From an uncultured Acidobacteriota bacterium (GTDB taxonomy: Bacteria > Acidobacteriota > Thermoanaerobaculia > Multivoradales > UBA5704), in assembly GCA_963832495.1 (NCBI GenBank), contig CAWHUF010000012.1, forward strand, positions 74,140-138,139: 64,000 nt of DNA, written 5' to 3'. The translations under genes were made by a program, and so were the position numbers. Below the pieces are notes generated by a model. The model worked only from the letters and a program-made list of their open reading frames with translations. It had not been told where the DNA came from and did not search any database. Below are positions 1 to 64,000 of the stretch, piece after piece; position 1 is the first letter of the stretch, and each line of letters opens with the position of its first letter.

Positions 1-718
1 CGCCCGAGGTGAGCCGCTTGGGCTCCGGGGCCTTGGCGCTGGCCGCGGGGACCTCGACCGTCCAGATGTGCCCGGGCCGGGTGAAGTCCAGATAGCCGGG
101 GCCGTTGAAGCGGTAGACCGCCCGGGTGATGACGCGGACATCGCTCTTGCGGTCCTTCTCCTCGGAAGCCTTTTTCGACTTGTCCGCGGACTTCGCGGGC
201 TCGTCCTTCCCCTCCTGGGCCTTCTTCAGGTCCTCGTCGGTCGTCTCGCTCGCGAAGGCGATGGTCTTGCCGTCCGGAGACCAGGAGGGAGCGCCCGCTC
301 CACCCGGCAGGTCCGTCAGCGCTACAGCCTCGCCGCCCTGGATGGAGATGAGATGGAGCTGCGGCGGTCCCGGTTTCTCTCCCTTCTTGACGGCCCGGCT
401 GAAAACGATCCGGGTGCTGTCCGGCGACCAGCGCGGCGAGTTGTCCCCCGGGCCGCTGGTGAAGGGCCGCGGCGGCTCGCTGCCGTCCGTGGGCACGATC
501 CAGAGGGCGGTCTCGTAGCCGTCCTTCTTCTCGTTGACGTTCACGCGGACGAAAACGGCCTGCTTGCCATCCGGCGAGATCTGCGGGTCCGCGATCCACA
601 CGAACTTGAAGAGGTCCGTCTCGGTGATGGGCCGCCTGGCGGCGGCGGAGACTCCGGGGAGACTCAGGAGGGCAAGGACGAACAGGGCTACGGAAGCTCG
701 GCGGGAAGCAAAAACCAT
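1..718 (-). CDS. S9 family serine peptidase (prolyl oligopeptidase / acylaminoacyl-peptidase type), N-terminal part; the gene continues beyond the window start
   Basis: Not in the ORF track because it is open at the window edge. My translation of the minus strand from the ATG at 718-716 gives MVFASRRASVALFVLALLSLPGVSAAARRPITETDLFKFVWIADPQISPDGKQAVFVRVNVNEKKDGYETALWIVPTDGSEPPRPFTSGPGDNSPRWSPDSTRIVF...APSWSPDGKTIAF. This shows a signal peptide plus repeated SPDG / SPRWSPD propeller-blade motifs typical of S9 N-terminal domains. Confidence 0.7.
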   Translation of the reverse strand, partial: MVFASRRASVALFVLALLSLPGVSAAARRPITETDLFKFVWIADPQISPDGKQAVFVRVNVNEKKDGYETALWIVPTDGSEPPRPFTSGPGDNSPRWSPDSTRIVFSRAVKKGEKPGPPQLHLISIQGGEAVALTDLPGGAGAPSWSPDGKTIAFASETTDEDLKKAQEGKDEPAKSADKSKKASEEKDRKSDVRVITRAVYRFNGPGYLDFTRPGHIWTVEVPAASAKAPEPKRLTSG

Positions 719-780
719 CAGATACACCTCCAGTATCGAGACATCCTCTCCGTACGGAAAGAGGAACGGAGAGTTGCAGG

Positions 781-1290
781 CTACCAGGGGAGGCTTTGTG
801 TCCGCACGCTTCCCCCGGACCACGGCTCACCTCGGAGAGGCAGCACCATGGAGCACAGCGGCGCCTCGATCTCGCCACCGGGCTGGTCGACCCGGACAGA
901 GGACCTGAGCTCCTGCCATCCCATCCTCTTGTAGAAGGAGACCATGGGCGGGAGGCAGAAGAGGAACCCGAAGCCGACCCCGAGCTCCCCCGCCATGAGC
1001 GCCACCGCGTCCTGGACAACGAGCTGAGCGAGCCCGCGATTCCTGTATTCCAGGACCGTGATGACGCCCCCCAGCCCTCCCACGGGCACGGACCGGCCGT
1101 CCACGAGCACGTCGTGCCGGAGGACCCCCGCGTGGGCCACGGCTGCGCCCTCATCGTAGGCAACGACATGCCAGTCCTTGGTCCGCCAGGTCAGCTCTAA
1201 CGGCAGGACCCCGAAGAGGTTCTCGCCCCAGCCGAAAAGCTTCTGGTGGTCCTCCTCGGAGAGGTCCTGCGTGCGGCGGATTTCGATCAT
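781..1290 (-). CDS. GNAT family N-acetyltransferase
   Basis: Track ORF 781..1587(-). The first 99 codons are Arg/Pro-rich junk. The credible start is the internal ATG at codon 100 (1290): MIEIRRTQDLSEEDHQKLFGWGENLF... It has an acetyl-CoA-pocket-like RNRGLAQLVVQDAV and starts 8 nt downstream of the oxygenase stop. Confidence 0.7.
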   Translation of the reverse strand: MIEIRRTQDLSEEDHQKLFGWGENLFGVLPLELTWRTKDWHVVAYDEGAAVAHAGVLRHDVLVDGRSVPVGGLGGVITVLEYRNRGLAQLVVQDAVALMAGELGVGFGFLFCLPPMVSFYKRMGWQELRSSVRVDQPGGEIEAPLCSMVLPLRGEPWSGGSVRTQSLPW

Positions 1291-1298
1291 GTTCCGGC

Positions 1299-2246
1299 CT
1301 ACTCCTTTAAACCAATCTCCCGCAACCGCTGCTCCAGGAATTCCCCGGCCTTGATGGGCGGGAACTTCGCCGGCCAGTCCGCGGAGACGAAGCGCTCGTG
1401 GACTGTCAGGTCGCACGACGGGTAGGGATGGACGAAGAAGGGCATGGAGAAGCGGTCGCGCCCGGCGTCCGCCGCGGGGTTGACCACCCGGTGGGTGGTA
1501 GCGGGGATCACCTCGTTGGTGAAGCGCGAGAGCATGTCCCCGGCGTCCACCACGATCTGACCCGGACCGCTCTCGACCGCCATCCACTCGCCGTCGCGGG
1601 TGAGGATTTCGAGCCCCGAGTCCGTGGCCTCGCAGAGCAGGGTGATGAGGTTGATGTCCTCGTGGGCCGCGGCGCGCACGGCCGGGTCGTGCTCGGGCAG
1701 GACCGGCGGATAGTGGATGATGCGCAGGACGCTGTTGCCCACGTCCATCATGGAAGAGAAGGTGTCCCGTGGCAGGCCGAAGGACTCGGCCAGGGCGCGC
1801 AGCAGGTTCTCCGCCACCCGTTCCAGGCTCTTGTAGAGCCGCAGCGTGGGCTCCGTGATCTCGGGGATCTCCGCCGGCCAGACGTTCTGCGGGTACTCCT
1901 CGCGCAGGGGATGGCCCTCGGGCGGCTCCTGGCCCACGTGCCAGAACTCCTTGAGGTCCGGCAGGGGATGGTCCTTGGCGTGCTCGACCCCGAAGGGCGT
2001 GTAGCCCCGGCCCTCCCCGGCGTCCGCATACTTCTTCTTTACCTCCTCCGGCAGCTTGAAGAACCGCTTCCAGAGGTCGTAGGTGCCGTCGATCAGCGAG
2101 GTGTCGATGCCGTGCCCCTCGACGTTCAGGAACCCGGTCTCCTGGAGCCCCTGGCCCAGCGTATCGATCAGGCGCTTCCGGGACGCGGCGCCGCCGGAGG
2201 TGTAGTCGTTCAGGTCAACGGTCTGAATGGTCTTGGTTTGCCTCAT
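1299..2246 (-). CDS. 2OG-Fe(II) oxygenase (isopenicillin N synthase-like family)
   Basis: 315-aa ORF with an HxD...H facial triad (AAHEDINLITLL ... ATTHRVVNP) and RxS (RDRFSMPFF). The N-terminal DIOX_N-like part reads VDLNDY...FLNVEGHGI. Confidence 0.85.
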   Translation of the reverse strand: MRQTKTIQTVDLNDYTSGGAASRKRLIDTLGQGLQETGFLNVEGHGIDTSLIDGTYDLWKRFFKLPEEVKKKYADAGEGRGYTPFGVEHAKDHPLPDLKEFWHVGQEPPEGHPLREEYPQNVWPAEIPEITEPTLRLYKSLERVAENLLRALAESFGLPRDTFSSMMDVGNSVLRIIHYPPVLPEHDPAVRAAAHEDINLITLLCEATDSGLEILTRDGEWMAVESGPGQIVVDAGDMLSRFTNEVIPATTHRVVNPAADAGRDRFSMPFFVHPYPSCDLTVHERFVSADWPAKFPPIKAGEFLEQRLREIGLKE

Positions 2247-2265
2247 CGGGGGCGGAGCTTATCAG

Positions 2266-2333
2266 TCCCGTCCGTGCCCGTCCGTGCCCGTCCGTGCCCG
2301 TCCGTGCCCGTCCGTGCCTGTCCGTGCCCGTCC
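2266..2333. repeat. Tandem decamer array, about 6.5 x CGTCCGTGCC, in a divergent promoter region
   Basis: Read directly: five perfect CGTCCGTGCC units, one TGTCCGTGCC and a partial CGTCC. It lies between the start of the oxygenase gene (2246, minus) and the dynamin-like gene (2396, plus). A related array is at 62495-62533. Confidence 0.9.
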
Positions 2334-2395
2334 AAGCGCCCTGGCATACCCCGTGCTATGTTCCCCCCACGGATGGCCCCACGGGCGGGGAAACG

Positions 2396-4129
2396 ATGCT
2401 GCGGCGCATTCTCAATCGGAATCAAGACGAGCTTTTAGCGGAAAACCGCCGCCTGCTCGCGGATCTGCAGCAGGCGCTCGCCCGGTTCGACGCCTCGGCG
2501 GAAGACCAGGAAACCGTCAAGCGGTCGGCCCTCCAGCTCGACGAGCTGTTCCTCCTCGTGGTGGCCGGCGAGTTCAACGCCGGCAAGAGCGCCTTCATCA
2601 ACGCCCTCCTGGGCAGCAAGGTCCTCGAAGAGGGGGTCACCCCGACCACCACCCACGTCCACGTCATCAAGTACGGCGGCGCGGTCACCTCCACCCCCGT
2701 GGAGACGGCGCTCGACGTGATCACCGCCCCGGTCGAGCTGCTCCAGGACATCAACATCGTCGACACTCCCGGCACCAACGCCATCCACCGCGAGCACGAG
2801 GCCATCACCCGCGAGTTCGTGCCCCGGTCGGACATGGTGCTCTTCGTCACCTCGGCCGACCGCCCGTTCACGGAGAGCGAGCGTGCCTTCCTCCAGGGCA
2901 TCCGTGACTGGGGGAAGAAGACCGTGATCGTGGTGAACAAGATCGACATCCTGGAGACGCCCGAGGACGTCGAACGCGTCCTCGCCTTCGTGGCCGACAG
3001 CGCCAGGACCCTCCTCGGCTTCACCCCGGAGATCTTCCCCGTGGCGGCCCGCCTGGCCCTGCGCGGCAAGATGAATGACGATCCCGCCCTCTTCGCCCAG
3101 AGCCGCTTCGAGGCGCTGGAGACCTACATCGTCGACACGCTCGACGAGAAGGAGCGGGTCCGGCTGAAGCTCCTCAACCCTCTGGGAGTCGCCGAGCACC
3201 TCGCCAAGCGGTACTTGGAGGTCGCGGACGGCCGGCTCAACCTCCTCAAGGAGGACTTCGCGGCCATCGAGGACATCGAGCGCCAGATGGCCCTCTTCAA
3301 GGAGGACATGCAGCGCGAGTTCCGCTTCCGCCTCTCGGACGTGGACAACGTCCTGCGCGAGCTCGAAAACCGGGGGATGAGCTTCTTCGATGACACCATG
3401 CGCATCGCCCGCGTGATGGACCTGCTCAACAAATCCAAGATGAAGGCCGACTTCGAGCGGAACGTCGTGGCCGACCTGCCCCAGCGCATCGAGCGGCGGG
3501 TGAGCGAGATCATCGACTGGCTGGTCAATTCCGAGCTGCGCCAGTGGCAGGCCGTGACCGAGCACCTGGCCCTGCGCCGCCAGCAGCACGCGGACCGCAT
3601 CGTGGGCCAGGTGGGCCGGAGCTTCGACATGGACCGCTCGCGCCTGCTCGAAAGCGTCGGCCGCGCCGCCCAGCGCTCGGTGGAGGCGTTCGACCGGGAG
3701 GGGGAAGCGAACCGGCTGGCCGACTCGGTCCAGATGGCGGTGGCGGGCACGGCCCTGGCCGAGGTGGGTGCCATCGGCCTCGGGGCCATCCTCACCCACC
3801 TGGCCGTCACGGCGGCGGCGGACTTCACGGGCATCCTCGCCGCCAGCACGATCGCCGTGCTGGGCTTCTTCATCATCCCCAACCGCCGGAGCGCGGCCAA
3901 GAAGGACCTGAGCGAGAAGATCGCCACCATGCGCGAGCAGCTCATGAGCTCTCTCACGGGCCAGTTCGACCGCGAGATCGAGGGCAGCCTGCGGCGTATC
4001 GACGAGGCCATCGGCCCCTACACCCGCTTCGTCCGCTCCGAACGAGACCTTCTCACCCAGGCCCGCGAGGAGCTCAACACCGTCAACCAGGGTTTGATGC
4101 AGCTGCGGTCTCGGGTGGAATCGCTGTAA
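2396..4129 (+). CDS. Bacterial dynamin-like GTPase with a C-terminal membrane hairpin
   Basis: Track ORF 2294..4129, with the start moved to the ATG at codon 35 (MLRRILNRNQ). G1 is GEFNAGKSAFINALLG, G3 is DTPGTN and G4 is NKID. It has long coiled-coil-like helical regions and a hydrophobic stretch, GTALAEVGAIGLGAILTHLAVTAAADFTGILAASTIAVLGFFIIP. Confidence 0.85.
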   Translation: MLRRILNRNQDELLAENRRLLADLQQALARFDASAEDQETVKRSALQLDELFLLVVAGEFNAGKSAFINALLGSKVLEEGVTPTTTHVHVIKYGGAVTSTPVETALDVITAPVELLQDINIVDTPGTNAIHREHEAITREFVPRSDMVLFVTSADRPFTESERAFLQGIRDWGKKTVIVVNKIDILETPEDVERVLAFVADSARTLLGFTPEIFPVAARLALRGKMNDDPALFAQSRFEALETYIVDTLDEKERVRLKLLNPLGVAEHLAKRYLEVADGRLNLLKEDFAAIEDIERQMALFKEDMQREFRFRLSDVDNVLRELENRGMSFFDDTMRIARVMDLLNKSKMKADFERNVVADLPQRIERRVSEIIDWLVNSELRQWQAVTEHLALRRQQHADRIVGQVGRSFDMDRSRLLESVGRAAQRSVEAFDREGEANRLADSVQMAVAGTALAEVGAIGLGAILTHLAVTAAADFTGILAASTIAVLGFFIIPNRRSAAKKDLSEKIATMREQLMSSLTGQFDREIEGSLRRIDEAIGPYTRFVRSERDLLTQAREELNTVNQGLMQLRSRVESL

Positions 4130-4142
4130 GCTCCCCTACCGC

Positions 4143-5747
4143 ATGAGCAACCCCCCGAATCCCCCAACGAAGAAGCGCAGCACTCTCCAGAGCCTCAAGG
4201 ACGCGTTCACTTCCTGGCGCACCGCCTCGGTGACGCTGATGTCTTTTGCGTCCGGCATGCCCCTGGGGCTGGTGTGGATCGCCATCCCGGACTGGATGCG
4301 CAAGTCGGGCATCGACATCCGCGTGGTGGGCCTGATCACGCTCGCCCAGGCGCCGTGGACGTTCAAGTTCCTCTGGTCCCCCCTGATGGACCGCTTCGTG
4401 CCACCGAAGCTCGGGCGGCGCCGGGGGTGGACCGCCATCGCCCAGGTCGCGCTCCTCGCCCTCACTTTCTCGCTGGCGGGGCTCGGGAACAACCCGGACA
4501 CCCCGTGGGTGCTCTTCGCCCTCACCCTGGCCATCGGCTTCGCCGCCGCCACCCAGGACATCGCCATCGACGCCTATGCCGTGGACGTGCTGCGCCCGGA
4601 CGAGCAGGCGGTCGCGGTGGGCGCCCGCAACGCCCTCTACCGCACGGGCATGCAGCTCGCGGGCAGCTTCTCCATCACCCTCGCCGGATGGTTCGGCTGG
4701 CCGGCCGTCAACATCTTCCTGGCCTGCCTCTACCTGCCCATGCTGCTGGTGACCTTCCGGGCGCCCGATCCCGCGGACGTGGCCATCGCTCCGAGGACGA
4801 TCAAAGAGGCCGTCTGGCACCCCTTCCTCGGCTTCCTCGCTCGCCACCGGGCGCTCGAGATCCTCGCCTTCGTCTTCTTCTACAAGCTGGCGGACCAGCT
4901 CGTTCAGGCCCTTCAGCGGCCGTTCCTGGTGGACAAGGGCTACAGCGACTTCGACCGCGGGTTCGTGCTGTTCTGGATCGGGCTCGTGGCCAACATCGTG
5001 GGCACGCTCATCGGCGGGATCATGACGCGGCCCCTGGGCCTGGGCCGGTCGCTCTGGATCTTCGGCTTCTTCCAGATCTTCTCGAACGTGGGCTACGCCG
5101 TGCTCGCCCACCAGGCCGGGGTGAACCGCCCGATGATGTGGGCCGCCTTCTTCTTCGAGGCGTTCGCGAGCGGCCTGGGGAGCGGCGCGTTCCTGGTGCT
5201 GATGATGCGGATGACGCAGAAGCGCTTCTCCGCCACGCAGTACGCCCTGTTCTCCAGCCTCTTCGGCCTGCCACGCATCATCTCCGGCCCCATCTGCGGC
5301 TACATGGTCTATGCCATCGGCTGGGAGGCCTTCTTCTGGTCCACGCTCGCCTTCGGCATTCCCGGCATGATCCTGCTCTCCCGGTTCGTCCCCTGGGGCG
5401 CCCGCGAGCCGGAGTTCAAGGTGGAGCCGCCGAAGATCGGCCGGCCTCTGACCGGCGGCGAGCTCGTGTCGCGCGGCCTGGCCGGCGGCGTCATCGGCAC
5501 GGGTTTCGGTGCCCTGGTGATCGCCCTCATGGACGCCCTCAAGGCCTTCAAGGACAAGCCGGACGCGGGCTTCGACTTCGTGACGCCGATCACCCAGATC
5601 CTGCGTCCGGAAGGCACCGCGGGCTGGATGACGCTGGTGGGGCTTGTGGTGTTCGGCGTGACCTGCGGCCTGCTGACCGCCGCCATCGTGGCGGCCCGGC
5701 ACGGGGCCGGGCAGGGGATCGCGGAGGATCTGGCGCCGGAGGTGTGA
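4143..5747 (+). CDS. ampG: AmpG-family MFS permease (muropeptide-type transporter)
   Basis: 534-aa polytopic protein. Its N-terminus, SFASGMPLGLVWIAIPDWMRKSGIDIRVVGLITLAQAPWTFKFLWSPLMDR, matches the AmpG signature (G-[LM]-P-L ... KFLW-P-L-DR). It starts 13 nt after the dynamin gene. Confidence 0.75.
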   Translation: MSNPPNPPTKKRSTLQSLKDAFTSWRTASVTLMSFASGMPLGLVWIAIPDWMRKSGIDIRVVGLITLAQAPWTFKFLWSPLMDRFVPPKLGRRRGWTAIAQVALLALTFSLAGLGNNPDTPWVLFALTLAIGFAAATQDIAIDAYAVDVLRPDEQAVAVGARNALYRTGMQLAGSFSITLAGWFGWPAVNIFLACLYLPMLLVTFRAPDPADVAIAPRTIKEAVWHPFLGFLARHRALEILAFVFFYKLADQLVQALQRPFLVDKGYSDFDRGFVLFWIGLVANIVGTLIGGIMTRPLGLGRSLWIFGFFQIFSNVGYAVLAHQAGVNRPMMWAAFFFEAFASGLGSGAFLVLMMRMTQKRFSATQYALFSSLFGLPRIISGPICGYMVYAIGWEAFFWSTLAFGIPGMILLSRFVPWGAREPEFKVEPPKIGRPLTGGELVSRGLAGGVIGTGFGALVIALMDALKAFKDKPDAGFDFVTPITQILRPEGTAGWMTLVGLVVFGVTCGLLTAAIVAARHGAGQGIAEDLAPEV

Positions 5748-5788
5748 GGCGGGGTGGAGACCTCCCCCACGCCCGCCAGGGGATCACG

Positions 5789-8700
5789 TCAAAACAGTGG
5801 CATCCCGAACGTCGTAACCAGGAACTTCGCCATCTGAGCCCGGGTGACGGGAGAGGTCGGGCAGTAAGCCCCGCCACCACAGCCCGAAGTCAGACCGCGG
5901 AGGGCGAGCTCCTGGACCCACGGACAGTAAGAGCTCTCCTCCGGCACGTCGATGAACGGCGTCTCCGTGCAAGGGGGTGGCGTGTAGCTCGTCCCCTCCA
6001 GGGAGGTCAGCAGGAAGAAGGCCGTTTGCTGGCGCGTCACTGGCGAGGTCGGGCAGAAGTTCCCATTGCCACAGCCCTTGGTGATGCCCCGCAGCGCCAG
6101 TTCCTGGATCCAGGGGCAATAGGTGCTGCCGACCGGCACGTCGTTGAACGGCGGCGTCGTGCAGGGTGGCGGCGTGTAGGTCTTCCCCTCCTTGGCCCGC
6201 AGCAGGAAGAAGGCCATCTGCTGGCGCGTCACCTCGGTTTCGGGGCAGTACACCCGCGGAGACATGCCGCACCCCTGGGTGATGCCGTTCCTGTAGAGCG
6301 CCTCGACCCACTTCTTGGCCCAGTGCCCTCGCGGCACGTCCGCGAACACCGTACCCAGGAAGTCGAGGGCGGCGGACATCACGTCGCGCCGCGCCTCGGC
6401 CGTGGGCAGAGCCTCGAACGGGAAACCGAGGAAGATCGTCCGGTAGCTCGGCCCGACCTTGCTGACTCCGGCGTTCCCGAAGCCGGGGCCGATCGTGCCC
6501 ATCCAATCGAAAGCCACCGTGGCTCCCGGAGCTGGATTGAGATCGTCGTTGTCGTAGGTGCTGTAATACTCGAAGTAATAAGGGCCGAGGCCGCTGAAAT
6601 CCGGGCCCTTGCCCATCACCTGGTAGTAGCTGCGGTCCAGATAGTAAGAGCCCACACCCAGATAGTTTTGTATGAAGGAAGTGAAGCCCCAGTCTTCGAT
6701 GTACTCCGAAGCGCTCACGAACAGGCTGCCACCGCCGTTGAGGTAGGTGGTCAGCAGGTTTTCCTCGGCTGGAGAGAGGCCGTAGTAGGTACCCGGGAAC
6801 CAGACGACTCTCGGATACGCTGCCAGCGTGGCGGCATCGGGGAACCCGGCCGTCGTGACGGTCCACAGGTCATAGATCCTGCCGGAGGCCTGGACCGCCT
6901 GGGTGAAGGCTGAGATATCGGAGTCCCCGTAGCTTGCGTCCACCACGAGCACTCCGGGCAGGCCCTGCTCGTAGTTGACGGTCACAGTCAAGGCGCTCGC
7001 CGGCATGGTCAACGAGTTGGTCAGCGCCTTGCTGGAGTCCGCGATCGTGTTGACCCAGCTCCCCACCCGCCAATAGTTGGCCGGAGCCGCCGTGAGATCG
7101 ATCTGCTCGGTATAGTGATACTGGCCGGCCGGGCACCCCGGTGAGCTCGTGGGCGAGGCCACCGGATCGGCGCCGGAGCCGGTGTGATTCCGGGTGAGGG
7201 CAAAGCACTGGGCCTGGTACGCCGCCGAGACCGTGTGCGGCGCCGCCGGCATGGTCAGCGAGTTGGTCAGCGCGGCCGATCCGTCATTGTTCGTGCCGGT
7301 CCAACCCGTGAAGGCCGATCCGGGGCCAGGGCCCGCCGCCAACTGAACCAGGGTACCGGCGTGGAACTGTCCAGGCGCACAACCCGACGAGCTCGTGGGA
7401 GACGGCATGGGGTTGCTGCCGGAGCCGTCGCCGGTACGGGTACGGGTCAGGAGATAGCACGGCTGCTTGTCGATGACGAGGAAGACGCCGTCCGGATAGG
7501 GGTTCTCGTCCCCGTCGTTGGACCCCACCAGCAGCCGGCGGTTGGAGACCCCGTCGGGCGCTCCGTTGAAGTCGACCGACACGGTCACCGTCTTCGCTCC
7601 TCCCGCAGGAATGTCGAACGGCGCCTCGGGGGACCAGCGGGTCCAGGAGGCCGGCGTATCGAGCTGCAGGGACAGAACCGCGAGGACGGCCGTACCGTCG
7701 TTGTGGATCGTGAACGAATGGGAAGTGCGGGGACCGTTGAGCACGGCCCGTCCGAGATGGATGCGACGCATGCCCTGAACGCCGTTGCCACTCACAGGAG
7801 TGGCGGTCTCGCGCAGCAGCGCCAGCAGATCCGTCACGGCCGCCGTGGGGTTCGCCTGCCGGAGGACGGCCCAGGCGCCAGACACGTGGGGAGCCGCCAT
7901 CGAGGTACCGTTGAAGTTGGCGAGCCCACCGCCCGGCACCGAGGATTCGACCGAGACGCCCGGAGCCAACAGATCGAGAAAGGACGCAACGTTGGAGAAG
8001 TAAGCCACATTGTCCGCGTCGTCCGTGGCTCCCACGCTGATGGCGGATGAGATACAGGCTGGAGCGGAGAGGTAGCCGAAGTACCCGTTGTTGCCCGAGG
8101 AAACCACGGTAGCCACGTCGATCGAGCGCAGGTTGTCGATGGCCGCCTTGCGGGCGGCGTTGTCCGCGTCACAAGCGGAGCGGCTGGAGTAATACCCTCC
8201 CCCCAGACTCATGTTGACTGCGGCAATGTTGAAATCGTCCGCCAGGTCGTAGACTCGCTCGAGACCCTTGATCTGGTCGCTCACCCAGGCTCCGATGCAG
8301 TACCCGCCGCAGCTCAGAGAGAAGACCTGGACCGCAATCATGTCAGCGCCGCGGGCCACTCCGAACCCGGGCCCCGTGCCGTTGTTCCCCGCCGCGATAC
8401 CGGCGACGTGGGTGCCGTGGACACAGTCACCGTAGTAATCGGTGCAGGGGGCGCCCGAGCCGGGGGCGGTGGACTCCTGAACCCCACCCGGGCAGACGCT
8501 CGTCGAGGAGTTGGGGACGATGGAGGAGTAGCAGGCCTCCGAGACCACCTTGTTCCCGGATCCCGAGGAGAAGAACGGATGGGTCTTGTCGACGCCCGTG
8601 TCGAGCACCGCGACCACTTGCCCGTCGCCCGTCCACCCACTCGCCCACGCCACACCGGCGCCGATGACCGCCGTGCTGCTCACGAGCGTGGCCTTGTCGA

Positions 8701-9220
8701 AGACATCCTCTTCGATCCCGTTGACCTCCGCCATGGAAGCCAGCAGGTCGAGGGCCTTGGCGTCGACCTCCAGCGCCAGGAAGGGGATGTACTCGAACCG
8801 GGCCGCCAGCTTCGCCCGCTCCGTCCCCAGCCGGTTGAGGACGGCATCCTGGACCCGGTCGATGGCCAGACGCTGGTCCCGCACCGCTTGAGGACTGGAT
8901 TGCCTCCCCTCTGGCGTGAAGGGCGCCGCCAGCCGCACCAGCACCCGCACCACGCGCTGCTCGCGGGCTTTCTCCCGCAAGGCTCCCACGACCTCGGGTC
9001 GGATGCCGGGGGCCGGCAGGCTCTCCGAGACCTCGGCTGGGCGCGCAGCCGAAGCCGCAACCGAGGACGGTCCGGCAGCGCCGAAATAGAGAGTTGTGGG
9101 CTCGATCCGGATCTCCGCGGCGGCATGGGCAGTGCCCGTCATAGCCAATAGGGCGGCAATCCCGAAAACCCAGGAAGTCAGCTTGGGCATGAGGTAGAGA
9201 CGATCTGGACGACCTCCCAT
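5789..9220 (-). CDS. Secreted S8 (subtilisin) serine peptidase with two InlB-B-repeat-like units, a shared about 250-aa domain and three C-terminal SLH repeats
   Basis: Track ORF 5789..9253. I prefer the ATG at 9220 (MGGRPDRLYLMPKLTSWVFGIAALLAMTGTAHA), which has AAGGAG 7 nt upstream. The catalytic triad is VVAVLDTGVD, HGTHVAGIAAGN and GTSMAAPHVSGAWAVL. SLH repeats are FADVPRGHWAKKWVEALYRNGITQGCG, FNDVPVGSTYCPWIQELALRGITKGCG and FIDVPEESSYCPWVQELALRGLTSGCG. Confidence 0.9.
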   Translation of the reverse strand: MGGRPDRLYLMPKLTSWVFGIAALLAMTGTAHAAAEIRIEPTTLYFGAAGPSSVAASAARPAEVSESLPAPGIRPEVVGALREKAREQRVVRVLVRLAAPFTPEGRQSSPQAVRDQRLAIDRVQDAVLNRLGTERAKLAARFEYIPFLALEVDAKALDLLASMAEVNGIEEDVFDKATLVSSTAVIGAGVAWASGWTGDGQVVAVLDTGVDKTHPFFSSGSGNKVVSEACYSSIVPNSSTSVCPGGVQESTAPGSGAPCTDYYGDCVHGTHVAGIAAGNNGTGPGFGVARGADMIAVQVFSLSCGGYCIGAWVSDQIKGLERVYDLADDFNIAAVNMSLGGGYYSSRSACDADNAARKAAIDNLRSIDVATVVSSGNNGYFGYLSAPACISSAISVGATDDADNVAYFSNVASFLDLLAPGVSVESSVPGGGLANFNGTSMAAPHVSGAWAVLRQANPTAAVTDLLALLRETATPVSGNGVQGMRRIHLGRAVLNGPRTSHSFTIHNDGTAVLAVLSLQLDTPASWTRWSPEAPFDIPAGGAKTVTVSVDFNGAPDGVSNRRLLVGSNDGDENPYPDGVFLVIDKQPCYLLTRTRTGDGSGSNPMPSPTSSSGCAPGQFHAGTLVQLAAGPGPGSAFTGWTGTNNDGSAALTNSLTMPAAPHTVSAAYQAQCFALTRNHTGSGADPVASPTSSPGCPAGQYHYTEQIDLTAAPANYWRVGSWVNTIADSSKALTNSLTMPASALTVTVNYEQGLPGVLVVDASYGDSDISAFTQAVQASGRIYDLWTVTTAGFPDAATLAAYPRVVWFPGTYYGLSPAEENLLTTYLNGGGSLFVSASEYIEDWGFTSFIQNYLGVGSYYLDRSYYQVMGKGPDFSGLGPYYFEYYSTYDNDDLNPAPGATVAFDWMGTIGPGFGNAGVSKVGPSYRTIFLGFPFEALPTAEARRDVMSAALDFLGTVFADVPRGHWAKKWVEALYRNGITQGCGMSPRVYCPETEVTRQQMAFFLLRAKEGKTYTPPPCTTPPFNDVPVGSTYCPWIQELALRGITKGCGNGNFCPTSPVTRQQTAFFLLTSLEGTSYTPPPCTETPFIDVPEESSYCPWVQELALRGLTSGCGGGAYCPTSPVTRAQMAKFLVTTFGMPLF

Positions 9221-9385
9221 AGGGAATCTCCTTGCTGAAGGGGTTTCTGTCATTTTACCTTTCTCTCTCGCATTGGGGATGACCGCGAAAGAGAAACCGT
9301 TTCATACTGATCTCGTAATATTCATGGGACTGGTCAAATCGGCCGGTCCGTTCAGGCCGTGCACGCGGCCGGGAGGAAAACGACA

Positions 9386-9577
9386 ATGCCGCTCTACCGC
9401 TCTCGCAGGCACAAGGTCATCGCCGGGGTTTGCGGCGGCATCGCCGAATGGCTGGGCTGGGAGCCGACGGTGGTGCGAATTGCCTATGTGATCATTTCGG
9501 CCGCTTCCGTGGCCTTTCCCGGGCTCATCGCCTATATCGTCCTCTGGGTCGTGATGCCCAAGGAGCCCGTGGTCTAG
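9386..9577 (+). CDS. PspC domain-containing membrane protein
   Basis: MPLYRSRRHKVIAGVCGGIAEWLGWEPTVVRIAYVIISAASVAFPGLIAYIVLWVVMP is a canonical PspC motif (R...GVCGG[IL]A). GGGAGG lies upstream of the ATG at codon 10 of track ORF 9359..9577. Confidence 0.85.
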   Translation: MPLYRSRRHKVIAGVCGGIAEWLGWEPTVVRIAYVIISAASVAFPGLIAYIVLWVVMPKEPVV

Positions 9578-11316
9578 AGGCCCTCACCCTCGAGCGCCTG
9601 CCGGAGCTGAAGCGCCCGGACGATTCCCGGGTCTTCGCGAAGGCGGCGCTCGATTTCTTCCAGGGCCGCGGCGCGCAAGAGCGGGTCGGCTTCCGCCCGG
9701 GCCACGGTGGCCCGCCAGTCCTCGGGGTGGACGAAGCGGTACTCCTCCCTCTCCAGCAGAGCCTCCCTTTCACGCGTGCGGCGCAGGAAGATCATGGCCA
9801 CGTCATCCCAGTAGACCAGGGCGAAACGCTCGCGGGGAAAGAACAGCGCGTTCGTGGTGTGGTGCTCGATCTGTGGAGGTCCACCCGGTACGGCCGGCGG
9901 CGTGAGCACGGGCCGGGGCCGGTCGTCATAACGGACCAGCGCGCCGTCGATCCCATAGCGGGCCAGCAGTGCCGTCCAGCCCTCCTCGCTGGCGCGGGCC
10001 GCGGCCAGCTCGTGGAACAGCCCCGGGTTCACCTCGTTGCGGGCGTCGATGAAGACCTGGCGCGGCGGATACAGGCGCCAGAGCAGATAGCCGCCGAACG
10101 CCACGTCGTTGTAGAGGTTCCCCACCGGTTGTCCCTCTCTTTGGCGCTTCGCCAGATCGTCCACCGCCTTTTCCGGGAAACGGCCGGGCTCGATGCCGAA
10201 GCCGGGCCGGAACGCGCCCTGGCGGGGACGCAGCGGTCCCCGCGACGGCGGCAATACGCACCAGAACGCGGCCAGCAGGCAGGCCAGGGGCACGAGGAGC
10301 CTCCCCCGAGGCCGGCTTTCCGCCTTGGGATTGCGGACGCGGGCCAGGTCCGCCAAGGCTTCGCCCGCGAAGAACGCCGCGCCCACGAAGAACAGCCCCT
10401 GGTGCCGCAACCCCGTCGAGGCGAGGATCGCCAGGAGGGCCGCCACCAGCCCCGTGGCGGGATCGAGCCGACGTGTCCGGACCGCCGCGAGGACGGCGAG
10501 CCCGAGGAGCGCCGCCACCCCGCAGAAGAAGAAGAGGAAAGGCGCGGGCTCCTGCCACACCGGCAGCCACTCCGGGTTCGTCCCCGGCAGGCCGCGCAGG
10601 GCCTCGGCAATGCCGAAGGGGACCGTGAAGACTCTCGCTCCATAGGGATTCGCCAGCAGTGCCAGGAACGTGAGCACCGGCAGCCCCAGGACCCATCCCA
10701 GTGGCACGGGACGTCTCCCGCCGGGCAGCCGCGTCCCCACCAGGTACGCCGCCGTCACGGCCGGCGCCAGCAGGGCTCCGGGATGGAAATTCACCCACAG
10801 CACCACGAGCGCCGGCAGGATCAGGGCCGGAGCCCGGCTCCCCGTCCGCCGGAACGACTGGAGCAGGGCGATCGAAACCGGCAGCAGGAACAGGCTCGCC
10901 AGCTCCGGCCGCAGGAAGAACCGTCCCCGCGCCCCGATCACCGCCACCAGCACGACCAGGGCCGCCCCGGAGGCTGGCGCACCCGCCCGGCGCAGGGACG
11001 TGAACAGCAGCGCGGCCAGGGCCCCCACCAGGGCCGCCAGCCCCACCACCAGGGACGGCAGCCCCCAGAGCCGCTCCAGCCCGGCGATGACCACCTGGAA
11101 GAGCCACTCGTGGTCCACCCAGGGCACGCCGTGCGAGGTGAACCGGAACGGATCGGTCCGCGGCAGCGCCCCATGCTCCAGGATCCACCGCCCGCTCGCC
11201 AGATGCCAGAAAAGGTCGTACGCCTTCAGCCGCACCGTGCCCGCCACCGCCGCGAAGAGCAGCAGGCAGACGGCGGACAGGAGGGCGCGGTCCTCCTTGG
11301 AGGATGGGGTTCCCAT
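9574..11316 (-). CDS. Polytopic membrane protein, putative GT-C-fold glycosyltransferase-like; function uncertain
   Basis: 580-aa ORF with about 12 hydrophobic segments. The N-terminal motif is YDLFWHLASGRWILEHGALPRTDPFRFTSHGVPWVDHEWLFQ, and there is a soluble C-terminal domain. The family assignment is a guess from architecture. Confidence 0.6.
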   Translation of the reverse strand: MGTPSSKEDRALLSAVCLLLFAAVAGTVRLKAYDLFWHLASGRWILEHGALPRTDPFRFTSHGVPWVDHEWLFQVVIAGLERLWGLPSLVVGLAALVGALAALLFTSLRRAGAPASGAALVVLVAVIGARGRFFLRPELASLFLLPVSIALLQSFRRTGSRAPALILPALVVLWVNFHPGALLAPAVTAAYLVGTRLPGGRRPVPLGWVLGLPVLTFLALLANPYGARVFTVPFGIAEALRGLPGTNPEWLPVWQEPAPFLFFFCGVAALLGLAVLAAVRTRRLDPATGLVAALLAILASTGLRHQGLFFVGAAFFAGEALADLARVRNPKAESRPRGRLLVPLACLLAAFWCVLPPSRGPLRPRQGAFRPGFGIEPGRFPEKAVDDLAKRQREGQPVGNLYNDVAFGGYLLWRLYPPRQVFIDARNEVNPGLFHELAAARASEEGWTALLARYGIDGALVRYDDRPRPVLTPPAVPGGPPQIEHHTTNALFFPRERFALVYWDDVAMIFLRRTREREALLEREEYRFVHPEDWRATVARAEADPLLRAAALEEIERRLREDPGIVRALQLRQALEGEGL

Positions 11317-11353
11317 GATGGCCGCGGAGAGTGTACTTGATGTACCAACCGGC

Positions 11354-11382
11354 CCGGCCCGGGCAGGAAACGCCCGGGCCGG
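11354..11382 (-). terminator. Candidate stem-loop terminator after the 1735-aa protease gene
   Basis: CCGGCCCGGGC-aggaaac-GCCCGGGCCGG is an 11-bp perfect GC stem located 40 nt past the stop at 11423. There is no clear U-tract. Confidence 0.4.
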
Positions 11383-11422
11383 AGCTCGCGGAGGACTTGG
11401 CCCCGGAGGGTGCGGGGGCCGG

Positions 11423-14400
11423 TCAGAACAGGGGCAGACCGAAGGTCGTGATCAGGAACTTCGCCATCTGGGCACGGGTGACCGGGGACAACGGACAGTA
11501 GTTCCCACCGCCACAGCCCGAGGTGAGACCGCGCGCCGCCAGCTCCCGAATCCAGGGACAGTAGGAGCTGGAGACCGGCACGTCGCTGAACGGCGGCGTC
11601 GTGCAAGGGGGCGGCGTGTAACTCGATCCCTGGACGGTGGTCAGCAGGAAGAAGGCCGCCTGCTGGCGCGTCACCGGCGAATCCGGGCAGAAGCTCCCGT
11701 TGCCGCAGCCGTTGGTAATGCCCCGCAGCTTCAGTTCCTGGACCCAGGGACAATAGGTGCTTGTGACCGGCACGTCGTTGAACGGCGGCGTCGTGCAGGG
11801 GGGTGGCGCATAGCTGTTCCCCTCCTTCGCCCGCAGCAGGAAATAGGCCATCTGGTTGCGGGTCACGTCCGTTTCGGGGCAGTACACCCTGGGATTCACA
11901 CCACAGCCCTGGGTGACGCCGTTGCGGTAGAGCGCCTCGACCCACGGCCGGGCCCAGTGCTTCGGGGGAACGTCCGCGAAAATCGTGGCGCAGAAGTCCA
12001 GGGCGGCGGCCATCACCTGGCGGCGGGTCTCCGGAGTCGGGATCGCTTCAAAGGGGAAGCCGAGGAAAACGGTCCGGTAGCTCGGCCCGATCTTGCTGAC
12101 CGCGGCATCGCCTCCGTCACCCAGGAAAGCCAGCTCGGCCCCGGCTGCCGGCGAGATCCGGTCGCTGAAGTTCGAGCCCGGATAGGACAGGACATAGGGT
12201 CCCAGGCCGGTAAACGCCGAACCCTGCCCCGACACCGTGTCATGCCCCACATCGTCGGCGAAGTTGCCGCCGTTCAGGCCGAGGAATCCGGTCATGAACG
12301 GCGTGGCCCCTCCCCGGTCGAAGAGATAATCCTGACTGCTCAGGATCATGCACCGCCCGCTGCCTCCGCCGAGGAAAGCACCGAGTGCCGCTTCCCCCGC
12401 TGAGCCCGGCCCTGCCGCACCGCCGAACTCGTCACCGGTGAACCAGATGACCGTCTTATAACTCTGAAGCGCTGAGGCTCCGGGCTCGCTATCGCTGTTT
12501 CCTGTGTACCAGACGTCGTACCCCTTCCCCAGCGCGGCAAGGGCGTCGCGGTAGAACGACTCGACGTTGGGGTTGTCATCGTCGTCATCGACCAGAAGGA
12601 TGGTTGACGACGTGGTCGGCGTCTGGACGTAGCTCACGGCGACCGTATGATTCCCCGACGGCATCGTCACCGTATTGCTCGTCGAGGTGCTGCCATTGTT
12701 GTTCGTCCCGCTCCAGTTCTCCACGATCCAACCCGACGACGGGCTTGCCGTCACCTGGATGGACGCTCCGGCCGTGTACCGGCCCGAGGAACAACCCGAG
12801 GAGCTCGACGGCGTGGCCGACGGGTCGCTCCCTGAGCCCGTGTGCGTCCGAGACAGCGTGTAGCACGTCGGCGCGGCCTGCACGTAATTGACGCTCACCG
12901 TGTGGTTGCCCGCCGGCATCGTCACGCTGTTCGAGGTCGAGGTGCTGCCGTTGTTGTTCGTCCCACTCCAACTCCCCACGTTCCAACCCGAGGACGGGCT
13001 CGCCGCCATCTGAATGGAAGCCCCGGCCGTGTACTGGCCCGCGGAACAACCCGAGGAGCTCGACGGCGTGGCCGACGGATCGCTCCCCGAGCCCGTGTGC
13101 GTCCGAGACAGCGTGTAGCAGGTCGGAGAGGCCTGCACGTAATTGACGCTCACCGTGTGGTTGCCCGCCGGCATCGTCACGCTGTTCGAGGTCGAGGTGC
13201 TGCCGTTGTTCGTTGTGCCGCCCCAACTCCCCACGCTCCAACCCGAGGACGGACTCGCCGTCACCTGAATGGAAGCCCCGGCCGTGTACCGGCCCGAGGA
13301 GCAACCAGAGGAGCTCGACGGCGTGGCCGACGGATCGCTCCCCGAGCCCGTGTGCGTCCGCGACAGCGTGTAGCAAGTCGGCGCGGCCTGCACGTAGTTG
13401 ACGCTCACCGTGTGGCTGCCCGCGGGCATCGTCACGCTGTTCGAGGTCGAGGTGCTGCCATTGCTGTTCGTACCACTCCAGCTGCCCACGCTCCAACCCG
13501 AGGACGGGCTCGCCGTCACCTGAATAGACGCTCCGGCCGTGTACTGGCCCGAGGGGCAGCCGGAGGAGCTCGACGGCGTGGCCGACGGGTCGCTCCCCGA
13601 GCCCGTGTGCGTCCGCGACAGCGTGTAGCAAGTCGGCGCGGCCTGCACGTAATTGACGCTCACCGTGTGATTGCCCGCGGGCATCGTCACGCTGTTCGAA
13701 GTCGAGGTGCTGCCATTGCTGTTCGTACCACTCCAGCTGCCGATGTTCCAGCCCGAGGACGGGCTCGCCGTTAGCTGAATCTGGGCGCCACCCACGTACC
13801 GGCCGGAGGGACAGCCCGGGGAGCTCGAGGGGGCGGCCGAAGGATCACTGCCGGAACCCGTGTGCGCGCGGCTCAAGGTATAGCAGAATGCAAAGTTGGC
13901 GGTGACCGACCGATTGGCAGACATCGTGATATTCGTAGAATTGGCCGATCCGCTAGCCGCCCCCGACCAGAAGGAGAATGCATATCCCGTCGCCGGGTTT
14001 CCCGTCAGATTCACTGTAGTGCCCGGCGCATACTCCCCGCCAACACAGTTGGAGCTAGGACTTGTGCTGACCGATCCAGTCCCTCCCGGTGAGACGGAAG
14101 TCGTCAAACTGTGGCCCGGAGAGTTATGAGCCACCTGAAAGTGATCGATGATCGAGCCCACCTGGCACGAGAACCCGTTTGAGCTTGCATACCAGTCATC
14201 ACGAAATTCGTTGATATGGTTGGGGTCTTGTCCATTGACAATCTTCCAGATGCCATTCGAGGCCGAGCCGTTGATACTATTAGCCAGGGTGTCCCAAGAT
14301 TCGGAGCTACCGGAGTCGAAGATGTCCCAGAGCGAAGCGTTGATGCTGCCTTCGTCCTCGGGATGATGTACGCTGGAGGGCGGCGATTCCATCGAGTAGG

Positions 14401-16630
14401 TGATATTCTGGTTGACCGAATCTATGTAAGTGGGAGAGTTCTGGATAGCCCCTCCCAAGAAAGTAGCCCACCCCTCTACCCAGGCGCATCCCAGGCTGGT
14501 GTGCATTCCCCATATATGAGGATTGCAGCTCGGCGCCGAAGGGAAGGTGGAGTAGGTCTTGAACATGACAAAGTGACCGTACTCATGGAGGAGCACGTCT
14601 TCATCCCATCCGTCGCCTCCATTGAGCTCGATGTAGGAGCCGTAGAACGCCGCACCCGCCGTCGACGTCGGGCTCCACCTCACTTCAATGTTGAAGTTGT
14701 TGTCCCAACCTACAGTATTTTTAAGATAACTCCAAGCATCATTTGCCACCTTGTCGTAGAGGTACCACGCAGCGCGATTCGTACTGTGTGTCAAGCTATA
14801 ACTGCCGATGCTGAACGAGCCATCCTGAACGTCGTTGGTCACCGCCGTATCCCCGGAGTACAGATTACCGCCACTTCGAACGCTGACTGAATAGTCATCC
14901 GTTGAGAGCACCCGCGCGAAGACATCAACGCCATTCGAGACATCGCTGTTCGTAAAAGTGGCCTGATAAAAACCGGAAGCGTTGGTATGCGTCGTGGCCA
15001 ACAAGTCGTCCCCCACCAGATCATCATCCCAGATCTCGACCTTGGCATACGGGAGGATGCGATCCACTCCGTTGCGGTCACGGTAGTACCAGTAGCCGCT
15101 CACGGTGAGACTTCCTCCGACCGACTCTTCGTATACCCTCAGTTCTACGTCGTCAACAAAGGAATTGCCGTTCCCGGAGTTCTCTTCGGAAACGAAAGCG
15201 ATCCAGACTTCGGAAGCACCGGTCACGTTTCCAAGCGTCGGCACATTGGCCAGATCAAAGTTGACGAAGCGCCAACCCTGCGAATCGCCTCCGGCGCGTG
15301 TGCCATAAAATTGCGAGCCGTCAACCGAAACGAACCAGCCGAGCCCGCGTTGATCTGGCCCTGAGCGGTTCCAATAATGGAACAGGAGCTCCGCCTGCCT
15401 GGCATTACTCAGGTCGAAAGGACCAAAGACCATCCAACTGGCGCGTCCTCCCGCTGAGGCACTCCGGTTTCCGGTGTGAGACTTCTCTACTCCGGCCTTC
15501 CACCCGTTCCGGAGCAGGGAATTGTCACCAAGCGCCTTCCAGGTGCCATCGTTGCTTTCGAATCCTTCGCTGAGCAATGTAACCCAACTCGACTCGGCAA
15601 CGGGCTTGCGCTCCGCACTGGGGACAAGGGTCTTGGCCAGGGGAGACTCAGGCCGAAGGATCACAGCTTCGCGAGTCTCACTATCCGGCTGGGGATCACT
15701 CGGCCGGGCTCCCGGCGCGATCACCGTACCCACCTTGACCTGCTGGGAGGCACCCGGAGGCTGCTTGCGATCGGGTATACGCTCGCTGGTTGAATGGGAA
15801 GTGGCGGCGAGCTCCGCCGCCGAGAAGCGGCTGACGGCAGGCTGGAATCCCTTTCCCGAGCGCAGATAGAAGGTGAGATTCCTTCCCCAGGTAGAACCCG
15901 GGGCCGGTTCAGCCACAACAGAGATCTCGATCGGCCACTCGCCTGGCGTATCGAGCCGAACTTCTGCAGACAGTTCGAGGCTTTCTCCCGCCAACAGGTC
16001 CGCAGTGATGCTGCTCTGACCACTGACGAGAGAGATTCCCGGGGGCAGTTTGAATCGAAGGGTCGTCCTCGGGGAGGAGGCAAGAGCTGTCGCCGACACC
16101 CAAAGTGGCAGAACTGTACCAAGCGTCGGTTCCCCGGAAAGGGTAGCGGCAATGCTCAGCGGCGACTCAGGCGCCCCCGAAGCCGGAACCCGAAGATCAG
16201 CGGACAAGGAACGATTTACTTCGACGAGACGCCCTTGGGGTGTCCGGCCACGAGCCCGGACCGTCAGTTTGCCGACATCAGTCCCTTGTAATTCCATGGC
16301 AATCTCGCGCTGGACCCGCTGGCCTGCCGCGAGGTTGCCCCGCCAGATGGACTTCCTCGAAAGCGTCCCTACGCCCTCGGCGGAGATGATATCCACCCTG
16401 ACATTGCGCAAGGGGTTCGTGCCCACTACTTGGACCGTTACGGGGAGGGCTTGGCCTGGTCTGAAAACGCCCGACGCACGCAACGTCAGATCTAGCGGCC
16501 CCTTCTCTCCTGCGTAAACCTCGGGGGGAGAAAGAATGGCTGCAAGAAGGACAGCCAAACCTACGCTAGCCACCAAAACAAGCCATGAGAGGGAAAACCT
16601 TCTCTGGTACGGACGATTCCCAAGTCGCAT
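11423..16630 (-). CDS. Giant secreted HExxH metalloprotease-like protein with 5-6 InlB-B-repeat-like units, the shared about 250-aa domain and three C-terminal SLH repeats
   Basis: 1735-aa ORF. The signal/anchor is MRLGNRPYQRRFSLSWLVLVASVGLAVLLAAIL, and the zinc motif is DEDVLLHEYGHFVMF. Five tandem 85-aa units read CYTLSRTHTGSGSDPSATPSSSSGC...VTMPAGNHTVSVNYVQAAPT. The C-terminal about 400 aa is collinear with the S8 protease: YRTVFLGFPFEAIPTPETRRQVMAAALDF...FADVPPKHWARPWVEALYRNGVTQGCG, followed by two more SLH repeats. Confidence 0.85.
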   Translation of the reverse strand: MRLGNRPYQRRFSLSWLVLVASVGLAVLLAAILSPPEVYAGEKGPLDLTLRASGVFRPGQALPVTVQVVGTNPLRNVRVDIISAEGVGTLSRKSIWRGNLAAGQRVQREIAMELQGTDVGKLTVRARGRTPQGRLVEVNRSLSADLRVPASGAPESPLSIAATLSGEPTLGTVLPLWVSATALASSPRTTLRFKLPPGISLVSGQSSITADLLAGESLELSAEVRLDTPGEWPIEISVVAEPAPGSTWGRNLTFYLRSGKGFQPAVSRFSAAELAATSHSTSERIPDRKQPPGASQQVKVGTVIAPGARPSDPQPDSETREAVILRPESPLAKTLVPSAERKPVAESSWVTLLSEGFESNDGTWKALGDNSLLRNGWKAGVEKSHTGNRSASAGGRASWMVFGPFDLSNARQAELLFHYWNRSGPDQRGLGWFVSVDGSQFYGTRAGGDSQGWRFVNFDLANVPTLGNVTGASEVWIAFVSEENSGNGNSFVDDVELRVYEESVGGSLTVSGYWYYRDRNGVDRILPYAKVEIWDDDLVGDDLLATTHTNASGFYQATFTNSDVSNGVDVFARVLSTDDYSVSVRSGGNLYSGDTAVTNDVQDGSFSIGSYSLTHSTNRAAWYLYDKVANDAWSYLKNTVGWDNNFNIEVRWSPTSTAGAAFYGSYIELNGGDGWDEDVLLHEYGHFVMFKTYSTFPSAPSCNPHIWGMHTSLGCAWVEGWATFLGGAIQNSPTYIDSVNQNITYSMESPPSSVHHPEDEGSINASLWDIFDSGSSESWDTLANSINGSASNGIWKIVNGQDPNHINEFRDDWYASSNGFSCQVGSIIDHFQVAHNSPGHSLTTSVSPGGTGSVSTSPSSNCVGGEYAPGTTVNLTGNPATGYAFSFWSGAASGSANSTNITMSANRSVTANFAFCYTLSRAHTGSGSDPSAAPSSSPGCPSGRYVGGAQIQLTASPSSGWNIGSWSGTNSNGSTSTSNSVTMPAGNHTVSVNYVQAAPTCYTLSRTHTGSGSDPSATPSSSSGCPSGQYTAGASIQVTASPSSGWSVGSWSGTNSNGSTSTSNSVTMPAGSHTVSVNYVQAAPTCYTLSRTHTGSGSDPSATPSSSSGCSSGRYTAGASIQVTASPSSGWSVGSWGGTTNNGSTSTSNSVTMPAGNHTVSVNYVQASPTCYTLSRTHTGSGSDPSATPSSSSGCSAGQYTAGASIQMAASPSSGWNVGSWSGTNNNGSTSTSNSVTMPAGNHTVSVNYVQAAPTCYTLSRTHTGSGSDPSATPSSSSGCSSGRYTAGASIQVTASPSSGWIVENWSGTNNNGSTSTSNTVTMPSGNHTVAVSYVQTPTTSSTILLVDDDDDNPNVESFYRDALAALGKGYDVWYTGNSDSEPGASALQSYKTVIWFTGDEFGGAAGPGSAGEAALGAFLGGGSGRCMILSSQDYLFDRGGATPFMTGFLGLNGGNFADDVGHDTVSGQGSAFTGLGPYVLSYPGSNFSDRISPAAGAELAFLGDGGDAAVSKIGPSYRTVFLGFPFEAIPTPETRRQVMAAALDFCATIFADVPPKHWARPWVEALYRNGVTQGCGVNPRVYCPETDVTRNQMAYFLLRAKEGNSYAPPPCTTPPFNDVPVTSTYCPWVQELKLRGITNGCGNGSFCPDSPVTRQQAAFFLLTTVQGSSYTPPPCTTPPFSDVPVSSSYCPWIRELAARGLTSGCGGGNYCPLSPVTRAQMAKFLITTFGLPLF
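12620..13890. repeat. Five tandem, near-identical 255-bp (85-codon) intragenic repeats
   Basis: The marker string CAGCGTGTAGCA recurs at about 12854, 13109, 13364 and 13619, an exact 255-nt spacing. A diverged copy lies near 13875. The protein units differ at only a few residues. Confidence 0.9.
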
Positions 16631-16781
16631 CTTTGCGCCTCCTCTCGTCCACGCTCCTAGAGCCCCTTTGGGATCGAAGTGCGGATCGCTGATCTCTTGT
16701 AGACCCCGAGATTAGCATGTCTGTTTAATTTTCATTAATCGCTATAAGCGACAGATGAGACCGGTCCAATCGACCGTGTCT

Positions 16782-19700
16782 TCATTTCATCTGTCTCTCA
16801 ATGGAGAGTGGCCAGCGGGCAGGAACCATTTCATCGGGCGGCTTGGCCAGATCTCTTCCCCTTGCCTCCCTCTCCCATGCTATCGTCTCCCCTGTGCCGC
16901 ACCGCGGCGCAGGAGGCATCCCATGACCACCGCGACCCATCATTCCCCAAAGACGCCCCAGATCCTCACCCCTTCGGCCCCCTCCAGCTCCCGCGCGGAG
17001 ATGGACGCCGCGGTCGCCGTGCTCCAGGAGAACAAGGGCGCCTGGACAGCCGTCTCTCCCAAGGAGCGGATCGCTCTCCTCGGCGATCTCTCGAAGCGCT
17101 TCCTGGCCGTGGCCGAGCGCTGGGCGGCTCTCGGCATCGAGCATGAGGGGCTCGACCCCGAGCATCCCGGGTCCGGCGAGGAAGCCCTGGTGGGGCCGTA
17201 CTTCATCCTGCGCAACCTGCGGCTGCTGCGCGAGTCGCTGCTCGACATCGACACCCACGGCCGCCCGCGCATCCCCGGCGGCGTGCGCACCCGGCCCGAC
17301 GGACAGCTGGTGGCCCGGGTCTTCCCCATCGACCTCTACGACCGCGTCTTCTACTCCGGCCTCACCGCCGATGTCTGGATGGAGCCGGGCGTCACCGCCG
17401 AGAGCCTCCCCGAGACGCAGGCCGTGACCTATCACGCGCCCGTGCGCCAGGGCCGGGTCGCCCTCGTCCTCGGCGCCGGCAACGTCTCCTCCATCGGCCC
17501 CATGGACGCCTTCTACAAGCTGTTCGTGGAAGACCAGGTGGTGATCTTCAAGACCCATCCCGTCAACGTCTACCTGGGTCCGCTCATGGAAGAGGCGTTC
17601 CAGCCCTTGATCCAGCGCGGCTTCTTCCGGCTGGTCTACGGCGGCGCCGAAGAAGGGGCCTACCTCTGCCGCCACTCCGGCGTGGACGAGATCCACATCA
17701 CCGGCTCCGACCGCACCTACGACGCCATCGTCTTCGGCACCGGCGAAGAGGGCAGGCGGCGCAAGGAGGCCAACGAGCCCCTGATCTCGAAGCGCTTCAC
17801 GGCCGAGCTCGGCAACGTTAGCCCCGTCATCGTGGTGCCCGGCCCCTGGGACGCCGCCGACATCGCCTACCACGCCGACAACCTGGGCTCCATGGTCACC
17901 AACAACGCCGGCTTCAACTGCAACGCCGGCCGGATGATTGTCCAGCACGCCTCCTGGGACCGTCGGCAGTCCCTGCTCGCCGCCGTGCGCGACCACCTGG
18001 GGCAGGTGCCCGTCCGGCGCGCCTACTACCCCGGCGCCGCCGACCGCTTCGACACCTTCCAGGCCGCCCACAAGGACACCGCCGAGACCTTCGGCAACCG
18101 CTCTGGCGACCGCCTCCCCTGGATGCTCATCCCCGGCCTCGATCCCACGAAACGGGACGACATCGCCTTCACCACCGAGGCTTTCTGCGGCGTCTTCGGC
18201 GAAGTGGGCCTCGACGCGGGCACCGTCCCCGAGTTCATCGACAAGGCCGTGGCCTTCTGCAACGGCACCCTCTGGGGCACCCTCAACGTCACGCTGATCG
18301 TCCACCCCCGGTCCCTGGACGATCCGGACACCGCCCGCGCCGTCGAGCGGGCCATCGCCAACCTCCACTACGGCACCGTGTCCATGAACCACTGGGCGGC
18401 CGTGGGCTACGGTCTGGTGGTCACCCCCTGGGGCGCCTTCCCGGGCCACACGCCGGAGGACATCCGGTCCGGCACGGGCGTGGTGCACAACACGCTGATG
18501 TTCTCGCGGCCCCAGAAGACCGTCGTGCGTGCCCCCTTCCGCGTCTGGCCCAAGCCCGTCTGGTTCGCCACCCACAAGACGGCCCACAAGCTGACGCCGA
18601 AGCTCTCCGACTTCGAGGCCGCGCCGTCGATGAGCAAGCTGGCGAGGATCCTGCCGCTGGCGATGCGGGGGTAGGGGGCGGCAGGAAAGCCAAAAGGACA
18701 CCAGGGACACCAAGGACGACAAGGACAAGAAAAAGGCCGATAGGGACAGCTTTCCTGTCCTTGATGTCCTTGTGGTCCTTGGTGTCCCTGGTGTCCTTTG
18801 CTGCGGGTTTTCTGGCGCTAGCGCCGTATGAACGCCACATACCCGTCCCGCAGGTCCCGCGCCGCCCCGGGCCGGGACAACTTCGAAGCGCTCGCGGTCG
18901 GCCATGATCCACGCATGCTCGGGACAGGTCACGGGCGCCATCACCACCACCGCGTCCACGCCCAGGACATCGAGCCGTGCCAGCCACGCGGCACGGTCCG
19001 CGAAGGCCTCGGCCTTCTCTTCCCGGTAATCAATCACCGAGCCGTCCCGCGTCACCGGCACATAGATCAGCCGGTTCTGCAGCGACGATCCCATGAGGGG
19101 ATAGCGCATCCAGTTGTGCCCGTTCCGGACGAAGCCCGCCGTCGTGGCCACCGTGCGAGACCGCCCGTCGTCGAGCCGGCGCCACAGCGCATGCGCCGCG
19201 CCCAGCCCCGGGAGCCCGTGCACGTCGTAGGTCTCGAGACGCAGCGCGGCCTCCCAGGTCTCGTGCCGCGCCCGCGCACGGAGCTCCTGCAGGCCCGCCC
19301 CGAGCACGATCACCCCCACGGCCGCCGCCAGCCAGTGAAGGCCGGGGATCTTCCGGATCAGGACCGCCAAGCCCGCCGCCAGCGCCACGGCCACCGCGCC
19401 GGCCAGCGCCTGCCACCACCCGATCGGACCGAATCCCCACGGCAGCGCCATCGCCAGCGACCCGGCGATGCTCAGGGCCAGGAGCGCGCGCCCGGCCCGG
19501 CCGGGCACCACGGACGCGAGCAGCACCACGGCCACCAGCGCGGGTCCCAGATGCCGGCCGCTCGCCCACCACCACAGATGTCGCAGAGCCGCGGCTCCCG
19601 GTGCCATCAGGAGGGCCACATTGATCGCCACGGTGCCGAGCAGGAAGAGCAGGCCCGCCCAGGCCCGCCGCCGCGCCAGCACCAGGGCTCCCGCGGTAGC

Positions 19701-20894
19701 CCCCACGAGCAGCAGCAGGCCTCCGGGGCCGAAATTCAGATGGTTCGCGGAGACCCCGGTGCCCAGGAACATCCCGGAAAAGAGCGTCCCGGCGGACGGG
19801 GGTACGCCGCTCGCGAAGCGCTCGGGGCCGAGCACCCATTCGAGCTGTGGATTGCCCGCGAGCCGGCGGCCGAAGATCTCCAGAGACACCGGATAGAGCG
19901 GATTGCCCGTCTCCATCCAGGCGCGCACCGAGTGGCAGGCCCCCACCAGTCCGGGCAGAAGCCCCAGAGCCAGGGCGCCGGGCCGCCGGAAGAGCAGGGC
20001 CCTCCCCAGAAAAGCCACCGCGAGCCCGGCCAGAGGCAGCATGGAATGCTTCGCTCCCACCCCCACGCCGAACGCCGCCATGGCCAGCGCCACGTCGGCC
20101 GCGCACGGAGCCCGCAGAGCGCGCAACAGGAACACGCAGCCGAGGGCGAACATACCGGCCACCAGGACGTCCACGTACGCGCCGGTCAGGAACATGGAGA
20201 CGACCGGCGACGCCAGGAAGGCGAACGCGGCCAGCGCGGCCGTGCGGAGGGGCGCTCCGAGCTCGCGGGCCGCGGCGTACACGCCCAGGCCTCCCAGGAG
20301 CGCCACCGCGACACCCGCCGGCGCCAGCAGGACGTCGCTCCGCGGCCCGAGCATGGCCCAGGCCCACAGCACCTCCCCCGCCGGAGGGAAATATTCGTAA
20401 TAACCCCACGCATCCGGCGCGGCCTCGCGCCCAAGGCCGCCCGTCTGCACATACCGGCCCGCGTGCACGAGGTGATAGGTGAGCGAGTCCCAGGCCATGG
20501 GTGGCGCCACCAGCCCGCGCAGGAGATACAGGGTGAAGAGCACGCCCACCGCCGCCAGCAGCCAGCGCTCCGGACCGAGGGAAACGAAAGCCTCGCGCAC
20601 CGCGGCGATATCCGCCTTCAGCCGGGCGCGGACACCGTTCCAATCCCCCATCCGCCAGGCCGCGATCCCCGCCAGCGCCCACAGGACCGCCACGACCGGA
20701 GCCCGGAACAGGCCGAACGGCGCGAGCGCCCAGAACATCGCCACGAGCATCCAGACCGCGGCAAGGCCCGCCGCCGCGAGCCGGACCGACGCGCGCGCCG
20801 CCGGCCCGACCGCCCGGCAGGCGACCCGATAGCTCACGAACCCGCACACCGCGGCGCCCGCGAGCGCCAGGCCGAAGCCAAAGATGAAGCGCAA
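16782..20894 (-). CDS. Polytopic GT-C/PMT-like membrane protein. Only about 18830-20894 looks genuine, and there is no in-frame stop until 16782
   Basis: TTG start at 20894 with GGAGG 5 nt upstream. The first ~690 aa (about 18830-20894) are convincing: many TM segments, PPMAWDSLTYHLVHAGRYV, and a soluble tail ...VVMAPVTCPEHAWIMADRERFEVVP. The frame then reads through hairpin element A and 1.75 kb antisense to the ALDH gene, giving Gly/Asp/Val/Ala-rich junk. See the finding for this range. Confidence 0.55.
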   Translation of the reverse strand: MRFIFGFGLALAGAAVCGFVSYRVACRAVGPAARASVRLAAAGLAAVWMLVAMFWALAPFGLFRAPVVAVLWALAGIAAWRMGDWNGVRARLKADIAAVREAFVSLGPERWLLAAVGVLFTLYLLRGLVAPPMAWDSLTYHLVHAGRYVQTGGLGREAAPDAWGYYEYFPPAGEVLWAWAMLGPRSDVLLAPAGVAVALLGGLGVYAAARELGAPLRTAALAAFAFLASPVVSMFLTGAYVDVLVAGMFALGCVFLLRALRAPCAADVALAMAAFGVGVGAKHSMLPLAGLAVAFLGRALLFRRPGALALGLLPGLVGACHSVRAWMETGNPLYPVSLEIFGRRLAGNPQLEWVLGPERFASGVPPSAGTLFSGMFLGTGVSANHLNFGPGGLLLLVGATAGALVLARRRAWAGLLFLLGTVAINVALLMAPGAAALRHLWWWASGRHLGPALVAVVLLASVVPGRAGRALLALSIAGSLAMALPWGFGPIGWWQALAGAVAVALAAGLAVLIRKIPGLHWLAAAVGVIVLGAGLQELRARARHETWEAALRLETYDVHGLPGLGAAHALWRRLDDGRSRTVATTAGFVRNGHNWMRYPLMGSSLQNRLIYVPVTRDGSVIDYREEKAEAFADRAAWLARLDVLGVDAVVVMAPVTCPEHAWIMADRERFEVVPARGGAGPAGRVCGVHTALAPENPQQRTPGTPRTTRTSRTGKLSLSAFFLSLSSLVSLVSFWLSCRPLPPHRQRQDPRQLAHRRRGLEVGELRRQLVGRLVGGEPDGLGPDAEGGTHDGLLGPREHQRVVHHARAGPDVLRRVAREGAPGGDHQTVAHGRPVVHGHGAVVEVGDGPLDGAGGVRIVQGPGVDDQRDVEGAPEGAVAEGHGLVDELGDGARVEAHFAEDAAESLGGEGDVVPFRGIEAGDEHPGEAVARAVAEGLGGVLVGGLEGVEAVGGAGVVGAPDGHLPQVVAHGGEQGLPTVPGGVLDNHPAGVAVEAGVVGDHGAQVVGVVGDVGGVPGAGHHDDGANVAELGREALRDQGLVGLLAPPALFAGAEDDGVVGAVGAGDVDLVHAGVAAEVGPFFGAAVDQPEEAALDQGLERLFHERTQVDVDGMGLEDHHLVFHEQLVEGVHGADGGDVAGAEDEGDPALAHGRVIGHGLRLGEALGGDARLHPDIGGEAGVEDAVVEVDGEDPGHQLSVGPGAHAAGDARAAVGVDVEQRLAQQPQVAQDEVRPHQGFLAGPGMLGVEPLMLDAESRPALGHGQEALREIAEESDPLLGRDGCPGALVLLEHGDRGVHLRAGAGGGRRGEDLGRLWGMMGRGGHGMPPAPRCGTGETIAWEREARGRDLAKPPDEMVPARWPLSIERQMK
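16923..18674 (+). CDS. Aldehyde dehydrogenase family protein
   Basis: Track ORF 16755..18674, with the start moved to the ATG at codon 57 (MTTATHHSPK). ALDH-like motifs include GAGNVSSIGP, ELGNVSPVIV and NNAGFNCNAGRM. Length is about 583 aa. Confidence 0.8.
   Translation: MTTATHHSPKTPQILTPSAPSSSRAEMDAAVAVLQENKGAWTAVSPKERIALLGDLSKRFLAVAERWAALGIEHEGLDPEHPGSGEEALVGPYFILRNLRLLRESLLDIDTHGRPRIPGGVRTRPDGQLVARVFPIDLYDRVFYSGLTADVWMEPGVTAESLPETQAVTYHAPVRQGRVALVLGAGNVSSIGPMDAFYKLFVEDQVVIFKTHPVNVYLGPLMEEAFQPLIQRGFFRLVYGGAEEGAYLCRHSGVDEIHITGSDRTYDAIVFGTGEEGRRRKEANEPLISKRFTAELGNVSPVIVVPGPWDAADIAYHADNLGSMVTNNAGFNCNAGRMIVQHASWDRRQSLLAAVRDHLGQVPVRRAYYPGAADRFDTFQAAHKDTAETFGNRSGDRLPWMLIPGLDPTKRDDIAFTTEAFCGVFGEVGLDAGTVPEFIDKAVAFCNGTLWGTLNVTLIVHPRSLDDPDTARAVERAIANLHYGTVSMNHWAAVGYGLVVTPWGAFPGHTPEDIRSGTGVVHNTLMFSRPQKTVVRAPFRVWPKPVWFATHKTAHKLTPKLSDFEAAPSMSKLARILPLAMRG
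18682..18805. repeat. GGACA-type inverted-repeat (hairpin) element, copy A
   Basis: The left arm at 18693-18727 is AAAGGACACCAGGGACACCAAGGACGACAAGGACA. The right arm at 18765-18799 is its reverse complement with one mismatch. An inner hairpin reads GGGACAG-ctttc-CTGTCC. Each arm consists of four 9-mers of the form nAGGACAnC. It sits between the convergent ALDH and membrane-protein genes. Copy B is at 26443-26552. Confidence 0.9.
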
Positions 20895-20898
20895 TAAG

Positions 20899-20920
20899 CC
20901 TCCAGAATGTGATCTGGAGG
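20899..20920 (-). promoter_or_regulatory. Hairpin CCTCCAGA-n6-TCTGGAGG overlapping the Shine-Dalgarno of the 20894 gene; it may also terminate the upstream VOC operon
   Basis: An 8-bp perfect stem. On the minus strand the 3' arm contains the GGAGG that lies 5 nt upstream of the TTG start at 20894. It is 5 nt downstream of the VOC stop (20925). Confidence 0.35.
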
Positions 20921-20924
20921 GATT

Positions 20925-21425
20925 CTAACCCGCGGCTTCGCTCAGCAGCTCTTCGAGGTCCAGCCGCTGGGTGTACATGGCCGGCAGCCCCTCCGGCCCC
21001 CGCGGCCACTGCTCGCGCGGCCGGTCCCAGTAGAGCTCGATGCCATTCTGGTCCGGATCGGCCAGATAGACCGCCTCGCTCACCCCGTGGTCCGCGGCGC
21101 CCTGAAGCTCCACGCCCGCCTCCACGACCCGCCGGAGGGCGACCGCCAGATCCCGGCGCGTGGGATAGCGGATGGCCACGTGATACAGCCCCGAGGCCCC
21201 CAGCGGCGGCGGCGCGCCCCCTTTGCTCTCCCAGGTGTTGAGACCAATGTGGTGGTGATAGCCGCCGGCCGAAACGAAAGCCGCCTGCGGCCCATAGCGC
21301 GACGTCAGCTCGAAGCCCAGCACATCCGTGTAGAACTGGAGCGCCCGTTCGAGATCCGTGACTTTGAGGTGGACATGGCCGATGTCGGCGCCGGCCGGAA
21401 TAGTGTAAGGCGGAAGGGTGCTCAT
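20925..21425 (-). CDS. VOC family protein (glyoxalase / extradiol dioxygenase fold)
   Basis: IGHVHLKVTDLERALQFYTDVLGFEL ... YHHHIGLNTW ... YHVAIRY ... SEAVYLADPDQNGIELY, which are typical VOC beta-alpha-beta-beta-beta modules. Confidence 0.85.
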   Translation of the reverse strand: MSTLPPYTIPAGADIGHVHLKVTDLERALQFYTDVLGFELTSRYGPQAAFVSAGGYHHHIGLNTWESKGGAPPPLGASGLYHVAIRYPTRRDLAVALRRVVEAGVELQGAADHGVSEAVYLADPDQNGIELYWDRPREQWPRGPEGLPAMYTQRLDLEELLSEAAG

Positions 21426-22228
21426 AGGGTTATTCTATGTAACCGCCTCACAAACTTTTCCATTTCCACAAGCGCCACCTCCGCCTGCTCCCGGTGCGGC
21501 GAATGCCCGCAGTCCCGGATCAGCACCGACTCCACCGGCCCCCCGGCCTGCCGCTCGATCGCCTCGGCCTGGCGCCAGGTGCCGTACTCGTCCCGGTCTC
21601 CCTGCAGGATGAGGATGGGCACCTGGATCCCCGGCAGGAATTCCTCCAGGTTCCAGGCGCGGAACCCGGGATCGAGCCAGACTCCGTTCCAGCCCCAGAA
21701 CGCCACGTCCACGTTCGCGCCGTGGTGACGCGCCAGGCGGTCCCGCAGGTCCGTGGTCCGGTAGACCTCCGCGATCTTCGCGATGCTCTCCAACCCTGAA
21801 GGCTCCGTGAACACGTGCGGCGCCTCCAGGATCAGCCCCCGCAGCCCGGCGGGCTGGTCGCGGCCCGCCTGGCTCGAATAAATCAGGGCGATCGACGCTC
21901 CGTCGCTGTGCCCTACCAGGATGCTCTCGCGGATTCCGGCCGCTTCGAGGACCTTGGGGAGGACCGCCGCCTCGTCGTGCATGAAGCGGACGGGCCGCGG
22001 CAGGGGGACGGGATCGGACTTCCCATAGCCGGCCCGGGAGTAGACCAGGGCTCCGCAGCCCGTCCGCTCCGCCAGTTTCTCCGGGAAATCCCGCCACAGG
22101 GAGGTGGACCCGAGCCCCTCGTGGAGGAACACCAGCGTGGGCGCGCTCTCCGGTGCCGGCCCCGGTGGCCTCAGAAGGCGGTACTCCAGGCGGACCCCGT
22201 CTACGTCAAGGAAACCGGCCTCGGCCAT
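21422..22228 (-). CDS. Alpha/beta hydrolase
   Basis: Track ORF 21422..22339, with the start moved to the ATG at codon 38 (MAEAGFLDVDGVRLEY). It has the HEGLGS oxyanion region, a nucleophile elbow VGHSDGA, GDRDE and CGHSPH. Its stop overlaps the start of the downstream VOC gene by 4 nt. Confidence 0.85.
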   Translation of the reverse strand: MAEAGFLDVDGVRLEYRLLRPPGPAPESAPTLVFLHEGLGSTSLWRDFPEKLAERTGCGALVYSRAGYGKSDPVPLPRPVRFMHDEAAVLPKVLEAAGIRESILVGHSDGASIALIYSSQAGRDQPAGLRGLILEAPHVFTEPSGLESIAKIAEVYRTTDLRDRLARHHGANVDVAFWGWNGVWLDPGFRAWNLEEFLPGIQVPILILQGDRDEYGTWRQAEAIERQAGGPVESVLIRDCGHSPHREQAEVALVEMEKFVRRLHRITL

Positions 22229-22366
22229 CCCGGCGAGAGTATCAGGGATGTTGGAACGGGGACCGTCTTGCCGCGGCGGCCTCACCCCCCACTCCTCTCC
22301 TCGAGGAAAGGGAGCCGGAGGGTGAGGTCGCACGGGCATGCCGGCTGAATCGGCGCTTCGCCTCCC

Positions 22367-22834
22367 CTACGCCTTCTGCGCCATCATCTCCGCCATGCGC
22401 CGGTTCATCTCTTCAGGCGGGACGTCCTCCTTGTGCGTTCCCAGGCTCCAGACGTGCCCGAACGGGTCCGCCAGAGTCCCCATCCGGTCGCCGTAGAACT
22501 GGTCCTCGACCGGGCGGATCTCTTTCGCTCCGGCGGCGATCGCCTGCTTGAACTGGGCGTCCACATCCTCCACGTAAAGCACCAGGCTCACGGGCGTGGC
22601 GCCAATGGACTTCGCGCTGCGGTGGCCCATGTCCGGAGACTCGTCGGCCAGCATCACGTGCGAATCGCCGATGCGGATCTCGGCGTGCCCGACCTTGCCG
22701 TCCGGGCCGCCCATCCGCATCGTCTCGATGGCGCCGAACGCCTTCTTGTAAAACTCGATGGCACCGGCGCCATCGTGGACGACCAGATACGGAGTCACAG
22801 TGTGATAGCCCTCAGGAATGGGTTTAACGGCCAT
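22367..22834 (-). CDS. VOC family protein (PhnB-like glyoxalase/bleomycin-resistance fold)
   Basis: MAVKPIPEGYHTVTPYLVVHDGAGAIEFYKKAFGA...HAEIRIGDSHVMLADE...DQFYGDRMGTLADPFGHVWSL is a classic PhnB-like pattern. Confidence 0.85.
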   Translation of the reverse strand: MAVKPIPEGYHTVTPYLVVHDGAGAIEFYKKAFGAIETMRMGGPDGKVGHAEIRIGDSHVMLADESPDMGHRSAKSIGATPVSLVLYVEDVDAQFKQAIAAGAKEIRPVEDQFYGDRMGTLADPFGHVWSLGTHKEDVPPEEMNRRMAEMMAQKA

Positions 22835-22886
22835 GATGCATACCTCCTTGGGTTGGTGTCGCCGGGTGGGCGACGCTGGGTTGAAG

Positions 22887-23455
22887 TCAGGCGTATCGCG
22901 GGCCCGGCGTGATCTTCGCGATCACGAGACCAGCGACCAGCCAGCCGAGGAACTGATCGAGTCCTTCGGCAAGGATGAAGCTCGTGGGAAAGTCGTACCA
23001 ATTCCAATAACTGATACTGATGGAAAACCATGCGAAAAGACCGAGGGCGCCCACGATGAGCGCGCGCTGAAGATAATTGCCCGCCAGCCGCGCAAGGATC
23101 AGAGCCGCGATCAGCGCGGCGAGAATGTTGGTCAGCAATTCGACCCCGAGGAGCCTGGGGAAGTTGAGCTTCTCCACCGAACGGACGGTAGACCAGGATG
23201 CCCGCCGGTCCCGTCCGGTACTTCTCCGCCCACTGCGCCTGTTCCTCTTTCGTGGCCTCCGACGGATTTCCCATGAGGGGGAAGATGTACAGGCCCGCCT
23301 CGGGTATGGAGCTTCTGGAGCCCTTGCAAAGTCGCCTCCTCATTGGGAAGCGTACGGACTCCGGCCTCTCCCAGGGGGAGAACCATGTGCGAAATGAAGC
23401 TCCATATGAAAGCAGCCAGCCCTCCCAGCAGTGCCGCCAATAAAACGCGCTTCAT
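22887..23455 (-). pseudogene. Small membrane protein of unknown function, split over three reading frames by two +1-type frameshifts
   Basis: Three overlapping track ORFs join into one sensible protein. 23132..23455 gives MKRVLLAALLGGLAAFIWSFISHMVLPLGEAGVRTLPNEEATLQ. 22795..23343 gives ...SIPEAGLYIFPLMGNPSEATKEEQAQWAEKYRTGPAGILVYRPFGG. 22887..23177 gives EKLNFPRLLGVELLTNILAALIAALILARL...VIAKITPGPRYA. Frame changes lie near 23310 and 23180. Confidence 0.6.
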
Positions 23456-23479
23456 ATTCCCTCCTTTCAGGGAAAAACG

Positions 23480-23587
23480 CTATTTCCGCTCGGGCATCAG
23501 GGGCAGCAGTTGATCGATATCCCCGGCGATGGCGGCCCGTTGCCAGGTCTCGAACACTTCGCGGATGGCTTGCTCGTCGCTCGGCAT
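23480..23587 (-). pseudogene. Remnant of a SnoaL/DUF4440-like gene (N-terminal about 35 codons only)
   Basis: MPSDEQAIREVFETWQRAAIAGDIDQLLPLMPERK* resembles the first helix of NTF2-like/DUF4440 proteins but stops after 35 aa. It is the tail of track ORF 23480..23860. Confidence 0.35.
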
Positions 23588-23598
23588 GCTGGCTTCTC

Positions 23599-23991
23599 CT
23601 AGACGTGTTGGATCCACTGGCGGATGACGTTCACGAAGGCGGACCGTCTCGCATGGATCTCTTCCAGGTTGCGGAACTTTGCCGACGCCCGGTCGTCCCC
23701 GAGCCACTCGATCAACCCTTCTGGATCGGCGATCGCGGTGTGGGGGATTAGGCTCTCTCGCTTCTTCGCGCCACGGTGCAGGATGACCAGCAAGCCATCC
23801 TTCGCTCGAAGATTCAGGGTCGCGAAGTGCTCCGACGTACAGAAACTCGGGGCATTCCACTTGATGCCTTCGGCGATGCTTGGATCAGTCTCCAAAATGA
23901 CCTCTCGGATCGCGAGGATCTCCTGCTTGAAGGGATGATCCAGCGACGCGAGGAAAGCCTCGACGTCCTCAGCGCCAGATGGAGACATCAC
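23599..23991 (-). CDS. DUF1801 (YdhG-like) domain protein
   Basis: 130 aa: ...FLASLDHPFKQEILAIREVILETDPSIAEGIKWNAPSFCTSEHFATLNLRAKDGLLVILH..., with the IKWN-P-F motif typical of DUF1801. Confidence 0.75.
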   Translation of the reverse strand: MMSPSGAEDVEAFLASLDHPFKQEILAIREVILETDPSIAEGIKWNAPSFCTSEHFATLNLRAKDGLLVILHRGAKKRESLIPHTAIADPEGLIEWLGDDRASAKFRNLEEIHARRSAFVNVIRQWIQHV

Positions 23992-24119
23992 ACATCCTTC
24001 CCAAGTCCCGGAGGGACGCGGGCTGCTTACCTGGCTTTATGCCTTTGCCCCTACGGGGCGGGGAGAATTGCGGGAAATTGCCTGCGCGGCGTCTACAAGG
24101 GGATCGAAACTCTTGCGCA

Positions 24120-24250
24120 AGCCGCGCCTCCGCCCGGGCATAAATGCCTGGGCTACTCAAAAGAGCCTCCTGAAGGGGACTCCAGCAGTCGGGTTCACCC
24201 GGCTGTTTTTGCCTAGCCCGGGCATTTATGCCCGGGCGGGACTGCGACGC
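24120..24250. repeat. Inverted pair of an about 45-bp element, each centred on a 20-bp palindrome CCCGGGCAT(AA/TT)ATGCC(C/T)GGG
   Basis: Palindrome 1 at 24133-24152 is CCCGGGCATAAATGCCTGGG. Palindrome 2 at 24217-24236 is CCCGGGCATTTATGCCCGGG. The flanks are also similar in inverted orientation (cgCCCGGGCATAAATGCCyGGGCTAnnCAAAA). The pair lies in a 360-bp non-coding gap. Confidence 0.8.
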
Positions 24251-24352
24251 GGAAATCCGTCTGCTCTGGGGCACTTCCGCTGAAAAATGGACACCCATCG
24301 CTTGACCTCCCTCCCGCCCCCAACGGTGATGATCGAAATGGAGTTGTACCTT

Positions 24353-24871
24353 CTACTGTCCTTCCGGGAGCGTGTACTCGAAGACGTACGAATGCTTGCC
24401 GCCTTCGATCTGGATATCCATCTTGCCCGCGAGACCTGCCAGTTGGCCGGTGCCGGAGTCCGGGACCACGGTGATCGTCAGTTGTGGCTTCCCTCGATCC
24501 ATGGAGCCGCTGTGCTGGAGCACGAAGGTGCCGGTGCGGCCTTGCAGGGTTCCGGTGACCTGCTCGATGGCAACGTATCCGGCTGAGCCCTGAGTAGCCG
24601 TGCTGTGGGCCAGCATCTGGCCCTTGCTGGTGCCTTCCAGGTCGCCGTGGAGCTGCTTGTCGAGCAACATCCTGCCGATGGAGGCTTCGGACTTATCGTC
24701 CGGCGCCTGGGGACTGACTTTGACTTCAAAGGTTCCGCTTGCGCGCTTCGTCATGGTCGCTGCCTTCTTTGGGACGGACGGCGGGTCCTGTGGATACGCA
24801 AAGGGGAGACAGACGAGGGAAAGGCAGAAACCCGCAACGGCGACAGCTCCAACTCGAAATGGTGTTGTCAT
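24353..24871 (-). CDS. DUF3224 domain protein with signal peptide
   Basis: [28 protein letters not shown] (signal), then ASGTFEVKV...[22 protein letters not shown]...[28 protein letters not shown]...[30 protein letters not shown]. Confidence 0.75.
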
Positions 24872-25120
24872 GCTTGCTCCGTGATTGCCGATGACCGCCC
24901 GCCCCTACACTTCTCCGACGGGAACAAGACTGCAGGTGTTGGGCCGGGAGAAGAACTCCGCAACCTTACGCTTATCTTACGCCTTCCCGATATCCGGGTC
25001 AACCCCTTTCAGGGAAGGAAGCCGAGTCCTTGTCCCCGGCTTCTGAACAGGATATCTCAGGTCTGGCTTCCGATGCCAATGCCCTGAAAAGGAATGTCAC
25101 ACGGTGGACACCGCCCCGTT

Positions 25121-25393
25121 ACGACCGTGGTCGCGATGACTGATACCGTGGTCGCGGCCACTGATACCGTGGTCGCGGTGACCGATACCGTGGTCGCGGC
25201 GACGGCGACCGCGGTGGCAGGGATGTATACCGTGGTCGCGATGGCTGCGACCACGGTCGCGATGACTGATACCGCGGTACAGACCGGTTCGACCACGGTA
25301 TCAGCCGCCGCGACCGTGGTATGAGTGGCCGCGACCACCACAGAAGTCGTGGCGACCGCGGTCGCCCTGGCCGATACCGCGGTCGAGGCAGCT
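25121..25393. repeat. 13 x 21-bp phased tandem array with a palindromic core, GA(T/C)ACC(G/A)(T/C)GGTCGCG
   Basis: Units start at 25121, 25142, 25163 and so on, at exact 21-nt phase up to 25393. Examples are GATACCGTGGTCGCGGCCACT, GATACCGTGGTCGCGGTGACC and GCGACCACGGTCGCGATGACT. Cores such as GACCGCGGTC are perfect palindromes. The array ends at the exbD stop codon. Confidence 0.9.
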
Positions 25394-25833
25394 CAAGTCC
25401 CTTCCGGCGCCTGCCTCTTCTCGGTCACTAGCCCCACGCGCTCGAAGCCGGCGTTGCTGATGAGGGTCAGGACCTCGCTGACCTTCTCGTACTGGAGATG
25501 GCGGTCGCCGCGGACGATCACCTCCCGGTCCGGCTCGGCCTCGTGGAGGGCGGCGAGGGTGGCGACGAGCGCGGCGTCGGCCACGGGAGTTTCCCGGATG
25601 TAGACGGTGCCGTCCTCCGCGATCGAGACCCGGATCTGGGTCTGGTCCGGCAGGGGGCCGGCCTCCTTGGTCTTCGGCAGGTCCACCTTGACGCCGGCCT
25701 GGAGGATGGGCGTCACCACCATGAAGATGACCAGGAGCACGAGGCAGACGTCGACGAGCGGCGTGACGTTGATCTCGCTACGGATGGAACCGTTCGCGGG
25801 CTGCGGGTTCGGAGACATGGACGCACCTCCCAT
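25393..25833 (-). CDS. exbD: ExbD/TolR family biopolymer transport protein (orphan)
   Basis: [55 protein letters not shown]...[18 protein letters not shown]...[43 protein letters not shown] is a canonical ExbD pattern. The start is the ATG at 25833 or 25818 (codons 63 and 68 of track ORF 25393..26019). Confidence 0.85.
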
Positions 25834-26303
25834 CAGGTCACGGGTTGATCTCGGTCCTCCGGCCCCGGTCCGGGACGGAGGAGTTGGGAGGCGCCTCTGG
25901 AGGTTTGGACAGGGAAAAGAGGATTTCGGTTCCGGAGAGGCGCTCTGGAAAGAGGCGCGAACAGGTTGGGAGGAGTTTTTCGGGGAGCAGGAGGCGCCGA
26001 GAGGCTCGCGGGGCGGCATTCAGGTTCGCGGCGCTTTCCATTTGGGGCGGCGGGCTTTCCCGTAGGGGCGGCGGGCTTTCCAAAAGGGTCGATTTGCTTT
26101 CCCGTAGGGGCGGCAGGCTTTCCATTTGGGGCGGTCTGCTTTCCATTTGGGGTGGCGGGCTTTCCCGTAGGGGCGGCGAGCTTTCCATTTGGGGCGGCCT
26201 GCTTTCCAAAAGGGTCTCCGGAGCTTCCGCCGGGGGTAAAAGTGCTTCCGTCCCGGGTTGCGGGATGTCCGCCGGGGTCAGAGATAGGCACCACCGTACT
26301 CAC
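25833..26303 (-). CDS. Possible low-complexity heptad-repeat protein upstream of exbD; coding status uncertain
   Basis: 156-aa ORF with a GTG start. Its TGA stop overlaps the exbD ATG at 25833 as TGATG. It has no TM segment, signal peptide or recognisable domain. Repeat codons are A/T-ending (CCA AAT GGA AAG), which is unusual for this genome. Confidence 0.3.
26034..26216. repeat. About 8.7 x 21-bp tandem array, GCTTTCC(ATTT/CGTA/AAAA)GGGGCGGCGG
   Basis: Read directly. The units stay in exact 21-nt phase. On the minus strand they encode the heptads P-[NTF]-G-K-[PQL]-[AT]-[AT]. All six frames are open across the array. Confidence 0.9.
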
Positions 26304-26442
26304 GGACGCTTCGTCCCGGCCGCGAGCCGTTCCGACGGGGTCAACGGGAGGAGGCGCCGGGGAATCAGAAGAGCTGGAAGAGCACGAACACGATCCAGAC
26401 CGCCAAAAGCAGCCCCAGGAGGCTGCGCGGCAGAAAGCAGAA

Positions 26443-26552
26443 GCAAGGACACCAGGGACAGCAAGGACGACAAGGACCTCAAAGCAGAAAGGGTGGTAAC
26501 AATCCTGGTATTTTATTGTCCCTGTTGTCCTTGCTGTCCTTGATGTCCTTGC
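26443..26552. repeat. GGACA-type inverted-repeat (hairpin) element, copy B
   Basis: The left arm is GCAAGGACACCAGGGACAGCAAGGACGACAAGGAC. After a 40-nt loop, the right arm GTCCCTGTTGTCCTTGCTGTCCTTGATGTCCTTGC is its reverse complement with 4 transitions. The left arm is nearly identical to that of copy A. The element ends 3 nt before the stop of the OMP gene. Confidence 0.9.
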
Positions 26553-26555
26553 TTG

Positions 26556-27227
26556 TCAGAATCTGAATCCCACCCCGAGATAGCCGCCGTATGCGAGGTA
26601 GTCGTCGATCGATCCGGTCCGGCCGGAAACGCGGTCGTTCAGTTTCCAGTCCGCGAAGTGCTGGTCGGCGCGCAGAGCGAATTCCAGGAAGAAGCGGCTG
26701 CCCAGGCGGCTGTGGAAGCCCGCCAGCAACGAGGCGATGATCTCGGAGTCGGCGTCGGTCTCGATGTCGAAGGTGCCCCCTCCTTCCAGGGGACCCGTGG
26801 CGCCGGGCACGTCGATGGTGGCGAAGCCGAGGCCGGCTCCCAGGAACCAGGTGGTCCGGCCGCCGGAACGGCCGAAGTTGCGCTGGAGCCAGGCGCTCAG
26901 CACAGTCGCTTCCGCCACGACGTCAACGGGCTCGAGGTCCTGGTCCTGCTGGAGGCCCAGGATGCGGGCCGGCTCTTCGAAGTCGTATTCGGTCTGATCC
27001 ACGGCCAGGCCGAGCGACCATCGATCACTGAAGTTGTAGTGGCCGAAGACTCCGAAGCCCGGGATGTCGTTGGCCGGCTCGCCGTCCGCGGCGGTGATGA
27101 TCCCCCGGATGCCGAGGTCGAAGCGCTGTTCCTGCGCGGCAGCCGCCTTTTCGAATGAGAGCGCCGCGAACGGCAGCACCGCCAGGGCCAGGATCGCTGC
27201 AAGGTGAAGCTTTGAAACTTCTCTCAT
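26556..27227 (-). CDS. Outer-membrane beta-barrel protein
   Basis: Signal peptide MREVSKLHLAAILALAVLPFAALSF, alternating amphipathic strands and a C-terminal YLGVGFRF ending in Phe. Confidence 0.75.
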   Translation of the reverse strand: MREVSKLHLAAILALAVLPFAALSFEKAAAAQEQRFDLGIRGIITAADGEPANDIPGFGVFGHYNFSDRWSLGLAVDQTEYDFEEPARILGLQQDQDLEPVDVVAEATVLSAWLQRNFGRSGGRTTWFLGAGLGFATIDVPGATGPLEGGGTFDIETDADSEIIASLLAGFHSRLGSRFFLEFALRADQHFADWKLNDRVSGRTGSIDDYLAYGGYLGVGFRF

Positions 27228-27358
27228 GAGTCGTCTCCTTTCTGCCCTCCGGATTGAGCGTAGGGGGCGAAGATTAGGATTGGGTGAAGATGGGGGGAGG
27301 TCCTCATGTAATCTTCATCTCCAGGCCCTAACCTCAAACCGGCTCTGGTGGATATGCC

Positions 27359-28033
27359 ATGAAGCTGCTGGTGATCGAGGATTCCGAAAGACTCCGGCGT
27401 TCCCTCGGCCATGGGCTGCGCCGGGCGGGGTTCGCCGTGGACCTGACGGGGGACGGCCGCGAGGGGCTCGCCTTCGCGGAGGTGAATGATTACGACGTCA
27501 TCATCCTGGACCTGATGCTCCCCGGGATGGACGGCCTGACGGTGCTCCGCACGCTGCGCCGGAAGGGGCGAAAGACGCACGTCCTGATCCTCTCGGCCAA
27601 GGACCAGGTGCAGGACCGCATCCTGGGTCTGGAGCTGGGAGCGGACGATTACCTGGTGAAGCCCTTCGCCTTCGAGGAGCTGTGCGCCCGGGTGCGCGCT
27701 CTCATCCGCCGCCGGTATGAGACGAAGAATCCGCGGATCGTCCTGGGCAGCGTTGAAATCGATACGGCCCAGCGGAAGGTGTTTCTCGGCGGCCAGCCGG
27801 TGGCGCTGACTCCAACGGAGTACGCCTTGCTGGAGCTGCTCGCGTTGCGCCGGGGGCGGGTGGTGACGCGGGAGCAGATCCTCGCCCAGATCTACGAGAG
27901 CGAGACGGAGGTGGCGAGCAACGTGGTGGAGGTGCTGGTCTGCTCGCTGCGCAAAAAGATGCAGCCGGCGGGGGCGCCGCCGCTGATCGTGACGCGGCGC
28001 GGGAGCGGATATCTCATCGAGGCCGCCTCGTGA
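27359..28033 (+). CDS. OmpR-family response regulator
   Basis: MKLLVIEDSERL...DVIILDLMLPGMDG...ILSAKD...GADDYLVKPF is the receiver domain. A winged-helix domain follows (LTPTEYALLELLALRRGRVVTREQI...RRGSGYLI). Confidence 0.92.
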   Translation: MKLLVIEDSERLRRSLGHGLRRAGFAVDLTGDGREGLAFAEVNDYDVIILDLMLPGMDGLTVLRTLRRKGRKTHVLILSAKDQVQDRILGLELGADDYLVKPFAFEELCARVRALIRRRYETKNPRIVLGSVEIDTAQRKVFLGGQPVALTPTEYALLELLALRRGRVVTREQILAQIYESETEVASNVVEVLVCSLRKKMQPAGAPPLIVTRRGSGYLIEAAS

Positions 28034-29469
28034 ATTCGATCCGGCGGCGCCTGATCGGGCCGCTCCTGCTGGGTTCGAGCCTGCTGATCCTGGCGGCCGG
28101 CCTCCTGCTGAGCAGTTGGATCAGCCGGCGCCTGCTCGCGGAGCTGGATCATGCGCTGCTGGCCAAGGCGCGGGCGCTGGCCACGCTCACCGGGCAGGAG
28201 GCGGGCGAGGTGGAGATCGATTTCGCGGACGAGCACATGCCGGAGTTTTCGGCACCGGTGGAGCCCGAGTATTTCGAGCTTTGGCTGGCAGACGGCACGG
28301 TGCTGGAACGGTCCGAGTCGCTCGGGTCTCGCGATCTCCCCCGCTTCCCGCGCCTCGCGAAGGAGCCCCGGTTCCGGGACGTCCGGTTGCCCGACGGCCG
28401 GCCCGGGCGGCTGGTGGAGATCGATTTCGTCCCGCAATTCGAAGAAGACGAAAGCCCCTGGGCCGAGAAGCTCCTGGACCCGACCGCCCCCCTCCCCGCT
28501 CCCCATCTGCAGGCAGCGATGCTGGTGACGGCGCGAAGCCGGCGGGAGCTGAATACGCTGATCCGATCAATTTATGGGGTATCCATCGGCGTGGCGGCGC
28601 TGCTGGCGTCGGCGCTGGGCCTGCTGGTGCACGTCTCCGTGCGGCGCGGGCTGCAGCCGCTGGACGAGATCGGCCGGCAGGTGGAGATGCTGGACGCGGA
28701 GCGGCTCGATCAGCGGATCCGGATGGAGCCCGGGACGCTGGAGCTGGCCCCGGTGTTGGAGCGCCTGAACGCGCTGCTGGCCCGCCTGCAGGTGTCGTTC
28801 GAGCGGGAGCGCCGGTTTTCGAGCGACATCGCCCACGAGCTCCGGACGCCCATCGCGGAGCTGCGCAGCCTGGCGCAGGTGGGAGCCCGCTGGCCGGAGG
28901 ACCGGGAAAACGTGCGGTCGTACTTCCAGGACGTGGACGCCATCGCCCGGCAGATGGAGGGGACCGTGGTGAACCTGCTGTCGCTGGCCCGTTGCGACAG
29001 CGGCCTGGAGCGCCTGGAGACCGCCGAGGTGGAGCTCCGCGGGCTGGTCGAGGAGACCTGGAGCCGGTTCGCGCCGGAGGCGGAAAGGAAAGGGCTTGTG
29101 TTCGCCCTGGCCGAGGGGCCGCCGGTGACGGTGGTGAGCGACCGGGGGAAGCTGAGCCTGATTCTCTGGAACCTTTTTTCGAACGCGGTGGCGTACAGCC
29201 CGCCGGGGAGCACGGTGTCGTGCTCAGTGGATGAGTCCGGGATTGCGGTGGGCAACCCGGCTCCCCTGCTGGAGCCCGAGGACCTGCCGCACCTGTTCGA
29301 GCGGTTCTGGCGAAAGGACGCGGCGCGGACGGGGTCGCTTCACGCGGGGCTGGGGTTGCCTCTGGCGCGGGCTTTTGCGGAGTTGCTGGGGTGGGAGATA
29401 TCGGTGGAGTTGGAGGGTGGGCGGGTGGTGGTGCGCGTGTCCCGCTTCGCAGGGCTCCAGCACCAGTAG
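28030..29469 (+). CDS. Sensor histidine kinase (two TM segments, periplasmic domain, HisKA-HATPase)
   Basis: 4-nt overlap with the response regulator gene. H-box is SSDIAHELRTPIAEL, N-box is LWNLFSNAVAYSP, and G-boxes include GLGLPLARAFAELLGW. Confidence 0.92.
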   Translation: MNSIRRRLIGPLLLGSSLLILAAGLLLSSWISRRLLAELDHALLAKARALATLTGQEAGEVEIDFADEHMPEFSAPVEPEYFELWLADGTVLERSESLGSRDLPRFPRLAKEPRFRDVRLPDGRPGRLVEIDFVPQFEEDESPWAEKLLDPTAPLPAPHLQAAMLVTARSRRELNTLIRSIYGVSIGVAALLASALGLLVHVSVRRGLQPLDEIGRQVEMLDAERLDQRIRMEPGTLELAPVLERLNALLARLQVSFERERRFSSDIAHELRTPIAELRSLAQVGARWPEDRENVRSYFQDVDAIARQMEGTVVNLLSLARCDSGLERLETAEVELRGLVEETWSRFAPEAERKGLVFALAEGPPVTVVSDRGKLSLILWNLFSNAVAYSPPGSTVSCSVDESGIAVGNPAPLLEPEDLPHLFERFWRKDAARTGSLHAGLGLPLARAFAELLGWEISVELEGGRVVVRVSRFAGLQHQ

Positions 29470-29488
29470 GAATGAAAGGAGAGAAAGA

Positions 29489-29734
29489 ATGAGAAGAAAG
29501 TTCTTCCTTTTGGTAGCGCTTGTCGCAGTCTTCCTTGCTTCCTGGTCCGCGCCAGGCTCACAGGCCTGCGAGTTCTGCAACGTAACAGGCTACCCGGTGT
29601 GCCAGACGAAGGACGGCACGGCCTGCTCGGTGCCGGGCGCGTCCAGGCGCTGCATCGTGAGCCCCCAGTGTTATTGCGAGTGGGGTGTCTGCCTGTGCGA
29701 CGGCGCCACGGGCACGTGGAACTGTTTCTGGTGA
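29489..29734 (+). CDS. Small secreted cysteine-rich peptide (81-aa precursor; 10 Cys in about 55 mature residues)
   Basis: ATG at codon 87 of track ORF 29231..29734, preceded by AAAGGAGAG, and 19 nt after the HK stop. MRRKFFLLVALVAVFLASWSAPGSQA | CEFCNVTGYPVCQTKDGTACSVPGASRRCIVSPQCYCEWGVCLCDGATGTWNCFW. Confidence 0.6.
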   Translation: MRRKFFLLVALVAVFLASWSAPGSQACEFCNVTGYPVCQTKDGTACSVPGASRRCIVSPQCYCEWGVCLCDGATGTWNCFW

Positions 29735-29781
29735 GCCTTTGAACGCCGGTGTCGAGGGGGGGGCCAGGGCCCCCTTGGCCT

Positions 29782-30531
29782 TCACTGCCGTGCCGCCACC
29801 TCCTCGGGCTTGCCCTCCCCGCCCGCCACCTTCACCTCGTCCTTGCAGCCGTAGACGTAGACGGGCGTGCCCTTGGGCACCATCTTGGGCAGGCTGTTGG
29901 AGGCGAACATGGGGATGCGGATGCAGCCGTGGCTTGCCGGGTAGGCAGGCACGTCCAGGCTGCCGTGGATGGCGATGCCGCCCACGATGTAGAGGGGGTT
30001 GTGCATCTCGCCGAGCGGGCTCTTCTTCCACCCGGACATCTTCTGGTAGACCTCCAGGCGCCCACAGGGCGTGATGGCGTGGGTCTCCGGATAGCCGTTC
30101 TCGTAGAAACGCTTGCCGCTGCCGGAGGAGATGGGGAGGATGTTCCCCATCTTGCCCTCGGCGTCCACGAGGAAGAGCACCTGGCGGGCGATGTCCACTT
30201 CAACGTGAGGCCCCTGTTTGTGGCGCGGCCTGAACGGCGCGGCTACGGAGAGGGCGTTCCACTCGGCGCGCGTCAGGCGGCCCGTGGGCTTGGCTTTCTG
30301 GAGCTTCTGGAAAGCGGTGAGAGCGTGGCGCGAAGATCCATCCCAGACGCCGTCGACCGGCCCGGTCCAGAAGCCGAGATCGGCGAGCCAGCGCTCGGCC
30401 TGGCGGATCTCGTCCTTGGTGAGCGTGGCCTTCTGGATTGAGACGGCGGGAACGGCGCTCAGCAGGAAAACGACGGGAAGACAGACGGCGGCGACTGCGG
30501 TGACTGCGAAACGGCGGCGGAACGGCGACAT
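29782..30531 (-). CDS. L,D-transpeptidase (YkuD) with an N-terminal peptidoglycan-binding domain
   Basis: The PG_binding_1-like part is AERWLADLGFWTGPVDGVWDGSSRHALTAFQK. The catalytic motif is HGSLDVPAYPASHGCIRIP. Confidence 0.9.
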   Translation of the reverse strand: MSPFRRRFAVTAVAAVCLPVVFLLSAVPAVSIQKATLTKDEIRQAERWLADLGFWTGPVDGVWDGSSRHALTAFQKLQKAKPTGRLTRAEWNALSVAAPFRPRHKQGPHVEVDIARQVLFLVDAEGKMGNILPISSGSGKRFYENGYPETHAITPCGRLEVYQKMSGWKKSPLGEMHNPLYIVGGIAIHGSLDVPAYPASHGCIRIPMFASNSLPKMVPKGTPVYVYGCKDEVKVAGGEGKPEEVAARQ

Positions 30532-30623
30532 CGAGAACCCCCTTGCGCCCGGAGCGGCGGCCCCCCAGGGGCCGCATTCCTCTTGTTGTCTTTAATATAT
30601 ACGCCAAAAACCCCGCGATGTCC

Positions 30624-31805
30624 TCATCCGGGCACCAAAGGCTCCAGCAACAGAGATGCCAACAAGGCCGTCCGCTCGGGCATGTGGTCCAGCAGGACGT
30701 GCTCGTGCACCGCGTGGGCGCCGTCGCCCACGGCTCCGAGGCCGTCGAGGGTGGGGACGATGCGGCTGGTGAGGCTGCCGTCGGAAGCGCCGCCGGCCGT
30801 ACCTTCGTCCAGGGGAATCCCCAGCTCGGCGGCGCGGCGCCGGGCGGCTTCCCAGAGGAGGCGGTTGCCCGGGGTGGCTTCGAGCGGGGGCCGGTCGATG
30901 CCGCCCAGGACTTCCAGGCTCGTGCCCGGGGTGGAGGAGGTGAGCTCCTGGATGGTCTTTTCGAGCCGCACGGCGTCTTCCCAGGCGAGCACGCGGACGT
31001 CGAGCTCGGCGCGGGCCTCCGGGGCCACCACGTTGGCCCGCAGGCCGCCGGAGACGACGCCCACGTTGATGGTGATCCCGCGTTCCGGATCGGCCAGGGC
31101 GTAGAGGGTGTGGATCACCCGGGCCAGCTCCAGGATGGCGCTCGCCCCCTTTTCGGGGTCGAGGCCGGAGTGCGCGGCCCGGCCGTGGATCCGGATCGAG
31201 AAGCGGAGCGATCCCTTGCGGCGGGTCTTGATCTTCCCTTCCGGTCCCAGGGAGGGCTCCAGCACGAAGACGCGGCGCACGTACCGGGCGAGGCGCTCGA
31301 TGCGCGGCAGGGACTCGGCGCTGCCGATCTCCTCGTCGGAATTGATGAAGAAGGCGGGCTCCACCCCAGGCTCCAGGCCCAGGTCGCGGAGGGCCCGCAA
31401 GGCGAAGATCCCCTGGACCAGCCCCGCCTTCATGTCGTAGACGCCGGGACCCGTCAGACGGCCGTCCCGGATCTCGGCGGGCATGGAGGCGAGCGTGCCC
31501 GCGGGCCAGACGGTGTCGCAGTGGCCGAGGAGGAGCTGGGCCGGAGCGCCGCGGTGCCTCCCCTTGCGCACGGCCCAGAGCTGTCCGCCGGAACGGCGTC
31601 CTGAAAGGCGGCGCGTGCGCAGGCCCGAGATTTCGAGCTCCGCGGCGAGGCGGGCGAAGACGGGCTCCTGGGAAGCGGCGTCGAGGGAGGGGGATTCGAG
31701 GAGGGCCAGGTCGCGCAGGAGGGCGGCCATGGCGTCCTGGCGGACGCGGAGGTGGTCGAGGAGGATGCGGGCGGTGTCGGTCACGGGGTGGGAATGGTAT
31801 CCCAC
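30624..31805 (-). CDS. M20 family metallopeptidase (carboxypeptidase G2-like)
   Basis: LLLGHCDTVWP, GPGVYDMKAG and NSDEEIGS are the metal-ligand motifs of M20/M25/M40 enzymes. Confidence 0.85.
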   Translation of the reverse strand: MGYHSHPVTDTARILLDHLRVRQDAMAALLRDLALLESPSLDAASQEPVFARLAAELEISGLRTRRLSGRRSGGQLWAVRKGRHRGAPAQLLLGHCDTVWPAGTLASMPAEIRDGRLTGPGVYDMKAGLVQGIFALRALRDLGLEPGVEPAFFINSDEEIGSAESLPRIERLARYVRRVFVLEPSLGPEGKIKTRRKGSLRFSIRIHGRAAHSGLDPEKGASAILELARVIHTLYALADPERGITINVGVVSGGLRANVVAPEARAELDVRVLAWEDAVRLEKTIQELTSSTPGTSLEVLGGIDRPPLEATPGNRLLWEAARRRAAELGIPLDEGTAGGASDGSLTSRIVPTLDGLGAVGDGAHAVHEHVLLDHMPERTALLASLLLEPLVPG

Positions 31806-31816
31806 CCCAAGACCCC

Positions 31817-34258
31817 TCAGTCGTACCGGATCGCCACCAGCGGGTCCGTCCGCATGGCCCTTCGTGCCGGGATCCAGCAGGCGATGAAGGCGATGGAGGC
31901 GAGGATGAGCGAGACCAGGGTGAAGGTGGCCGGGTCCTGCGGCTTGATGCCGATGAGGACGTTCGCCAGGAGGAACGAGGCGCCGAACGCGAGGATGAGG
32001 CCGGCCACGAGGCCGATGCTGAGTTGCAGCATGCCCTGGCGCAGGATCATCCGCAGCACGCTCTCGCGCTGGGCGCCGAGGGCCATGCGGATGCCGATCT
32101 CCTGGGTGCGCTGGTGCACGGAGAAGGCGATCACTCCATAGATGCCCACGGAGGCGAGCAGCAGGGCGGCGATGCCGAAGATGGCGAAGAGCGTGGCGAA
32201 GAGGTTGGGGAAGAACATGCCGCGCTCCATGATCTGCTCCATGGAGAAGACGAAGTAGATGGGCAGGTCGGGATCGAGGGCGTTGACCTGCTGGCGCACC
32301 ACGGTGGTCAGAGCCAGCGGGTTGCCCGTACGGGAGCGGGCGGTGAGGCTGACGAATCCCGGGCAGCGCTGGGAGAGCGGCAGGTAGAAGCCGTCCGCGC
32401 CCTCTTCGTCGTCGTTGTCGATGCCCTCGATCTTGAGGTCGGGTACGACGCCGATGACGGTGCGCCAGGGGGGATTGGTCACGTCGTTCGGCTCTTCCTG
32501 GAGGCGGACGCGCTTGCCGAGCGGGTCCTGGCCGGGCCAGACCTTGGCGGCGAAGCTCTGGTTGACGATGACCACGGGCAGGCTGCCCGCCGTGTCGAGC
32601 CGCCCGAAGTCGCGGCCGGCCAGGATCTTGGCGCCGAAGACGTCGAAGAACCCGCGCGAGACCACGACCATGTGGGTCTGGGGCATGTCGCGCTCGGTGG
32701 GATAGGAGCCGCCTTCGAGACGGTACCGCCAGAGGCCGGAGCCGCCGCCCGGGATGTTGGTGGCGGCGGCGGCGCTGGCCACGTCCGGCTGGCTCGCCAG
32801 GCGCTCCAGGAGGTCCTCGAAAAAGGCCGCGCGCTTCGCTTCCTCGGGGTAGGTGGCCTCGAAGAGGGCGATGCGGGCGGTGAACAGGTTCTTGATCTCG
32901 AAGCCGAGGTCGAGCGTGCGCACGGCGACGACGCTGCGGATCATGAGACCGGCGCTCACGAGGAGCAGGCAGGAGAAGGCGACCTCGCCGATCACCACCA
33001 CGCGGCTGAAGCGGCCGAGGCGCAGACTGGAGGAGCCGCGGCCCTCGTCCTTGAGCACCTCGCCGACGTCGGTGCGCGAGGCCTGGAGCGCCGGCAGGAG
33101 CCCCGAGACCAGGGCCGCCAGCAAGGTCATGCCCAGGGCGAAGGCGAGAGCCACGGGATCGAGGGCGATCCGGATCCAGAACGGCGGGTTGGTGCCGGCG
33201 ATCGCGGTATTGAAGAGCTTGACTCCCCAGTAGGCGATGGCCACGCCGAGGACAGCGCCGAACGAGGAGAGGATCAGGCTCTCGAGCAGGAGCTGGAGCA
33301 CGACCCGCCCGCGGCCGGCGCCCAGGGAGGAGCGGATGGCGATCTCGCGGGTGCGGCGGGAGACGCGGGCCATCATCAGGCTCGCCACGTTGGTGCAGGC
33401 GAGCAGGAGCACGACCAGGCAGAACGTGAGCATGGTCCAGAGGAGCGTGGCGATCTCGCCGCCCGTGGCCTCTTTCATCCAGGGCTTGACCACGACCGTC
33501 CGGCCCTCGTTGGTCTTGGGATGCTCGGCGGCGATGGCCTTGGTGATGGCGTCCATCTCGGCCCGCGCCTGCCTCAGGGAGATGCCGTCGCGCAGGCGGC
33601 CCATGACTTCCAGGGTGTCCCCCTTGCCGCGCTCGACACGGACGGGATCGAGCCGGAGGGTGGTCCAGACCTCGGTGTCATTGGGGAAGGCGAAGCCCTG
33701 GGGCATGACGCCGGCGATGACGCCGGGCTGGCCGTTGATGCGCACGGTCCGGCCGAGCACCTTGGGGTCCCCCTGGTAGCGCTTCTTCCAGACGCCGTAG
33801 GAGAGGATGGCGGCCGGCTGGCCCTGGGGCGTGTCCTCCTCGGGGAGGAAGGAGCGGCCGAGGATGGGCTTGACGCGCAGGACATCGAAGCCGTTGGCGG
33901 AGATGAAGGTGCCGTCGTAGCGCTCGGGCTGGCCGTTGTCGCCGCTCAGGTTGAGGGTGCCGCCGCTGTAGCCGGCCAGGGCCTCGAAGGATTTCTGGCG
34001 CTCGCGCCAGTCGAGAAAGTCATGGAGGAAGACCTCGAGGCTGGGCTCTTCGCGGGAAGGGTTGGAGTTCTCGAGGTGCATCAGGCTCTCGGGCTCGGGG
34101 ACGGGCAATCCCCGGATCATGGCGCCATAGACGATGCTGAACATGGCGGTGGCGAGCCCGATGCCGAGCCCCAGGGCAAGTACCGCGGCCAGGGTTACCC
34201 CCGGGCTGCGGAAAAGCATGCGGACGCCGAAGCGAACGTCCTGGCCGACGGATGTCAT
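31817..34258 (-). CDS. ADOP-family duplicated FtsX/MacB-type permease (intact)
   Basis: 813 aa. The N-terminus MTSVGQDVRFGVRMLFRSPGVTLAAVLALGLGIGLATAMFS is typical. It has two MacB_PCD plus FtsX halves, and the C-terminus is RRAMRTDPLVAIRYD. No adjacent ABC ATPase gene. Confidence 0.85.
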   Translation of the reverse strand: MTSVGQDVRFGVRMLFRSPGVTLAAVLALGLGIGLATAMFSIVYGAMIRGLPVPEPESLMHLENSNPSREEPSLEVFLHDFLDWRERQKSFEALAGYSGGTLNLSGDNGQPERYDGTFISANGFDVLRVKPILGRSFLPEEDTPQGQPAAILSYGVWKKRYQGDPKVLGRTVRINGQPGVIAGVMPQGFAFPNDTEVWTTLRLDPVRVERGKGDTLEVMGRLRDGISLRQARAEMDAITKAIAAEHPKTNEGRTVVVKPWMKEATGGEIATLLWTMLTFCLVVLLLACTNVASLMMARVSRRTREIAIRSSLGAGRGRVVLQLLLESLILSSFGAVLGVAIAYWGVKLFNTAIAGTNPPFWIRIALDPVALAFALGMTLLAALVSGLLPALQASRTDVGEVLKDEGRGSSSLRLGRFSRVVVIGEVAFSCLLLVSAGLMIRSVVAVRTLDLGFEIKNLFTARIALFEATYPEEAKRAAFFEDLLERLASQPDVASAAAATNIPGGGSGLWRYRLEGGSYPTERDMPQTHMVVVSRGFFDVFGAKILAGRDFGRLDTAGSLPVVIVNQSFAAKVWPGQDPLGKRVRLQEEPNDVTNPPWRTVIGVVPDLKIEGIDNDDEEGADGFYLPLSQRCPGFVSLTARSRTGNPLALTTVVRQQVNALDPDLPIYFVFSMEQIMERGMFFPNLFATLFAIFGIAALLLASVGIYGVIAFSVHQRTQEIGIRMALGAQRESVLRMILRQGMLQLSIGLVAGLILAFGASFLLANVLIGIKPQDPATFTLVSLILASIAFIACWIPARRAMRTDPLVAIRYD

Positions 34259-34319
34259 GGAAGTGCCTCCCGGGATATTTACGTGGGAGGTGGGGGAATG
34301 TTACCAAGACCCCGGCGGC

Positions 34320-35178
34320 CTACGCCGGCTTTTCCGTCTCTTCGAGCCCGCGCCAGGTCTCTTCGCTGTCGTCGAAGATGGGCAGGTCGGGCATGCGGCC
34401 GCGGGCGGCGTTGACGTGCCAGCCCCAGAGGAGGGCCCACTTCAGGTAGGTGCCGTACGCCTGGAGCATGCAGAAGACGAGGCCGTGCATGCCGTCGAGG
34501 ATGCCGAGCTGGAAGATGTAGGTGCGCAGGAAGCGCCAGATGGAGCGGCCGAAGACCTGGACAGGACCCGACTTCTTCTTCTCCCGCCAGTTCTGCGAGG
34601 CGCCCCAGAAGCTGTACTTCTCGATCCGCCGGACGTACTCGTCGAGCGAGTCGGTCATGTAGTGGTCCATGGGGTTGCGCAGCAGCGGAGCCGGGCCGCG
34701 GGTGACCATGTCGGCGTGCACGCGGCGGTTGGGGTAGCGGGCCGAGCCGTTCTTGACCAGGCGGACGACCTGGTCGTGCTGCCAGCCGGAGAAGCGGATC
34801 AGGTGGCCGAGGAAGTAGACCTGCCGCCTGATGGTGTAGGCCTCGTGCCGGGGGCCGGCGGCGAGCAGCGTCTTCGATCTCCCGCTGGAGCGCCGGGGTG
34901 CAGCGCTCGTCGGCGTCGTAGATGAGGATCCACTCGTTTTCGACCTGGTCCATGGCCCAGTTCTTCTGCGAGGCGGAACCGAAGTAGGTGCGCTGGAAGA
35001 AGCGGACCTTGTCGTAGCTCTGGCAGATCTCGGGCGTGCGGTCGGTCGAGAAGGAGTCCACGACCAGGATCTCGTCGCACCAGAGGAGCGACTCGATGCA
35101 GCCGGCGATGTGGGCTTCCTCGTTGAAGGTGGTGATGATCGCCGAGACGCGGGGACGGGGGGCGGAGGGAGCGGCCAT
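34320..35178 (-). pseudogene. Family 2 glycosyltransferase interrupted by one frameshift near 34872
   Basis: N-terminal frame (track 34279..35178): VSAIITTFNEEAHIAGCIESLLWCDEILVVDSFSTDRT...ILIYDADERCTPALQREIE. C-terminal frame (track 34320..35234): TLLAAGPRHEAYTIRRQVYFLGHLIRFSGW...GILDGMHGLVFCMLQAYGTYLKWALLW. The two join seamlessly after a 1-nt shift. Confidence 0.75.
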
Positions 35179-35254
35179 AGGAAGAGAAAGCGTATCAGAA
35201 CCCCTGTTATAGAATCCCGCCGTCTTCGAACCAACCGGCCCCAGGGGGAGGTCT

Positions 35255-35956
35255 GTGCGCTCGTACCTCGTCTTCCTGATTCTGCTCTCGGTGAAGGTCC
35301 TGGCCCGGATCTTCTACCGCCTCGATGTCAAGTGGATCGGCGACGTGCCGCCCGAGCCGTGGCGGCGCATCCGGATCACCGGCATCCTGAACCACACGAG
35401 CCTCTACGAGGCCCTGCTCGCGGGGGCCTGCCCGAACCATTTCCTCTGGCGGATCGCACGCCACGGGGTGGTGCCCATCGCCCAAAAGACCTCGGAGCGC
35501 GCCCTGGTGGGGCGGTTCTACGGCCTGGTGGCGGCACGGGTCATCTCCATCACCCGCGAGCGGGACGAGACCTGGGGCGAGGTGCTGCGGCAGATCGATC
35601 CGGACGCCATGGTGCTCATCCTCCCCGAGGGCCGGATGAAGCGGGCCAACGGCCTCGACTCCCAAGGCAAGCCCATGACGGTGCGCGGCGGCATCGCGGA
35701 CATCCTGGAGACCATGGGTGAGGGGCGTTTCCTGATCGCCTACAGCGGCGGCCTCCACCACGTGCAGACCCCGGGGGACAAATTTCCCCGCCTGTTCAAG
35801 ACGATCCGCCTGCGCCTGGAGGTGGTGGACATCGGCCAGTACCGGGCCGCGCGCCTGGAGGAGGCGGGGCCCAAGGGGTTCCGGCGGGCGGTGGTGAACG
35901 ACCTCGGGCGGCGGCGGGATGAGGTGTGCCCGGCGCTGGAGGCGTTGAACCGGTAG
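35255..35956 (+). CDS. Lysophospholipid (PlsC-like) acyltransferase
   Basis: GTG start with GGAGG 5 nt upstream. NHTSLYE is an HX4D/E-block variant, and ILPEGRM matches the PEG block. There is an N-terminal hydrophobic helix. Confidence 0.65.
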   Translation: MRSYLVFLILLSVKVLARIFYRLDVKWIGDVPPEPWRRIRITGILNHTSLYEALLAGACPNHFLWRIARHGVVPIAQKTSERALVGRFYGLVAARVISITRERDETWGEVLRQIDPDAMVLILPEGRMKRANGLDSQGKPMTVRGGIADILETMGEGRFLIAYSGGLHHVQTPGDKFPRLFKTIRLRLEVVDIGQYRAARLEEAGPKGFRRAVVNDLGRRRDEVCPALEALNR

Positions 35957-36000
35957 AACCCTCACCCCCCGGAGTACAATCACCCTCGGGAGGGCGCGCG

Positions 36001-37158
36001 TTGTTTGGCAGACCCATCGAGATCTTCAGAGTCTTCGGCTTCACCGTCCGGATCGACCCTTCCTGGTTTTTCATCGCGGTCCTGGTGACCTGGAGCTTTG
36101 CCACGGCAGTCTTCCCCGGCAAGCTCCCGGGGCGTGCTCCGGCGACGTACTGGGCGATGGGCATCGCGGGGGCCTTCGGGTATTTCCTGTCGGTGGTGCT
36201 CCATGAGCTCTCCCACTCGCTGGTGGCGCGCACGTATGGGGTCGAGATGCGGGGGATCACCCTGTTCATTTTCGGGGGAATCGCGGAGATGCCGGGGGAG
36301 GTGCCTTCGCCCCGGTCGGAGCTCGTCATCGCGGCCGCGGGGCCGGCGGCGAGCTTCGGCATCGCCCTGGCGCTGGGCGGGCTCGGCCTCCTCGGGGCCA
36401 GCACCGGGTGGCCGGTAGCGGTGACGGCCGTCCTCACCTATCTCGCCTGGCTGAACGGCTGGCTCGCCCTGTTCAACCTCGTGCCAGCCTTCCCCCTGGA
36501 TGGCGGGCGCATCCTGCGGTCGATCCTCTGGGGCTGGAAAGGGAGCCTGCGCTGGGCGACCAAGGTCTCGTCGGGGATCGGCAGCGGCTTCGGCCTGCTG
36601 CTCATCGCCCTGGGCGTGCTCCTGGCGGTCTCCGTGCCCGGGGCGATGTTCTCCGGGTTCTGGCTCGCCATGCTCGGGCTCTTCGTGCGCGGCGCCGCGG
36701 CGTCTGCCTACCAGCAGCTCCTGCTGCGCCGGGCTCTGGCGGGCGAGCCGGTGTCGCGTTTCATGCAGACCAACCCGGTGACCGTGCCGCGGGGCATCTC
36801 CGTACAGGACCTGGTGCAGGACTACATCTACAAGCACCATTTCAAGATGTTCCCGGTGGTGGACGACGCCGGCCGGCTGTTCGGGTGCGTCACCACCCGG
36901 CAGGTGCGCGAGCTTCCCCGCGAGGAGTGGGACCGCCAGACGGTCGGATCGCTCGCCGTGCGCTGCGCTCCCGAGAACACGGTGGGGGCCGAGACGGACG
37001 CCATGGAAGCTCTCTCCCGCATGAGCCGCACCGGCATCTCCCGCCTGATGGTGGTGGACGGCGACCGCCTCCTGGGCATCCTCTCGCTCAAGGACCTGCT
37101 CCGCTTCTTCTCGCTCAAGATGGAGCTCGAAGAGGCCGGGTCCCGCGGCCCGGCGTAG
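36001..37158 (+). CDS. M50 (site-2 protease family) metallopeptidase with a C-terminal CBS pair
   Basis: HELSHSLVA zinc motif, NLVPAFPLDGGRIL, and two CBS-like modules (...FKMFPVVDDAGRLFGCVT... and ...ISRLMVVDGDRLLGILSLKDL). I place the start at the TTG at 36001 (LFGRPIEIFRVFGFTVRIDPSW). The track ORF begins at 35926. Confidence 0.85.
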   Translation: MFGRPIEIFRVFGFTVRIDPSWFFIAVLVTWSFATAVFPGKLPGRAPATYWAMGIAGAFGYFLSVVLHELSHSLVARTYGVEMRGITLFIFGGIAEMPGEVPSPRSELVIAAAGPAASFGIALALGGLGLLGASTGWPVAVTAVLTYLAWLNGWLALFNLVPAFPLDGGRILRSILWGWKGSLRWATKVSSGIGSGFGLLLIALGVLLAVSVPGAMFSGFWLAMLGLFVRGAAASAYQQLLLRRALAGEPVSRFMQTNPVTVPRGISVQDLVQDYIYKHHFKMFPVVDDAGRLFGCVTTRQVRELPREEWDRQTVGSLAVRCAPENTVGAETDAMEALSRMSRTGISRLMVVDGDRLLGILSLKDLLRFFSLKMELEEAGSRGPA

Positions 37159-37161
37159 CTC

Positions 37162-37890
37162 TCAGAACCCGCCGGGACGAGGAGGCGCGGCGGGGGCCGC
37201 CGCCGGCCGCCAGTCGTCGTCGAGCCACTCCGCAGTGATCCGGGCCCTCTCGGGGCCCAGGTACTTGGCCACCAGGTAGAGCGAGGCGTCGATCGAGGAG
37301 GACACCCCGGCCGTGCTGACGATCTTGCCCGATTCGAGGTAGTCCCTGGTGGCTGCCACCTTGGCTTTCGGGGCCAGTTGCTTGAGATAGCCCGCGCCCT
37401 GGTGGTGGACGGTCACGGGGACGCCGTCCAGGAGGCCGGCTTTGGCGAGCAGGAAGGTCCCCAGGCAGACGCTGAGCACGGTCTCGGCGCTGCCGGCCCG
37501 CTGCCGGACCCAGTCGATCAGCGCCGGCCGGTTCATGGCCTGCAGGGCTCCGCGCCCTCCCGCGAGCACCAGCACGTCCGCGGGCGGGCAGTCGGCCAGC
37601 ACGCAGTGGGCCTCGATCGCGAAACCGCCGTCCACCTGGATCAGGCCCGGTTTCTCCGCCGCGAGCCGGATCTGGAACGCCGGGGTGTTGGTGGTGCCGA
37701 GCTCGCTGGCCGTCTTGAAGACCTCGACCGGGCCGACCAGGTCGCCCAGCTCGACGCCGTCATAGATCAGCACCAGGACGGTCCGGGTGACCTCCTTCGC
37801 CGCCTCCTTCGCCTGGGGCGCCGCGGGCGGTTGGCCGTTAGCGGGCGCGGCGAGCGCCAGGACCAACGAGAGGAAGAGGAGATTTCGCAT
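37162..37890 (-). CDS. DJ-1/PfpI family protein with signal peptide
   Basis: ATG at codon 97 of track ORF 37162..38178: MRNLLFLSLVLALAAPANG. The nucleophile elbow is SVCLGTFLLAKAGLL. Confidence 0.8.
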   Translation of the reverse strand: MRNLLFLSLVLALAAPANGQPPAAPQAKEAAKEVTRTVLVLIYDGVELGDLVGPVEVFKTASELGTTNTPAFQIRLAAEKPGLIQVDGGFAIEAHCVLADCPPADVLVLAGGRGALQAMNRPALIDWVRQRAGSAETVLSVCLGTFLLAKAGLLDGVPVTVHHQGAGYLKQLAPKAKVAATRDYLESGKIVSTAGVSSSIDASLYLVAKYLGPERARITAEWLDDDWRPAAAPAAPPRPGGF

Positions 37891-37895
37891 AGTCC

Positions 37896-39386
37896 CTACC
37901 TTTCTCGATTCTTTGCCAGGGATTCGTCGCGAAACTTGAGGGGCGGGAGGGCCGCCGGACCGGAGGCCACCGGCTCGCCGCGGAAGAACCGCTGGATCGC
38001 CGGCAGGGTCTCCGGCGCGGCGAAGAAGTCTTCCCCGTGCCCGATCCCCTCGATCTTCAGGTGAGCAGCGTTCCGGAAGCCCTGGAGGATCTCCTCCGCG
38101 TCCGCCCGCGGGGTGCGGACGTCCAGGCTGCCGCTGATGAACAGAACGGGCATGGCGGACCGGACCGGCTTGCGCCACTCAGGCCCGAGGTCCGGGACGC
38201 CCCACCCGGAGCAGATCTCCGGGAAGGGGAAATCGACCGCTTCCCCGAGCAGGGTGGCCGAGGCCTCGCGCCGGATCCGCGCCAGCCGCTCCTCGGAGAG
38301 GCCCGAGGAGCACTCCACGACGTAGGGCATGGCCGCGCCCAGCCAGCCCCGCCGCAGGCCCAGCGCGAACTGCCCGAGGGCCTGGAAGTCCCCGCCCGCC
38401 ATGGCCTGGAGCCGGGCCGGCAGGCGCTCGGTCTCCTGCCGGTCCCCGAGCGCCTGCGTGACCATTACCTGGAGATCGAACGGCCCCAAGGCCACCCGGG
38501 CCGTGCGCTGGGCCAGGGGCAGGGGGACCTCCACGGACACCGGCTCCTGTTTCAAGCGTTCGAGGAGGGAGGTGAGGGTGGCCAGGAGGCTCCGGAAAGG
38601 CGCGGCGCGCCTGGGGGTCGGCCTTGAACAGGCGGCCGACCTCCCCCAGGTGGCGCTCGAACGTGCCCGGCAGGCGCAGGCCGTGCTCCGGCCCCTTGGC
38701 GCTGAGCAGGACGGCGCGCTGGATACTCCGGGGGTGGCGCCGGATCGCGGTGAGCGCGAGCTGGGTGCCGTAGCTCGTGCCCAGGAGCTGGAGCGCCGGG
38801 GCGCCCAAGGCCCGGCGGAGGTCTTCGAGGTCGTCCGCGCTCTCGACGGTGTTGTACCCGGCCAGGTCGATCCCTTCCGACTTCATCAGCGCGGCGCACG
38901 ACCGCGACCTCTCGCGCGCCGTGGCGAGCAGCTCGTCGCGCGGCACGGGACGGTCGAGCGGGTGGCTCCAGGCTTCGCGGCAGACCAGGGCGGGCCTGGA
39001 CATGCCGGTGCCGCGCTGGTCGAGGGCGATCACGTCGGCGACCTTGCGCAGTTCCAGGAAGACGGGCAGGAGGGGGCCGCGGGCGGCCGCCGTCCCCGAA
39101 CCGCCGGGTCCGCCGCTCAGGAAGACGATGGGAGGCTCAGGGGAGGGAGAGGTGCTCCGGAGCCGAAGGAAGGCCAGCCGGACGGGGCCGCTGCCGGGAC
39201 GGGAACGGCGCTCGGGCACTTGGAGCCAGCCGAGGTCGGCGCCCACGCGGCGGCCCTCGCTGGTCAGCTCCGCGGTCTCCCAGGAGAGGTTCTCCGGCGG
39301 GGCCTGGCTGGCGCGGAGCGCGCCCCCAAGCCCCGCGAGGCCCCCCAGAGGACGAGCACGGCGAGGGGCCTGGACCGCTTCATCAT
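37896..39386 (-). pseudogene. Secreted alpha/beta hydrolase (S33 prolyl/tripeptidyl aminopeptidase-like) with two frameshifts
   Basis: Three track ORFs join: 39264..39596 (MMKRSRPLAVLVLWG), 38179..39246 (...IVFLSGGPGGSG...ALDQRGTGMS...LLGTSYGTQLAL...) and 37896..38555 (...LLERLKQEPVSVEVPL...PVLFISGSLDVRTP...GIGHGEDFF). The shifts lie at a G6 run near 39342 and near 38590. The start codon overlaps the amine oxidase stop (GCATGATGAAG). Confidence 0.7.
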
Positions 39387-40915
39387 GCCGGAGCGCCGGA
39401 AGCGTCGTTGATCTCGCGCGCGGCGCGATCGCCCGAGTAGAGGCCCCCCTGCATCCAGTGCGGCCAGGGCGAGGCGTGCTCGCCCGCGAAGTGGACCCGC
39501 CCCTCGGCCGTGGCGGCGTGCGGGTAGAGCGTGGTCATCTGCCCCGGCTTGTAGTAGGCGTAGGCGCCGCGGCTCCAGGGCTCCTCCATCCAGCACTTCC
39601 AGGCCCCGCCTTCGAATTGGGTGCGGATCGTGGGATAGAGCTTCTCCAGTTCCCGCAACGCGAGCGGAATGCGCTCGCCGCTCGGGGCCGCCTCGAAGAT
39701 CTTGCCGGCGGGACCTGACGCGTAGGTCTCGAGCAGCCCGCGCCGGCCCTCGGGATTGGAGGTCGAATCAAAGACGTACTTGATCGGCAGGTCCGTGAGG
39801 GCGAAGCCGGAGAGCCCCTCGTCGAGCCAGAACCGGCTGCGCGTCTGGAGGAAGCAGCGGACGACCGAGCAGTAGGGCATCTCCCGGATCGCCTGCTGCT
39901 TGCCGGGCGAGAAGCCGGGGGAGACCTCGAGGTTGCGAAGGACGGAGAAAGGCAGCGTACAGAGGAGGTAGTCGGCGGACATCTTCTGGAGCATCCCGCC
40001 CTGCTCGAAGGCCACTTCGACGCCGTCCGCCGAGTGCGCGATGCGCGCCACCGGACAGCCGTACAGGATCCTGTCCGACAGGCGGTCGGCCAAGGCCATG
40101 GGCAGCCGGTCCATGCCGCCGCGGATCTTCCAGATGGTGTCGGAGCCCGGGCTCAGGAGCCCGTCCCGCAGCACCCAGAGGGCCGAGACGTCCTCCATCC
40201 CGTTGGCCGGCAGGTCGAGGTAGAAGCGGAGCCCCAGCAGCTTGAGAGCGCCCGCCGAGGCGCCGCTGCCGCGGATGAAGTCGGCGAGCGACATCTGGTC
40301 GTACTTGCGGGCGGCGGGCGGCGGCCAGTCCGGGGCCAGGGGATCGCCGACCTGCTCTTCTGCGTAGAGGTAGTACTTCACCAGCATCCCCAAGCTGCCC
40401 ATCTTGCGCTCTTCCGGCGTGGTGGCGAACGGCAGGGGCATGCCCTTGGTGGGGACCACCCGCTGCCCGTCCACATGGTAGAAGGAGATCATCTTGGATA
40501 GGCGGGGCTCCACCCAGAGGTCCGCCTCCAGCCCGAGATCCTGGAGGTAGCTCCAGACCATGCCGTGGCTGCTCGGCAGGGTGCTCGCTCCGGTGTTGAC
40601 GTAGAGGCCTTCTGCGAAGGGCTCGCGCAGGGTATGGACGCGGCCGCCCGGGCGCGTCTGGGCTTCCAGGATCGTCACGTCATGCCCGGCGCGCGAGAGC
40701 TCGTAGCCGGCGCCGAGACCCGCCAGCCCCGCCCCGAGGATGAGCACCTTCCTGGGTGGCCCTTTGCGGACCAGCGGCTGGAGCGGTGAGCCGGTGGGGA
40801 CGGGCGGGTTGGGGGACTGCGGCTCCTGGGCCGAGGACCATCGGGCGGTTGCGAGGGCCGAGGCCCCCAGGGTTGTGCCAACCAGGAACTCTCTACGATT
40901 GAGGCCCGAGCTCAT
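39383..40915 (-). CDS. Tat-exported flavin-containing amine oxidase (L-amino-acid / monoamine oxidase family)
   Basis: ATG at codon 24 of track ORF 39383..40984. MSSGLNRREFLVGTTLGASALATA is the twin-arginine signal. The FAD fold motif is KVLILGAGLAGLGAGYELSRAGHDVTILEAQTRPGGRV. The C-terminal motif is FAGEHAS. Confidence 0.85.
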   Translation of the reverse strand: MSSGLNRREFLVGTTLGASALATARWSSAQEPQSPNPPVPTGSPLQPLVRKGPPRKVLILGAGLAGLGAGYELSRAGHDVTILEAQTRPGGRVHTLREPFAEGLYVNTGASTLPSSHGMVWSYLQDLGLEADLWVEPRLSKMISFYHVDGQRVVPTKGMPLPFATTPEERKMGSLGMLVKYYLYAEEQVGDPLAPDWPPPAARKYDQMSLADFIRGSGASAGALKLLGLRFYLDLPANGMEDVSALWVLRDGLLSPGSDTIWKIRGGMDRLPMALADRLSDRILYGCPVARIAHSADGVEVAFEQGGMLQKMSADYLLCTLPFSVLRNLEVSPGFSPGKQQAIREMPYCSVVRCFLQTRSRFWLDEGLSGFALTDLPIKYVFDSTSNPEGRRGLLETYASGPAGKIFEAAPSGERIPLALRELEKLYPTIRTQFEGGAWKCWMEEPWSRGAYAYYKPGQMTTLYPHAATAEGRVHFAGEHASPWPHWMQGGLYSGDRAAREINDASGAPA

Positions 40916-40940
40916 CCGCGGCTCCCTTCTTGTTCCACGG

Positions 40941-43354
40941 CTACTCCCCTCGCAGGGCGGAGACCGGGTCGCCCTGCACGGCACGGCGGGCCGGCAGATA
41001 GGTGGACAGCAGGGCGACTCCGCCGAGCACGACCACCACGGCCACGAACGTCAGGGGATCGGTGGCGCCGACGCCGAACAGCAGGCTGCCCAGGAAACGG
41101 CCGAGGCCGAAGGCCAGGCCGATGCCCACGAGCATCCCGGCCGCAGCGAGGATCACCCCTCTCGTCAGCACCATCCGGAGCACGTCTTCCCGGCGGGCGC
41201 CCAAGGCCATCCGGATCCCGATCTCGTGCGTCTGCAGGGCTACCGAGTACGACATCAGACCATAGACGCCGACGGCCGCGAGCAGCAGGGCGAACCCCGC
41301 GAAGACCGCCAGCAGGAGGGCGTAGAAGCGCGGCTGCGCGACCGATCCGGAAACGATCTCTTCCATGGTGCGGATCTTGGCGACCGGCAGGTTCCGGTCG
41401 ATGCGCCAGACCTCTTCGAGGATCGGGCGGGTCAGGCTCGCCGGCTCTGCGGACGTACGGACCACGAGATTGAGGGCCCTCCAGTAACTCTGTGTGTTCG
41501 GCGGGTAGATTTCCGGGACCGGGTCGTTCGCCTGCCCGTTGTGGCGGACGTCTCCGACCACGCCCACGACCTCCCGGACGGCCTCGTCCACGCGTCCCAG
41601 GCCTCCCAGGTCCTGGCTGAAGACCATGCGCTGCCCCACCGGGCTCCGCCCCGGCCAGTAGAGGCGCGCCAGGGTCTCGTTGACGACGACCACGGGGGGC
41701 GCGCTGGCGCGGTCGCCCGCCTCCAACAGGCGGCCCGCGCGCAGCGGCACGCGCAGGGTCTGGAGGTAGCTCGGGCTGACCGGCCGCAGGAAGGCCTTGT
41801 ACTCCTGGCCGGGCGCGGCGGGCGGGCGGCCCTCGATGGTGAAGGGCACGTCGACCTTCATTCCCTCGGCCACGGGGAGCGACAGCGCGGCGCCGACCGC
41901 CTCCACCCCGGAGACGCCCCGGATCCGCTCCTGGACCTCCTCGTAGAAGGCGGTGGCCCGCGCCTCGTCGTACTTCTCCTCGGGCAGCGAGAGGCTGAAC
42001 GTGAGCACGTTCGAGGGATCGAACCCGGGCGGCACGGCGGCGAGCCGCACGAAGCTCCGCCCCAGCAGGGCGGCGCCCACGAGGAGCGTCAGGGCGACGG
42101 CGATCTGGAGCGCCACGAGCGCGTGGAAGGCGCGCAGCCGTACCGTACCCCTGGCCCCCCGGATCGCGCCATGCAGGTCCAGCCGGGAAGCTCTGGAGGG
42201 CCGGCGCCAACCCGAACAGCAGCCCGGTCACCAGGGTGAGCGCGAGGGCGACGGCGAGCGCCCCGCCGTCGATCACGGCTTCTTCCAGGCGGGGCACGTC
42301 GGTGGGGCCGAAGGTCACCAGGAACCTGGCTCCCGCGTAGGCGATCAGCAGGCCCGCGAGGCCCCCGGCCGCCGCCAGGACGAGGTTCTCCGTCAGGAGC
42401 TGGCGCAGCAGCCGTCCCCGGCTCGCCCCCAGCACCTGGCGCAGCGACAGCTCGGGGCGCCGCCTCAGGCCTTGGGCGAGCAGCAGGTTCGCCACGTTAA
42501 AGCAGGCCGTGAGCAGCATCAGGAGGACGCCGCCGAACAGGACGCGCAACTGGGGACGGACCTTGCCCACGATCTGCTCGGACAGGGTCAGGACCGTCAC
42601 CTCCCGCTCGGTGTTGGTGTCGGGGTAGGTCCGTTCGAGCCGCGCGGCGATCGTCTTCATCTCGTCGGCGGCCTGCTCAGGGGTGGCCCCGGGCCGCAGG
42701 CGGCCGATGACGCGCAGGAACTGGAACTCACGGCTGAAGTAATTCTCGCTCTGGAAGGGCTTCCAGAGCTGCGCGTTGGGCGGGAGCTCGAAGCCCGGCG
42801 GCATCACCCCGATGATGGTGTAGGAGACGTCGTCGAGCTTCAGGATGCGGCCGAGGACCTTCGGGTCCGAGCCGAACCGGCGTTGCCATAGCCCGTGGCC
42901 CAGCACCACTACGGCGGGCCCCCCCTGGCGGCACTCGTCGGGCCGGTACGTGCGGCCCAGGACCGGCCGCCGCCCCAGCACGTCGAAGAGCTTCCGCGGT
43001 GGAGACGGCTCCCGAGACCTGCTCCGGATCGCCCTCTCCGGACACGTTGAAGCTCCAGTTGTGGTAAGCGGCCAGCTTCTCGAACCTGCGGCTCTGCGCC
43101 TGCCAATCGAAAAAGTCCGCCGGCGCCACCGGCAGCTTGTCGTCGTCCACCGAGCGGGCGCTCTCCCAGAGCGCCATCAGCCGGCCGGGCTCTGCGAAGG
43201 GCAGGGGCCGCAGCAGGACGGCGTTGACGACGCTGTAGATCGCGGTGGTGGCCCCGATCCCAAGGGCCAGGGCGAGGAGCGTGACCAGAGTGAAGACTGG
43301 AGCCCTTACTAGCTTGCGAAAGCTATAGTGGAGATCCTGGATCAAAGCGCTCAT
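40941..43354 (-). pseudogene. ADOP-family duplicated permease with two frameshifts
   Basis: Three track ORFs join. 42728..43399 runs from MSALIQDLHYSFRKLVRAPVFTLVTLLALALGIGATTAIYS to ...VSGAVSTAE. 40912..42981 runs from VLGRRPVLGRTYRPDE... to ...FGLAPALQS. 40941..42116 preceded by SRLDLHGAIRGARGTVRLRAFHALV, then ALQIAVALTLLVG...YLPARRAVQGDPVSALRGE. The shifts lie near 42990 and 42190. Confidence 0.75.
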
Positions 43355-43593
43355 CCTAAACCTCCGCTGAGGTGTCGCGCATTTGGACCGAAGCTGCACT
43401 CCTTATCTTAGGGGCAACATGTTTGGTATGGTAGCAGACTGCTCCTGAACCAGAACGCCGAAATGAACGCCGATTCCACAACTCGATCCCGCCCCCGGCT
43501 CAGCCCAAATCTGGGCTTTCTTGACGCTTTGACCTGGTCCTCGGCGCGACACCTTCATCCTCCTCCACGTTCGCAACACCAGGAGAGACGAAC

Positions 43594-44469
43594 ATGCCGA
43601 TGCAAAGGGAAGCAGAACGCTCGTGCCGTATCCGCCGCTGGCTCCTGGCCGGAGCCCTCTCGACGCTGGTTCTGAGCCCGCCCGCTCCGGCTGAAATGGG
43701 GGTCCAGGGCCTGGAGGTCTCCGGACTCCAGGTGCGCGTCCTCGATCTCGACCAGGCGGTCGACTTCTTCAAGCTCTACAGCTTCCAGGCAGACGAGCGC
43801 AAGTCCCCCACTCTCGCCACCGTCCGCAACGGCACCGCCGTCATCGACCTCGTCAAGGTCTCCCGCAAGTTGGACATCGACGACAAGAAGGTCTCGAACA
43901 CCCACATCAATCTGCGGGTCGAGAACCTGGACGCCGCGGTGTCCGAGCTCAAGGCGAAGGGCGGGTACCAGATCGTCGGCGAGCCCCGGCGCAAGTCTCC
44001 GGTCGGCGACTACGCCATCATCAAGGATCCCTCCGGCAACAACTTCCATCTGATGGAGCCCAGCCACAAGCCGGCGGAGGGGATCAAGCGGGGGATCTTC
44101 AATGTCGGCATCACCCTGACCGACATGGCCAAGGGCCGGGAGTTCTACCGCGACAAGCTCGGGTTCGAGATTTTTTCCGAGGACTACTTCCCGCCTGACC
44201 TGCCGCTCAAGCGCAAGGGGACCCTGCCGCTGGTCCTCCACCAGACGGCGGACAGCCCCGCCACCCTCGGATATCCGGACATGGCCGAGTCCATCATCGT
44301 GCTGCGCGCCCCCGACCTCGCCAAGGCCATGGCGGCACTGAAAGGCCAGGGGGTCCGGTTCCTCCATGACCGGCCCCAGCAGTCTCCCCTGGGCACGTAC
44401 GTGGCCTTCGTCGATCCCTTCGGCATCGTGTTCGAGCTGAGGGAAGCGGCCGGCCGCGCGTCTCGCTGA
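43594..44469 (+). CDS. Tandem-domain VOC (glyoxalase/bleomycin-resistance fold) protein with an N-terminal signal-like segment
   Basis: CRIRRWLLAGALSTLVLSPPAPA, then two VOC modules: LQVRVLDLDQAVDFFK...HINLRVENLDAAVSELKAKGG...AIIKDPSGNNFHLME and IFNVGITLTDMAKGREFYRDKLGFEI...VAFVDPFGIVFEL. The gene ends 56 nt upstream of the first MMPL gene on the same strand. Confidence 0.8.
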   Translation: MPMQREAERSCRIRRWLLAGALSTLVLSPPAPAEMGVQGLEVSGLQVRVLDLDQAVDFFKLYSFQADERKSPTLATVRNGTAVIDLVKVSRKLDIDDKKVSNTHINLRVENLDAAVSELKAKGGYQIVGEPRRKSPVGDYAIIKDPSGNNFHLMEPSHKPAEGIKRGIFNVGITLTDMAKGREFYRDKLGFEIFSEDYFPPDLPLKRKGTLPLVLHQTADSPATLGYPDMAESIIVLRAPDLAKAMAALKGQGVRFLHDRPQQSPLGTYVAFVDPFGIVFELREAAGRASR

Positions 44470-44525
44470 GGCGGGGATGGCGGAGTGACGAGAGCAACGA
44501 CGCATTAGCTGGATGGAGGAGCCCC

Positions 44526-46928
44526 ATGCCCCATCGATGGTTGACGCGAGTCGCCGAGCGCACCCTGGACCGTCCCTGGTGGTCCATCGCCGCGATGGTC
44601 CTGTTTACGCTTGCGCTCACTCCCGGGCTCACCCGGCTGCAGTTCCGCACCGACGGACACGCTCTGATGCCGCCCGACCATCCCGTGGTGCGGTTCGACG
44701 CGTCGATGCGCGAGGATTTCCAACTGCGGGATCCCATCGTCGTCCTGGTCGAGACCTCGCATCCGGCCGGAATCTACAACCTCACGACGTTGCGGAAGGT
44801 CAGCGAGCTGAGCCGCGCGCTCGGCAAGCTCCCCGGCGTCGGCCCGGAACAGGTCATGAGCCTGGCCACCGAACGCCGCGACCGGTTCTTCCCCGGCACC
44901 CTGACCTTCCGCCCCTTCCTCGACCCCTTGCCGGACACCCCGGTCCTGATGGATCTCCTCAAGTCGGACATCCAGGCGACTCCGGTCCTGACCGGCACCC
45001 TGATCTCGGCCGACGCGCGGGCCACCGCGATCCTGGTGGGCGCGCCCTCGGTCTTCGACTCGCAGGGACGGGTCGCCACCGACCGCGCCAGCCTGTACCA
45101 GGAGATCGTGGGCGTTTCGCGCAGTTTCGAGAGTCCCACCGACCGCATCTTCGTGGCCGGCGCCCCGGTGGCGGAGTCCCTGCTCGGCCGGCACATCCTC
45201 GAAGACCTCCGTCTGCTGGTGCCGCTCTGCCTGATGCTGATCGCCCTTGCCTGCTTCTGGGGCTGCCGGCGGGGCTGGTCCCTTCTGGTGGTGCTCCCCA
45301 AGATCGGCGCCACCCTGCTGTGGACCTTCGGCCTGATGGGGTGGCTCGGCTCGCCCGTCTACCTGACGACGGCCGTCCTGCCCGTGATCCTCATCACCGC
45401 CTTCCTGGCCGACGAGATCCACCTCCTGTTGCACTACCAGCAGATCCTGGCGCGAACCCCCGGTGCCGCGCATCAGCCCGCCTTGCGGCAGGCGATCTCC
45501 GAAATGGCCCGGCCGATCACGCTCACCTCGCTGACCACCGCCGCCGGGTTCTTCTCCTTCCTCGCCTCGTCCATCGTGCCGGTCCGGGCGTTCGGCCTCT
45601 ACGCGGGCGTGGCCATCCTCTTCTGCCTGCTCTGGACCTTCACGGTGGTGCCGGCGACCCTCGTCCTGCTCGGACGGGCCCGGATCGAACGGCGCGGCGG
45701 GCCGGAGCTGGCGGAGGGGAACTGGCTGACACAGGCTCTCTCGCCGTTGCTCCGGCACCGGCTTGCGACCCTGGCCACGCTCGGCATCCTGACCGTGACC
45801 CTGGGGCTCGGGATCCAGCGGCTGGAGGTCCAGGACAGTTGGGTCGACGGCTTCGCGCAGGGCAGCACCTTCCGGCGCGCCACCGATCGCATCAACGCCC
45901 AGCTCTACGGCAGCCATCTGCTGCTCGCCCACGTCCACTTCAATCCGCCTGTGGCGGACGCCCCGGAGGTCCATGGCCGCAGCGGCCCGCTGCTCGATCC
46001 GCGGAACCTCCGGGCGGTAGGCGACCTGGAGACCTTCATCCGCAGGCGGCCGGAGGTCGGAGGCGTCGTGGGTCCTCACAGCCAGTTCACGACGGTCGCG
46101 TACCTCTGGCTGGGGCGGCAGCCGGAGGCGCGCTCGGTGCCGGACGACGTCGGGCGTGTGGAACAGGTGTTCCGGCTGTTCGACCGCACGCGGGGCGAGC
46201 TCCGCCGCCGCCAGGTGGTGAACGACGATCTCGACCAGGGCATCGTCACCATCTTCCTCAAGGAGGCCAACTACAAAGAGACCGCCCGCCTGATGGAGGC
46301 GATCCGGGCCTACGAGCGGCAGCACCTCACGCCGCTCGGAGCGCGCCTCGCCTTTGCCGGCGACGTCGCCGTCAGCCAGGCGATGATCCCCCAGATCGTG
46401 AGCAGCCAGATCTGGTCGCTGCTGTTCGCCCTGCTCAGCTGTTTCCTGGTGGTCTGCCTGCTGCACCGAAGCTTCGCGGACGGCTTCTGGGCTGTCCTGC
46501 CAGCGTACGTCGCGGTCGTCTGGGTCTTCGGGGCCATGGGGTGGCTCGGGATCCACCTGGGCGTGGCAACGTCGATGTTCTGCGCCATCACCCTCGGCAT
46601 CGGCGCGGACTACGGGATCCATTTCCTCGAGCGTTTCCGCCATGCCCAGTCCGAGGGGAACCCCCAGCCCCAGCGCGCGGCGCTGGCAGAAGCCGGGCCG
46701 GCCATCCTGATCGATTGCGTGGCGATCGCCCTCGGCTTCGCTCTGCTGGGCTTCTCCGAAGTTCCGGCCAATGTCCGCCTGGGTGTCCTGGTCGCGGTGG
46801 CGCTCTTCGCCAGTTGCCTGCTGACACTGACGGGCCTGGCGGTCCTCCTGCCGACGGGAGTCCGGCGGTCTGTTCAACCCGCTCAGGACGCTCCGGTCCC
46901 CCGGAGCGAGGCGGCGGGGTCGATGTGA
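44526..46928 (+). CDS. MMPL/RND-superfamily exporter (12-TM, HpnN/MmpL-like), paralogue 1
   Basis: 800 aa, with GGAGGAG upstream. It has two 6-TM bundles separated by periplasmic domains. Conserved TM motifs include ITLTSLTTAAGFFSFLASSIVPVRAFGLYAGVAILF and ITLGIGADYGIHFLERF. Confidence 0.8.
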   Translation: MPHRWLTRVAERTLDRPWWSIAAMVLFTLALTPGLTRLQFRTDGHALMPPDHPVVRFDASMREDFQLRDPIVVLVETSHPAGIYNLTTLRKVSELSRALGKLPGVGPEQVMSLATERRDRFFPGTLTFRPFLDPLPDTPVLMDLLKSDIQATPVLTGTLISADARATAILVGAPSVFDSQGRVATDRASLYQEIVGVSRSFESPTDRIFVAGAPVAESLLGRHILEDLRLLVPLCLMLIALACFWGCRRGWSLLVVLPKIGATLLWTFGLMGWLGSPVYLTTAVLPVILITAFLADEIHLLLHYQQILARTPGAAHQPALRQAISEMARPITLTSLTTAAGFFSFLASSIVPVRAFGLYAGVAILFCLLWTFTVVPATLVLLGRARIERRGGPELAEGNWLTQALSPLLRHRLATLATLGILTVTLGLGIQRLEVQDSWVDGFAQGSTFRRATDRINAQLYGSHLLLAHVHFNPPVADAPEVHGRSGPLLDPRNLRAVGDLETFIRRRPEVGGVVGPHSQFTTVAYLWLGRQPEARSVPDDVGRVEQVFRLFDRTRGELRRRQVVNDDLDQGIVTIFLKEANYKETARLMEAIRAYERQHLTPLGARLAFAGDVAVSQAMIPQIVSSQIWSLLFALLSCFLVVCLLHRSFADGFWAVLPAYVAVVWVFGAMGWLGIHLGVATSMFCAITLGIGADYGIHFLERFRHAQSEGNPQPQRAALAEAGPAILIDCVAIALGFALLGFSEVPANVRLGVLVAVALFASCLLTLTGLAVLLPTGVRRSVQPAQDAPVPRSEAAGSM

Positions 46929-47026
46929 AAGTGAAAGGAGGTGGTCTGGTGCCCTAGACAGAGTGCGGACTGGTTCTTGACAAAGACAGAACTAACGCTG
47001 AATCTTGAATCTAAGGAGACACCGTC

Positions 47027-47701
47027 ATGACGTTACGCAAGTCCCTGGTGTTATCCGTCGCCTTGCTCCTGATGGTCGCCGTGGTCCCAATGGCGAGCGC
47101 CGGCAAGGCTCCCCTGTCCTTCCCCAAGGCGGGTGTGTACACGATCAATTCCCACCCCAGCTTCCTCATCTCGGTCGGCGACAGCAAGGAAGTCGTCGAG
47201 TGCGACGCCACCCTCATCGTGCAGGCCGGTGATGCCTACATCACCCGTCAGGGCACCCGCCGGGTGGACCTCCAGATCCTCGACTGGAAGGCGAAGGGCC
47301 ACTCCAAGCTGATCGGCGGCCCCCTGAATTTCCGCATGACCAAGGGCGTCAAGGTCGACGACAAGAGCTTCGTCGAGACCTACGGTCTGGCCAAGGCCTC
47401 GACGGGCGCCGCCGACTTCCCGGCCCAGGCCCAGTTCGCCGTCCCGTATGAGATCGACACTCCGTTTGGAGTTGTCGGCGGCCTGGTCGGCGTCACCCGG
47501 GGCAGCATCAAGGCCTTCCCGCCGAGCGGCGACATCTTCACCATGGAGAAGGGCGACATCGCCAAGCTGATGAATGCTCTGATGCCGGCCCCGCTGTCCT
47601 CCATGTCCGCTTCCGGCAAGGTCGATATCACCGAAGTCACCATTCAGCCTCTCGCCTGCGCCTGCCCGGTGGCGGAAGCTGACGGCGGCGGCAACCAGTA
47701 G
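47027..47701 (+). CDS. Secreted protein of unknown function (224 aa), inside the PKS operon
   Basis: AAGGAG lies 8 nt upstream. The signal peptide is MTLRKSLVLSVALLLMVAVVPMASA. I recognise no motif. The C-terminus is ...IQPLACACPVAEADGGGNQ. Confidence 0.75.
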   Translation: MTLRKSLVLSVALLLMVAVVPMASAGKAPLSFPKAGVYTINSHPSFLISVGDSKEVVECDATLIVQAGDAYITRQGTRRVDLQILDWKAKGHSKLIGGPLNFRMTKGVKVDDKSFVETYGLAKASTGAADFPAQAQFAVPYEIDTPFGVVGGLVGVTRGSIKAFPPSGDIFTMEKGDIAKLMNALMPAPLSSMSASGKVDITEVTIQPLACACPVAEADGGGNQ

Positions 47702-47814
47702 TCCCCGTGACTGATTGGACCGATCGCGCCCTCACCAGGCTCGATCGGCCCTTGTTTCGGAGGGCTCGTTTCCAAGGTTTCGGAGCACCAGAAGAAAAGA
47801 GGAGTATTTCCGTG

Positions 47815-48846
47815 ATGACTTTTCCTGCCTCCCGCTCCGCTTCTCTCGAGCTGTCTCAGGCCAAGCCGGGTCCGCGGAGGTTGGGAGCGGCTCTGCGGCG
47901 GGCGCTCTTCGGTATCCGGCCGGGGGAGACCTCCTTCGAGCGGCGCGGGTTCCAGACGGATTCCGACGCGTTGCGCGAGCGCCTGGAAGAGGTGGGTCGC
48001 TGCTTCGTGGCCGGCTATCACGCGGCTCTCGCGGAGGACCGTCCGGAGCCGCTCGCGGCCCTCGTCGAGTCCGCGGTGGAGCGGGACTTCCACGGCTTCG
48101 CCTACGAGGGGGCGGGCATGGCCCTCGCCCTGCGCGACGCGCTCTCCCCCATCCGGCGGGACCGCCTGGCGCGGTTCCTCGCGGGTCCGGGGGACGCGCA
48201 CGCCTACATCATCTACGTGGGCGCGGGCTGGATCCTGGCCCGGCTCCCCCTCTCTCCCGAGCGCTTCCTCTCCCGGCTGCCCGACCCGGTGCTGCGCTGG
48301 CTGGCCCTCGACGGCTACGGTTTCCACGAGGGCTTCTTCAACTGGCCCCGGTCCGTCGGCCGCCAGGAGGTGCCGGGAAAGATCCGCGGATACGCCCGCC
48401 AGGGGTTCGATCAGGGACTCGGCCGCAGCCTGTGGTTCGTCCAGGGCGCGGACGTCCGGCGGATCCCAGCCACGATCCAGGCCTTCCCGGCGGCACGCCA
48501 GCCGGACCTCTGGAGCGGCCTGGGGCTCGCCTGCGGCTACGCGGGCGGCCGGACCCGCGCCGAGGTGGAGGATCTGGCGCGCGCCGCCGGTCCCTATGGG
48601 CCCCAGCTCGCGCAGGGGGTCGCCTTCGCGGCCAAGGCCCGCGAGCGGGCGGGCAACATGGCCGCCCATACCCTCCTCGCCTGCGAGGTGATCTGCGGCA
48701 CGGACGCCGCCACGGCCGCCGCGGTGACCGACGAGGCCCGTCACGATCTGCCGGCGGACCGGCCGGACAAGCCCGCCTTCGAGGTCTGGCGCCAGCGCAT
48801 CCAGCAACACTTTTTCGAGGTGAATGAGGTAACCATCCATGAATGA
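47815..48846 (+). CDS. unbL: DUF1702 / UnbL-type enediyne biosynthesis protein (E3 equivalent)
   Basis: Track ORF 47707..48846 has a GTG start. I prefer the ATG at codon 37 (47815), which has AGAGGAG upstream and gives 343 aa. Motifs: FERRGF, FHGFAYEGAGMALALRD, YIIYVGAGWILARL, LALDGYGFHEGFF, GFDQGLGRSLWFV, DLWSGLGLACGYAGG. Confidence 0.8.
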   Translation: MTFPASRSASLELSQAKPGPRRLGAALRRALFGIRPGETSFERRGFQTDSDALRERLEEVGRCFVAGYHAALAEDRPEPLAALVESAVERDFHGFAYEGAGMALALRDALSPIRRDRLARFLAGPGDAHAYIIYVGAGWILARLPLSPERFLSRLPDPVLRWLALDGYGFHEGFFNWPRSVGRQEVPGKIRGYARQGFDQGLGRSLWFVQGADVRRIPATIQAFPAARQPDLWSGLGLACGYAGGRTRAEVEDLARAAGPYGPQLAQGVAFAAKARERAGNMAAHTLLACEVICGTDAATAAAVTDEARHDLPADRPDKPAFEVWRQRIQQHFFEVNEVTIHE

Positions 48847-50770
48847 ACGCCCCGGATTCTTTCGCCGCTACGGGGTGCGGCTGGCGGCCCTGGCGCTGAT
48901 CGGCGGGCTCTACGGCTTCGCCCGCCTGCCCACGCTGCCCGAGGGGGAGCGGCAGGCGCTGGCCTCGCGCTTCGCCTTCTCCCGGCTTCCCCTGACGGCC
49001 CCGCCTGGAGATCTCGCCCGATCGATCCGCGAGGTCCATCCCAGCTACAAGGACATCGCGGCCTGGATCTCGAGCGTGGGGGCCGGCGTGGCTCTGAACG
49101 ACCTGGACGGCGACGGGCTGGCGAACGACCTCTGCTCGGTCGATCCGCGGGTGGACCAGGTGCTGGTCGAGCCCGTGCCGGGCACCGGGCCGCGCTACCC
49201 GGTGTTCGCCCTCGATCCCGCTCCCATTCCCTACAACGCCCGCACCACGGCGCCCATGGGCTGCCTGCCGGGCGACTGGAACGAGGACGGGCGGATGGAC
49301 CTGCTGGTCTACTACTGGGGCCGGCCGCCCATCGCGTTCCTGCGCCGCGCGGCGACCCCGCAGACATCCGCTCCGGCCGCGGCGGCCTACCGGGCGGTCG
49401 AGGTCGCTCCGGGCAGCCAGATCTGGAACACCAATGCCCTGACCAGCGCGGATGTGGACGGCGACGGCCACCTGGACCTGGTGGTGGGCAACTACTTCCC
49501 CGACGGCATGCGGGTGCTCGACGCCCGGGCGGTGGACAAGGCCCACATGCACCGCTCCATGTCGCGCTCGGAGAACGGCGGCAAGAACCGGCTGCTGCTC
49601 TGGCAGGCCCCCTCGGATGCCTCAGCCGGACCGGAGCCCACGGTGCGCTTCGTGGACGTGCCGAACGCCTTCGACGGCGCGACCACCTACTCGTGGACCC
49701 TGGCCGCGGGCGCCGTGGACCTCGACGGCGATCTGCTGCCCGAGATCTATTTCGGCAACGACTTCGGCCACGACCGGCTGCTCAAGAACCTCTCGACGCC
49801 GGGCCGGCCCCGCTTCGCCGTGCTGGAAGGGAAGAAGAGCTTCACCACGCCGGCCTCCAAGGTGCTGGGCCACGACTCCTTCAAGGGCATGGGCGTCGAC
49901 TTCGCGGACGTCAACGCCGACGGCATCCTGGACATCTACGTGAGCAACATCGCTCAGAATTACGCCTTGGAGGAGAGCCACTTCCTGTGGGTGAGCACGG
50001 GCGACCTCTCCCCCATCAACGACGGCGTGGCCCCCTGGGTGGACAAGGGCGAGGACCTGGGCCTGTCGCGCAGCGGCTGGGGCTGGGACTCCCGCCTCGC
50101 CGACTTCGACTCCGACGGCGTGCCCGAGGCGCTCCAGGCCATCGGCTTCCTGCGCGGCGAGAAGAACCGCTGGCCCGAGCTCCACGAGCTGGCCATGGGC
50201 AACGACAACAACATGAACCACACGGGGGCCTGGCCCAACTTCAAGCTGGGCGACGACCTCTCCGGGCACCTGCACAACCCCTTCTTCGTGCAGGCGAAGG
50301 ACGGCCGGTACTACGACCTCGCCCCCGAGATCGGGCTGGACGACAACTACATCACCCGGGCGATCGCCATCGCCGACACGGACGGCGACGGCGACCTCGA
50401 CTTCGCCATCGCCAACCAGTGGGAGCCCTCCTGGTTCCTGCGTAACGACTCCCCCCGGCGCAACGCCTCTTTAACGATCGACCTGCGGTTGCCCGCGGGA
50501 TCGACATCGCAGGCAACGCGGCCGGCCGTGGGGGCGTCGGCGGTGGTTACCCTGCCGGACGGCCGCAAGCTGGTGGGCCAGGCGGACGGCGGCAGCGGCC
50601 ACTCGGGCAAGCGGTCGCCCGAGATCCATTTCGGATTGGGACGCCTGACCGGAAACACTCCCGTGCGGGTGGACATCCACTGGCGCGACAGCTCAGGCAA
50701 GGTGAAGACGGAAACGATGACATTGACCCCCGGCCGGCACCGGGTGGTGCTCGGGGAAAGGCAGGGTTGA
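48839..50770 (+). CDS. unbV: FG-GAP/VCBS-repeat protein with a C-terminal ASPIC/UnbV domain (E4 equivalent)
   Basis: ATGAATGA overlap with unbL. It has an N-terminal TM helix and repeats NDLDGDGLANDL, GDWNEDGRMDLLVYY, ADVDGDGHLDLVVGNYF, VDLDGDLLPEIYFGNDF, ADVNADGILDIYVSN, ADFDSDGVPEAL and ADTDGDGDLDFAIANQW. The C-terminal part is DGGSGHSGKRSPEIHFGLG. Confidence 0.85.
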   Translation: MNERPGFFRRYGVRLAALALIGGLYGFARLPTLPEGERQALASRFAFSRLPLTAPPGDLARSIREVHPSYKDIAAWISSVGAGVALNDLDGDGLANDLCSVDPRVDQVLVEPVPGTGPRYPVFALDPAPIPYNARTTAPMGCLPGDWNEDGRMDLLVYYWGRPPIAFLRRAATPQTSAPAAAAYRAVEVAPGSQIWNTNALTSADVDGDGHLDLVVGNYFPDGMRVLDARAVDKAHMHRSMSRSENGGKNRLLLWQAPSDASAGPEPTVRFVDVPNAFDGATTYSWTLAAGAVDLDGDLLPEIYFGNDFGHDRLLKNLSTPGRPRFAVLEGKKSFTTPASKVLGHDSFKGMGVDFADVNADGILDIYVSNIAQNYALEESHFLWVSTGDLSPINDGVAPWVDKGEDLGLSRSGWGWDSRLADFDSDGVPEALQAIGFLRGEKNRWPELHELAMGNDNNMNHTGAWPNFKLGDDLSGHLHNPFFVQAKDGRYYDLAPEIGLDDNYITRAIAIADTDGDGDLDFAIANQWEPSWFLRNDSPRRNASLTIDLRLPAGSTSQATRPAVGASAVVTLPDGRKLVGQADGGSGHSGKRSPEIHFGLGRLTGNTPVRVDIHWRDSSGKVKTETMTLTPGRHRVVLGERQG

Positions 50771-50772
50771 GA

Positions 50773-51714
50773 ATGGCTGAGACGACCATGGTCAAGCCGG
50801 CGGGCAAGGACATGCGCCTGGCGGCGCTGCGGCGGTTCGCCACCGCCATCACCATCCTGAACGTCCTGGGCCACACGGTGCTCGGTTTCGAGCAGTCGCT
50901 GGCCCAGCCCGTCGTGTCCCTGCTGGCGGCCTACTCGACGGAGATCCTGCTCGAGTGGCTGCACGCCCGCCGGCTCGGCTGCAAGCCGCGCTTCCTGGGC
51001 CGGGGCGTCATCGGGTGGATCGACTTCCTGCTCTCGGCCCACATCAGCGGCCTGGCGGTCGCCATGCTGCTCTACGCCAACGACCGGCTGCTGCCGATCG
51101 CCTTCGCGGCCGTGGTGGCCATCGCCTCCAAGCACCTCTTCCGGGCGGGCACCAACGGCTCGAGCCGGCACTTCTTCAACCCCTCGAACCTGGGGATCAC
51201 GGCCACGCTTCTGGCCTTCCCCTGGGTGGGCATCGCCCAGCCCTACATGTTCACCGAGAACCTCTCCGGCGGCTGGGACTGGCTGCTGCCCGTCGTCATC
51301 GTCTGCTCGGGCACGTTCCTCAACGGCATGTTCACCAAGCGCCTGCCGCTCATCGGCTCCTGGCTCGGCTGCTTCGTCCTCCAGGCGGTCATCCGCCACT
51401 TCGTGTTCGGCAACGCCTTCCTCCCTTCGCTCAACCCCATGACGGGCGTAGCCTTCCTCCTCTTCACCTACTACATGGTGACGGACCCGGCGACGACGCC
51501 CACCACGGTGCGCGGCCAGGTCGCCTTCGGAGCGGCAATGGCGGCGGCGTACGGCACGCTGATGGCGTTCCACGTCGTGTTCGGCCTGTTCTTCGGCCTG
51601 AGCGCCGTGTGCGCCGGCCGGGGAGCGATCCTGTACCTGAAGGCCCTGGCGGCCCAGAAGGCCGAGGCGAAAGCCAAATCGGCGATGGACGTCCCGGTGG
51701 CGGTGGAGGCCTGA
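50773..51714 (+). CDS. unbU: UnbU-type integral membrane protein (E5 equivalent)
   Basis: ATG 3 nt after the unbV stop (the track ORF starts at a TTG at 50767). It has about 8 TM segments and the motifs RHFFNPSNLGITATLLAFPW and YYMVTDPATTP. Position and size fit UnbU. Confidence 0.7.
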   Translation: MAETTMVKPAGKDMRLAALRRFATAITILNVLGHTVLGFEQSLAQPVVSLLAAYSTEILLEWLHARRLGCKPRFLGRGVIGWIDFLLSAHISGLAVAMLLYANDRLLPIAFAAVVAIASKHLFRAGTNGSSRHFFNPSNLGITATLLAFPWVGIAQPYMFTENLSGGWDWLLPVVIVCSGTFLNGMFTKRLPLIGSWLGCFVLQAVIRHFVFGNAFLPSLNPMTGVAFLLFTYYMVTDPATTPTTVRGQVAFGAAMAAAYGTLMAFHVVFGLFFGLSAVCAGRGAILYLKALAAQKAEAKAKSAMDVPVAVEA

Positions 51715-51715
51715 G

Positions 51716-54700
51716 ATGAGCGTGGGCATCGCCATCGTCGGCATGGCGTGCCGCTACCCGGACGCCCGCACCCCGGGCGAGCTGTGGGAGAACGTGCTCG
51801 CCCGGCGGCGGGCCTTCCGCAAGGTGCCAACGGAACGGCTGAACCTCGCCGACTATCTTCCGGGGGTGACCGATCCGTCCGATCCGGACAGCCTCTATAC
51901 GATCGAGGCGGCCCTCCTCGAAGGGTGGGATTTCGACCGCGTGCGCTTCCGCGTGGCCGGCCGCACCTTCCGCGCCACCGACCACGCCCACTGGCTGGCT
52001 CTGGAGGTCGCGGCCAACGCTCTCGCCGACGCCGGCTTCCCCGACGCCGAGGGGCTGCCCCGCGACTCGACCGGCGTGCTCCTCGGCAACACCCTGACCG
52101 GCGAGTTCTCGCGCTCCAACACCCTGCGGCTGCGCTGGCCCTACGTGCGCAGGGTCCTCGCAGGCACGCTCTCGGAGCAGGGCTGGGAACAGGGGCGGAT
52201 CGACGAGATCCTCGGACAGATGGAGGTCTCCTATAAGGAGCCCTTCCCCGTGCCCATGGAGGAGTCGCTCGCGGGTGGCCTCTCCAACACCATCGCCGGC
52301 CGGATCTGCAACCACTTCGACCTCCACGGCGGCGGCTACACGCTGGACGGCGCCTGCGCCGCCTCGCTCCTCGCCGTGGCCAACGCCTGCTCGGCCCTGG
52401 CCGCGGGCGATCTCGACGTGGCCCTGGCGGGAGGGGTCGACCTCTCGCTCGATCCCTTCGAGCTGGTGGGCTTCGCCCGCGTGGGCGCGCTCGCCCATGA
52501 TGGCGAGATGCGGGTGTTCGACGCCCGTTCCGCGGGCTTCCTCCCCGGCGAGGGCTGCGGCTTCGTGGTGCTGATGCGCGAGGAGGAGGCGGCGCGCCTC
52601 GGCTGCCGCACGTACGCGGTCATCCGCGGCTGGGGCATCTCCTCGGACGGCCACGGCGGCATCAGCCGGCCCGAGTCCGAGGGGCAGAAGATGGCCCTGG
52701 CCCGGGCGTACCGGCGGGCGGGCTTCGGCATCGACACCGTGGGCTACTTCGAGGGGCACGGCACGGGCACCTCCGTGGGCGACGCGGCCGAGCTGGCGGC
52801 GTTGTCTTCGGCCCGGCGCGAGGCGGGCGCGATGACTGCGGGGGGCACGAAAGCTGCCCTCGGCTCGATCAAGGCCAACATCGGCCACACCAAGGCCGCG
52901 GCCGGGGTGGCGGGGCTGATCAAGGCGACGCTCGCCGTCCATGCCCAGGTGCTGCCGCCCACCACGGGCTGCGAGGAGCCCCACCCGGAGCTGCAGGCGC
53001 CGGACGCGCCCCTGCGCGTGCTCCAGCAGGGCGAGCCCTGGCCGTCCGGCCAGCCCCTGCGCGCCGCCGTGTCGGCCATGGGCTTCGGCGGCATCAACAC
53101 CCACGTGGTGCTGGAGGGGGAAGCGCCCCTGCGGCGGCGCTCGCTGGCCGTCCGCGAGCGCGAGCTGCTCGCCTCCTGGCAGGACGCCGAGCTGCTGCTC
53201 CTGGATGGGGCCGACCCGTCCGCCCTGGCGGCTTCGGCCGAGCAGCTGGCGGAAAAGGCCGAGCGGCTCTCCCGCGCCGAGCTGGCGGACCTGGCCGCGG
53301 GGCTCGCCTTCCGCACGGGCTCCGGCCCGGCCCGGGCGGCGGTGGTGGCCTCCAAACCGGCGGAGGCTGCCGAGCGGCTGCGGCGCCTGGCCGACGGGCT
53401 GCGCTCAGGCGAGACAGCACGCCTCGACTCCCGGCATGGCGTCTTCTTCGGGGTGGGCGCGCGGGGGCGCCGCATCGGCTTCCTCTTCCCCGGCCAGGGC
53501 TCCCCCTCCCACCTCGACGGCGGGGCCTGGCGCCGGCGATTCGAGGACCTGGAGGCGGTCTACGAGCCGGCCGGTCTCGATCCCAAGGCGGATGCCGTCA
53601 ACACGGCGGTGGCCCAGCCGGCCATCCTCACCCACTCCCTCGCCGGCCTCTGGCTGCTGGACCGGCTGGGCCTGCGCGCCGCCGTGGCCGTGGGGCACAG
53701 CCTGGGCGAGATCGCGGCCCTGCACTGGGGCGGCGCCCTTCAGGCCGCGTCCGCCCTGCGCCTCGCGACCGTCCGTGGCAGGGCCATGGCGGACGCCGGA
53801 GGTGAGCATGGCGCCATGGCGAGCCTGGGCGTCGACCCAGCCACGGTGGAGGAGCTTCTAGGGCAGGACGGCGCGGTCATCGCCGCCTATAACTCCCCCC
53901 GGCGCACGGTGATCTCCGGCCTCGCCGCGGCCGTGGACGCCGTGGTCGAGCGCGCCCGGGACCGCGGCCTCGAAGCCTCCCGGCTGCGCGTCTCCCACGC
54001 CTTCCACTCGCCCCTGATGGAGCCGGCCGCGCCGAGCCTCGCCGCCGAGCTCGAGAGGATCGCCTGGCGCCCGCTCGCCCGTCCCGTGGCGAGCACCGTG
54101 ACCGGCGCGCTCCTGGAGCCCGGCGACGATCCCCGCGCCCTGCTGCGCGATCAGCTCACCGCGCCCGTGCGTTTCACCGAGGCCTTCGGGGCCGTCTCCG
54201 GCCGCGCCGACCTGTGGATCGAGGTCGGCCCGGGCCGCGCCCTCTCGGAGCTGGCGGGCGAGTTGGTGGACACTCCGGTGATCCCCCTCGACGCGGGCGG
54301 CCCATCGCTCACCGGGCTCCTCAAGGCGGCTGGCGCGGCCTTCGCGCTGGGGGCTCCGCTGGACGTGGCCTTCCTCTTCCAGGGCCGCTTCACCCGACCG
54401 CTCGATCTCGACCGGCCGCTCCAGTTCCTGGTCAATCCGTGTGAGCTGGCGCCGGCGATGTCCGCGGCATCCGCGACGTCCTCGACGCGGGGCCCCAAGC
54501 CGAGCCCGAAGAAAGTCGTCCCCGCTCCCATGGACTTCGACGACGAGCCCGCGCCTGCCCTGGCCGCCGTTCCCGTGCAGGGGAGCAGCAACGTCCGGGA
54601 CCTCGTGCGCCAGCTCGTGGCCGAGCGGGCCGAGCTGCCGCCCGCCGCCGTGACGGACGACAGCCGCCTGCTCTCGGACCTCCATCTCAACTCCATCTCC

Positions 54701-57523
54701 GTGGGCCAGCTCGTGGTGGAGGCCTCGCGCCGGCTGGGCCTGCGCCCGCCCGCCTCCCCCACCGACTACGCCCGGGCCACGGTGGCCGAGGTGGCCCAGG
54801 CCCTGGAGGAGCAGGCGCCCGCCGGCACGGCCAGCGAAGCGTCCGGGCCGCCGGCCGGAGTCGATACCTGGGTGCGGCCGTTCACGGTGGACCTCGTGGC
54901 GCGGGACCTGCCTCACCGGGCCTCGCAGGGGAACCCCGCGGTCACTGAGAGGGGATGGCAGGTGATCGCGCCTCCAGATCTTCCTCTCGCCGAAGCGCTC
55001 CCGAAGCGGCTCGAAGGAAGAGGAGTCGCCCTCTGCCTGCCCGCGGAGCCCGACGAGCGGCACGCCGTCCTTTTCGTCGAGGCCGCCCGCGCCGCCCTGG
55101 CCGCGAAAGGGCCTCTCCGTTTCGCGCTGGTCCAGCAGGGGGGCACCAGCGGTGGCTTCGCCCGGACCTTGCACCTGGAGGTTCCAGGCGCCACGACGAC
55201 GGTGATCGATCTGCCCCTGGATCATCCGGATGCAGCTTCCCGGGTTGCCGCTGAGGTCGCCGTGGCTTCCGGCTATACCGAGGCGCATTACGACGAGCAG
55301 GGGAACCGGCGCGTGCCCGTGCTGCGCCTCCTCGATCCCGGACCGTCAGGCCCCCTCCCGATCGGCGCGGACGACGTCCTCCTGGTGACCGGCGGCGGCA
55401 AGGGCATCGCGTCCGAGTGCGCCCTGGACCTCGCCCGCGTGTCCGGCGCCCGGCTGGCCCTCCTGGGGCGGTCCCTGCCGGAGCAGGACGCCGAGCTCAC
55501 CGCCAACCTGGAGCGCATGGCCGCGGCCGGGATCACCCCGCTCTACGTCTCCGCGGACGTGACCGACGCCGCCGCCGTGGCCGCCGCCGTGGCCCGGGTG
55601 GAAGCCGAGCTGGGGCCGGTGACCGCCGTCCTGCACGGCGCCGGCGCCAACGCGCCCCGCCTGCTCGCCGCGATCGACGAAGCGGGCTTCCTGCGTACCG
55701 TGGCCCCCAAGGTGGCGGGCCTGCACAACGTGCTGGCCGCCCTGTCACCGCCGGGGCCCGGCCGGCTCCGGCTGCTCGTGACCTTCGGCTCGATCATCGC
55801 CCGCACCGGCCTGCGGGGCGAGGCCGACTACGCCGTGGCCAACGAGTGGCTGGCCCGCGCCACCGAGCGCTTCGCCCGCGAGCACCCGGGCTGCCGGTGC
55901 CTGGCCCTGGAGTGGTCCGTGTGGGCCGGCGTCGGCATGGGCGAGAAGCTGGGCACCCTGGAGAGCCTGATGGCCCAGGGGATCACCCCGATCCCGCCCG
56001 AGACTGGCGTCGAGCTGCTGCGGGACCTGATCTCGCGGGATCTGGAGGCCGTCTCGATCGTCGCCACCAGCCGCTTCGGCGATTCGAAGACCCTGGAGGT
56101 CGAGCGGGCCGAGCTGCCGCTCCTGCGCTACCTGGAGACGCCGCGCATCCATGTTCCCGGCGTTGAGCTGGTGGTGGACGCCGAGGTCTCGGCCGACACC
56201 GATCCCCACCTGGCGGACCACGTCTTCCGCGGCGAGCCCCTGTTCGCGGCCGTGCTCGGCATGGAGGCCATGGCCCAGGCCGCCATGGCGCTGGTGGGCA
56301 CGGACGAGATCCCCGTCTTCGAGGACGCCGTGTTCGCCCGCCCCGTGGCCGTGCCCCCCGGGCGCTCGACCACGATCCGGGTCGCGGCCCTCGTGCGCTC
56401 CCCCGGCAAAGTCGAGGTCGTCCTGCGCGACGCGTCGACGGGCTTCGCCGCCGACCACTTCCGCGCCGTCTGCCGCTTCGGCGGGCCCTTCGGCGGACCC
56501 TTGGACGCGGAGCCTCGCGTGCTCGTGCCCTTCCAGGCGGACCGGCGGGTCGATCTCGATCCCGAGGACGATCTCTACAGCGGCATCCTCTTCCACCGCG
56601 GCCGCTTCCGCCGGGTCCAGGGCTACCGCAGCCTGAGGGCCACGGAGTGCCTGGCCGAGATCGCTCCGGACGGCACCACGGCCTGGTTCGGCCGCTACCT
56701 GCCGGACCGCCTCGTGCTGGGCGATCCCGGGGCACGCGACGCGGCCATCCACGGCATCCAGGCCTGCATCCCCCACGCGACCCTGCTGCCTACGGGAGTC
56801 GAGAGGGTGACCACCTTCGGCCTCTCCAAGGACGTGCCCCTCCTCCTCGCCGCCCGCGAGAGGAGCCGCAACGGCGACGACTTCATCTACGATCTGGAGC
56901 TGCTCACCCTCGACGGCCGCCTGCGCGAGCGCTGGGAAGGCCTGAAGCTGCGGGCCGTGGACCGCACCGTCCTGCCCGAGTCCTGGACGGCGGCCCTGCT
57001 CGGCCCCTACATCGAGCGCCGCCTCCAGGAGATCCTCCCCGGCTCCCATGTCCAGGTTGCCCTCGAAGAAGAGCACGGGAACGGGCGGCGGCACCGCCCG
57101 GACGGGAAGCCTGAGACGGCGGACAGGGCGGACGGCCTCCATCTCTCCGTCTCCCACGCCGGCAGGCTCACCTTCACCGTGGCGGGAAACGGCCGCCTGG
57201 GCTGCGACCTGGAGCCCGTGGCCGAGCGGCCCGCTGAGGTCTGGGAAGGCCTCCTGGGCGGCGAGCGCTTCCGTCTGGCCGAGCTCATCGCCCGCGAGCG
57301 GGGCGAGTCGCGCGACGCCGCGGCCACCCGCGTCTGGGCCGCGGCCGAGAGCCTCACCAAGGCCGGCGTCCCCCACGGCGCTCCGCTCGTCCTGGAAAGC
57401 CGAGGGGAAGACGGTTGGCTCCTCCTGCGCTCCGGTGAGCTGACGATCGGCACCTACCTCGCCCCCGTGCGCGAGCTCCAGGGCCAGGCCGCCTTGGCCA
57501 TCCTGCTAGAGAGCGTGCATTGA
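51716..57523 (+). CDS. pksE: Iterative type I polyketide synthase of the enediyne (PksE) type: KS-AT-ACP-KR-DH-PPTase
   Basis: 1935 aa, with the ATG 1 nt after the unbU stop. KS is aa 3-467 (about 51722-53116), with Cys214 in TLDGACAASL (52355-52357), EGHGTGT and NIGHTKAAAG. AT is aa 585-880 (about 53468-54355), with GFLFPGQGS and GHSLGE (Ser662, 53699-53701). ACP is aa about 957-1032, with DLHLNSISVGQL (Ser993, 54692-54694). KR is aa about 1218-1445, with VTGGGKGIA and YAVAN. DH is aa about 1478-1750, with HLADHVFRGEPLFAAVLGME. The C-terminal PPTase-like domain is aa about 1755-1935, with GCDLE and WAAAESLTKA. Confidence 0.92.
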   Translation: MSVGIAIVGMACRYPDARTPGELWENVLARRRAFRKVPTERLNLADYLPGVTDPSDPDSLYTIEAALLEGWDFDRVRFRVAGRTFRATDHAHWLALEVAANALADAGFPDAEGLPRDSTGVLLGNTLTGEFSRSNTLRLRWPYVRRVLAGTLSEQGWEQGRIDEILGQMEVSYKEPFPVPMEESLAGGLSNTIAGRICNHFDLHGGGYTLDGACAASLLAVANACSALAAGDLDVALAGGVDLSLDPFELVGFARVGALAHDGEMRVFDARSAGFLPGEGCGFVVLMREEEAARLGCRTYAVIRGWGISSDGHGGISRPESEGQKMALARAYRRAGFGIDTVGYFEGHGTGTSVGDAAELAALSSARREAGAMTAGGTKAALGSIKANIGHTKAAAGVAGLIKATLAVHAQVLPPTTGCEEPHPELQAPDAPLRVLQQGEPWPSGQPLRAAVSAMGFGGINTHVVLEGEAPLRRRSLAVRERELLASWQDAELLLLDGADPSALAASAEQLAEKAERLSRAELADLAAGLAFRTGSGPARAAVVASKPAEAAERLRRLADGLRSGETARLDSRHGVFFGVGARGRRIGFLFPGQGSPSHLDGGAWRRRFEDLEAVYEPAGLDPKADAVNTAVAQPAILTHSLAGLWLLDRLGLRAAVAVGHSLGEIAALHWGGALQAASALRLATVRGRAMADAGGEHGAMASLGVDPATVEELLGQDGAVIAAYNSPRRTVISGLAAAVDAVVERARDRGLEASRLRVSHAFHSPLMEPAAPSLAAELERIAWRPLARPVASTVTGALLEPGDDPRALLRDQLTAPVRFTEAFGAVSGRADLWIEVGPGRALSELAGELVDTPVIPLDAGGPSLTGLLKAAGAAFALGAPLDVAFLFQGRFTRPLDLDRPLQFLVNPCELAPAMSAASATSSTRGPKPSPKKVVPAPMDFDDEPAPALAAVPVQGSSNVRDLVRQLVAERAELPPAAVTDDSRLLSDLHLNSISVGQLVVEASRRLGLRPPASPTDYARATVAEVAQALEEQAPAGTASEASGPPAGVDTWVRPFTVDLVARDLPHRASQGNPAVTERGWQVIAPPDLPLAEALPKRLEGRGVALCLPAEPDERHAVLFVEAARAALAAKGPLRFALVQQGGTSGGFARTLHLEVPGATTTVIDLPLDHPDAASRVAAEVAVASGYTEAHYDEQGNRRVPVLRLLDPGPSGPLPIGADDVLLVTGGGKGIASECALDLARVSGARLALLGRSLPEQDAELTANLERMAAAGITPLYVSADVTDAAAVAAAVARVEAELGPVTAVLHGAGANAPRLLAAIDEAGFLRTVAPKVAGLHNVLAALSPPGPGRLRLLVTFGSIIARTGLRGEADYAVANEWLARATERFAREHPGCRCLALEWSVWAGVGMGEKLGTLESLMAQGITPIPPETGVELLRDLISRDLEAVSIVATSRFGDSKTLEVERAELPLLRYLETPRIHVPGVELVVDAEVSADTDPHLADHVFRGEPLFAAVLGMEAMAQAAMALVGTDEIPVFEDAVFARPVAVPPGRSTTIRVAALVRSPGKVEVVLRDASTGFAADHFRAVCRFGGPFGGPLDAEPRVLVPFQADRRVDLDPEDDLYSGILFHRGRFRRVQGYRSLRATECLAEIAPDGTTAWFGRYLPDRLVLGDPGARDAAIHGIQACIPHATLLPTGVERVTTFGLSKDVPLLLAARERSRNGDDFIYDLELLTLDGRLRERWEGLKLRAVDRTVLPESWTAALLGPYIERRLQEILPGSHVQVALEEEHGNGRRHRPDGKPETADRADGLHLSVSHAGRLTFTVAGNGRLGCDLEPVAERPAEVWEGLLGGERFRLAELIARERGESRDAAATRVWAAAESLTKAGVPHGAPLVLESRGEDGWLLLRSGELTIGTYLAPVRELQGQAALAILLESVH

Positions 57524-57945
57524 AGGCCTACGAATACCGCCACCAGGTGGGGTTCGAAGAGACCAACCTCGTCGGCAACGTCTACTACGTCAACCATCTG
57601 CGCTGGCAGGGGCGCTGCCGCGAGATGTTCCTGCGCGACCATGCTCCCGAGATCCTGGAAGACCTCCGCAACGGCCTCGCCCTGGCCACGGTTCGCTGCT
57701 CGTGCGACTACCTCGCCGAGCTCGAAGCCTTCGACACCATCGTCCTGCGCATGCGCCTGGGGGGCGCCGTGCAGAACCGCATCACCCTGCTCTTCGAGTA
57801 CTGGCGCCAGAACGGCGACTCTGGCACCGAGGAGCTGATCGCCCGCGGCGAGCAGGTCATCGCCTGCATGCGCCGCGAGGGCAAGGGGGCCGTCCCCACT
57901 CCCATCCCGGCACCTCTGCGCGAGGCATTGAAGCCGTACGCGTAG
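57520..57945 (+). CDS. Hotdog-fold (4HBT-type) thioesterase, enediyne E10/CalE7-like
   Basis: The TTG start overlaps the PKS stop (CATTGAAGG). MKAYEYRHQVGFEETNLVGNVYYVNHLRWQGRCREMFLRDHAP...ATVRCSCDYLAEL. Length is 141 aa. Confidence 0.85.
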   Translation: MKAYEYRHQVGFEETNLVGNVYYVNHLRWQGRCREMFLRDHAPEILEDLRNGLALATVRCSCDYLAELEAFDTIVLRMRLGGAVQNRITLLFEYWRQNGDSGTEELIARGEQVIACMRREGKGAVPTPIPAPLREALKPYA

Positions 57946-57960
57946 GGGATCCCGCCCGGC

Positions 57961-60249
57961 ATGCTGACTCTCGCCCGTGCCGCACTGGGACGTCCGCGGC
58001 TCGTCCTCCTCCTGTTCCTCCTGGGCACAGCGGCCGTCGCTCCCGGCCTGCTCCGCCTGGAGATCCGCACCGACGGCGCCGCCATCTACCCCGAGGGGGA
58101 CCTTACCGTCGAGCGGACCCTCGCCGACCGCGAGACCTTCGCCGAGCCCAGCCAGGTCATCGTCGTCGTGAGCTCAAGGCCCGGCGGCCCCCGGCTCGAA
58201 TCGCCGGCGGGGTTCCGCTTCCTGCGCCGGATCGACCAGGAGCTGCGCCGCCAGCCTGGCGTGGACCGCTCCGGCGTCCATTCGCTCGCCGACCTCGTCG
58301 AGCCGCCGCCGCCGGGGAAGATCGCGATCCTCACCTACCTCGACGAGATCCCCGACGACCCCGCCGACTTCGCCGCCCTCCTGGCGCGCATCCGCCGCCT
58401 GTCCGTGGCGAGCGGGCTCTTCCTCTCCCGGGATGGCACCACCGCGCCCATCTACGTGCCCGCCTCCCGCAACGCCGACCGCCGCGAGCTGATCCGCCAG
58501 ATCGAGAGCTGGCTCGCCGCCCGCTCCACCGCCCCTTTCGAGCTGCGGATCACGGGTCCCACGGCGGCGGAGGCGGTCCTGGGCGAGACCGTGCTCGACG
58601 ACTTGCTCAGGCTCGTGCCCCTCATGGTGGCCGCCGTCGCGCTCCTCCTGGCCTTTTCCCTGCGCACCCCGGGCGGCGTGTTGATTCCCCTCGTCCAGGT
58701 GCTCGCCACCCTCGTCTGGACCCTGGGCCTCATGGGCTGGGCGGGCGTGCCCGTCACCCTGGTGACCACCATCCTCCCCGTGCTCCTCATGGCGATGTCC
58801 ATCACGGACGAGATCCACCTGCTCGAACGGGTCCAGCACCGGCTGAGCGAGACTCTCCGGGACCTTCCCGACCGGGAGAGACTGATCAGGGCCACGGCAG
58901 CCTCCTATGCCGACCTGGTCTCTCCTCTCACCCTCACCTCGCTCACCACCGCCGCGGGCTTCTTCTCCTTCCTGGGCTCCTCCATGGCGCCGCTGCGGCA
59001 CCTGGGACTCTTCGCCGGCCTGGGGCTGCTCCTGGCCATGGCTTTCACCTTCAGCCTGGTCCCCTCCCTGATCGCTCTCCTGCCGCCGGGCTGGATCGTT
59101 CGCCGGCCGCGCCGGGAGGCGGGGGAGACCGGCACCGCCCTCGCGCTCCCCGCCTGGGAACGCCTGCTCGCCCGGCGCTCGCGGGCCTTTGCCCTGGGTG
59201 GGGCCGCCCTTCTCCTCCTCGCCGTGCCCGGGATCTTCCGGTTGACCGTGCAGGATTCCTGGATCGACAACTTCGATCCCCGTTCTTCCCTGGTCACCGC
59301 GGAGCGGGCCTTCAACGCCGCCTTCTGGGGCAGCTACCGCCTGGACGTGGTGCTCGAAGGCGAGCGGGACCTCTTCCTCACCCCCAAAGGCGCCGCTCTG
59401 CTGGAGGACGTGGACCGCCTGGCCCGTTCGGCCCCGCACGTGGGCGGCGTCCTGAGCGTCCTCCAGTTCCTGGACGTGGGCGCCCAGGCCCTCGACCTGC
59501 CGTTGCCGGTCTCCAGGCTCCAGCCACTCGACGCCCGCCGGGCCAGCGCCATGGTCGACCTCCTGGCGCTCCGGGTGAGCCTGAGGCAGTACCAGACGGC
59601 GGACAAGAGCCAGGCGCGGGTCCGCCTGTTCGTGCCCGACGCCGACTACGCCAAGGGGGCCGAGCTGCGCGCCTGGCTCGAACGGCGCCTGCCGGAAATC
59701 GCCCGGCGCCACGGCGTGCGCGCCCACGTCTCCGGCGACGTGGCCGTGGGTCTGGCCGTGGTCGGGTCCGTGGTGGGCAACCAGCTCCGTTCGATCGGCT
59801 GGACCGCGGTGATGATCGTCCTCACCCTGCTCATCGCCTTCCGCAGCCTGCGCTGGACGGCGGTCGCCACCCCTCCCGTGCTCGCCGCCACCCTGCTGCT
59901 GTTCGCGGCCCTGGGCTACGCGGGGATCCCGCTCGGCATCGCCACCAGCATGTTCGCGGCCCTGAACCTGGGCGCCGGGGTCGATTTCGCCCTCCACTAC
60001 GTCCATGCCTACCGGCGCGAGAAGGGGAGGGGCCTGGGGCATGACGAAGCCGTGCTCGCCACTCTGCGCACCGCCGGCCGGGGCCTGCTCTGGAACGCCC
60101 TGGTCCTGGCCTTCGGCTTTTCCGTGCTGGCCTTCTCCGCCATCAAGCCCAACGCCAGCCTCGGGTTCCTCCTCGCCACGGCCATGCTCGCCAGCTACGC
60201 CACGACCGTGGTGTTCCTGCCGGAGATCCTGCGGCGGGCGGGCCGATAA
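57961..60249 (+). CDS. MMPL/RND-superfamily exporter, paralogue 2
   Basis: 762 aa, starting 15 nt after the TE gene. It is collinear with 44526..46928: LTLTSLTTAAGFFSFLGSSMAPLRHLGLFAGLGLLL, NLGAGVDFALHYVHAY. Confidence 0.8.
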   Translation: MLTLARAALGRPRLVLLLFLLGTAAVAPGLLRLEIRTDGAAIYPEGDLTVERTLADRETFAEPSQVIVVVSSRPGGPRLESPAGFRFLRRIDQELRRQPGVDRSGVHSLADLVEPPPPGKIAILTYLDEIPDDPADFAALLARIRRLSVASGLFLSRDGTTAPIYVPASRNADRRELIRQIESWLAARSTAPFELRITGPTAAEAVLGETVLDDLLRLVPLMVAAVALLLAFSLRTPGGVLIPLVQVLATLVWTLGLMGWAGVPVTLVTTILPVLLMAMSITDEIHLLERVQHRLSETLRDLPDRERLIRATAASYADLVSPLTLTSLTTAAGFFSFLGSSMAPLRHLGLFAGLGLLLAMAFTFSLVPSLIALLPPGWIVRRPRREAGETGTALALPAWERLLARRSRAFALGGAALLLLAVPGIFRLTVQDSWIDNFDPRSSLVTAERAFNAAFWGSYRLDVVLEGERDLFLTPKGAALLEDVDRLARSAPHVGGVLSVLQFLDVGAQALDLPLPVSRLQPLDARRASAMVDLLALRVSLRQYQTADKSQARVRLFVPDADYAKGAELRAWLERRLPEIARRHGVRAHVSGDVAVGLAVVGSVVGNQLRSIGWTAVMIVLTLLIAFRSLRWTAVATPPVLAATLLLFAALGYAGIPLGIATSMFAALNLGAGVDFALHYVHAYRREKGRGLGHDEAVLATLRTAGRGLLWNALVLAFGFSVLAFSAIKPNASLGFLLATAMLASYATTVVFLPEILRRAGR

Positions 60250-60265
60250 GCCCGAACCAAGAAAA

Positions 60266-60290
60266 AGGCCGGCGCCCGAGGCGCCGGCCT
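60266..60290. terminator. Bidirectional intrinsic-terminator-like hairpin between convergent genes
   Basis: AAAAAGGCCGGCGCC-cga-GGCGCCGGCCTTCCTT is an 11-bp perfect GC-rich stem, flanked by an A-run on the 5' side and a T/C-rich tract on the 3' side. It lies 17 nt after the MMPL stop and 25 nt after the stop of the minus-strand gene at 60315. Confidence 0.65.
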
Positions 60291-60314
60291 TCCTTCCCCC
60301 GTAACGGGCTATAG

Positions 60315-61358
60315 CTACTGCTGCTGCTGGGTCGGCACCGCCTGCGCGGGGCACAACACCCGGTTGGGTACGGGGTTGGCGTCCACGTCGACGGGATTGG
60401 CGTCCACGTCGACATCCGTGCCCTGCCGCGTATCCACCTCGGTGGCAGACGTACCCTGGAGGGTACCGTTGACGGTCGTCGTGGTCGTCGTGGTGGTGCC
60501 GCTCGTGATCGGCGGGCAGTCGTTCGGCGGCTTCGCCACGTGCCTCAGGGAGTACACCGCGTGATCATGCGTGGTGGTTCCGCAGGGGTTCCAGGGCGGC
60601 GCCGGGAAATAGCCGACGTGGAACTCCAGGCCCGGGAAACCGGCCTGCTTGCGGCCTACCGTCGTGTAATCGTTGACGCCGTTGAAGGTGCCGTCGACGT
60701 TGACACCGGCCGGGATCGGGGTGATGCCCTTGGTGGCCGGGTTGAAGCCGTTCGGTCCGAAAGCGACCAGCCAGCAGACGTTGGTGGCGTTCAACGTCAG
60801 CGGCCCCGGGCAGCCCGGGACCAGGCCGCAGTCGAGGACCACCTGGTTGGCGGGGTTGGCCACCTCGGTGAACACCAGCTTCGGCAGCACGGGGAAACTC
60901 GAGTTGAAACGGCCGCCGTCCGGCGTCTGCCGGATGGCCGTGATCGTGCCGGGCCCCGAGGGGATCTCCGACAGGGCGACCACCAGGTTGTAGAGCACGC
61001 TGTTGACCGTCGTCTGGCCCTTGAGGCGCAGAGCCTGGATCTCGACGCTGAACGTGTGGGTCTCCGGGAAGGTCGTGAACGTCACCGACGGGGGGTAACG
61101 CTGCAGCAACGTGTCGATCGAGCCCAGGGCGCCGGTAAGCGGCTGGCCGCCCAGGGTGACCACCGCCGGGCTGGCGGTTCCGGGCGAGCCGAACACCGCC
61201 GCGAGCGGAAACACGCTCAGGTCGATCTGGGAGCTGCCTGCCGGGGTCGTCCAACCGTCGTTGCCCGGCGCCACCGTGATCGGCTGGGCCGCCGCCGGCA
61301 GCGCCAGGGCTACCAGAGCCAGCCCCAAAAGCCACCTTCTCCATGAATTTCGCAGCAT
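60315..61358 (-). CDS. Secreted hypothetical protein (347 aa) with a Thr8 run and DVDANPV repeats near the C-terminus
   Basis: AAAGGAGG lies upstream. The signal peptide is MLRNSWRRWLLGLALVALALPAAAQP. I recognise no catalytic motif. The tail is ...ITSGTTTTTTTTVNGTLQG...DVDVDANPVDVDANPVPNRVLCPAQAVPTQQQQ. Confidence 0.7.
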   Translation of the reverse strand: MLRNSWRRWLLGLALVALALPAAAQPITVAPGNDGWTTPAGSSQIDLSVFPLAAVFGSPGTASPAVVTLGGQPLTGALGSIDTLLQRYPPSVTFTTFPETHTFSVEIQALRLKGQTTVNSVLYNLVVALSEIPSGPGTITAIRQTPDGGRFNSSFPVLPKLVFTEVANPANQVVLDCGLVPGCPGPLTLNATNVCWLVAFGPNGFNPATKGITPIPAGVNVDGTFNGVNDYTTVGRKQAGFPGLEFHVGYFPAPPWNPCGTTTHDHAVYSLRHVAKPPNDCPPITSGTTTTTTTTVNGTLQGTSATEVDTRQGTDVDVDANPVDVDANPVPNRVLCPAQAVPTQQQQ

Positions 61359-61533
61359 TTCTTTCTCCTCCTTTACGATAAAATCTTATTTTTACCGCAT
61401 ACACATTTAAGGGTGCTTGACTAGCACGAGACGGGACAAAAACCTGGGACGAAGCTGTGACGGAGAGGAGCCGGACGGCCCCCCCTGAAGGGGTACAGGC
61501 TTACTGGCCGCTTTGGCGAAAGAAGAGAGAAAG

Positions 61534-62475
61534 CTACCGTCGCAACCGGTCCCGCAACCGGCGCAGCATCAGCCGCCGCCGGCGGGTCAGCCGGGGCCGC
61601 GGCTCTCCCCGTTGGGCGGCGATCTCACGGCCGATCTCCGAGTTGACCTCGCCCCCCATCAGCAGGGCGAAGGCGCTCAGATAGAACCAGACCATCAGCA
61701 GGATCAAGGCGCCCAGCGAGCCGTAGGCCGTGGTGTAGGCGTGGAAATAGGAGAGATAGAAACGCAGGCCCAGGGAGGCCAGCAGCCAGAGGGCGACTCC
61801 CGTGACCGCCCCCGGCGTGCCCCACTGGCGGTTGGGGCTGTCGCCCAGGTTCGGGGCGTAGTTGTAGACCAGCTCGAACCCGATCACCACGAACACCAGC
61901 ACCAGCACCCACTGGACGATTCCCCAGGTGACGGCGAAGGCGGCGCCGATCCCCAGGCTATCCGCGATCGCCTTGCCGATCGCGCCGCCGTAGAAGAACA
62001 GCACCAGGGCGCAGACGATGAGGATGGCGACCGTCACGGTGAGCACGATGGCCATGATCCGCCGCTTCCACCAGGGGCGGGTCTCCTTGAAGCCGCAGGC
62101 GGTGTTCAGCGTGCGCGACACGGCCAGCATGCCGTTCGAGGCCACCCAGATGGCCGCGAACAGGGAGAGGTAGAGCTTGGCCCCGGTGCGGGCGACCGTG
62201 ATCTCGGTCAGGGTGTTGTTGAGGAGCGCCGTCACGTCCGCGCTGGGGGAGACTCGCGCGAGGTACTGGAACAGGTTCAACCGCAGCTCGGCGCTCGCCT
62301 GGGCCAGGTACCCCAGGAGCGTGGTGAGGAACAGCAGCAGGGGGAAGATGGAGAACAGGAAGAAATACGCCAGCTCCGCGCACCGCCCCAGGACCTCGTC
62401 CTCCCAGATCTGCCGCCACAGCCGCATCCCGAGCTGCTTCCAGGTGAGGCCGGCGCGGGTCCAGAGCGACGTCAT
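61534..62475 (-). CDS. YihY/BrkB (virulence factor BrkB / former RNase BN) family membrane protein
   Basis: ATG at codon 38 of track ORF 61534..62586. CAELAYFFLFSIFPLLLFLTTLLGY ... YGSLGALILLMVWFYLSAFALLMGGEVNSE is the family signature. Confidence 0.85.
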   Translation of the reverse strand: MTSLWTRAGLTWKQLGMRLWRQIWEDEVLGRCAELAYFFLFSIFPLLLFLTTLLGYLAQASAELRLNLFQYLARVSPSADVTALLNNTLTEITVARTGAKLYLSLFAAIWVASNGMLAVSRTLNTACGFKETRPWWKRRIMAIVLTVTVAILIVCALVLFFYGGAIGKAIADSLGIGAAFAVTWGIVQWVLVLVFVVIGFELVYNYAPNLGDSPNRQWGTPGAVTGVALWLLASLGLRFYLSYFHAYTTAYGSLGALILLMVWFYLSAFALLMGGEVNSEIGREIAAQRGEPRPRLTRRRRLMLRRLRDRLRR

Positions 62476-62494
62476 GGCTGGAAGATAGCAGTTC

Positions 62495-62533
62495 CCCGTC
62501 CGTGCCTGTCCGTGTCCGTCCGTGACGGTCCTT
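62495..62533. repeat. Short degenerate GTCCGTG array, related to the 2266-2333 decamers, in a divergent promoter region
   Basis: CCCGTCCGTGCCTGTCCGTGTCCGTCCGTGACGGTCCTTC lies between the yihY-like start (62475, minus) and the ligA start (62585, plus). Confidence 0.75.
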
Positions 62534-62584
62534 CTCGGTGCTAGAGTCTCCCCCGCCAACGTTTCTAAGGAGAAACGCCCACTC

Positions 62585-64000
62585 ATGACCCGCCCTTCAG
62601 GGGATCAATCCAAGGCCGCCGAGCGGATCGCCAAGCTGCGCGCCGAGATCCGCCACCACGACTATCTCTACTACGTCGAAGACCGCCCGGAGATCGCCGA
62701 CGCGGGCTACGACCGCCTGTTCCACGAGCTCGAAGACCTGGAGAAGCAGTTCCCCGACCTGGTCTCGGACGACTCCCCCACCCAACGGGTCGCGGGCCAG
62801 CCGCTCGACACCTTCCCGACCATCGAGCACGCGGCTCCCATGCTGTCGCTCGACTCCAATCAGGACGAAGCCGCCCTGCGCCGCTTCGACGAGCGGCTGC
62901 GTAAGGGCCTGGGCGCGGACTTCCCCGTAGAGTACGTCCTCGAGCCCAAGCTCGACGGCCTCTCGGTCGAGCTGGTCTACCGGGACGGCGCCCTGCTCCA
63001 GGCCTCGACCCGCGGCGACGGGAGGAAGGGCGAGGGGATCACGGCCAACGTGCGCACCATCCAGAGCGTCCCCCTGCGGCTGCGCGAAGGCAAGCGCCCG
63101 GTCCCCCCTTTCCTCGCCGTGCGGGGCGAGATCATCATGTTCTCCGAGGGCTTCGACAAGCTCAACGAGTCCCTGATCGCCGGGGGCAAAGAGCCCTTCG
63201 CCAATCCCAGGAACGCCGCGGCCGGCGGCGTGCGCCAGCTCGATCCCCAGATCACGGCCTCCCGGCCTCTCCACCTCTACGCCTACGACATCCTGGCCTC
63301 AGAAGGACTGGAGGGGATCGAGACCCAGTGGGACGTCCTTCAGGCTCTGAAGGGGTGGGGCCTCAAAGTCAACGAGCGGATCCAGAAGTGCAAGACCGTC
63401 GAGGACGTCCAGGAGTACCACAACGGCCTGGAGTCCGAGCGGGACGACCTCGGCTACGAGATCGACGGCGTCGTCATCAAGCTGAACGACCTGGAAGCCC
63501 GCGAGACCCTGGGCTGGACCTCCCGCCATCCGCGCTGGGCCTTCGCCTACAAGTTCCCGCCGCGGAAGGAGATCACCCGCATCCTCTCCATCCTTCCTTC
63601 CGTGGGGCGGACGGGCGTGGTGACCCCCGTGGCGATCATGCTCCCCGTCGAGATCGGCGGCGTCACCGTGGCCCGGGCCACCCTCCACAACCGCGAGGAG
63701 ATCGTTCGGAAGGACGTACGCGAGGGCGACCGCGTGCGGGTCCAGCGGGCGGGCGACGTTATCCCCCAGGTCATCGAGAGAATCGACGAGCCCGACCGCG
63801 AACGCGGCCCCGAGTGGCGCATGCCCGAGACGTGCCCCTCCTGCGGTACGAAGCTCACCGAGCGCGGCCCCTTCACCGTCTGCCCCAATAGCTTCGAGTG
63901 CCCGGCCCAGCTCGCCGGCCGGATCGTGCACTTCGCCTCCCGGGATGCTTTGGACATCGAGGGCCTGGGGGACGAGACCTCCAAGCTCTTCGTGGCCCAG
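62585..64000 (+). CDS. ligA: NAD-dependent DNA ligase LigA (N-terminal 472 codons; continues past the window end)
   Basis: Not in the ORF track because it is open at the window edge. My translation from the ATG at 62585 gives MTRPSGDQSKAAERIAKLRAEIRHHDYLYYVEDRPEIADAGYDRLFHELEDLEKQFPDL...EYVLEPKLDGLSVELVY (KxDG adenylation lysine)...STRGDGRKGEGIT...GYEIDGVVIKL...WAFAYKFPP...GRTGVVTPVA...ATLHN...CPSCGTKL...CPNSFECPAQ (Zn finger). Confidence 0.93.
   Translation, partial: MTRPSGDQSKAAERIAKLRAEIRHHDYLYYVEDRPEIADAGYDRLFHELEDLEKQFPDLVSDDSPTQRVAGQPLDTFPTIEHAAPMLSLDSNQDEAALRRFDERLRKGLGADFPVEYVLEPKLDGLSVELVYRDGALLQASTRGDGRKGEGITANVRTIQSVPLRLREGKRPVPPFLAVRGEIIMFSEGFDKLNESLIAGGKEPFANPRNAAAGGVRQLDPQITASRPLHLYAYDILASEGLEGIETQWDVLQALKGWGLKVNERIQKCKTVEDVQEYHNGLESERDDLGYEIDGVVIKLNDLEARETLGWTSRHPRWAFAYKFPPRKEITRILSILPSVGRTGVVTPVAIMLPVEIGGVTVARATLHNREEIVRKDVREGDRVRVQRAGDVIPQVIERIDEPDRERGPEWRMPETCPSCGTKLTERGPFTVCPNSFECPAQLAGRIVHFASRDALDIEGLGDETSKLFVAQ

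Follow-up and report, generated by a model that had tools for sequence, protein, structure and literature searches.

The window analysed here, a 64,000-nt stretch of DNA from a soil acidobacterium, carries a complete gene cassette of the enediyne polyketide synthase (PKS) type without homologues of the C-1027 tailoring genes, and on balance this cassette appears to serve for making a linear C15 polyene or polyyne and exporting it. Orthologues of SgcE3, SgcE4, SgcE5, SgcE and SgcE10, all of full length and collinear, lie between 47815 and 57945 (44, 44, 49, 50 and 54% identity, respectively), in the same order as in the C-1027 cluster of Streptomyces globisporus (plasmid SGLP1). A first-pass annotation of this DNA had listed nine plus-strand genes at 43594–60249, including a complete E3/E4/E5/E/E10 cassette bracketed by two MMPL exporters. 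Open reading frames and Pfam matches bear out the nine genes and both exporters, and the cassette is confirmed by matches to DUF1702, UnbV_ASPIC and 4HBT_2 together with the identities to the Sgc proteins. The genome had been called Acidobacteria-like, and its nearest relatives are indeed Thermoanaerobaculia MAGs.

The cassette begins with unbL (E3; 47815–48846, plus strand), which encodes a 343-aa DUF1702 protein (E 2e-112) with 35% identity to SgcE2 in addition to the 44% to SgcE3. Its start is most likely the ATG at 47815, preceded by a ribosome-binding site (AAGAGGAG) and in agreement with the 343-aa record P0001, rather than the position 47707 given earlier; this leaves 113 nt to the preceding gene in place of about 5. 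At its end, unbL overlaps unbV at 48839–48846 (exactly ATGAATGA). UnbV (E4; 48839–50770, plus) combines an FG-GAP beta-propeller with a C-terminal UnbV_ASPIC domain (Pfam FG-GAP, FG-GAP_3 and UnbV_ASPIC), aligns with SgcE4 over its full length, and has one N-terminal anchor, a hydrophobic segment at residues 11–33. Its DxDGDG repeats, previously counted as seven, number three exact and six relaxed; the motifs described earlier for UnbL (three), the UnbV C-terminus and the thioesterase are all exact in the translations. UnbU (E5; 50773–51714, plus) is a polytopic membrane protein with about 8–10 hydrophobic segments and is distantly RnfD/NqrB-like, its only Pfam match being a weak one to NQR2_RnfD_RnfE, as is also the case for SgcE5. 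The gene starts either at ATG 50773, which preserves the 2-nt gap originally reported, or at TTG 50767, with a 4-nt overlap. To our knowledge, E3, E4 and E5 proteins accompany every known enediyne PKS.

After a gap of 1 nt follows pksE (51716–57523, plus), encoding an iterative type I PKS of 1935 aa with the domain order KS-AT-ACP-KR-DH-PPTase. It shares this six-domain layout and its catalytic motifs with SgcE, to which it aligns at 50% identity across residues 5–1930, an extent that rules out a PUFA or heterocyst-glycolipid synthase and upholds the original assignment as PksE. Pfam finds the KS, AT, ACP, KR and DH domains; the C-terminal PPTase gives a weak ACPS match (E 0.0027, below the cut-off), but the alignment with SgcE runs from end to end, and the PPTase motifs are retained. 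Conserved residues include the KS Cys and His, AT GHSLG, the ACP Ser, the DH His, and PPTase CDLE and ESLTK, and the best solved relative of the AT domain, per residue, is DynE8. The E10 hot-dog thioesterase (141 aa; 57520–57945, plus; Pfam 4HBT_2) starts at a TTG that overlaps the PKS stop codon; this junction, the unbL/unbV overlap and the unbU/pksE gap are all as first annotated. Its closest PDB matches are SgcE10 (E 2e-45), CalE7 (7e-45) and DynE7 (1e-39). His26 replaces a Tyr (Tyr29 of CalE7) that is present in all nine actinomycete enzymes compared.

Comparison with the actinomycete cassettes also suggests the product chemistry. PksE would phosphopantetheinylate itself, as SgcE does, and assemble malonyl units into a conjugated polyene bound to its ACP; the E10-type thioesterase would then free this polyene. 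The surroundings of the cassette are different from those in C-1027. There, the five genes are accompanied by a flavin reductase (E6), a P450 (E7), a GMC oxidoreductase, a TIGR03084 protein (E11), DUF5987, SgcJ and peripheral-moiety pathways, all missing here: the whole 64-kb window contains no homologue of SgcE6, E7, E9, E11 or DUF5987, no P450, and no homologue of any other gene of the C-1027 region beyond the SgcE3/E4/E5/E/E10 set. A Pfam scan of all flanking genes shows housekeeping or envelope functions. There is one DUF1702 gene here and two in C-1027, the thioesterase gene directly follows the PKS gene only here, and the cassette occupies a fixed chromosomal site in a phylum of the Gram-negative type. 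Common to both are an MMPL transporter and a regulator of the AraC family in or near the cluster. Related genomes likewise have no tailoring genes beside the cassette, so that its 'minimal' state does not stem from misassembly, a possibility that the first-pass annotation had raised. Given that genes for ring formation, oxidation, sugar, aromatic moiety or apoprotein are missing both here and beside the cassette in the relatives, a linear C15 polyene or polyyne is the most likely product, if not some simple derivative of such a compound. The actinomycete cassette alone reportedly yields an iodoheptaene, a diiodotetrayne and pentaynes (work attributed to Gui et al. in 2024), and the linear product already suggested in the first-pass annotation would, by analogy, fit this product type.

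Two MMPL/RND exporters may expel such a hydrophobic product from the membrane, singly or together. MMPL1 (800 aa; 44526–46928, plus; Pfam MMPL, Patched and Sterol-sensing) has about 11 hydrophobic segments and is 33% identical to MMPL2 (762 aa; 57961–60249, plus; Pfam MMPL, E 3e-37). The frame formerly taken for MMPL1 (44513–46957) has no Pfam match, and the MMPL domain is carried by the overlapping frame. MMPL2 is HAE3-like, with NCBIfam matches to HAE3 and HpnN that are both under their cut-offs. Among the Thermoanaerobaculia loci, about one in three has an MMPL gene after that of the thioesterase. Within the fetched spans, 20 of 72 cassette loci, from six phyla, include an MMPL gene, and most have none.

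Between MMPL1 and unbL lies the gene for a secreted beta-barrel protein of 224 aa, here called SEC224 (47027–47701, plus). It has no match in Pfam or NCBIfam, and its family is small: one search gave 69 matches and another, across 1.84 billion proteins, 69 representative clusters. An AlphaFold2 model (pLDDT 80.5) has a single significant match in the PDB, DynF of the dynemicin cluster (6UBL; E 1.4e-5, probability 1.0, TM 0.51/0.54), followed by non-significant matches to LolA-like folds. The likeness is at the level of the fold only (TM about 0.5, identity 16%), and sequence profiles built from the SEC224 family fail to pick up DynF. The first-pass statement that the usual accessory genes are absent holds for the Sgc tailoring homologues and P450, but not for this DynF-like protein. 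DynF has an otherwise unique fold and binds palmitate, and an early step downstream of the enediyne PKS (PKSE) cannot proceed without its orthologue Sgd15 (sungeidine) (PMC8725005). All three proteins are eight-stranded beta-barrels of about 200 residues whose genes adjoin an enediyne PKS gene, and DynF, a C16 fatty acid binder, has been proposed to bind the PKSE polyene. DynF was obtained in soluble form from E. coli, and the DynF paper says nothing about where it resides in the cell. SEC224, by contrast, carries a Sec signal peptide and a Cys-rich C-terminal tail that is conserved, and it usually comes with an MMPL partner, features with which it would act outside the cytoplasm. It is proposed, on the strength of the modelled fold, that SEC224 is a periplasmic binder or carrier of a hydrophobic product, taking it up in the periplasm and transporting or stabilising it. 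Among six SEC224 homologues looked up irrespective of context, three adjoin a PKSE gene (L086, L088 and L089), and in loci L006, L017 and L030 a diverged SEC224-like gene stands behind an MMPL gene next to the cassette.

The aryl-polyene clusters of Gram-negative bacteria likewise pair polyene synthesis with export through an RND/MMPL-type transporter and with a small barrel protein that has a hydrophobic cavity and serves as carrier in the periplasm. This is a likeness of arrangement that implies no homology: their synthase is type II FAS-like, as opposed to the iterative type I PKSE here, and they use an aryl starter unit that has no counterpart in the present cassette.

The nine genes had been read as one compact operon. 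As judged from gene neighbourhoods, VOC, MMPL1 and SEC224 are instead parts of a separate accessory module that extends upstream to 37162, recurs beside PKSE genes in other Acidobacteriota, and occurs with no PKSE in the fetched span at L085, L087 and L090; most cassette loci are without it. Its plus-strand part here begins with a two-domain VOC protein (43594–44469; glyoxalase/bleomycin-resistance fold, Pfam Glyoxalase in two stretches, E 2e-17). The minus-strand half comprises a MacB-like duplicated permease of the acidobacterial 'ADOP' type (40944–43354; Pfam MacB_PCD and FtsX, each twice), a flavin amine oxidase (39383–40915; Pfam Amino_oxidase, E 6e-74), a secreted alpha/beta-hydrolase of the Hip1/tripeptidyl-aminopeptidase type (38010–39386, ends approximate, located by tblastn) and, as its last gene, a DJ-1/PfpI family protein (37162–37890; E 2e-17), whose start codon and Sec signal peptide (MRNLLFLSLVLALAAPANG) are taken from the translation. 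The oxidase, DJ-1 protein and hydrolase, at 37.2–40.9 kb, contradict the earlier statement that there are no additional oxidoreductases nearby. Homologues of MMPL1 (47–54% identity) are found in the module of L033, L085, L086, L089 and L090, of the VOC protein in that of L087–L089, and of DJ-1 in that of L086–L089. The flavoprotein matches L-amino-acid oxidases best in the PDB (E 5e-57, full length), and carries a Tat motif (NRREFLVG), as do its homologues in L086 and L088; with the signals on DJ-1 and SEC224 and the N-terminal signal-like segment of VOC, four module proteins bear export signals. The intact L086 hydrolase matches Hip1/CaeA (E 1e-18) and TnmK2 (E 5e-6) in the PDB and, as a tblastn query, recovers the present gene in two pieces in different frames (39252–38638 and 38558–38022), with at least one frameshift near 38600. 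Pfam matches of the permease are spread across three separate ORFs, and the intact L088 permease aligns over residues 1–809 in three pieces (frames -1, -2 and -3), which means two frameshifts; both genes thus look broken in the present genome. The flavoprotein, DJ-1, VOC, hydrolase and permease may together make up an optional module, used for processing in the periplasm, for detoxification or for onward export.

These proteins bear on the first alternative, namely that the product is a true cyclic enediyne or cycloaromatised compound, closed and decorated by genes elsewhere or by unrecognised proteins, possibly of the module. The module members that come into question are the flavin oxidase, the alpha/beta-hydrolase, VOC and DJ-1. 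Every characterised cassette of the E3/E4/E5/E/E10 kind feeds an enediyne, and the present cassette proteins are as close to the Sgc set (44–54%) as to other non-actinobacterial cassettes. SEC224 and the distant TnmK2 relative recall the anthraquinone-fused 10-membered clusters, and enediyne resistance proteins with a VOC fold (TnmS proteins) are known. However, the present VOC protein is no closer to these than to generic glyoxalases, its PDB matches (among them 5UMP, 5UMQ and 5UMW) being weak and unspecific, with E no better than 3e-4. The accessory proteins are exported, in contrast to the cytoplasmic core assembly of actinomycetes, and two of their genes are broken here. Together with the missing Sgc tailoring homologues and P450, and with the occurrence of the five genes alone in dozens of relatives and many phyla, this makes a cyclic product unlikely, although, as no enzyme is yet known to close the 9- or 10-membered ring, sequence can show only the absence of recognised cyclisation genes.

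About 70 loci, spread over at least eight phyla, share the order UnbL-UnbV-UnbU-PksE-TE. They come from Acidobacteriota, Verrucomicrobiota, Planctomycetota, Gamma-, Alpha- and Deltaproteobacteria, Bacteroidota, Kapaibacteriota and Chloroflexota, and none of the annotated loci with this order has classical tailoring genes. In Methylotuvimicrobium buryatense 5G, the neighbours of the cassette are limited to an MMPL gene and one for a PEP-CTERM protein. The first-pass annotation had described the phylum as one not known for enediynes, but orphan cassettes outside the actinomycetes are already known, and the present cassette is one of them: 7 of 61 cassettes lay outside the Actinomycetales in a 2014 count (PMC4480864), a 2023 study (PMC10308959) connected enediyne-type KS domains with many phyla other than the Actinobacteria, and close homologues carry the IMG label 'enediyne biosynthesis protein E3'. 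The clusters in these surveys likewise combine an enediyne-class KS and cassette with a phylum lacking a known enediyne; the stand-alone five-gene layout, MMPL link, accessory module and DynF-like protein do not feature in them.

About 25 loci of Thermoanaerobaculia and Holophagales have the cassette flanked by the gene for an M50-CBS protease on one side and by a brkB, 60315-type or MMPL gene on the other. This setting brings in a second alternative, in which the polyene is an envelope lipid or pigment against light or oxidants, comparable to aryl polyenes, attached by a PlsC-like acyltransferase and a GT2 glycosyltransferase and delivered by the MMPL proteins. In most Thermoanaerobaculia loci, and in one of the Holophagales, unbL is directly preceded by the genes for GT2 (minus), the acyltransferase (plus) and M50-CBS (plus), in this order. 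In the window, GT2 is at 34279–35178 and the 233-aa acyltransferase, with the PlsC-type motifs NHxSxxE and PEGR in an alignment, at 35255–35956. Envelope lipids are typical cargo of MMPL/HAE3 transporters, and a structural role would suit vertical inheritance and a fixed locus. Yet in the window and in L006, L013 and L017 the pair lies several kb away from the cassette, with unrelated genes in between, so that the adjacency looks like lineage synteny and not an operon. No cassette locus of any other phylum has the pair, and in known systems the E10 thioesterase frees the chain as a free compound; an envelope-bound polyene is therefore quite improbable.

A silent or decaying relic would account for the two adjacent frameshifted module genes and for the lack of a known product from any such cluster, but is very hard to reconcile with the intact cassette, MMPL and SEC224 genes, the conserved catalytic residues, and the intact orthologues (65–85% identity) in dozens of related genomes, which indicate purifying selection. 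For the preferred reading, a linear C15 polyene or polyyne that is made and exported, the history of the cassette is informative. The PksE tree agrees with taxonomy, and the cassette would have been inherited vertically at its fixed chromosomal site, which speaks for a lasting role in physiology or defence and against an antibiotic island of recent acquisition.

Nine plus-strand genes at 43594–60249, as called in the first-pass annotation, are confirmed by ORF and Pfam analysis, with real frames separated from the many shadow ORFs by third-position GC (the whole window has a G+C content of ~68%). They begin with a two-domain VOC/glyoxalase-fold protein (43594–44469), a first MMPL exporter (MMPL1, 44526–46928) and a secreted protein of 224 aa (SEC224, 47027–47701), and continue with UnbL/E3 (DUF1702, 47815–48846), UnbV/E4 (FG-GAP plus ASPIC, 48839–50770), the membrane protein UnbU/E5 (50773–51714), the 1935-aa synthase PksE (51716–57523), a hot-dog thioesterase (TE/E10, 57520–57945) and a second exporter (MMPL2, 57961–60249). 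All were recognized by Pfam, the thioesterase also by its matches to solved enzymes, apart from SEC224, for which neither Pfam nor NCBIfam gave a match. An overlapping ORF at 44513–46957 found no match in the family search. The gene junctions are as first read: unbL and unbV overlap by ATGAATGA (48839–48846, exact), a 1-nt gap precedes pksE, and the TTG start of the thioesterase overlaps the PKS stop codon. The peptide motifs quoted at that stage are also exact, but UnbV has three strict DxDGDG repeats (six if relaxed) and not seven. The start of unbL is most likely the ATG at 47815, behind a AAGAGGAG site; with this start the product has the 343 aa of the recorded protein, and 113 nt separate the gene from SEC224. 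A scan for promoters and terminators in 43–61.5 kb gave nothing above shuffled background, and scans of the window found no Rfam families or tRNAs.

The central five genes are an enediyne PKS cassette, a call that proved right and robust. When aligned directly with the C-1027 cluster on plasmid SGLP1 of Streptomyces globisporus, the five cassette proteins are full length in both and the gene order is equal. UnbL shares 44% identity with SgcE3 (35% with SgcE2), UnbV 44% with SgcE4, UnbU 49% with SgcE5, the thioesterase 54% with SgcE10, and PksE 50% with SgcE across residues 5–1930 of 1935. The three upstream proteins, on which the call depended, match Pfam profiles: DUF1702 for UnbL, FG-GAP and ASPIC for UnbV and, weakly, NQR2_RnfD_RnfE for UnbU. 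A confidently predicted model of UnbL/E3 is all-alpha (pLDDT 85.9) and had no significant match in a PDB search, so that it offered no hint of function. PksE has the domain order KS-AT-ACP-KR-DH-PPTase of a PKSE. Pfam finds its KS, AT, PP-binding, KR and PS-DH domains and a weak ACPS match below cut-off (E 0.0027), in a PPTase region that is 47% identical to SgcE with motifs kept. Also retained are the KS Cys and His, the AT GHSLG motif, the ACP serine and the DH histidine. Among solved structures, DynE8 is the best per-residue match of the AT domain, and the thioesterase matches SgcE10 (E 2e-45), CalE7 (7e-45) and DynE7 (1e-39). A PUFA or heterocyst-glycolipid synthase was considered and rejected: PksE reaches 531 bits with the PfaA model, far under the cut-off of 1010 and in the KS region only; its best full-length match is SgcE, and it has one ACP and no ER.

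Recognizable warhead-tailoring genes are lacking, as had been noted from the sequence alone. With all 29 annotated C-1027-region proteins as tblastn queries against the window, only E2/E3, E4, E5, E and E10 were matched, besides weak MMPL and oxidoreductase hits. The 9-membered core genes (E6 flavin reductase, E7 P450, GMC oxidoreductase) have no homologue in the window by tblastn, and TIGR03084 E11, DUF5987, a second DUF1702 and the secreted apoprotein of 9-membered clusters were not found there. The typical actinomycete context, by contrast, includes SgcJ, TIGR03084, DUF5987, a GMC oxidoreductase and two DUF1702 genes. Elsewhere in the window no biosynthetic genes appear in Pfam scans; the genes present encode a 2OG oxygenase, a dynamin-like GTPase, an MFS transporter, a subtilase, giant S-layer-homology proteins, an aldehyde dehydrogenase, a sensor kinase, an M20 peptidase, permeases, BrkB, an NAD-dependent DNA ligase, a GT2 glycosyltransferase, a PlsC-like acyltransferase and an M50-CBS protease. 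For placement against PKSEs of the 10-membered class, the references were the AT domain of DynE8 and two thioesterases, CalE7 and DynE7. As to markers of 10-membered or anthraquinone-fused clusters, the SEC224 model is DynF-like in fold, without sequence support, and the family of a hydrolase upstream of the cassette matches TnmK2 weakly (E 5e-6) and Hip1 far better. The VOC protein was weighed as a TnmS-type enediyne-sequestering resistance protein and found no support, its matches to 5UMP, 5UMQ and 5UMW, which we take to be resistance proteins of that type, being just as weak (E ~4e-3) as its matches to methylmalonyl-CoA epimerase and generic glyoxalases. A true enediyne built with unlinked or unrecognized genes is an unlikely alternative. 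Our somewhat better-than-even reading is that the locus makes a linear C15 polyene or polyyne and exports it. A published statement holds the enediyne core to be the work of the five cassette products, and a 2024 paper by Gui on a diiodotetrayne intermediate reportedly obtained an iodoheptaene, a diiodotetrayne and two pentaynes from the cassette alone.

Homologues of UnbL number more than 5800 in a metagenome-scale protein collection. The closest are from Thermoanaerobaculia MAGs (65–85% identity), and several close ones are already labelled ‘enediyne biosynthesis protein E3’ in IMG. A scan of species-representative genomes gave 80 loci, which were mapped with the window proteins and by de novo ORF clustering. 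The order UnbL-UnbV-UnbU-PksE-TE is kept in Thermoanaerobaculia, Holophagales, Blastocatellia/Pyrinomonadaceae, Verrucomicrobiota, Planctomycetota, Methylotuvimicrobium buryatense 5G, an alphaproteobacterium, Kapaibacteriota, Bacteroidota, a deltaproteobacterium, Rhodocyclaceae and Herpetosiphonaceae, with no classical tailoring genes in those of their flanks that were annotated. Within Thermoanaerobaculia the site is constant: GT2(−), acyltransferase(+), M50-CBS(+), and the cassette, which is followed by an MMPL gene or, with none in between, by brkB or a gene of the type found at 60315 in the window. The flanks of the window equal this site, and synteny (MFS, aldehyde dehydrogenase) continues leftward. 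The upstream group (window 34279–37158; strands −, +, +), shared with L001–L035, lies directly upstream of the cassette in Thermoanaerobaculia and one Holophagales genome. A 233-aa protein beside DUF1702 in two of these loci (L001, L002) was tried as a SEC224 homologue and rejected, since it matches the PlsC-like acyltransferase at 35255–35956. It follows that, compared with its relatives, the window has ~10.6 kb inserted between M50 and unbL, an insertion that consists of an accessory module. In a neighbour-joining tree the branching of PksE agrees with taxonomy, and the window protein pairs with that of locus L006; SgcE is one of many deep branches, and because the base is star-like and the tree unrooted, the clade is not assignable to the 9- or 10-membered type. 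From the recurrent gene order, the fixed site and the taxonomic tree, the Thermoanaerobaculia lineage has the stand-alone cassette as its ancestral and stable condition. The comparison of related genomes thus bears out the minimal cluster first described, with tailoring genes not adjacent and neither rearrangement nor misassembly as its cause. At least eight phyla have the five genes by themselves, and throughout one acidobacterial class these persist at a fixed chromosomal site.

Several variants occur among the compared loci. Within the fetched spans, UnbL is followed directly by PksE in L045, L058 and L086, L088 has SEC224-PksE-UnbU, and L089 has SEC224-UnbV-UnbU-PksE with no DUF1702 gene. 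Seven further loci (L064, L070, L072, L077–L080), from Ktedonobacteraceae, Herpetosiphon giganteus, Chloroflexia, Mycobacteriales, Kitasatospora and Kribbella, hold another type of cluster, a PKS of ~1850 aa with only ~30% identity to PksE, followed by 3–5 DUF1702 paralogues; they share the ORF clusters c70, c86 and c104 and have no UnbV, UnbU or TE. DUF1702 thus occurs outside enediyne cassettes as well. One family of AraC-type regulators recurs near the cassette in Pyrinomonadaceae and some Thermoanaerobaculia (after the TE in L041, L042, L047, L051 and L056; also in L006, L010, L017, L018 and L054) and in the C-1027 cluster (L084, 15381–16235); the window has no member of it. A small membrane protein with the His-rich motifs HWAEH and WHHFEH, belonging to no Pfam family, is common to the C-1027 cluster (L084, 1205–1768, minus strand) and a few non-actinobacterial cassettes (L054, 9493–10002; L065, 2880–3548; L069, 10943–11389). 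Tried as a DynF relative, it proved unrelated, and the window lacks it. On a 5.9-Mb MAG contig (L001/L005, 13.9–19.8 kb) the PKSE is called in several fragments, and tblastn spans the whole protein; the breaks are probably frameshift errors of long-read sequencing, which calls for caution with pseudogenes in such assemblies.

MMPL genes lie within the fetched span of 20 of the 72 cassette loci (12/32 Thermoanaerobaculia-type, 8/40 others), counts that are lower bounds as many contigs end early. The C-1027 cluster likewise carries one. The two MMPL proteins of the window share 33% identity, and each has two Pfam MMPL stretches plus Sterol-sensing and Patched matches, with ~11 hydrophobic segments against the ~12 TM expected of MMPL/HAE3 RND transporters. 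The NCBIfam HAE3 and HpnN models score under cut-off, so the two are not assigned to a subfamily, and literature searches pairing enediyne with MMPL or with DUF1702 gave nothing bearing on these clusters. An envelope-bound polyene lipid seems improbable; an exported linear C15 polyene or polyyne is again the reading we prefer. Beyond MMPL2 lies a gene (60315–61358, minus strand) whose secreted product of 347 aa has a Thr-rich tail and found no match in the family search; its counterparts directly follow the TE in L007 and L009. Further off in the window, a surface protein of 1762 aa that combines six InlB-type B-repeats with an S-layer-homology domain (11423–16711, minus strand) lies in a stretch where GC falls to 57% (around 14–16 kb), compared with ~68% elsewhere, and adjoins a subtilase with an SLH domain (5789–9301).

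The bare nine-gene operon of the first-pass annotation was overstated, as VOC, MMPL1 and SEC224 belong to a separate recurrent module, which in the window starts as far upstream as 37162 and is arranged as two divergent units. On the minus strand are a MacB-like duplicated (‘ADOP’) permease (43354–40944; Pfam and tblastn), a flavin amine oxidase (40915–39383; Pfam), a Hip1-like alpha/beta-hydrolase (~39386–38010; tblastn) and DJ-1 (37890–37162; Pfam), while VOC, MMPL1 and SEC224 run on the plus strand into the cassette. The SEC224 family is small (69 hits; 69 representative clusters among 1.84 billion proteins). Around six homologues, chosen regardless of gene context, the same set recurs: ADOP permease, amine oxidase, hydrolase, DJ-1, VOC, MMPL transporter and SEC224. 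A PKSE directly adjoins the homologue in three of the six (L086, L088, L089), and the other three (L085, L087, L090) show none within the fetched span. The module is likewise beside the cassette in L033, so that a SEC224-type gene adjoins a PKSE in the window and in four other loci (L033, L086, L088, L089); in L006, L017 and L030, more divergent genes of the SEC224 type come after an MMPL gene on the minus strand, next to the cassette. By sequence comparison the oxidase resembles L-amino-acid oxidases, its best relatives, and a CrtI-type desaturase was rejected on these grounds. Because it carries a Tat signal, and Sec-type signals can be read from the translations of DJ-1, VOC and SEC224, the module products look extracytoplasmic. 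Two genes are disrupted in the window. ADOP is split over three frames by two frameshifts, at ~42.2 and ~43.0 kb, and the hydrolase occupies at least two frames, with a frameshift at ~38.6 kb. Since over 50 kb of coding sequence elsewhere is intact, including the 5.8-kb pksE and all other large genes, real decay seems more likely than sequencing or local assembly error. Given an intact pksE that keeps its catalytic residues, a silent relic is very improbable.

The AlphaFold2 model of SEC224, for which 42 homologues were used, predicts a beta-barrel of 8–9 strands behind a signal peptide, with a mean pLDDT of 80.5 and values >90 in the core. Its sole significant Foldseek match in the PDB is 6UBL, DynF of the dynemicin cluster (E 1.4e-5, probability 1.0, TM 0.51/0.54, identity 16%), and the next matches (E ≥0.08) are lipid-binding half-barrels such as LolA, LolB, LmcA and ependymin. 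Profiles of 42 and, when broadened, 56 sequences did not recover DynF from PDB sequences, and the exhaustive profile search of 1.84 billion proteins (69 clusters) gave no bridge to DynF; the only named protein among its ten weak hits is from Bacteroidota. As sequence profiles fail to join the two families, the likeness of SEC224 to DynF is one of predicted fold and genomic context. DynF has a fold without precedent, binds palmitate and has the PKSE polyene as proposed ligand; the making of sungeidine requires its orthologue Sgd15, in whose absence intermediates do not pile up (PMC8725005).

The thioesterases differ at one position. The comparison drew on L006–L081, L084 and L091–L096, and the position of CalE7 Tyr29 is Tyr in all nine actinomycete enzymes (CalE7, DynE7, SgcE10 and six from Streptomyces and Nonomuraea loci); among 34 non-actinobacterial cassette enzymes it is His in 29, Pro in four and Tyr in one. 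The window enzyme has His26 there, and the equivalents of Asn19 and Arg37 are invariant throughout, the window included. In work on CalE7 by Kotaka et al. in 2009, Arg37 is said to drive thioester hydrolysis and Tyr29 to help in decarboxylating the released beta-keto acid. If these roles are right, the change from Tyr to His may mean a different release chemistry in the His-bearing clade.

Enediyne PKS cassettes are heavily studied because their products serve as antibody-drug-conjugate payloads. To our knowledge, the roles of E3, E4, E5 and DynF are only partly understood, and we know of no product from any cassette outside actinomycetes. The surprise first expressed at the phylum was too strong, as 7 of 61 cassettes were already counted outside Actinomycetales in 2014 (PMC4480864), and excerpts of a 2023 survey put 160 of 210 metagenomic enediyne-class KS domains outside the actinobacterial lineage, linking these to several phyla, with products not known (PMC10308959). 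Acidobacteria are not among the names given in those excerpts. New here are the breadth and fixed chromosomal position of the five-gene unit as it stands alone, a module of transporters and exported proteins that recurs and extends upstream to 37162, a predicted secreted DynF-like barrel paired with MMPL, and an apparent Tyr/His split in cassette thioesterases.

Taken with all its parts, a wider reading is tentative and well short of even: the cassette would be an ancient self-sufficient pathway of Acidobacteria, and probably of many Gram-negative phyla, with an exported linear polyyne or polyene as its real end product. MMPL would drive extraction of the product from the membrane, a DynF-type barrel would hold it in the periplasm or outside the cell, as an apoprotein holds its chromophore, and the lineage-wide change from Tyr to His in the thioesterase would alter chain release. 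Actinomycete enediynes would then be a later elaboration of a simpler cassette system. The natural product of a bare cassette is made directly testable by this locus and its relatives, for example in Methylotuvimicrobium buryatense 5G, a cultured, genetically tractable methanotroph in which a complete five-gene cassette lies with an MMPL gene and a PEP-CTERM secreted protein and no tailoring genes (L050, 5499–20102). The partners (MMPL, the putative DynF-like barrel and the exported enzymes) and the thioesterase switch offer concrete hypotheses for export, handling and release. Should the product be merely the expected linear polyene or polyyne, this would be an incremental extension of known biosynthesis; if the ancient pathway is real, DynF-family proteins would gain their first defined role from this locus, and it would yield the first product from a non-actinobacterial PKSE.
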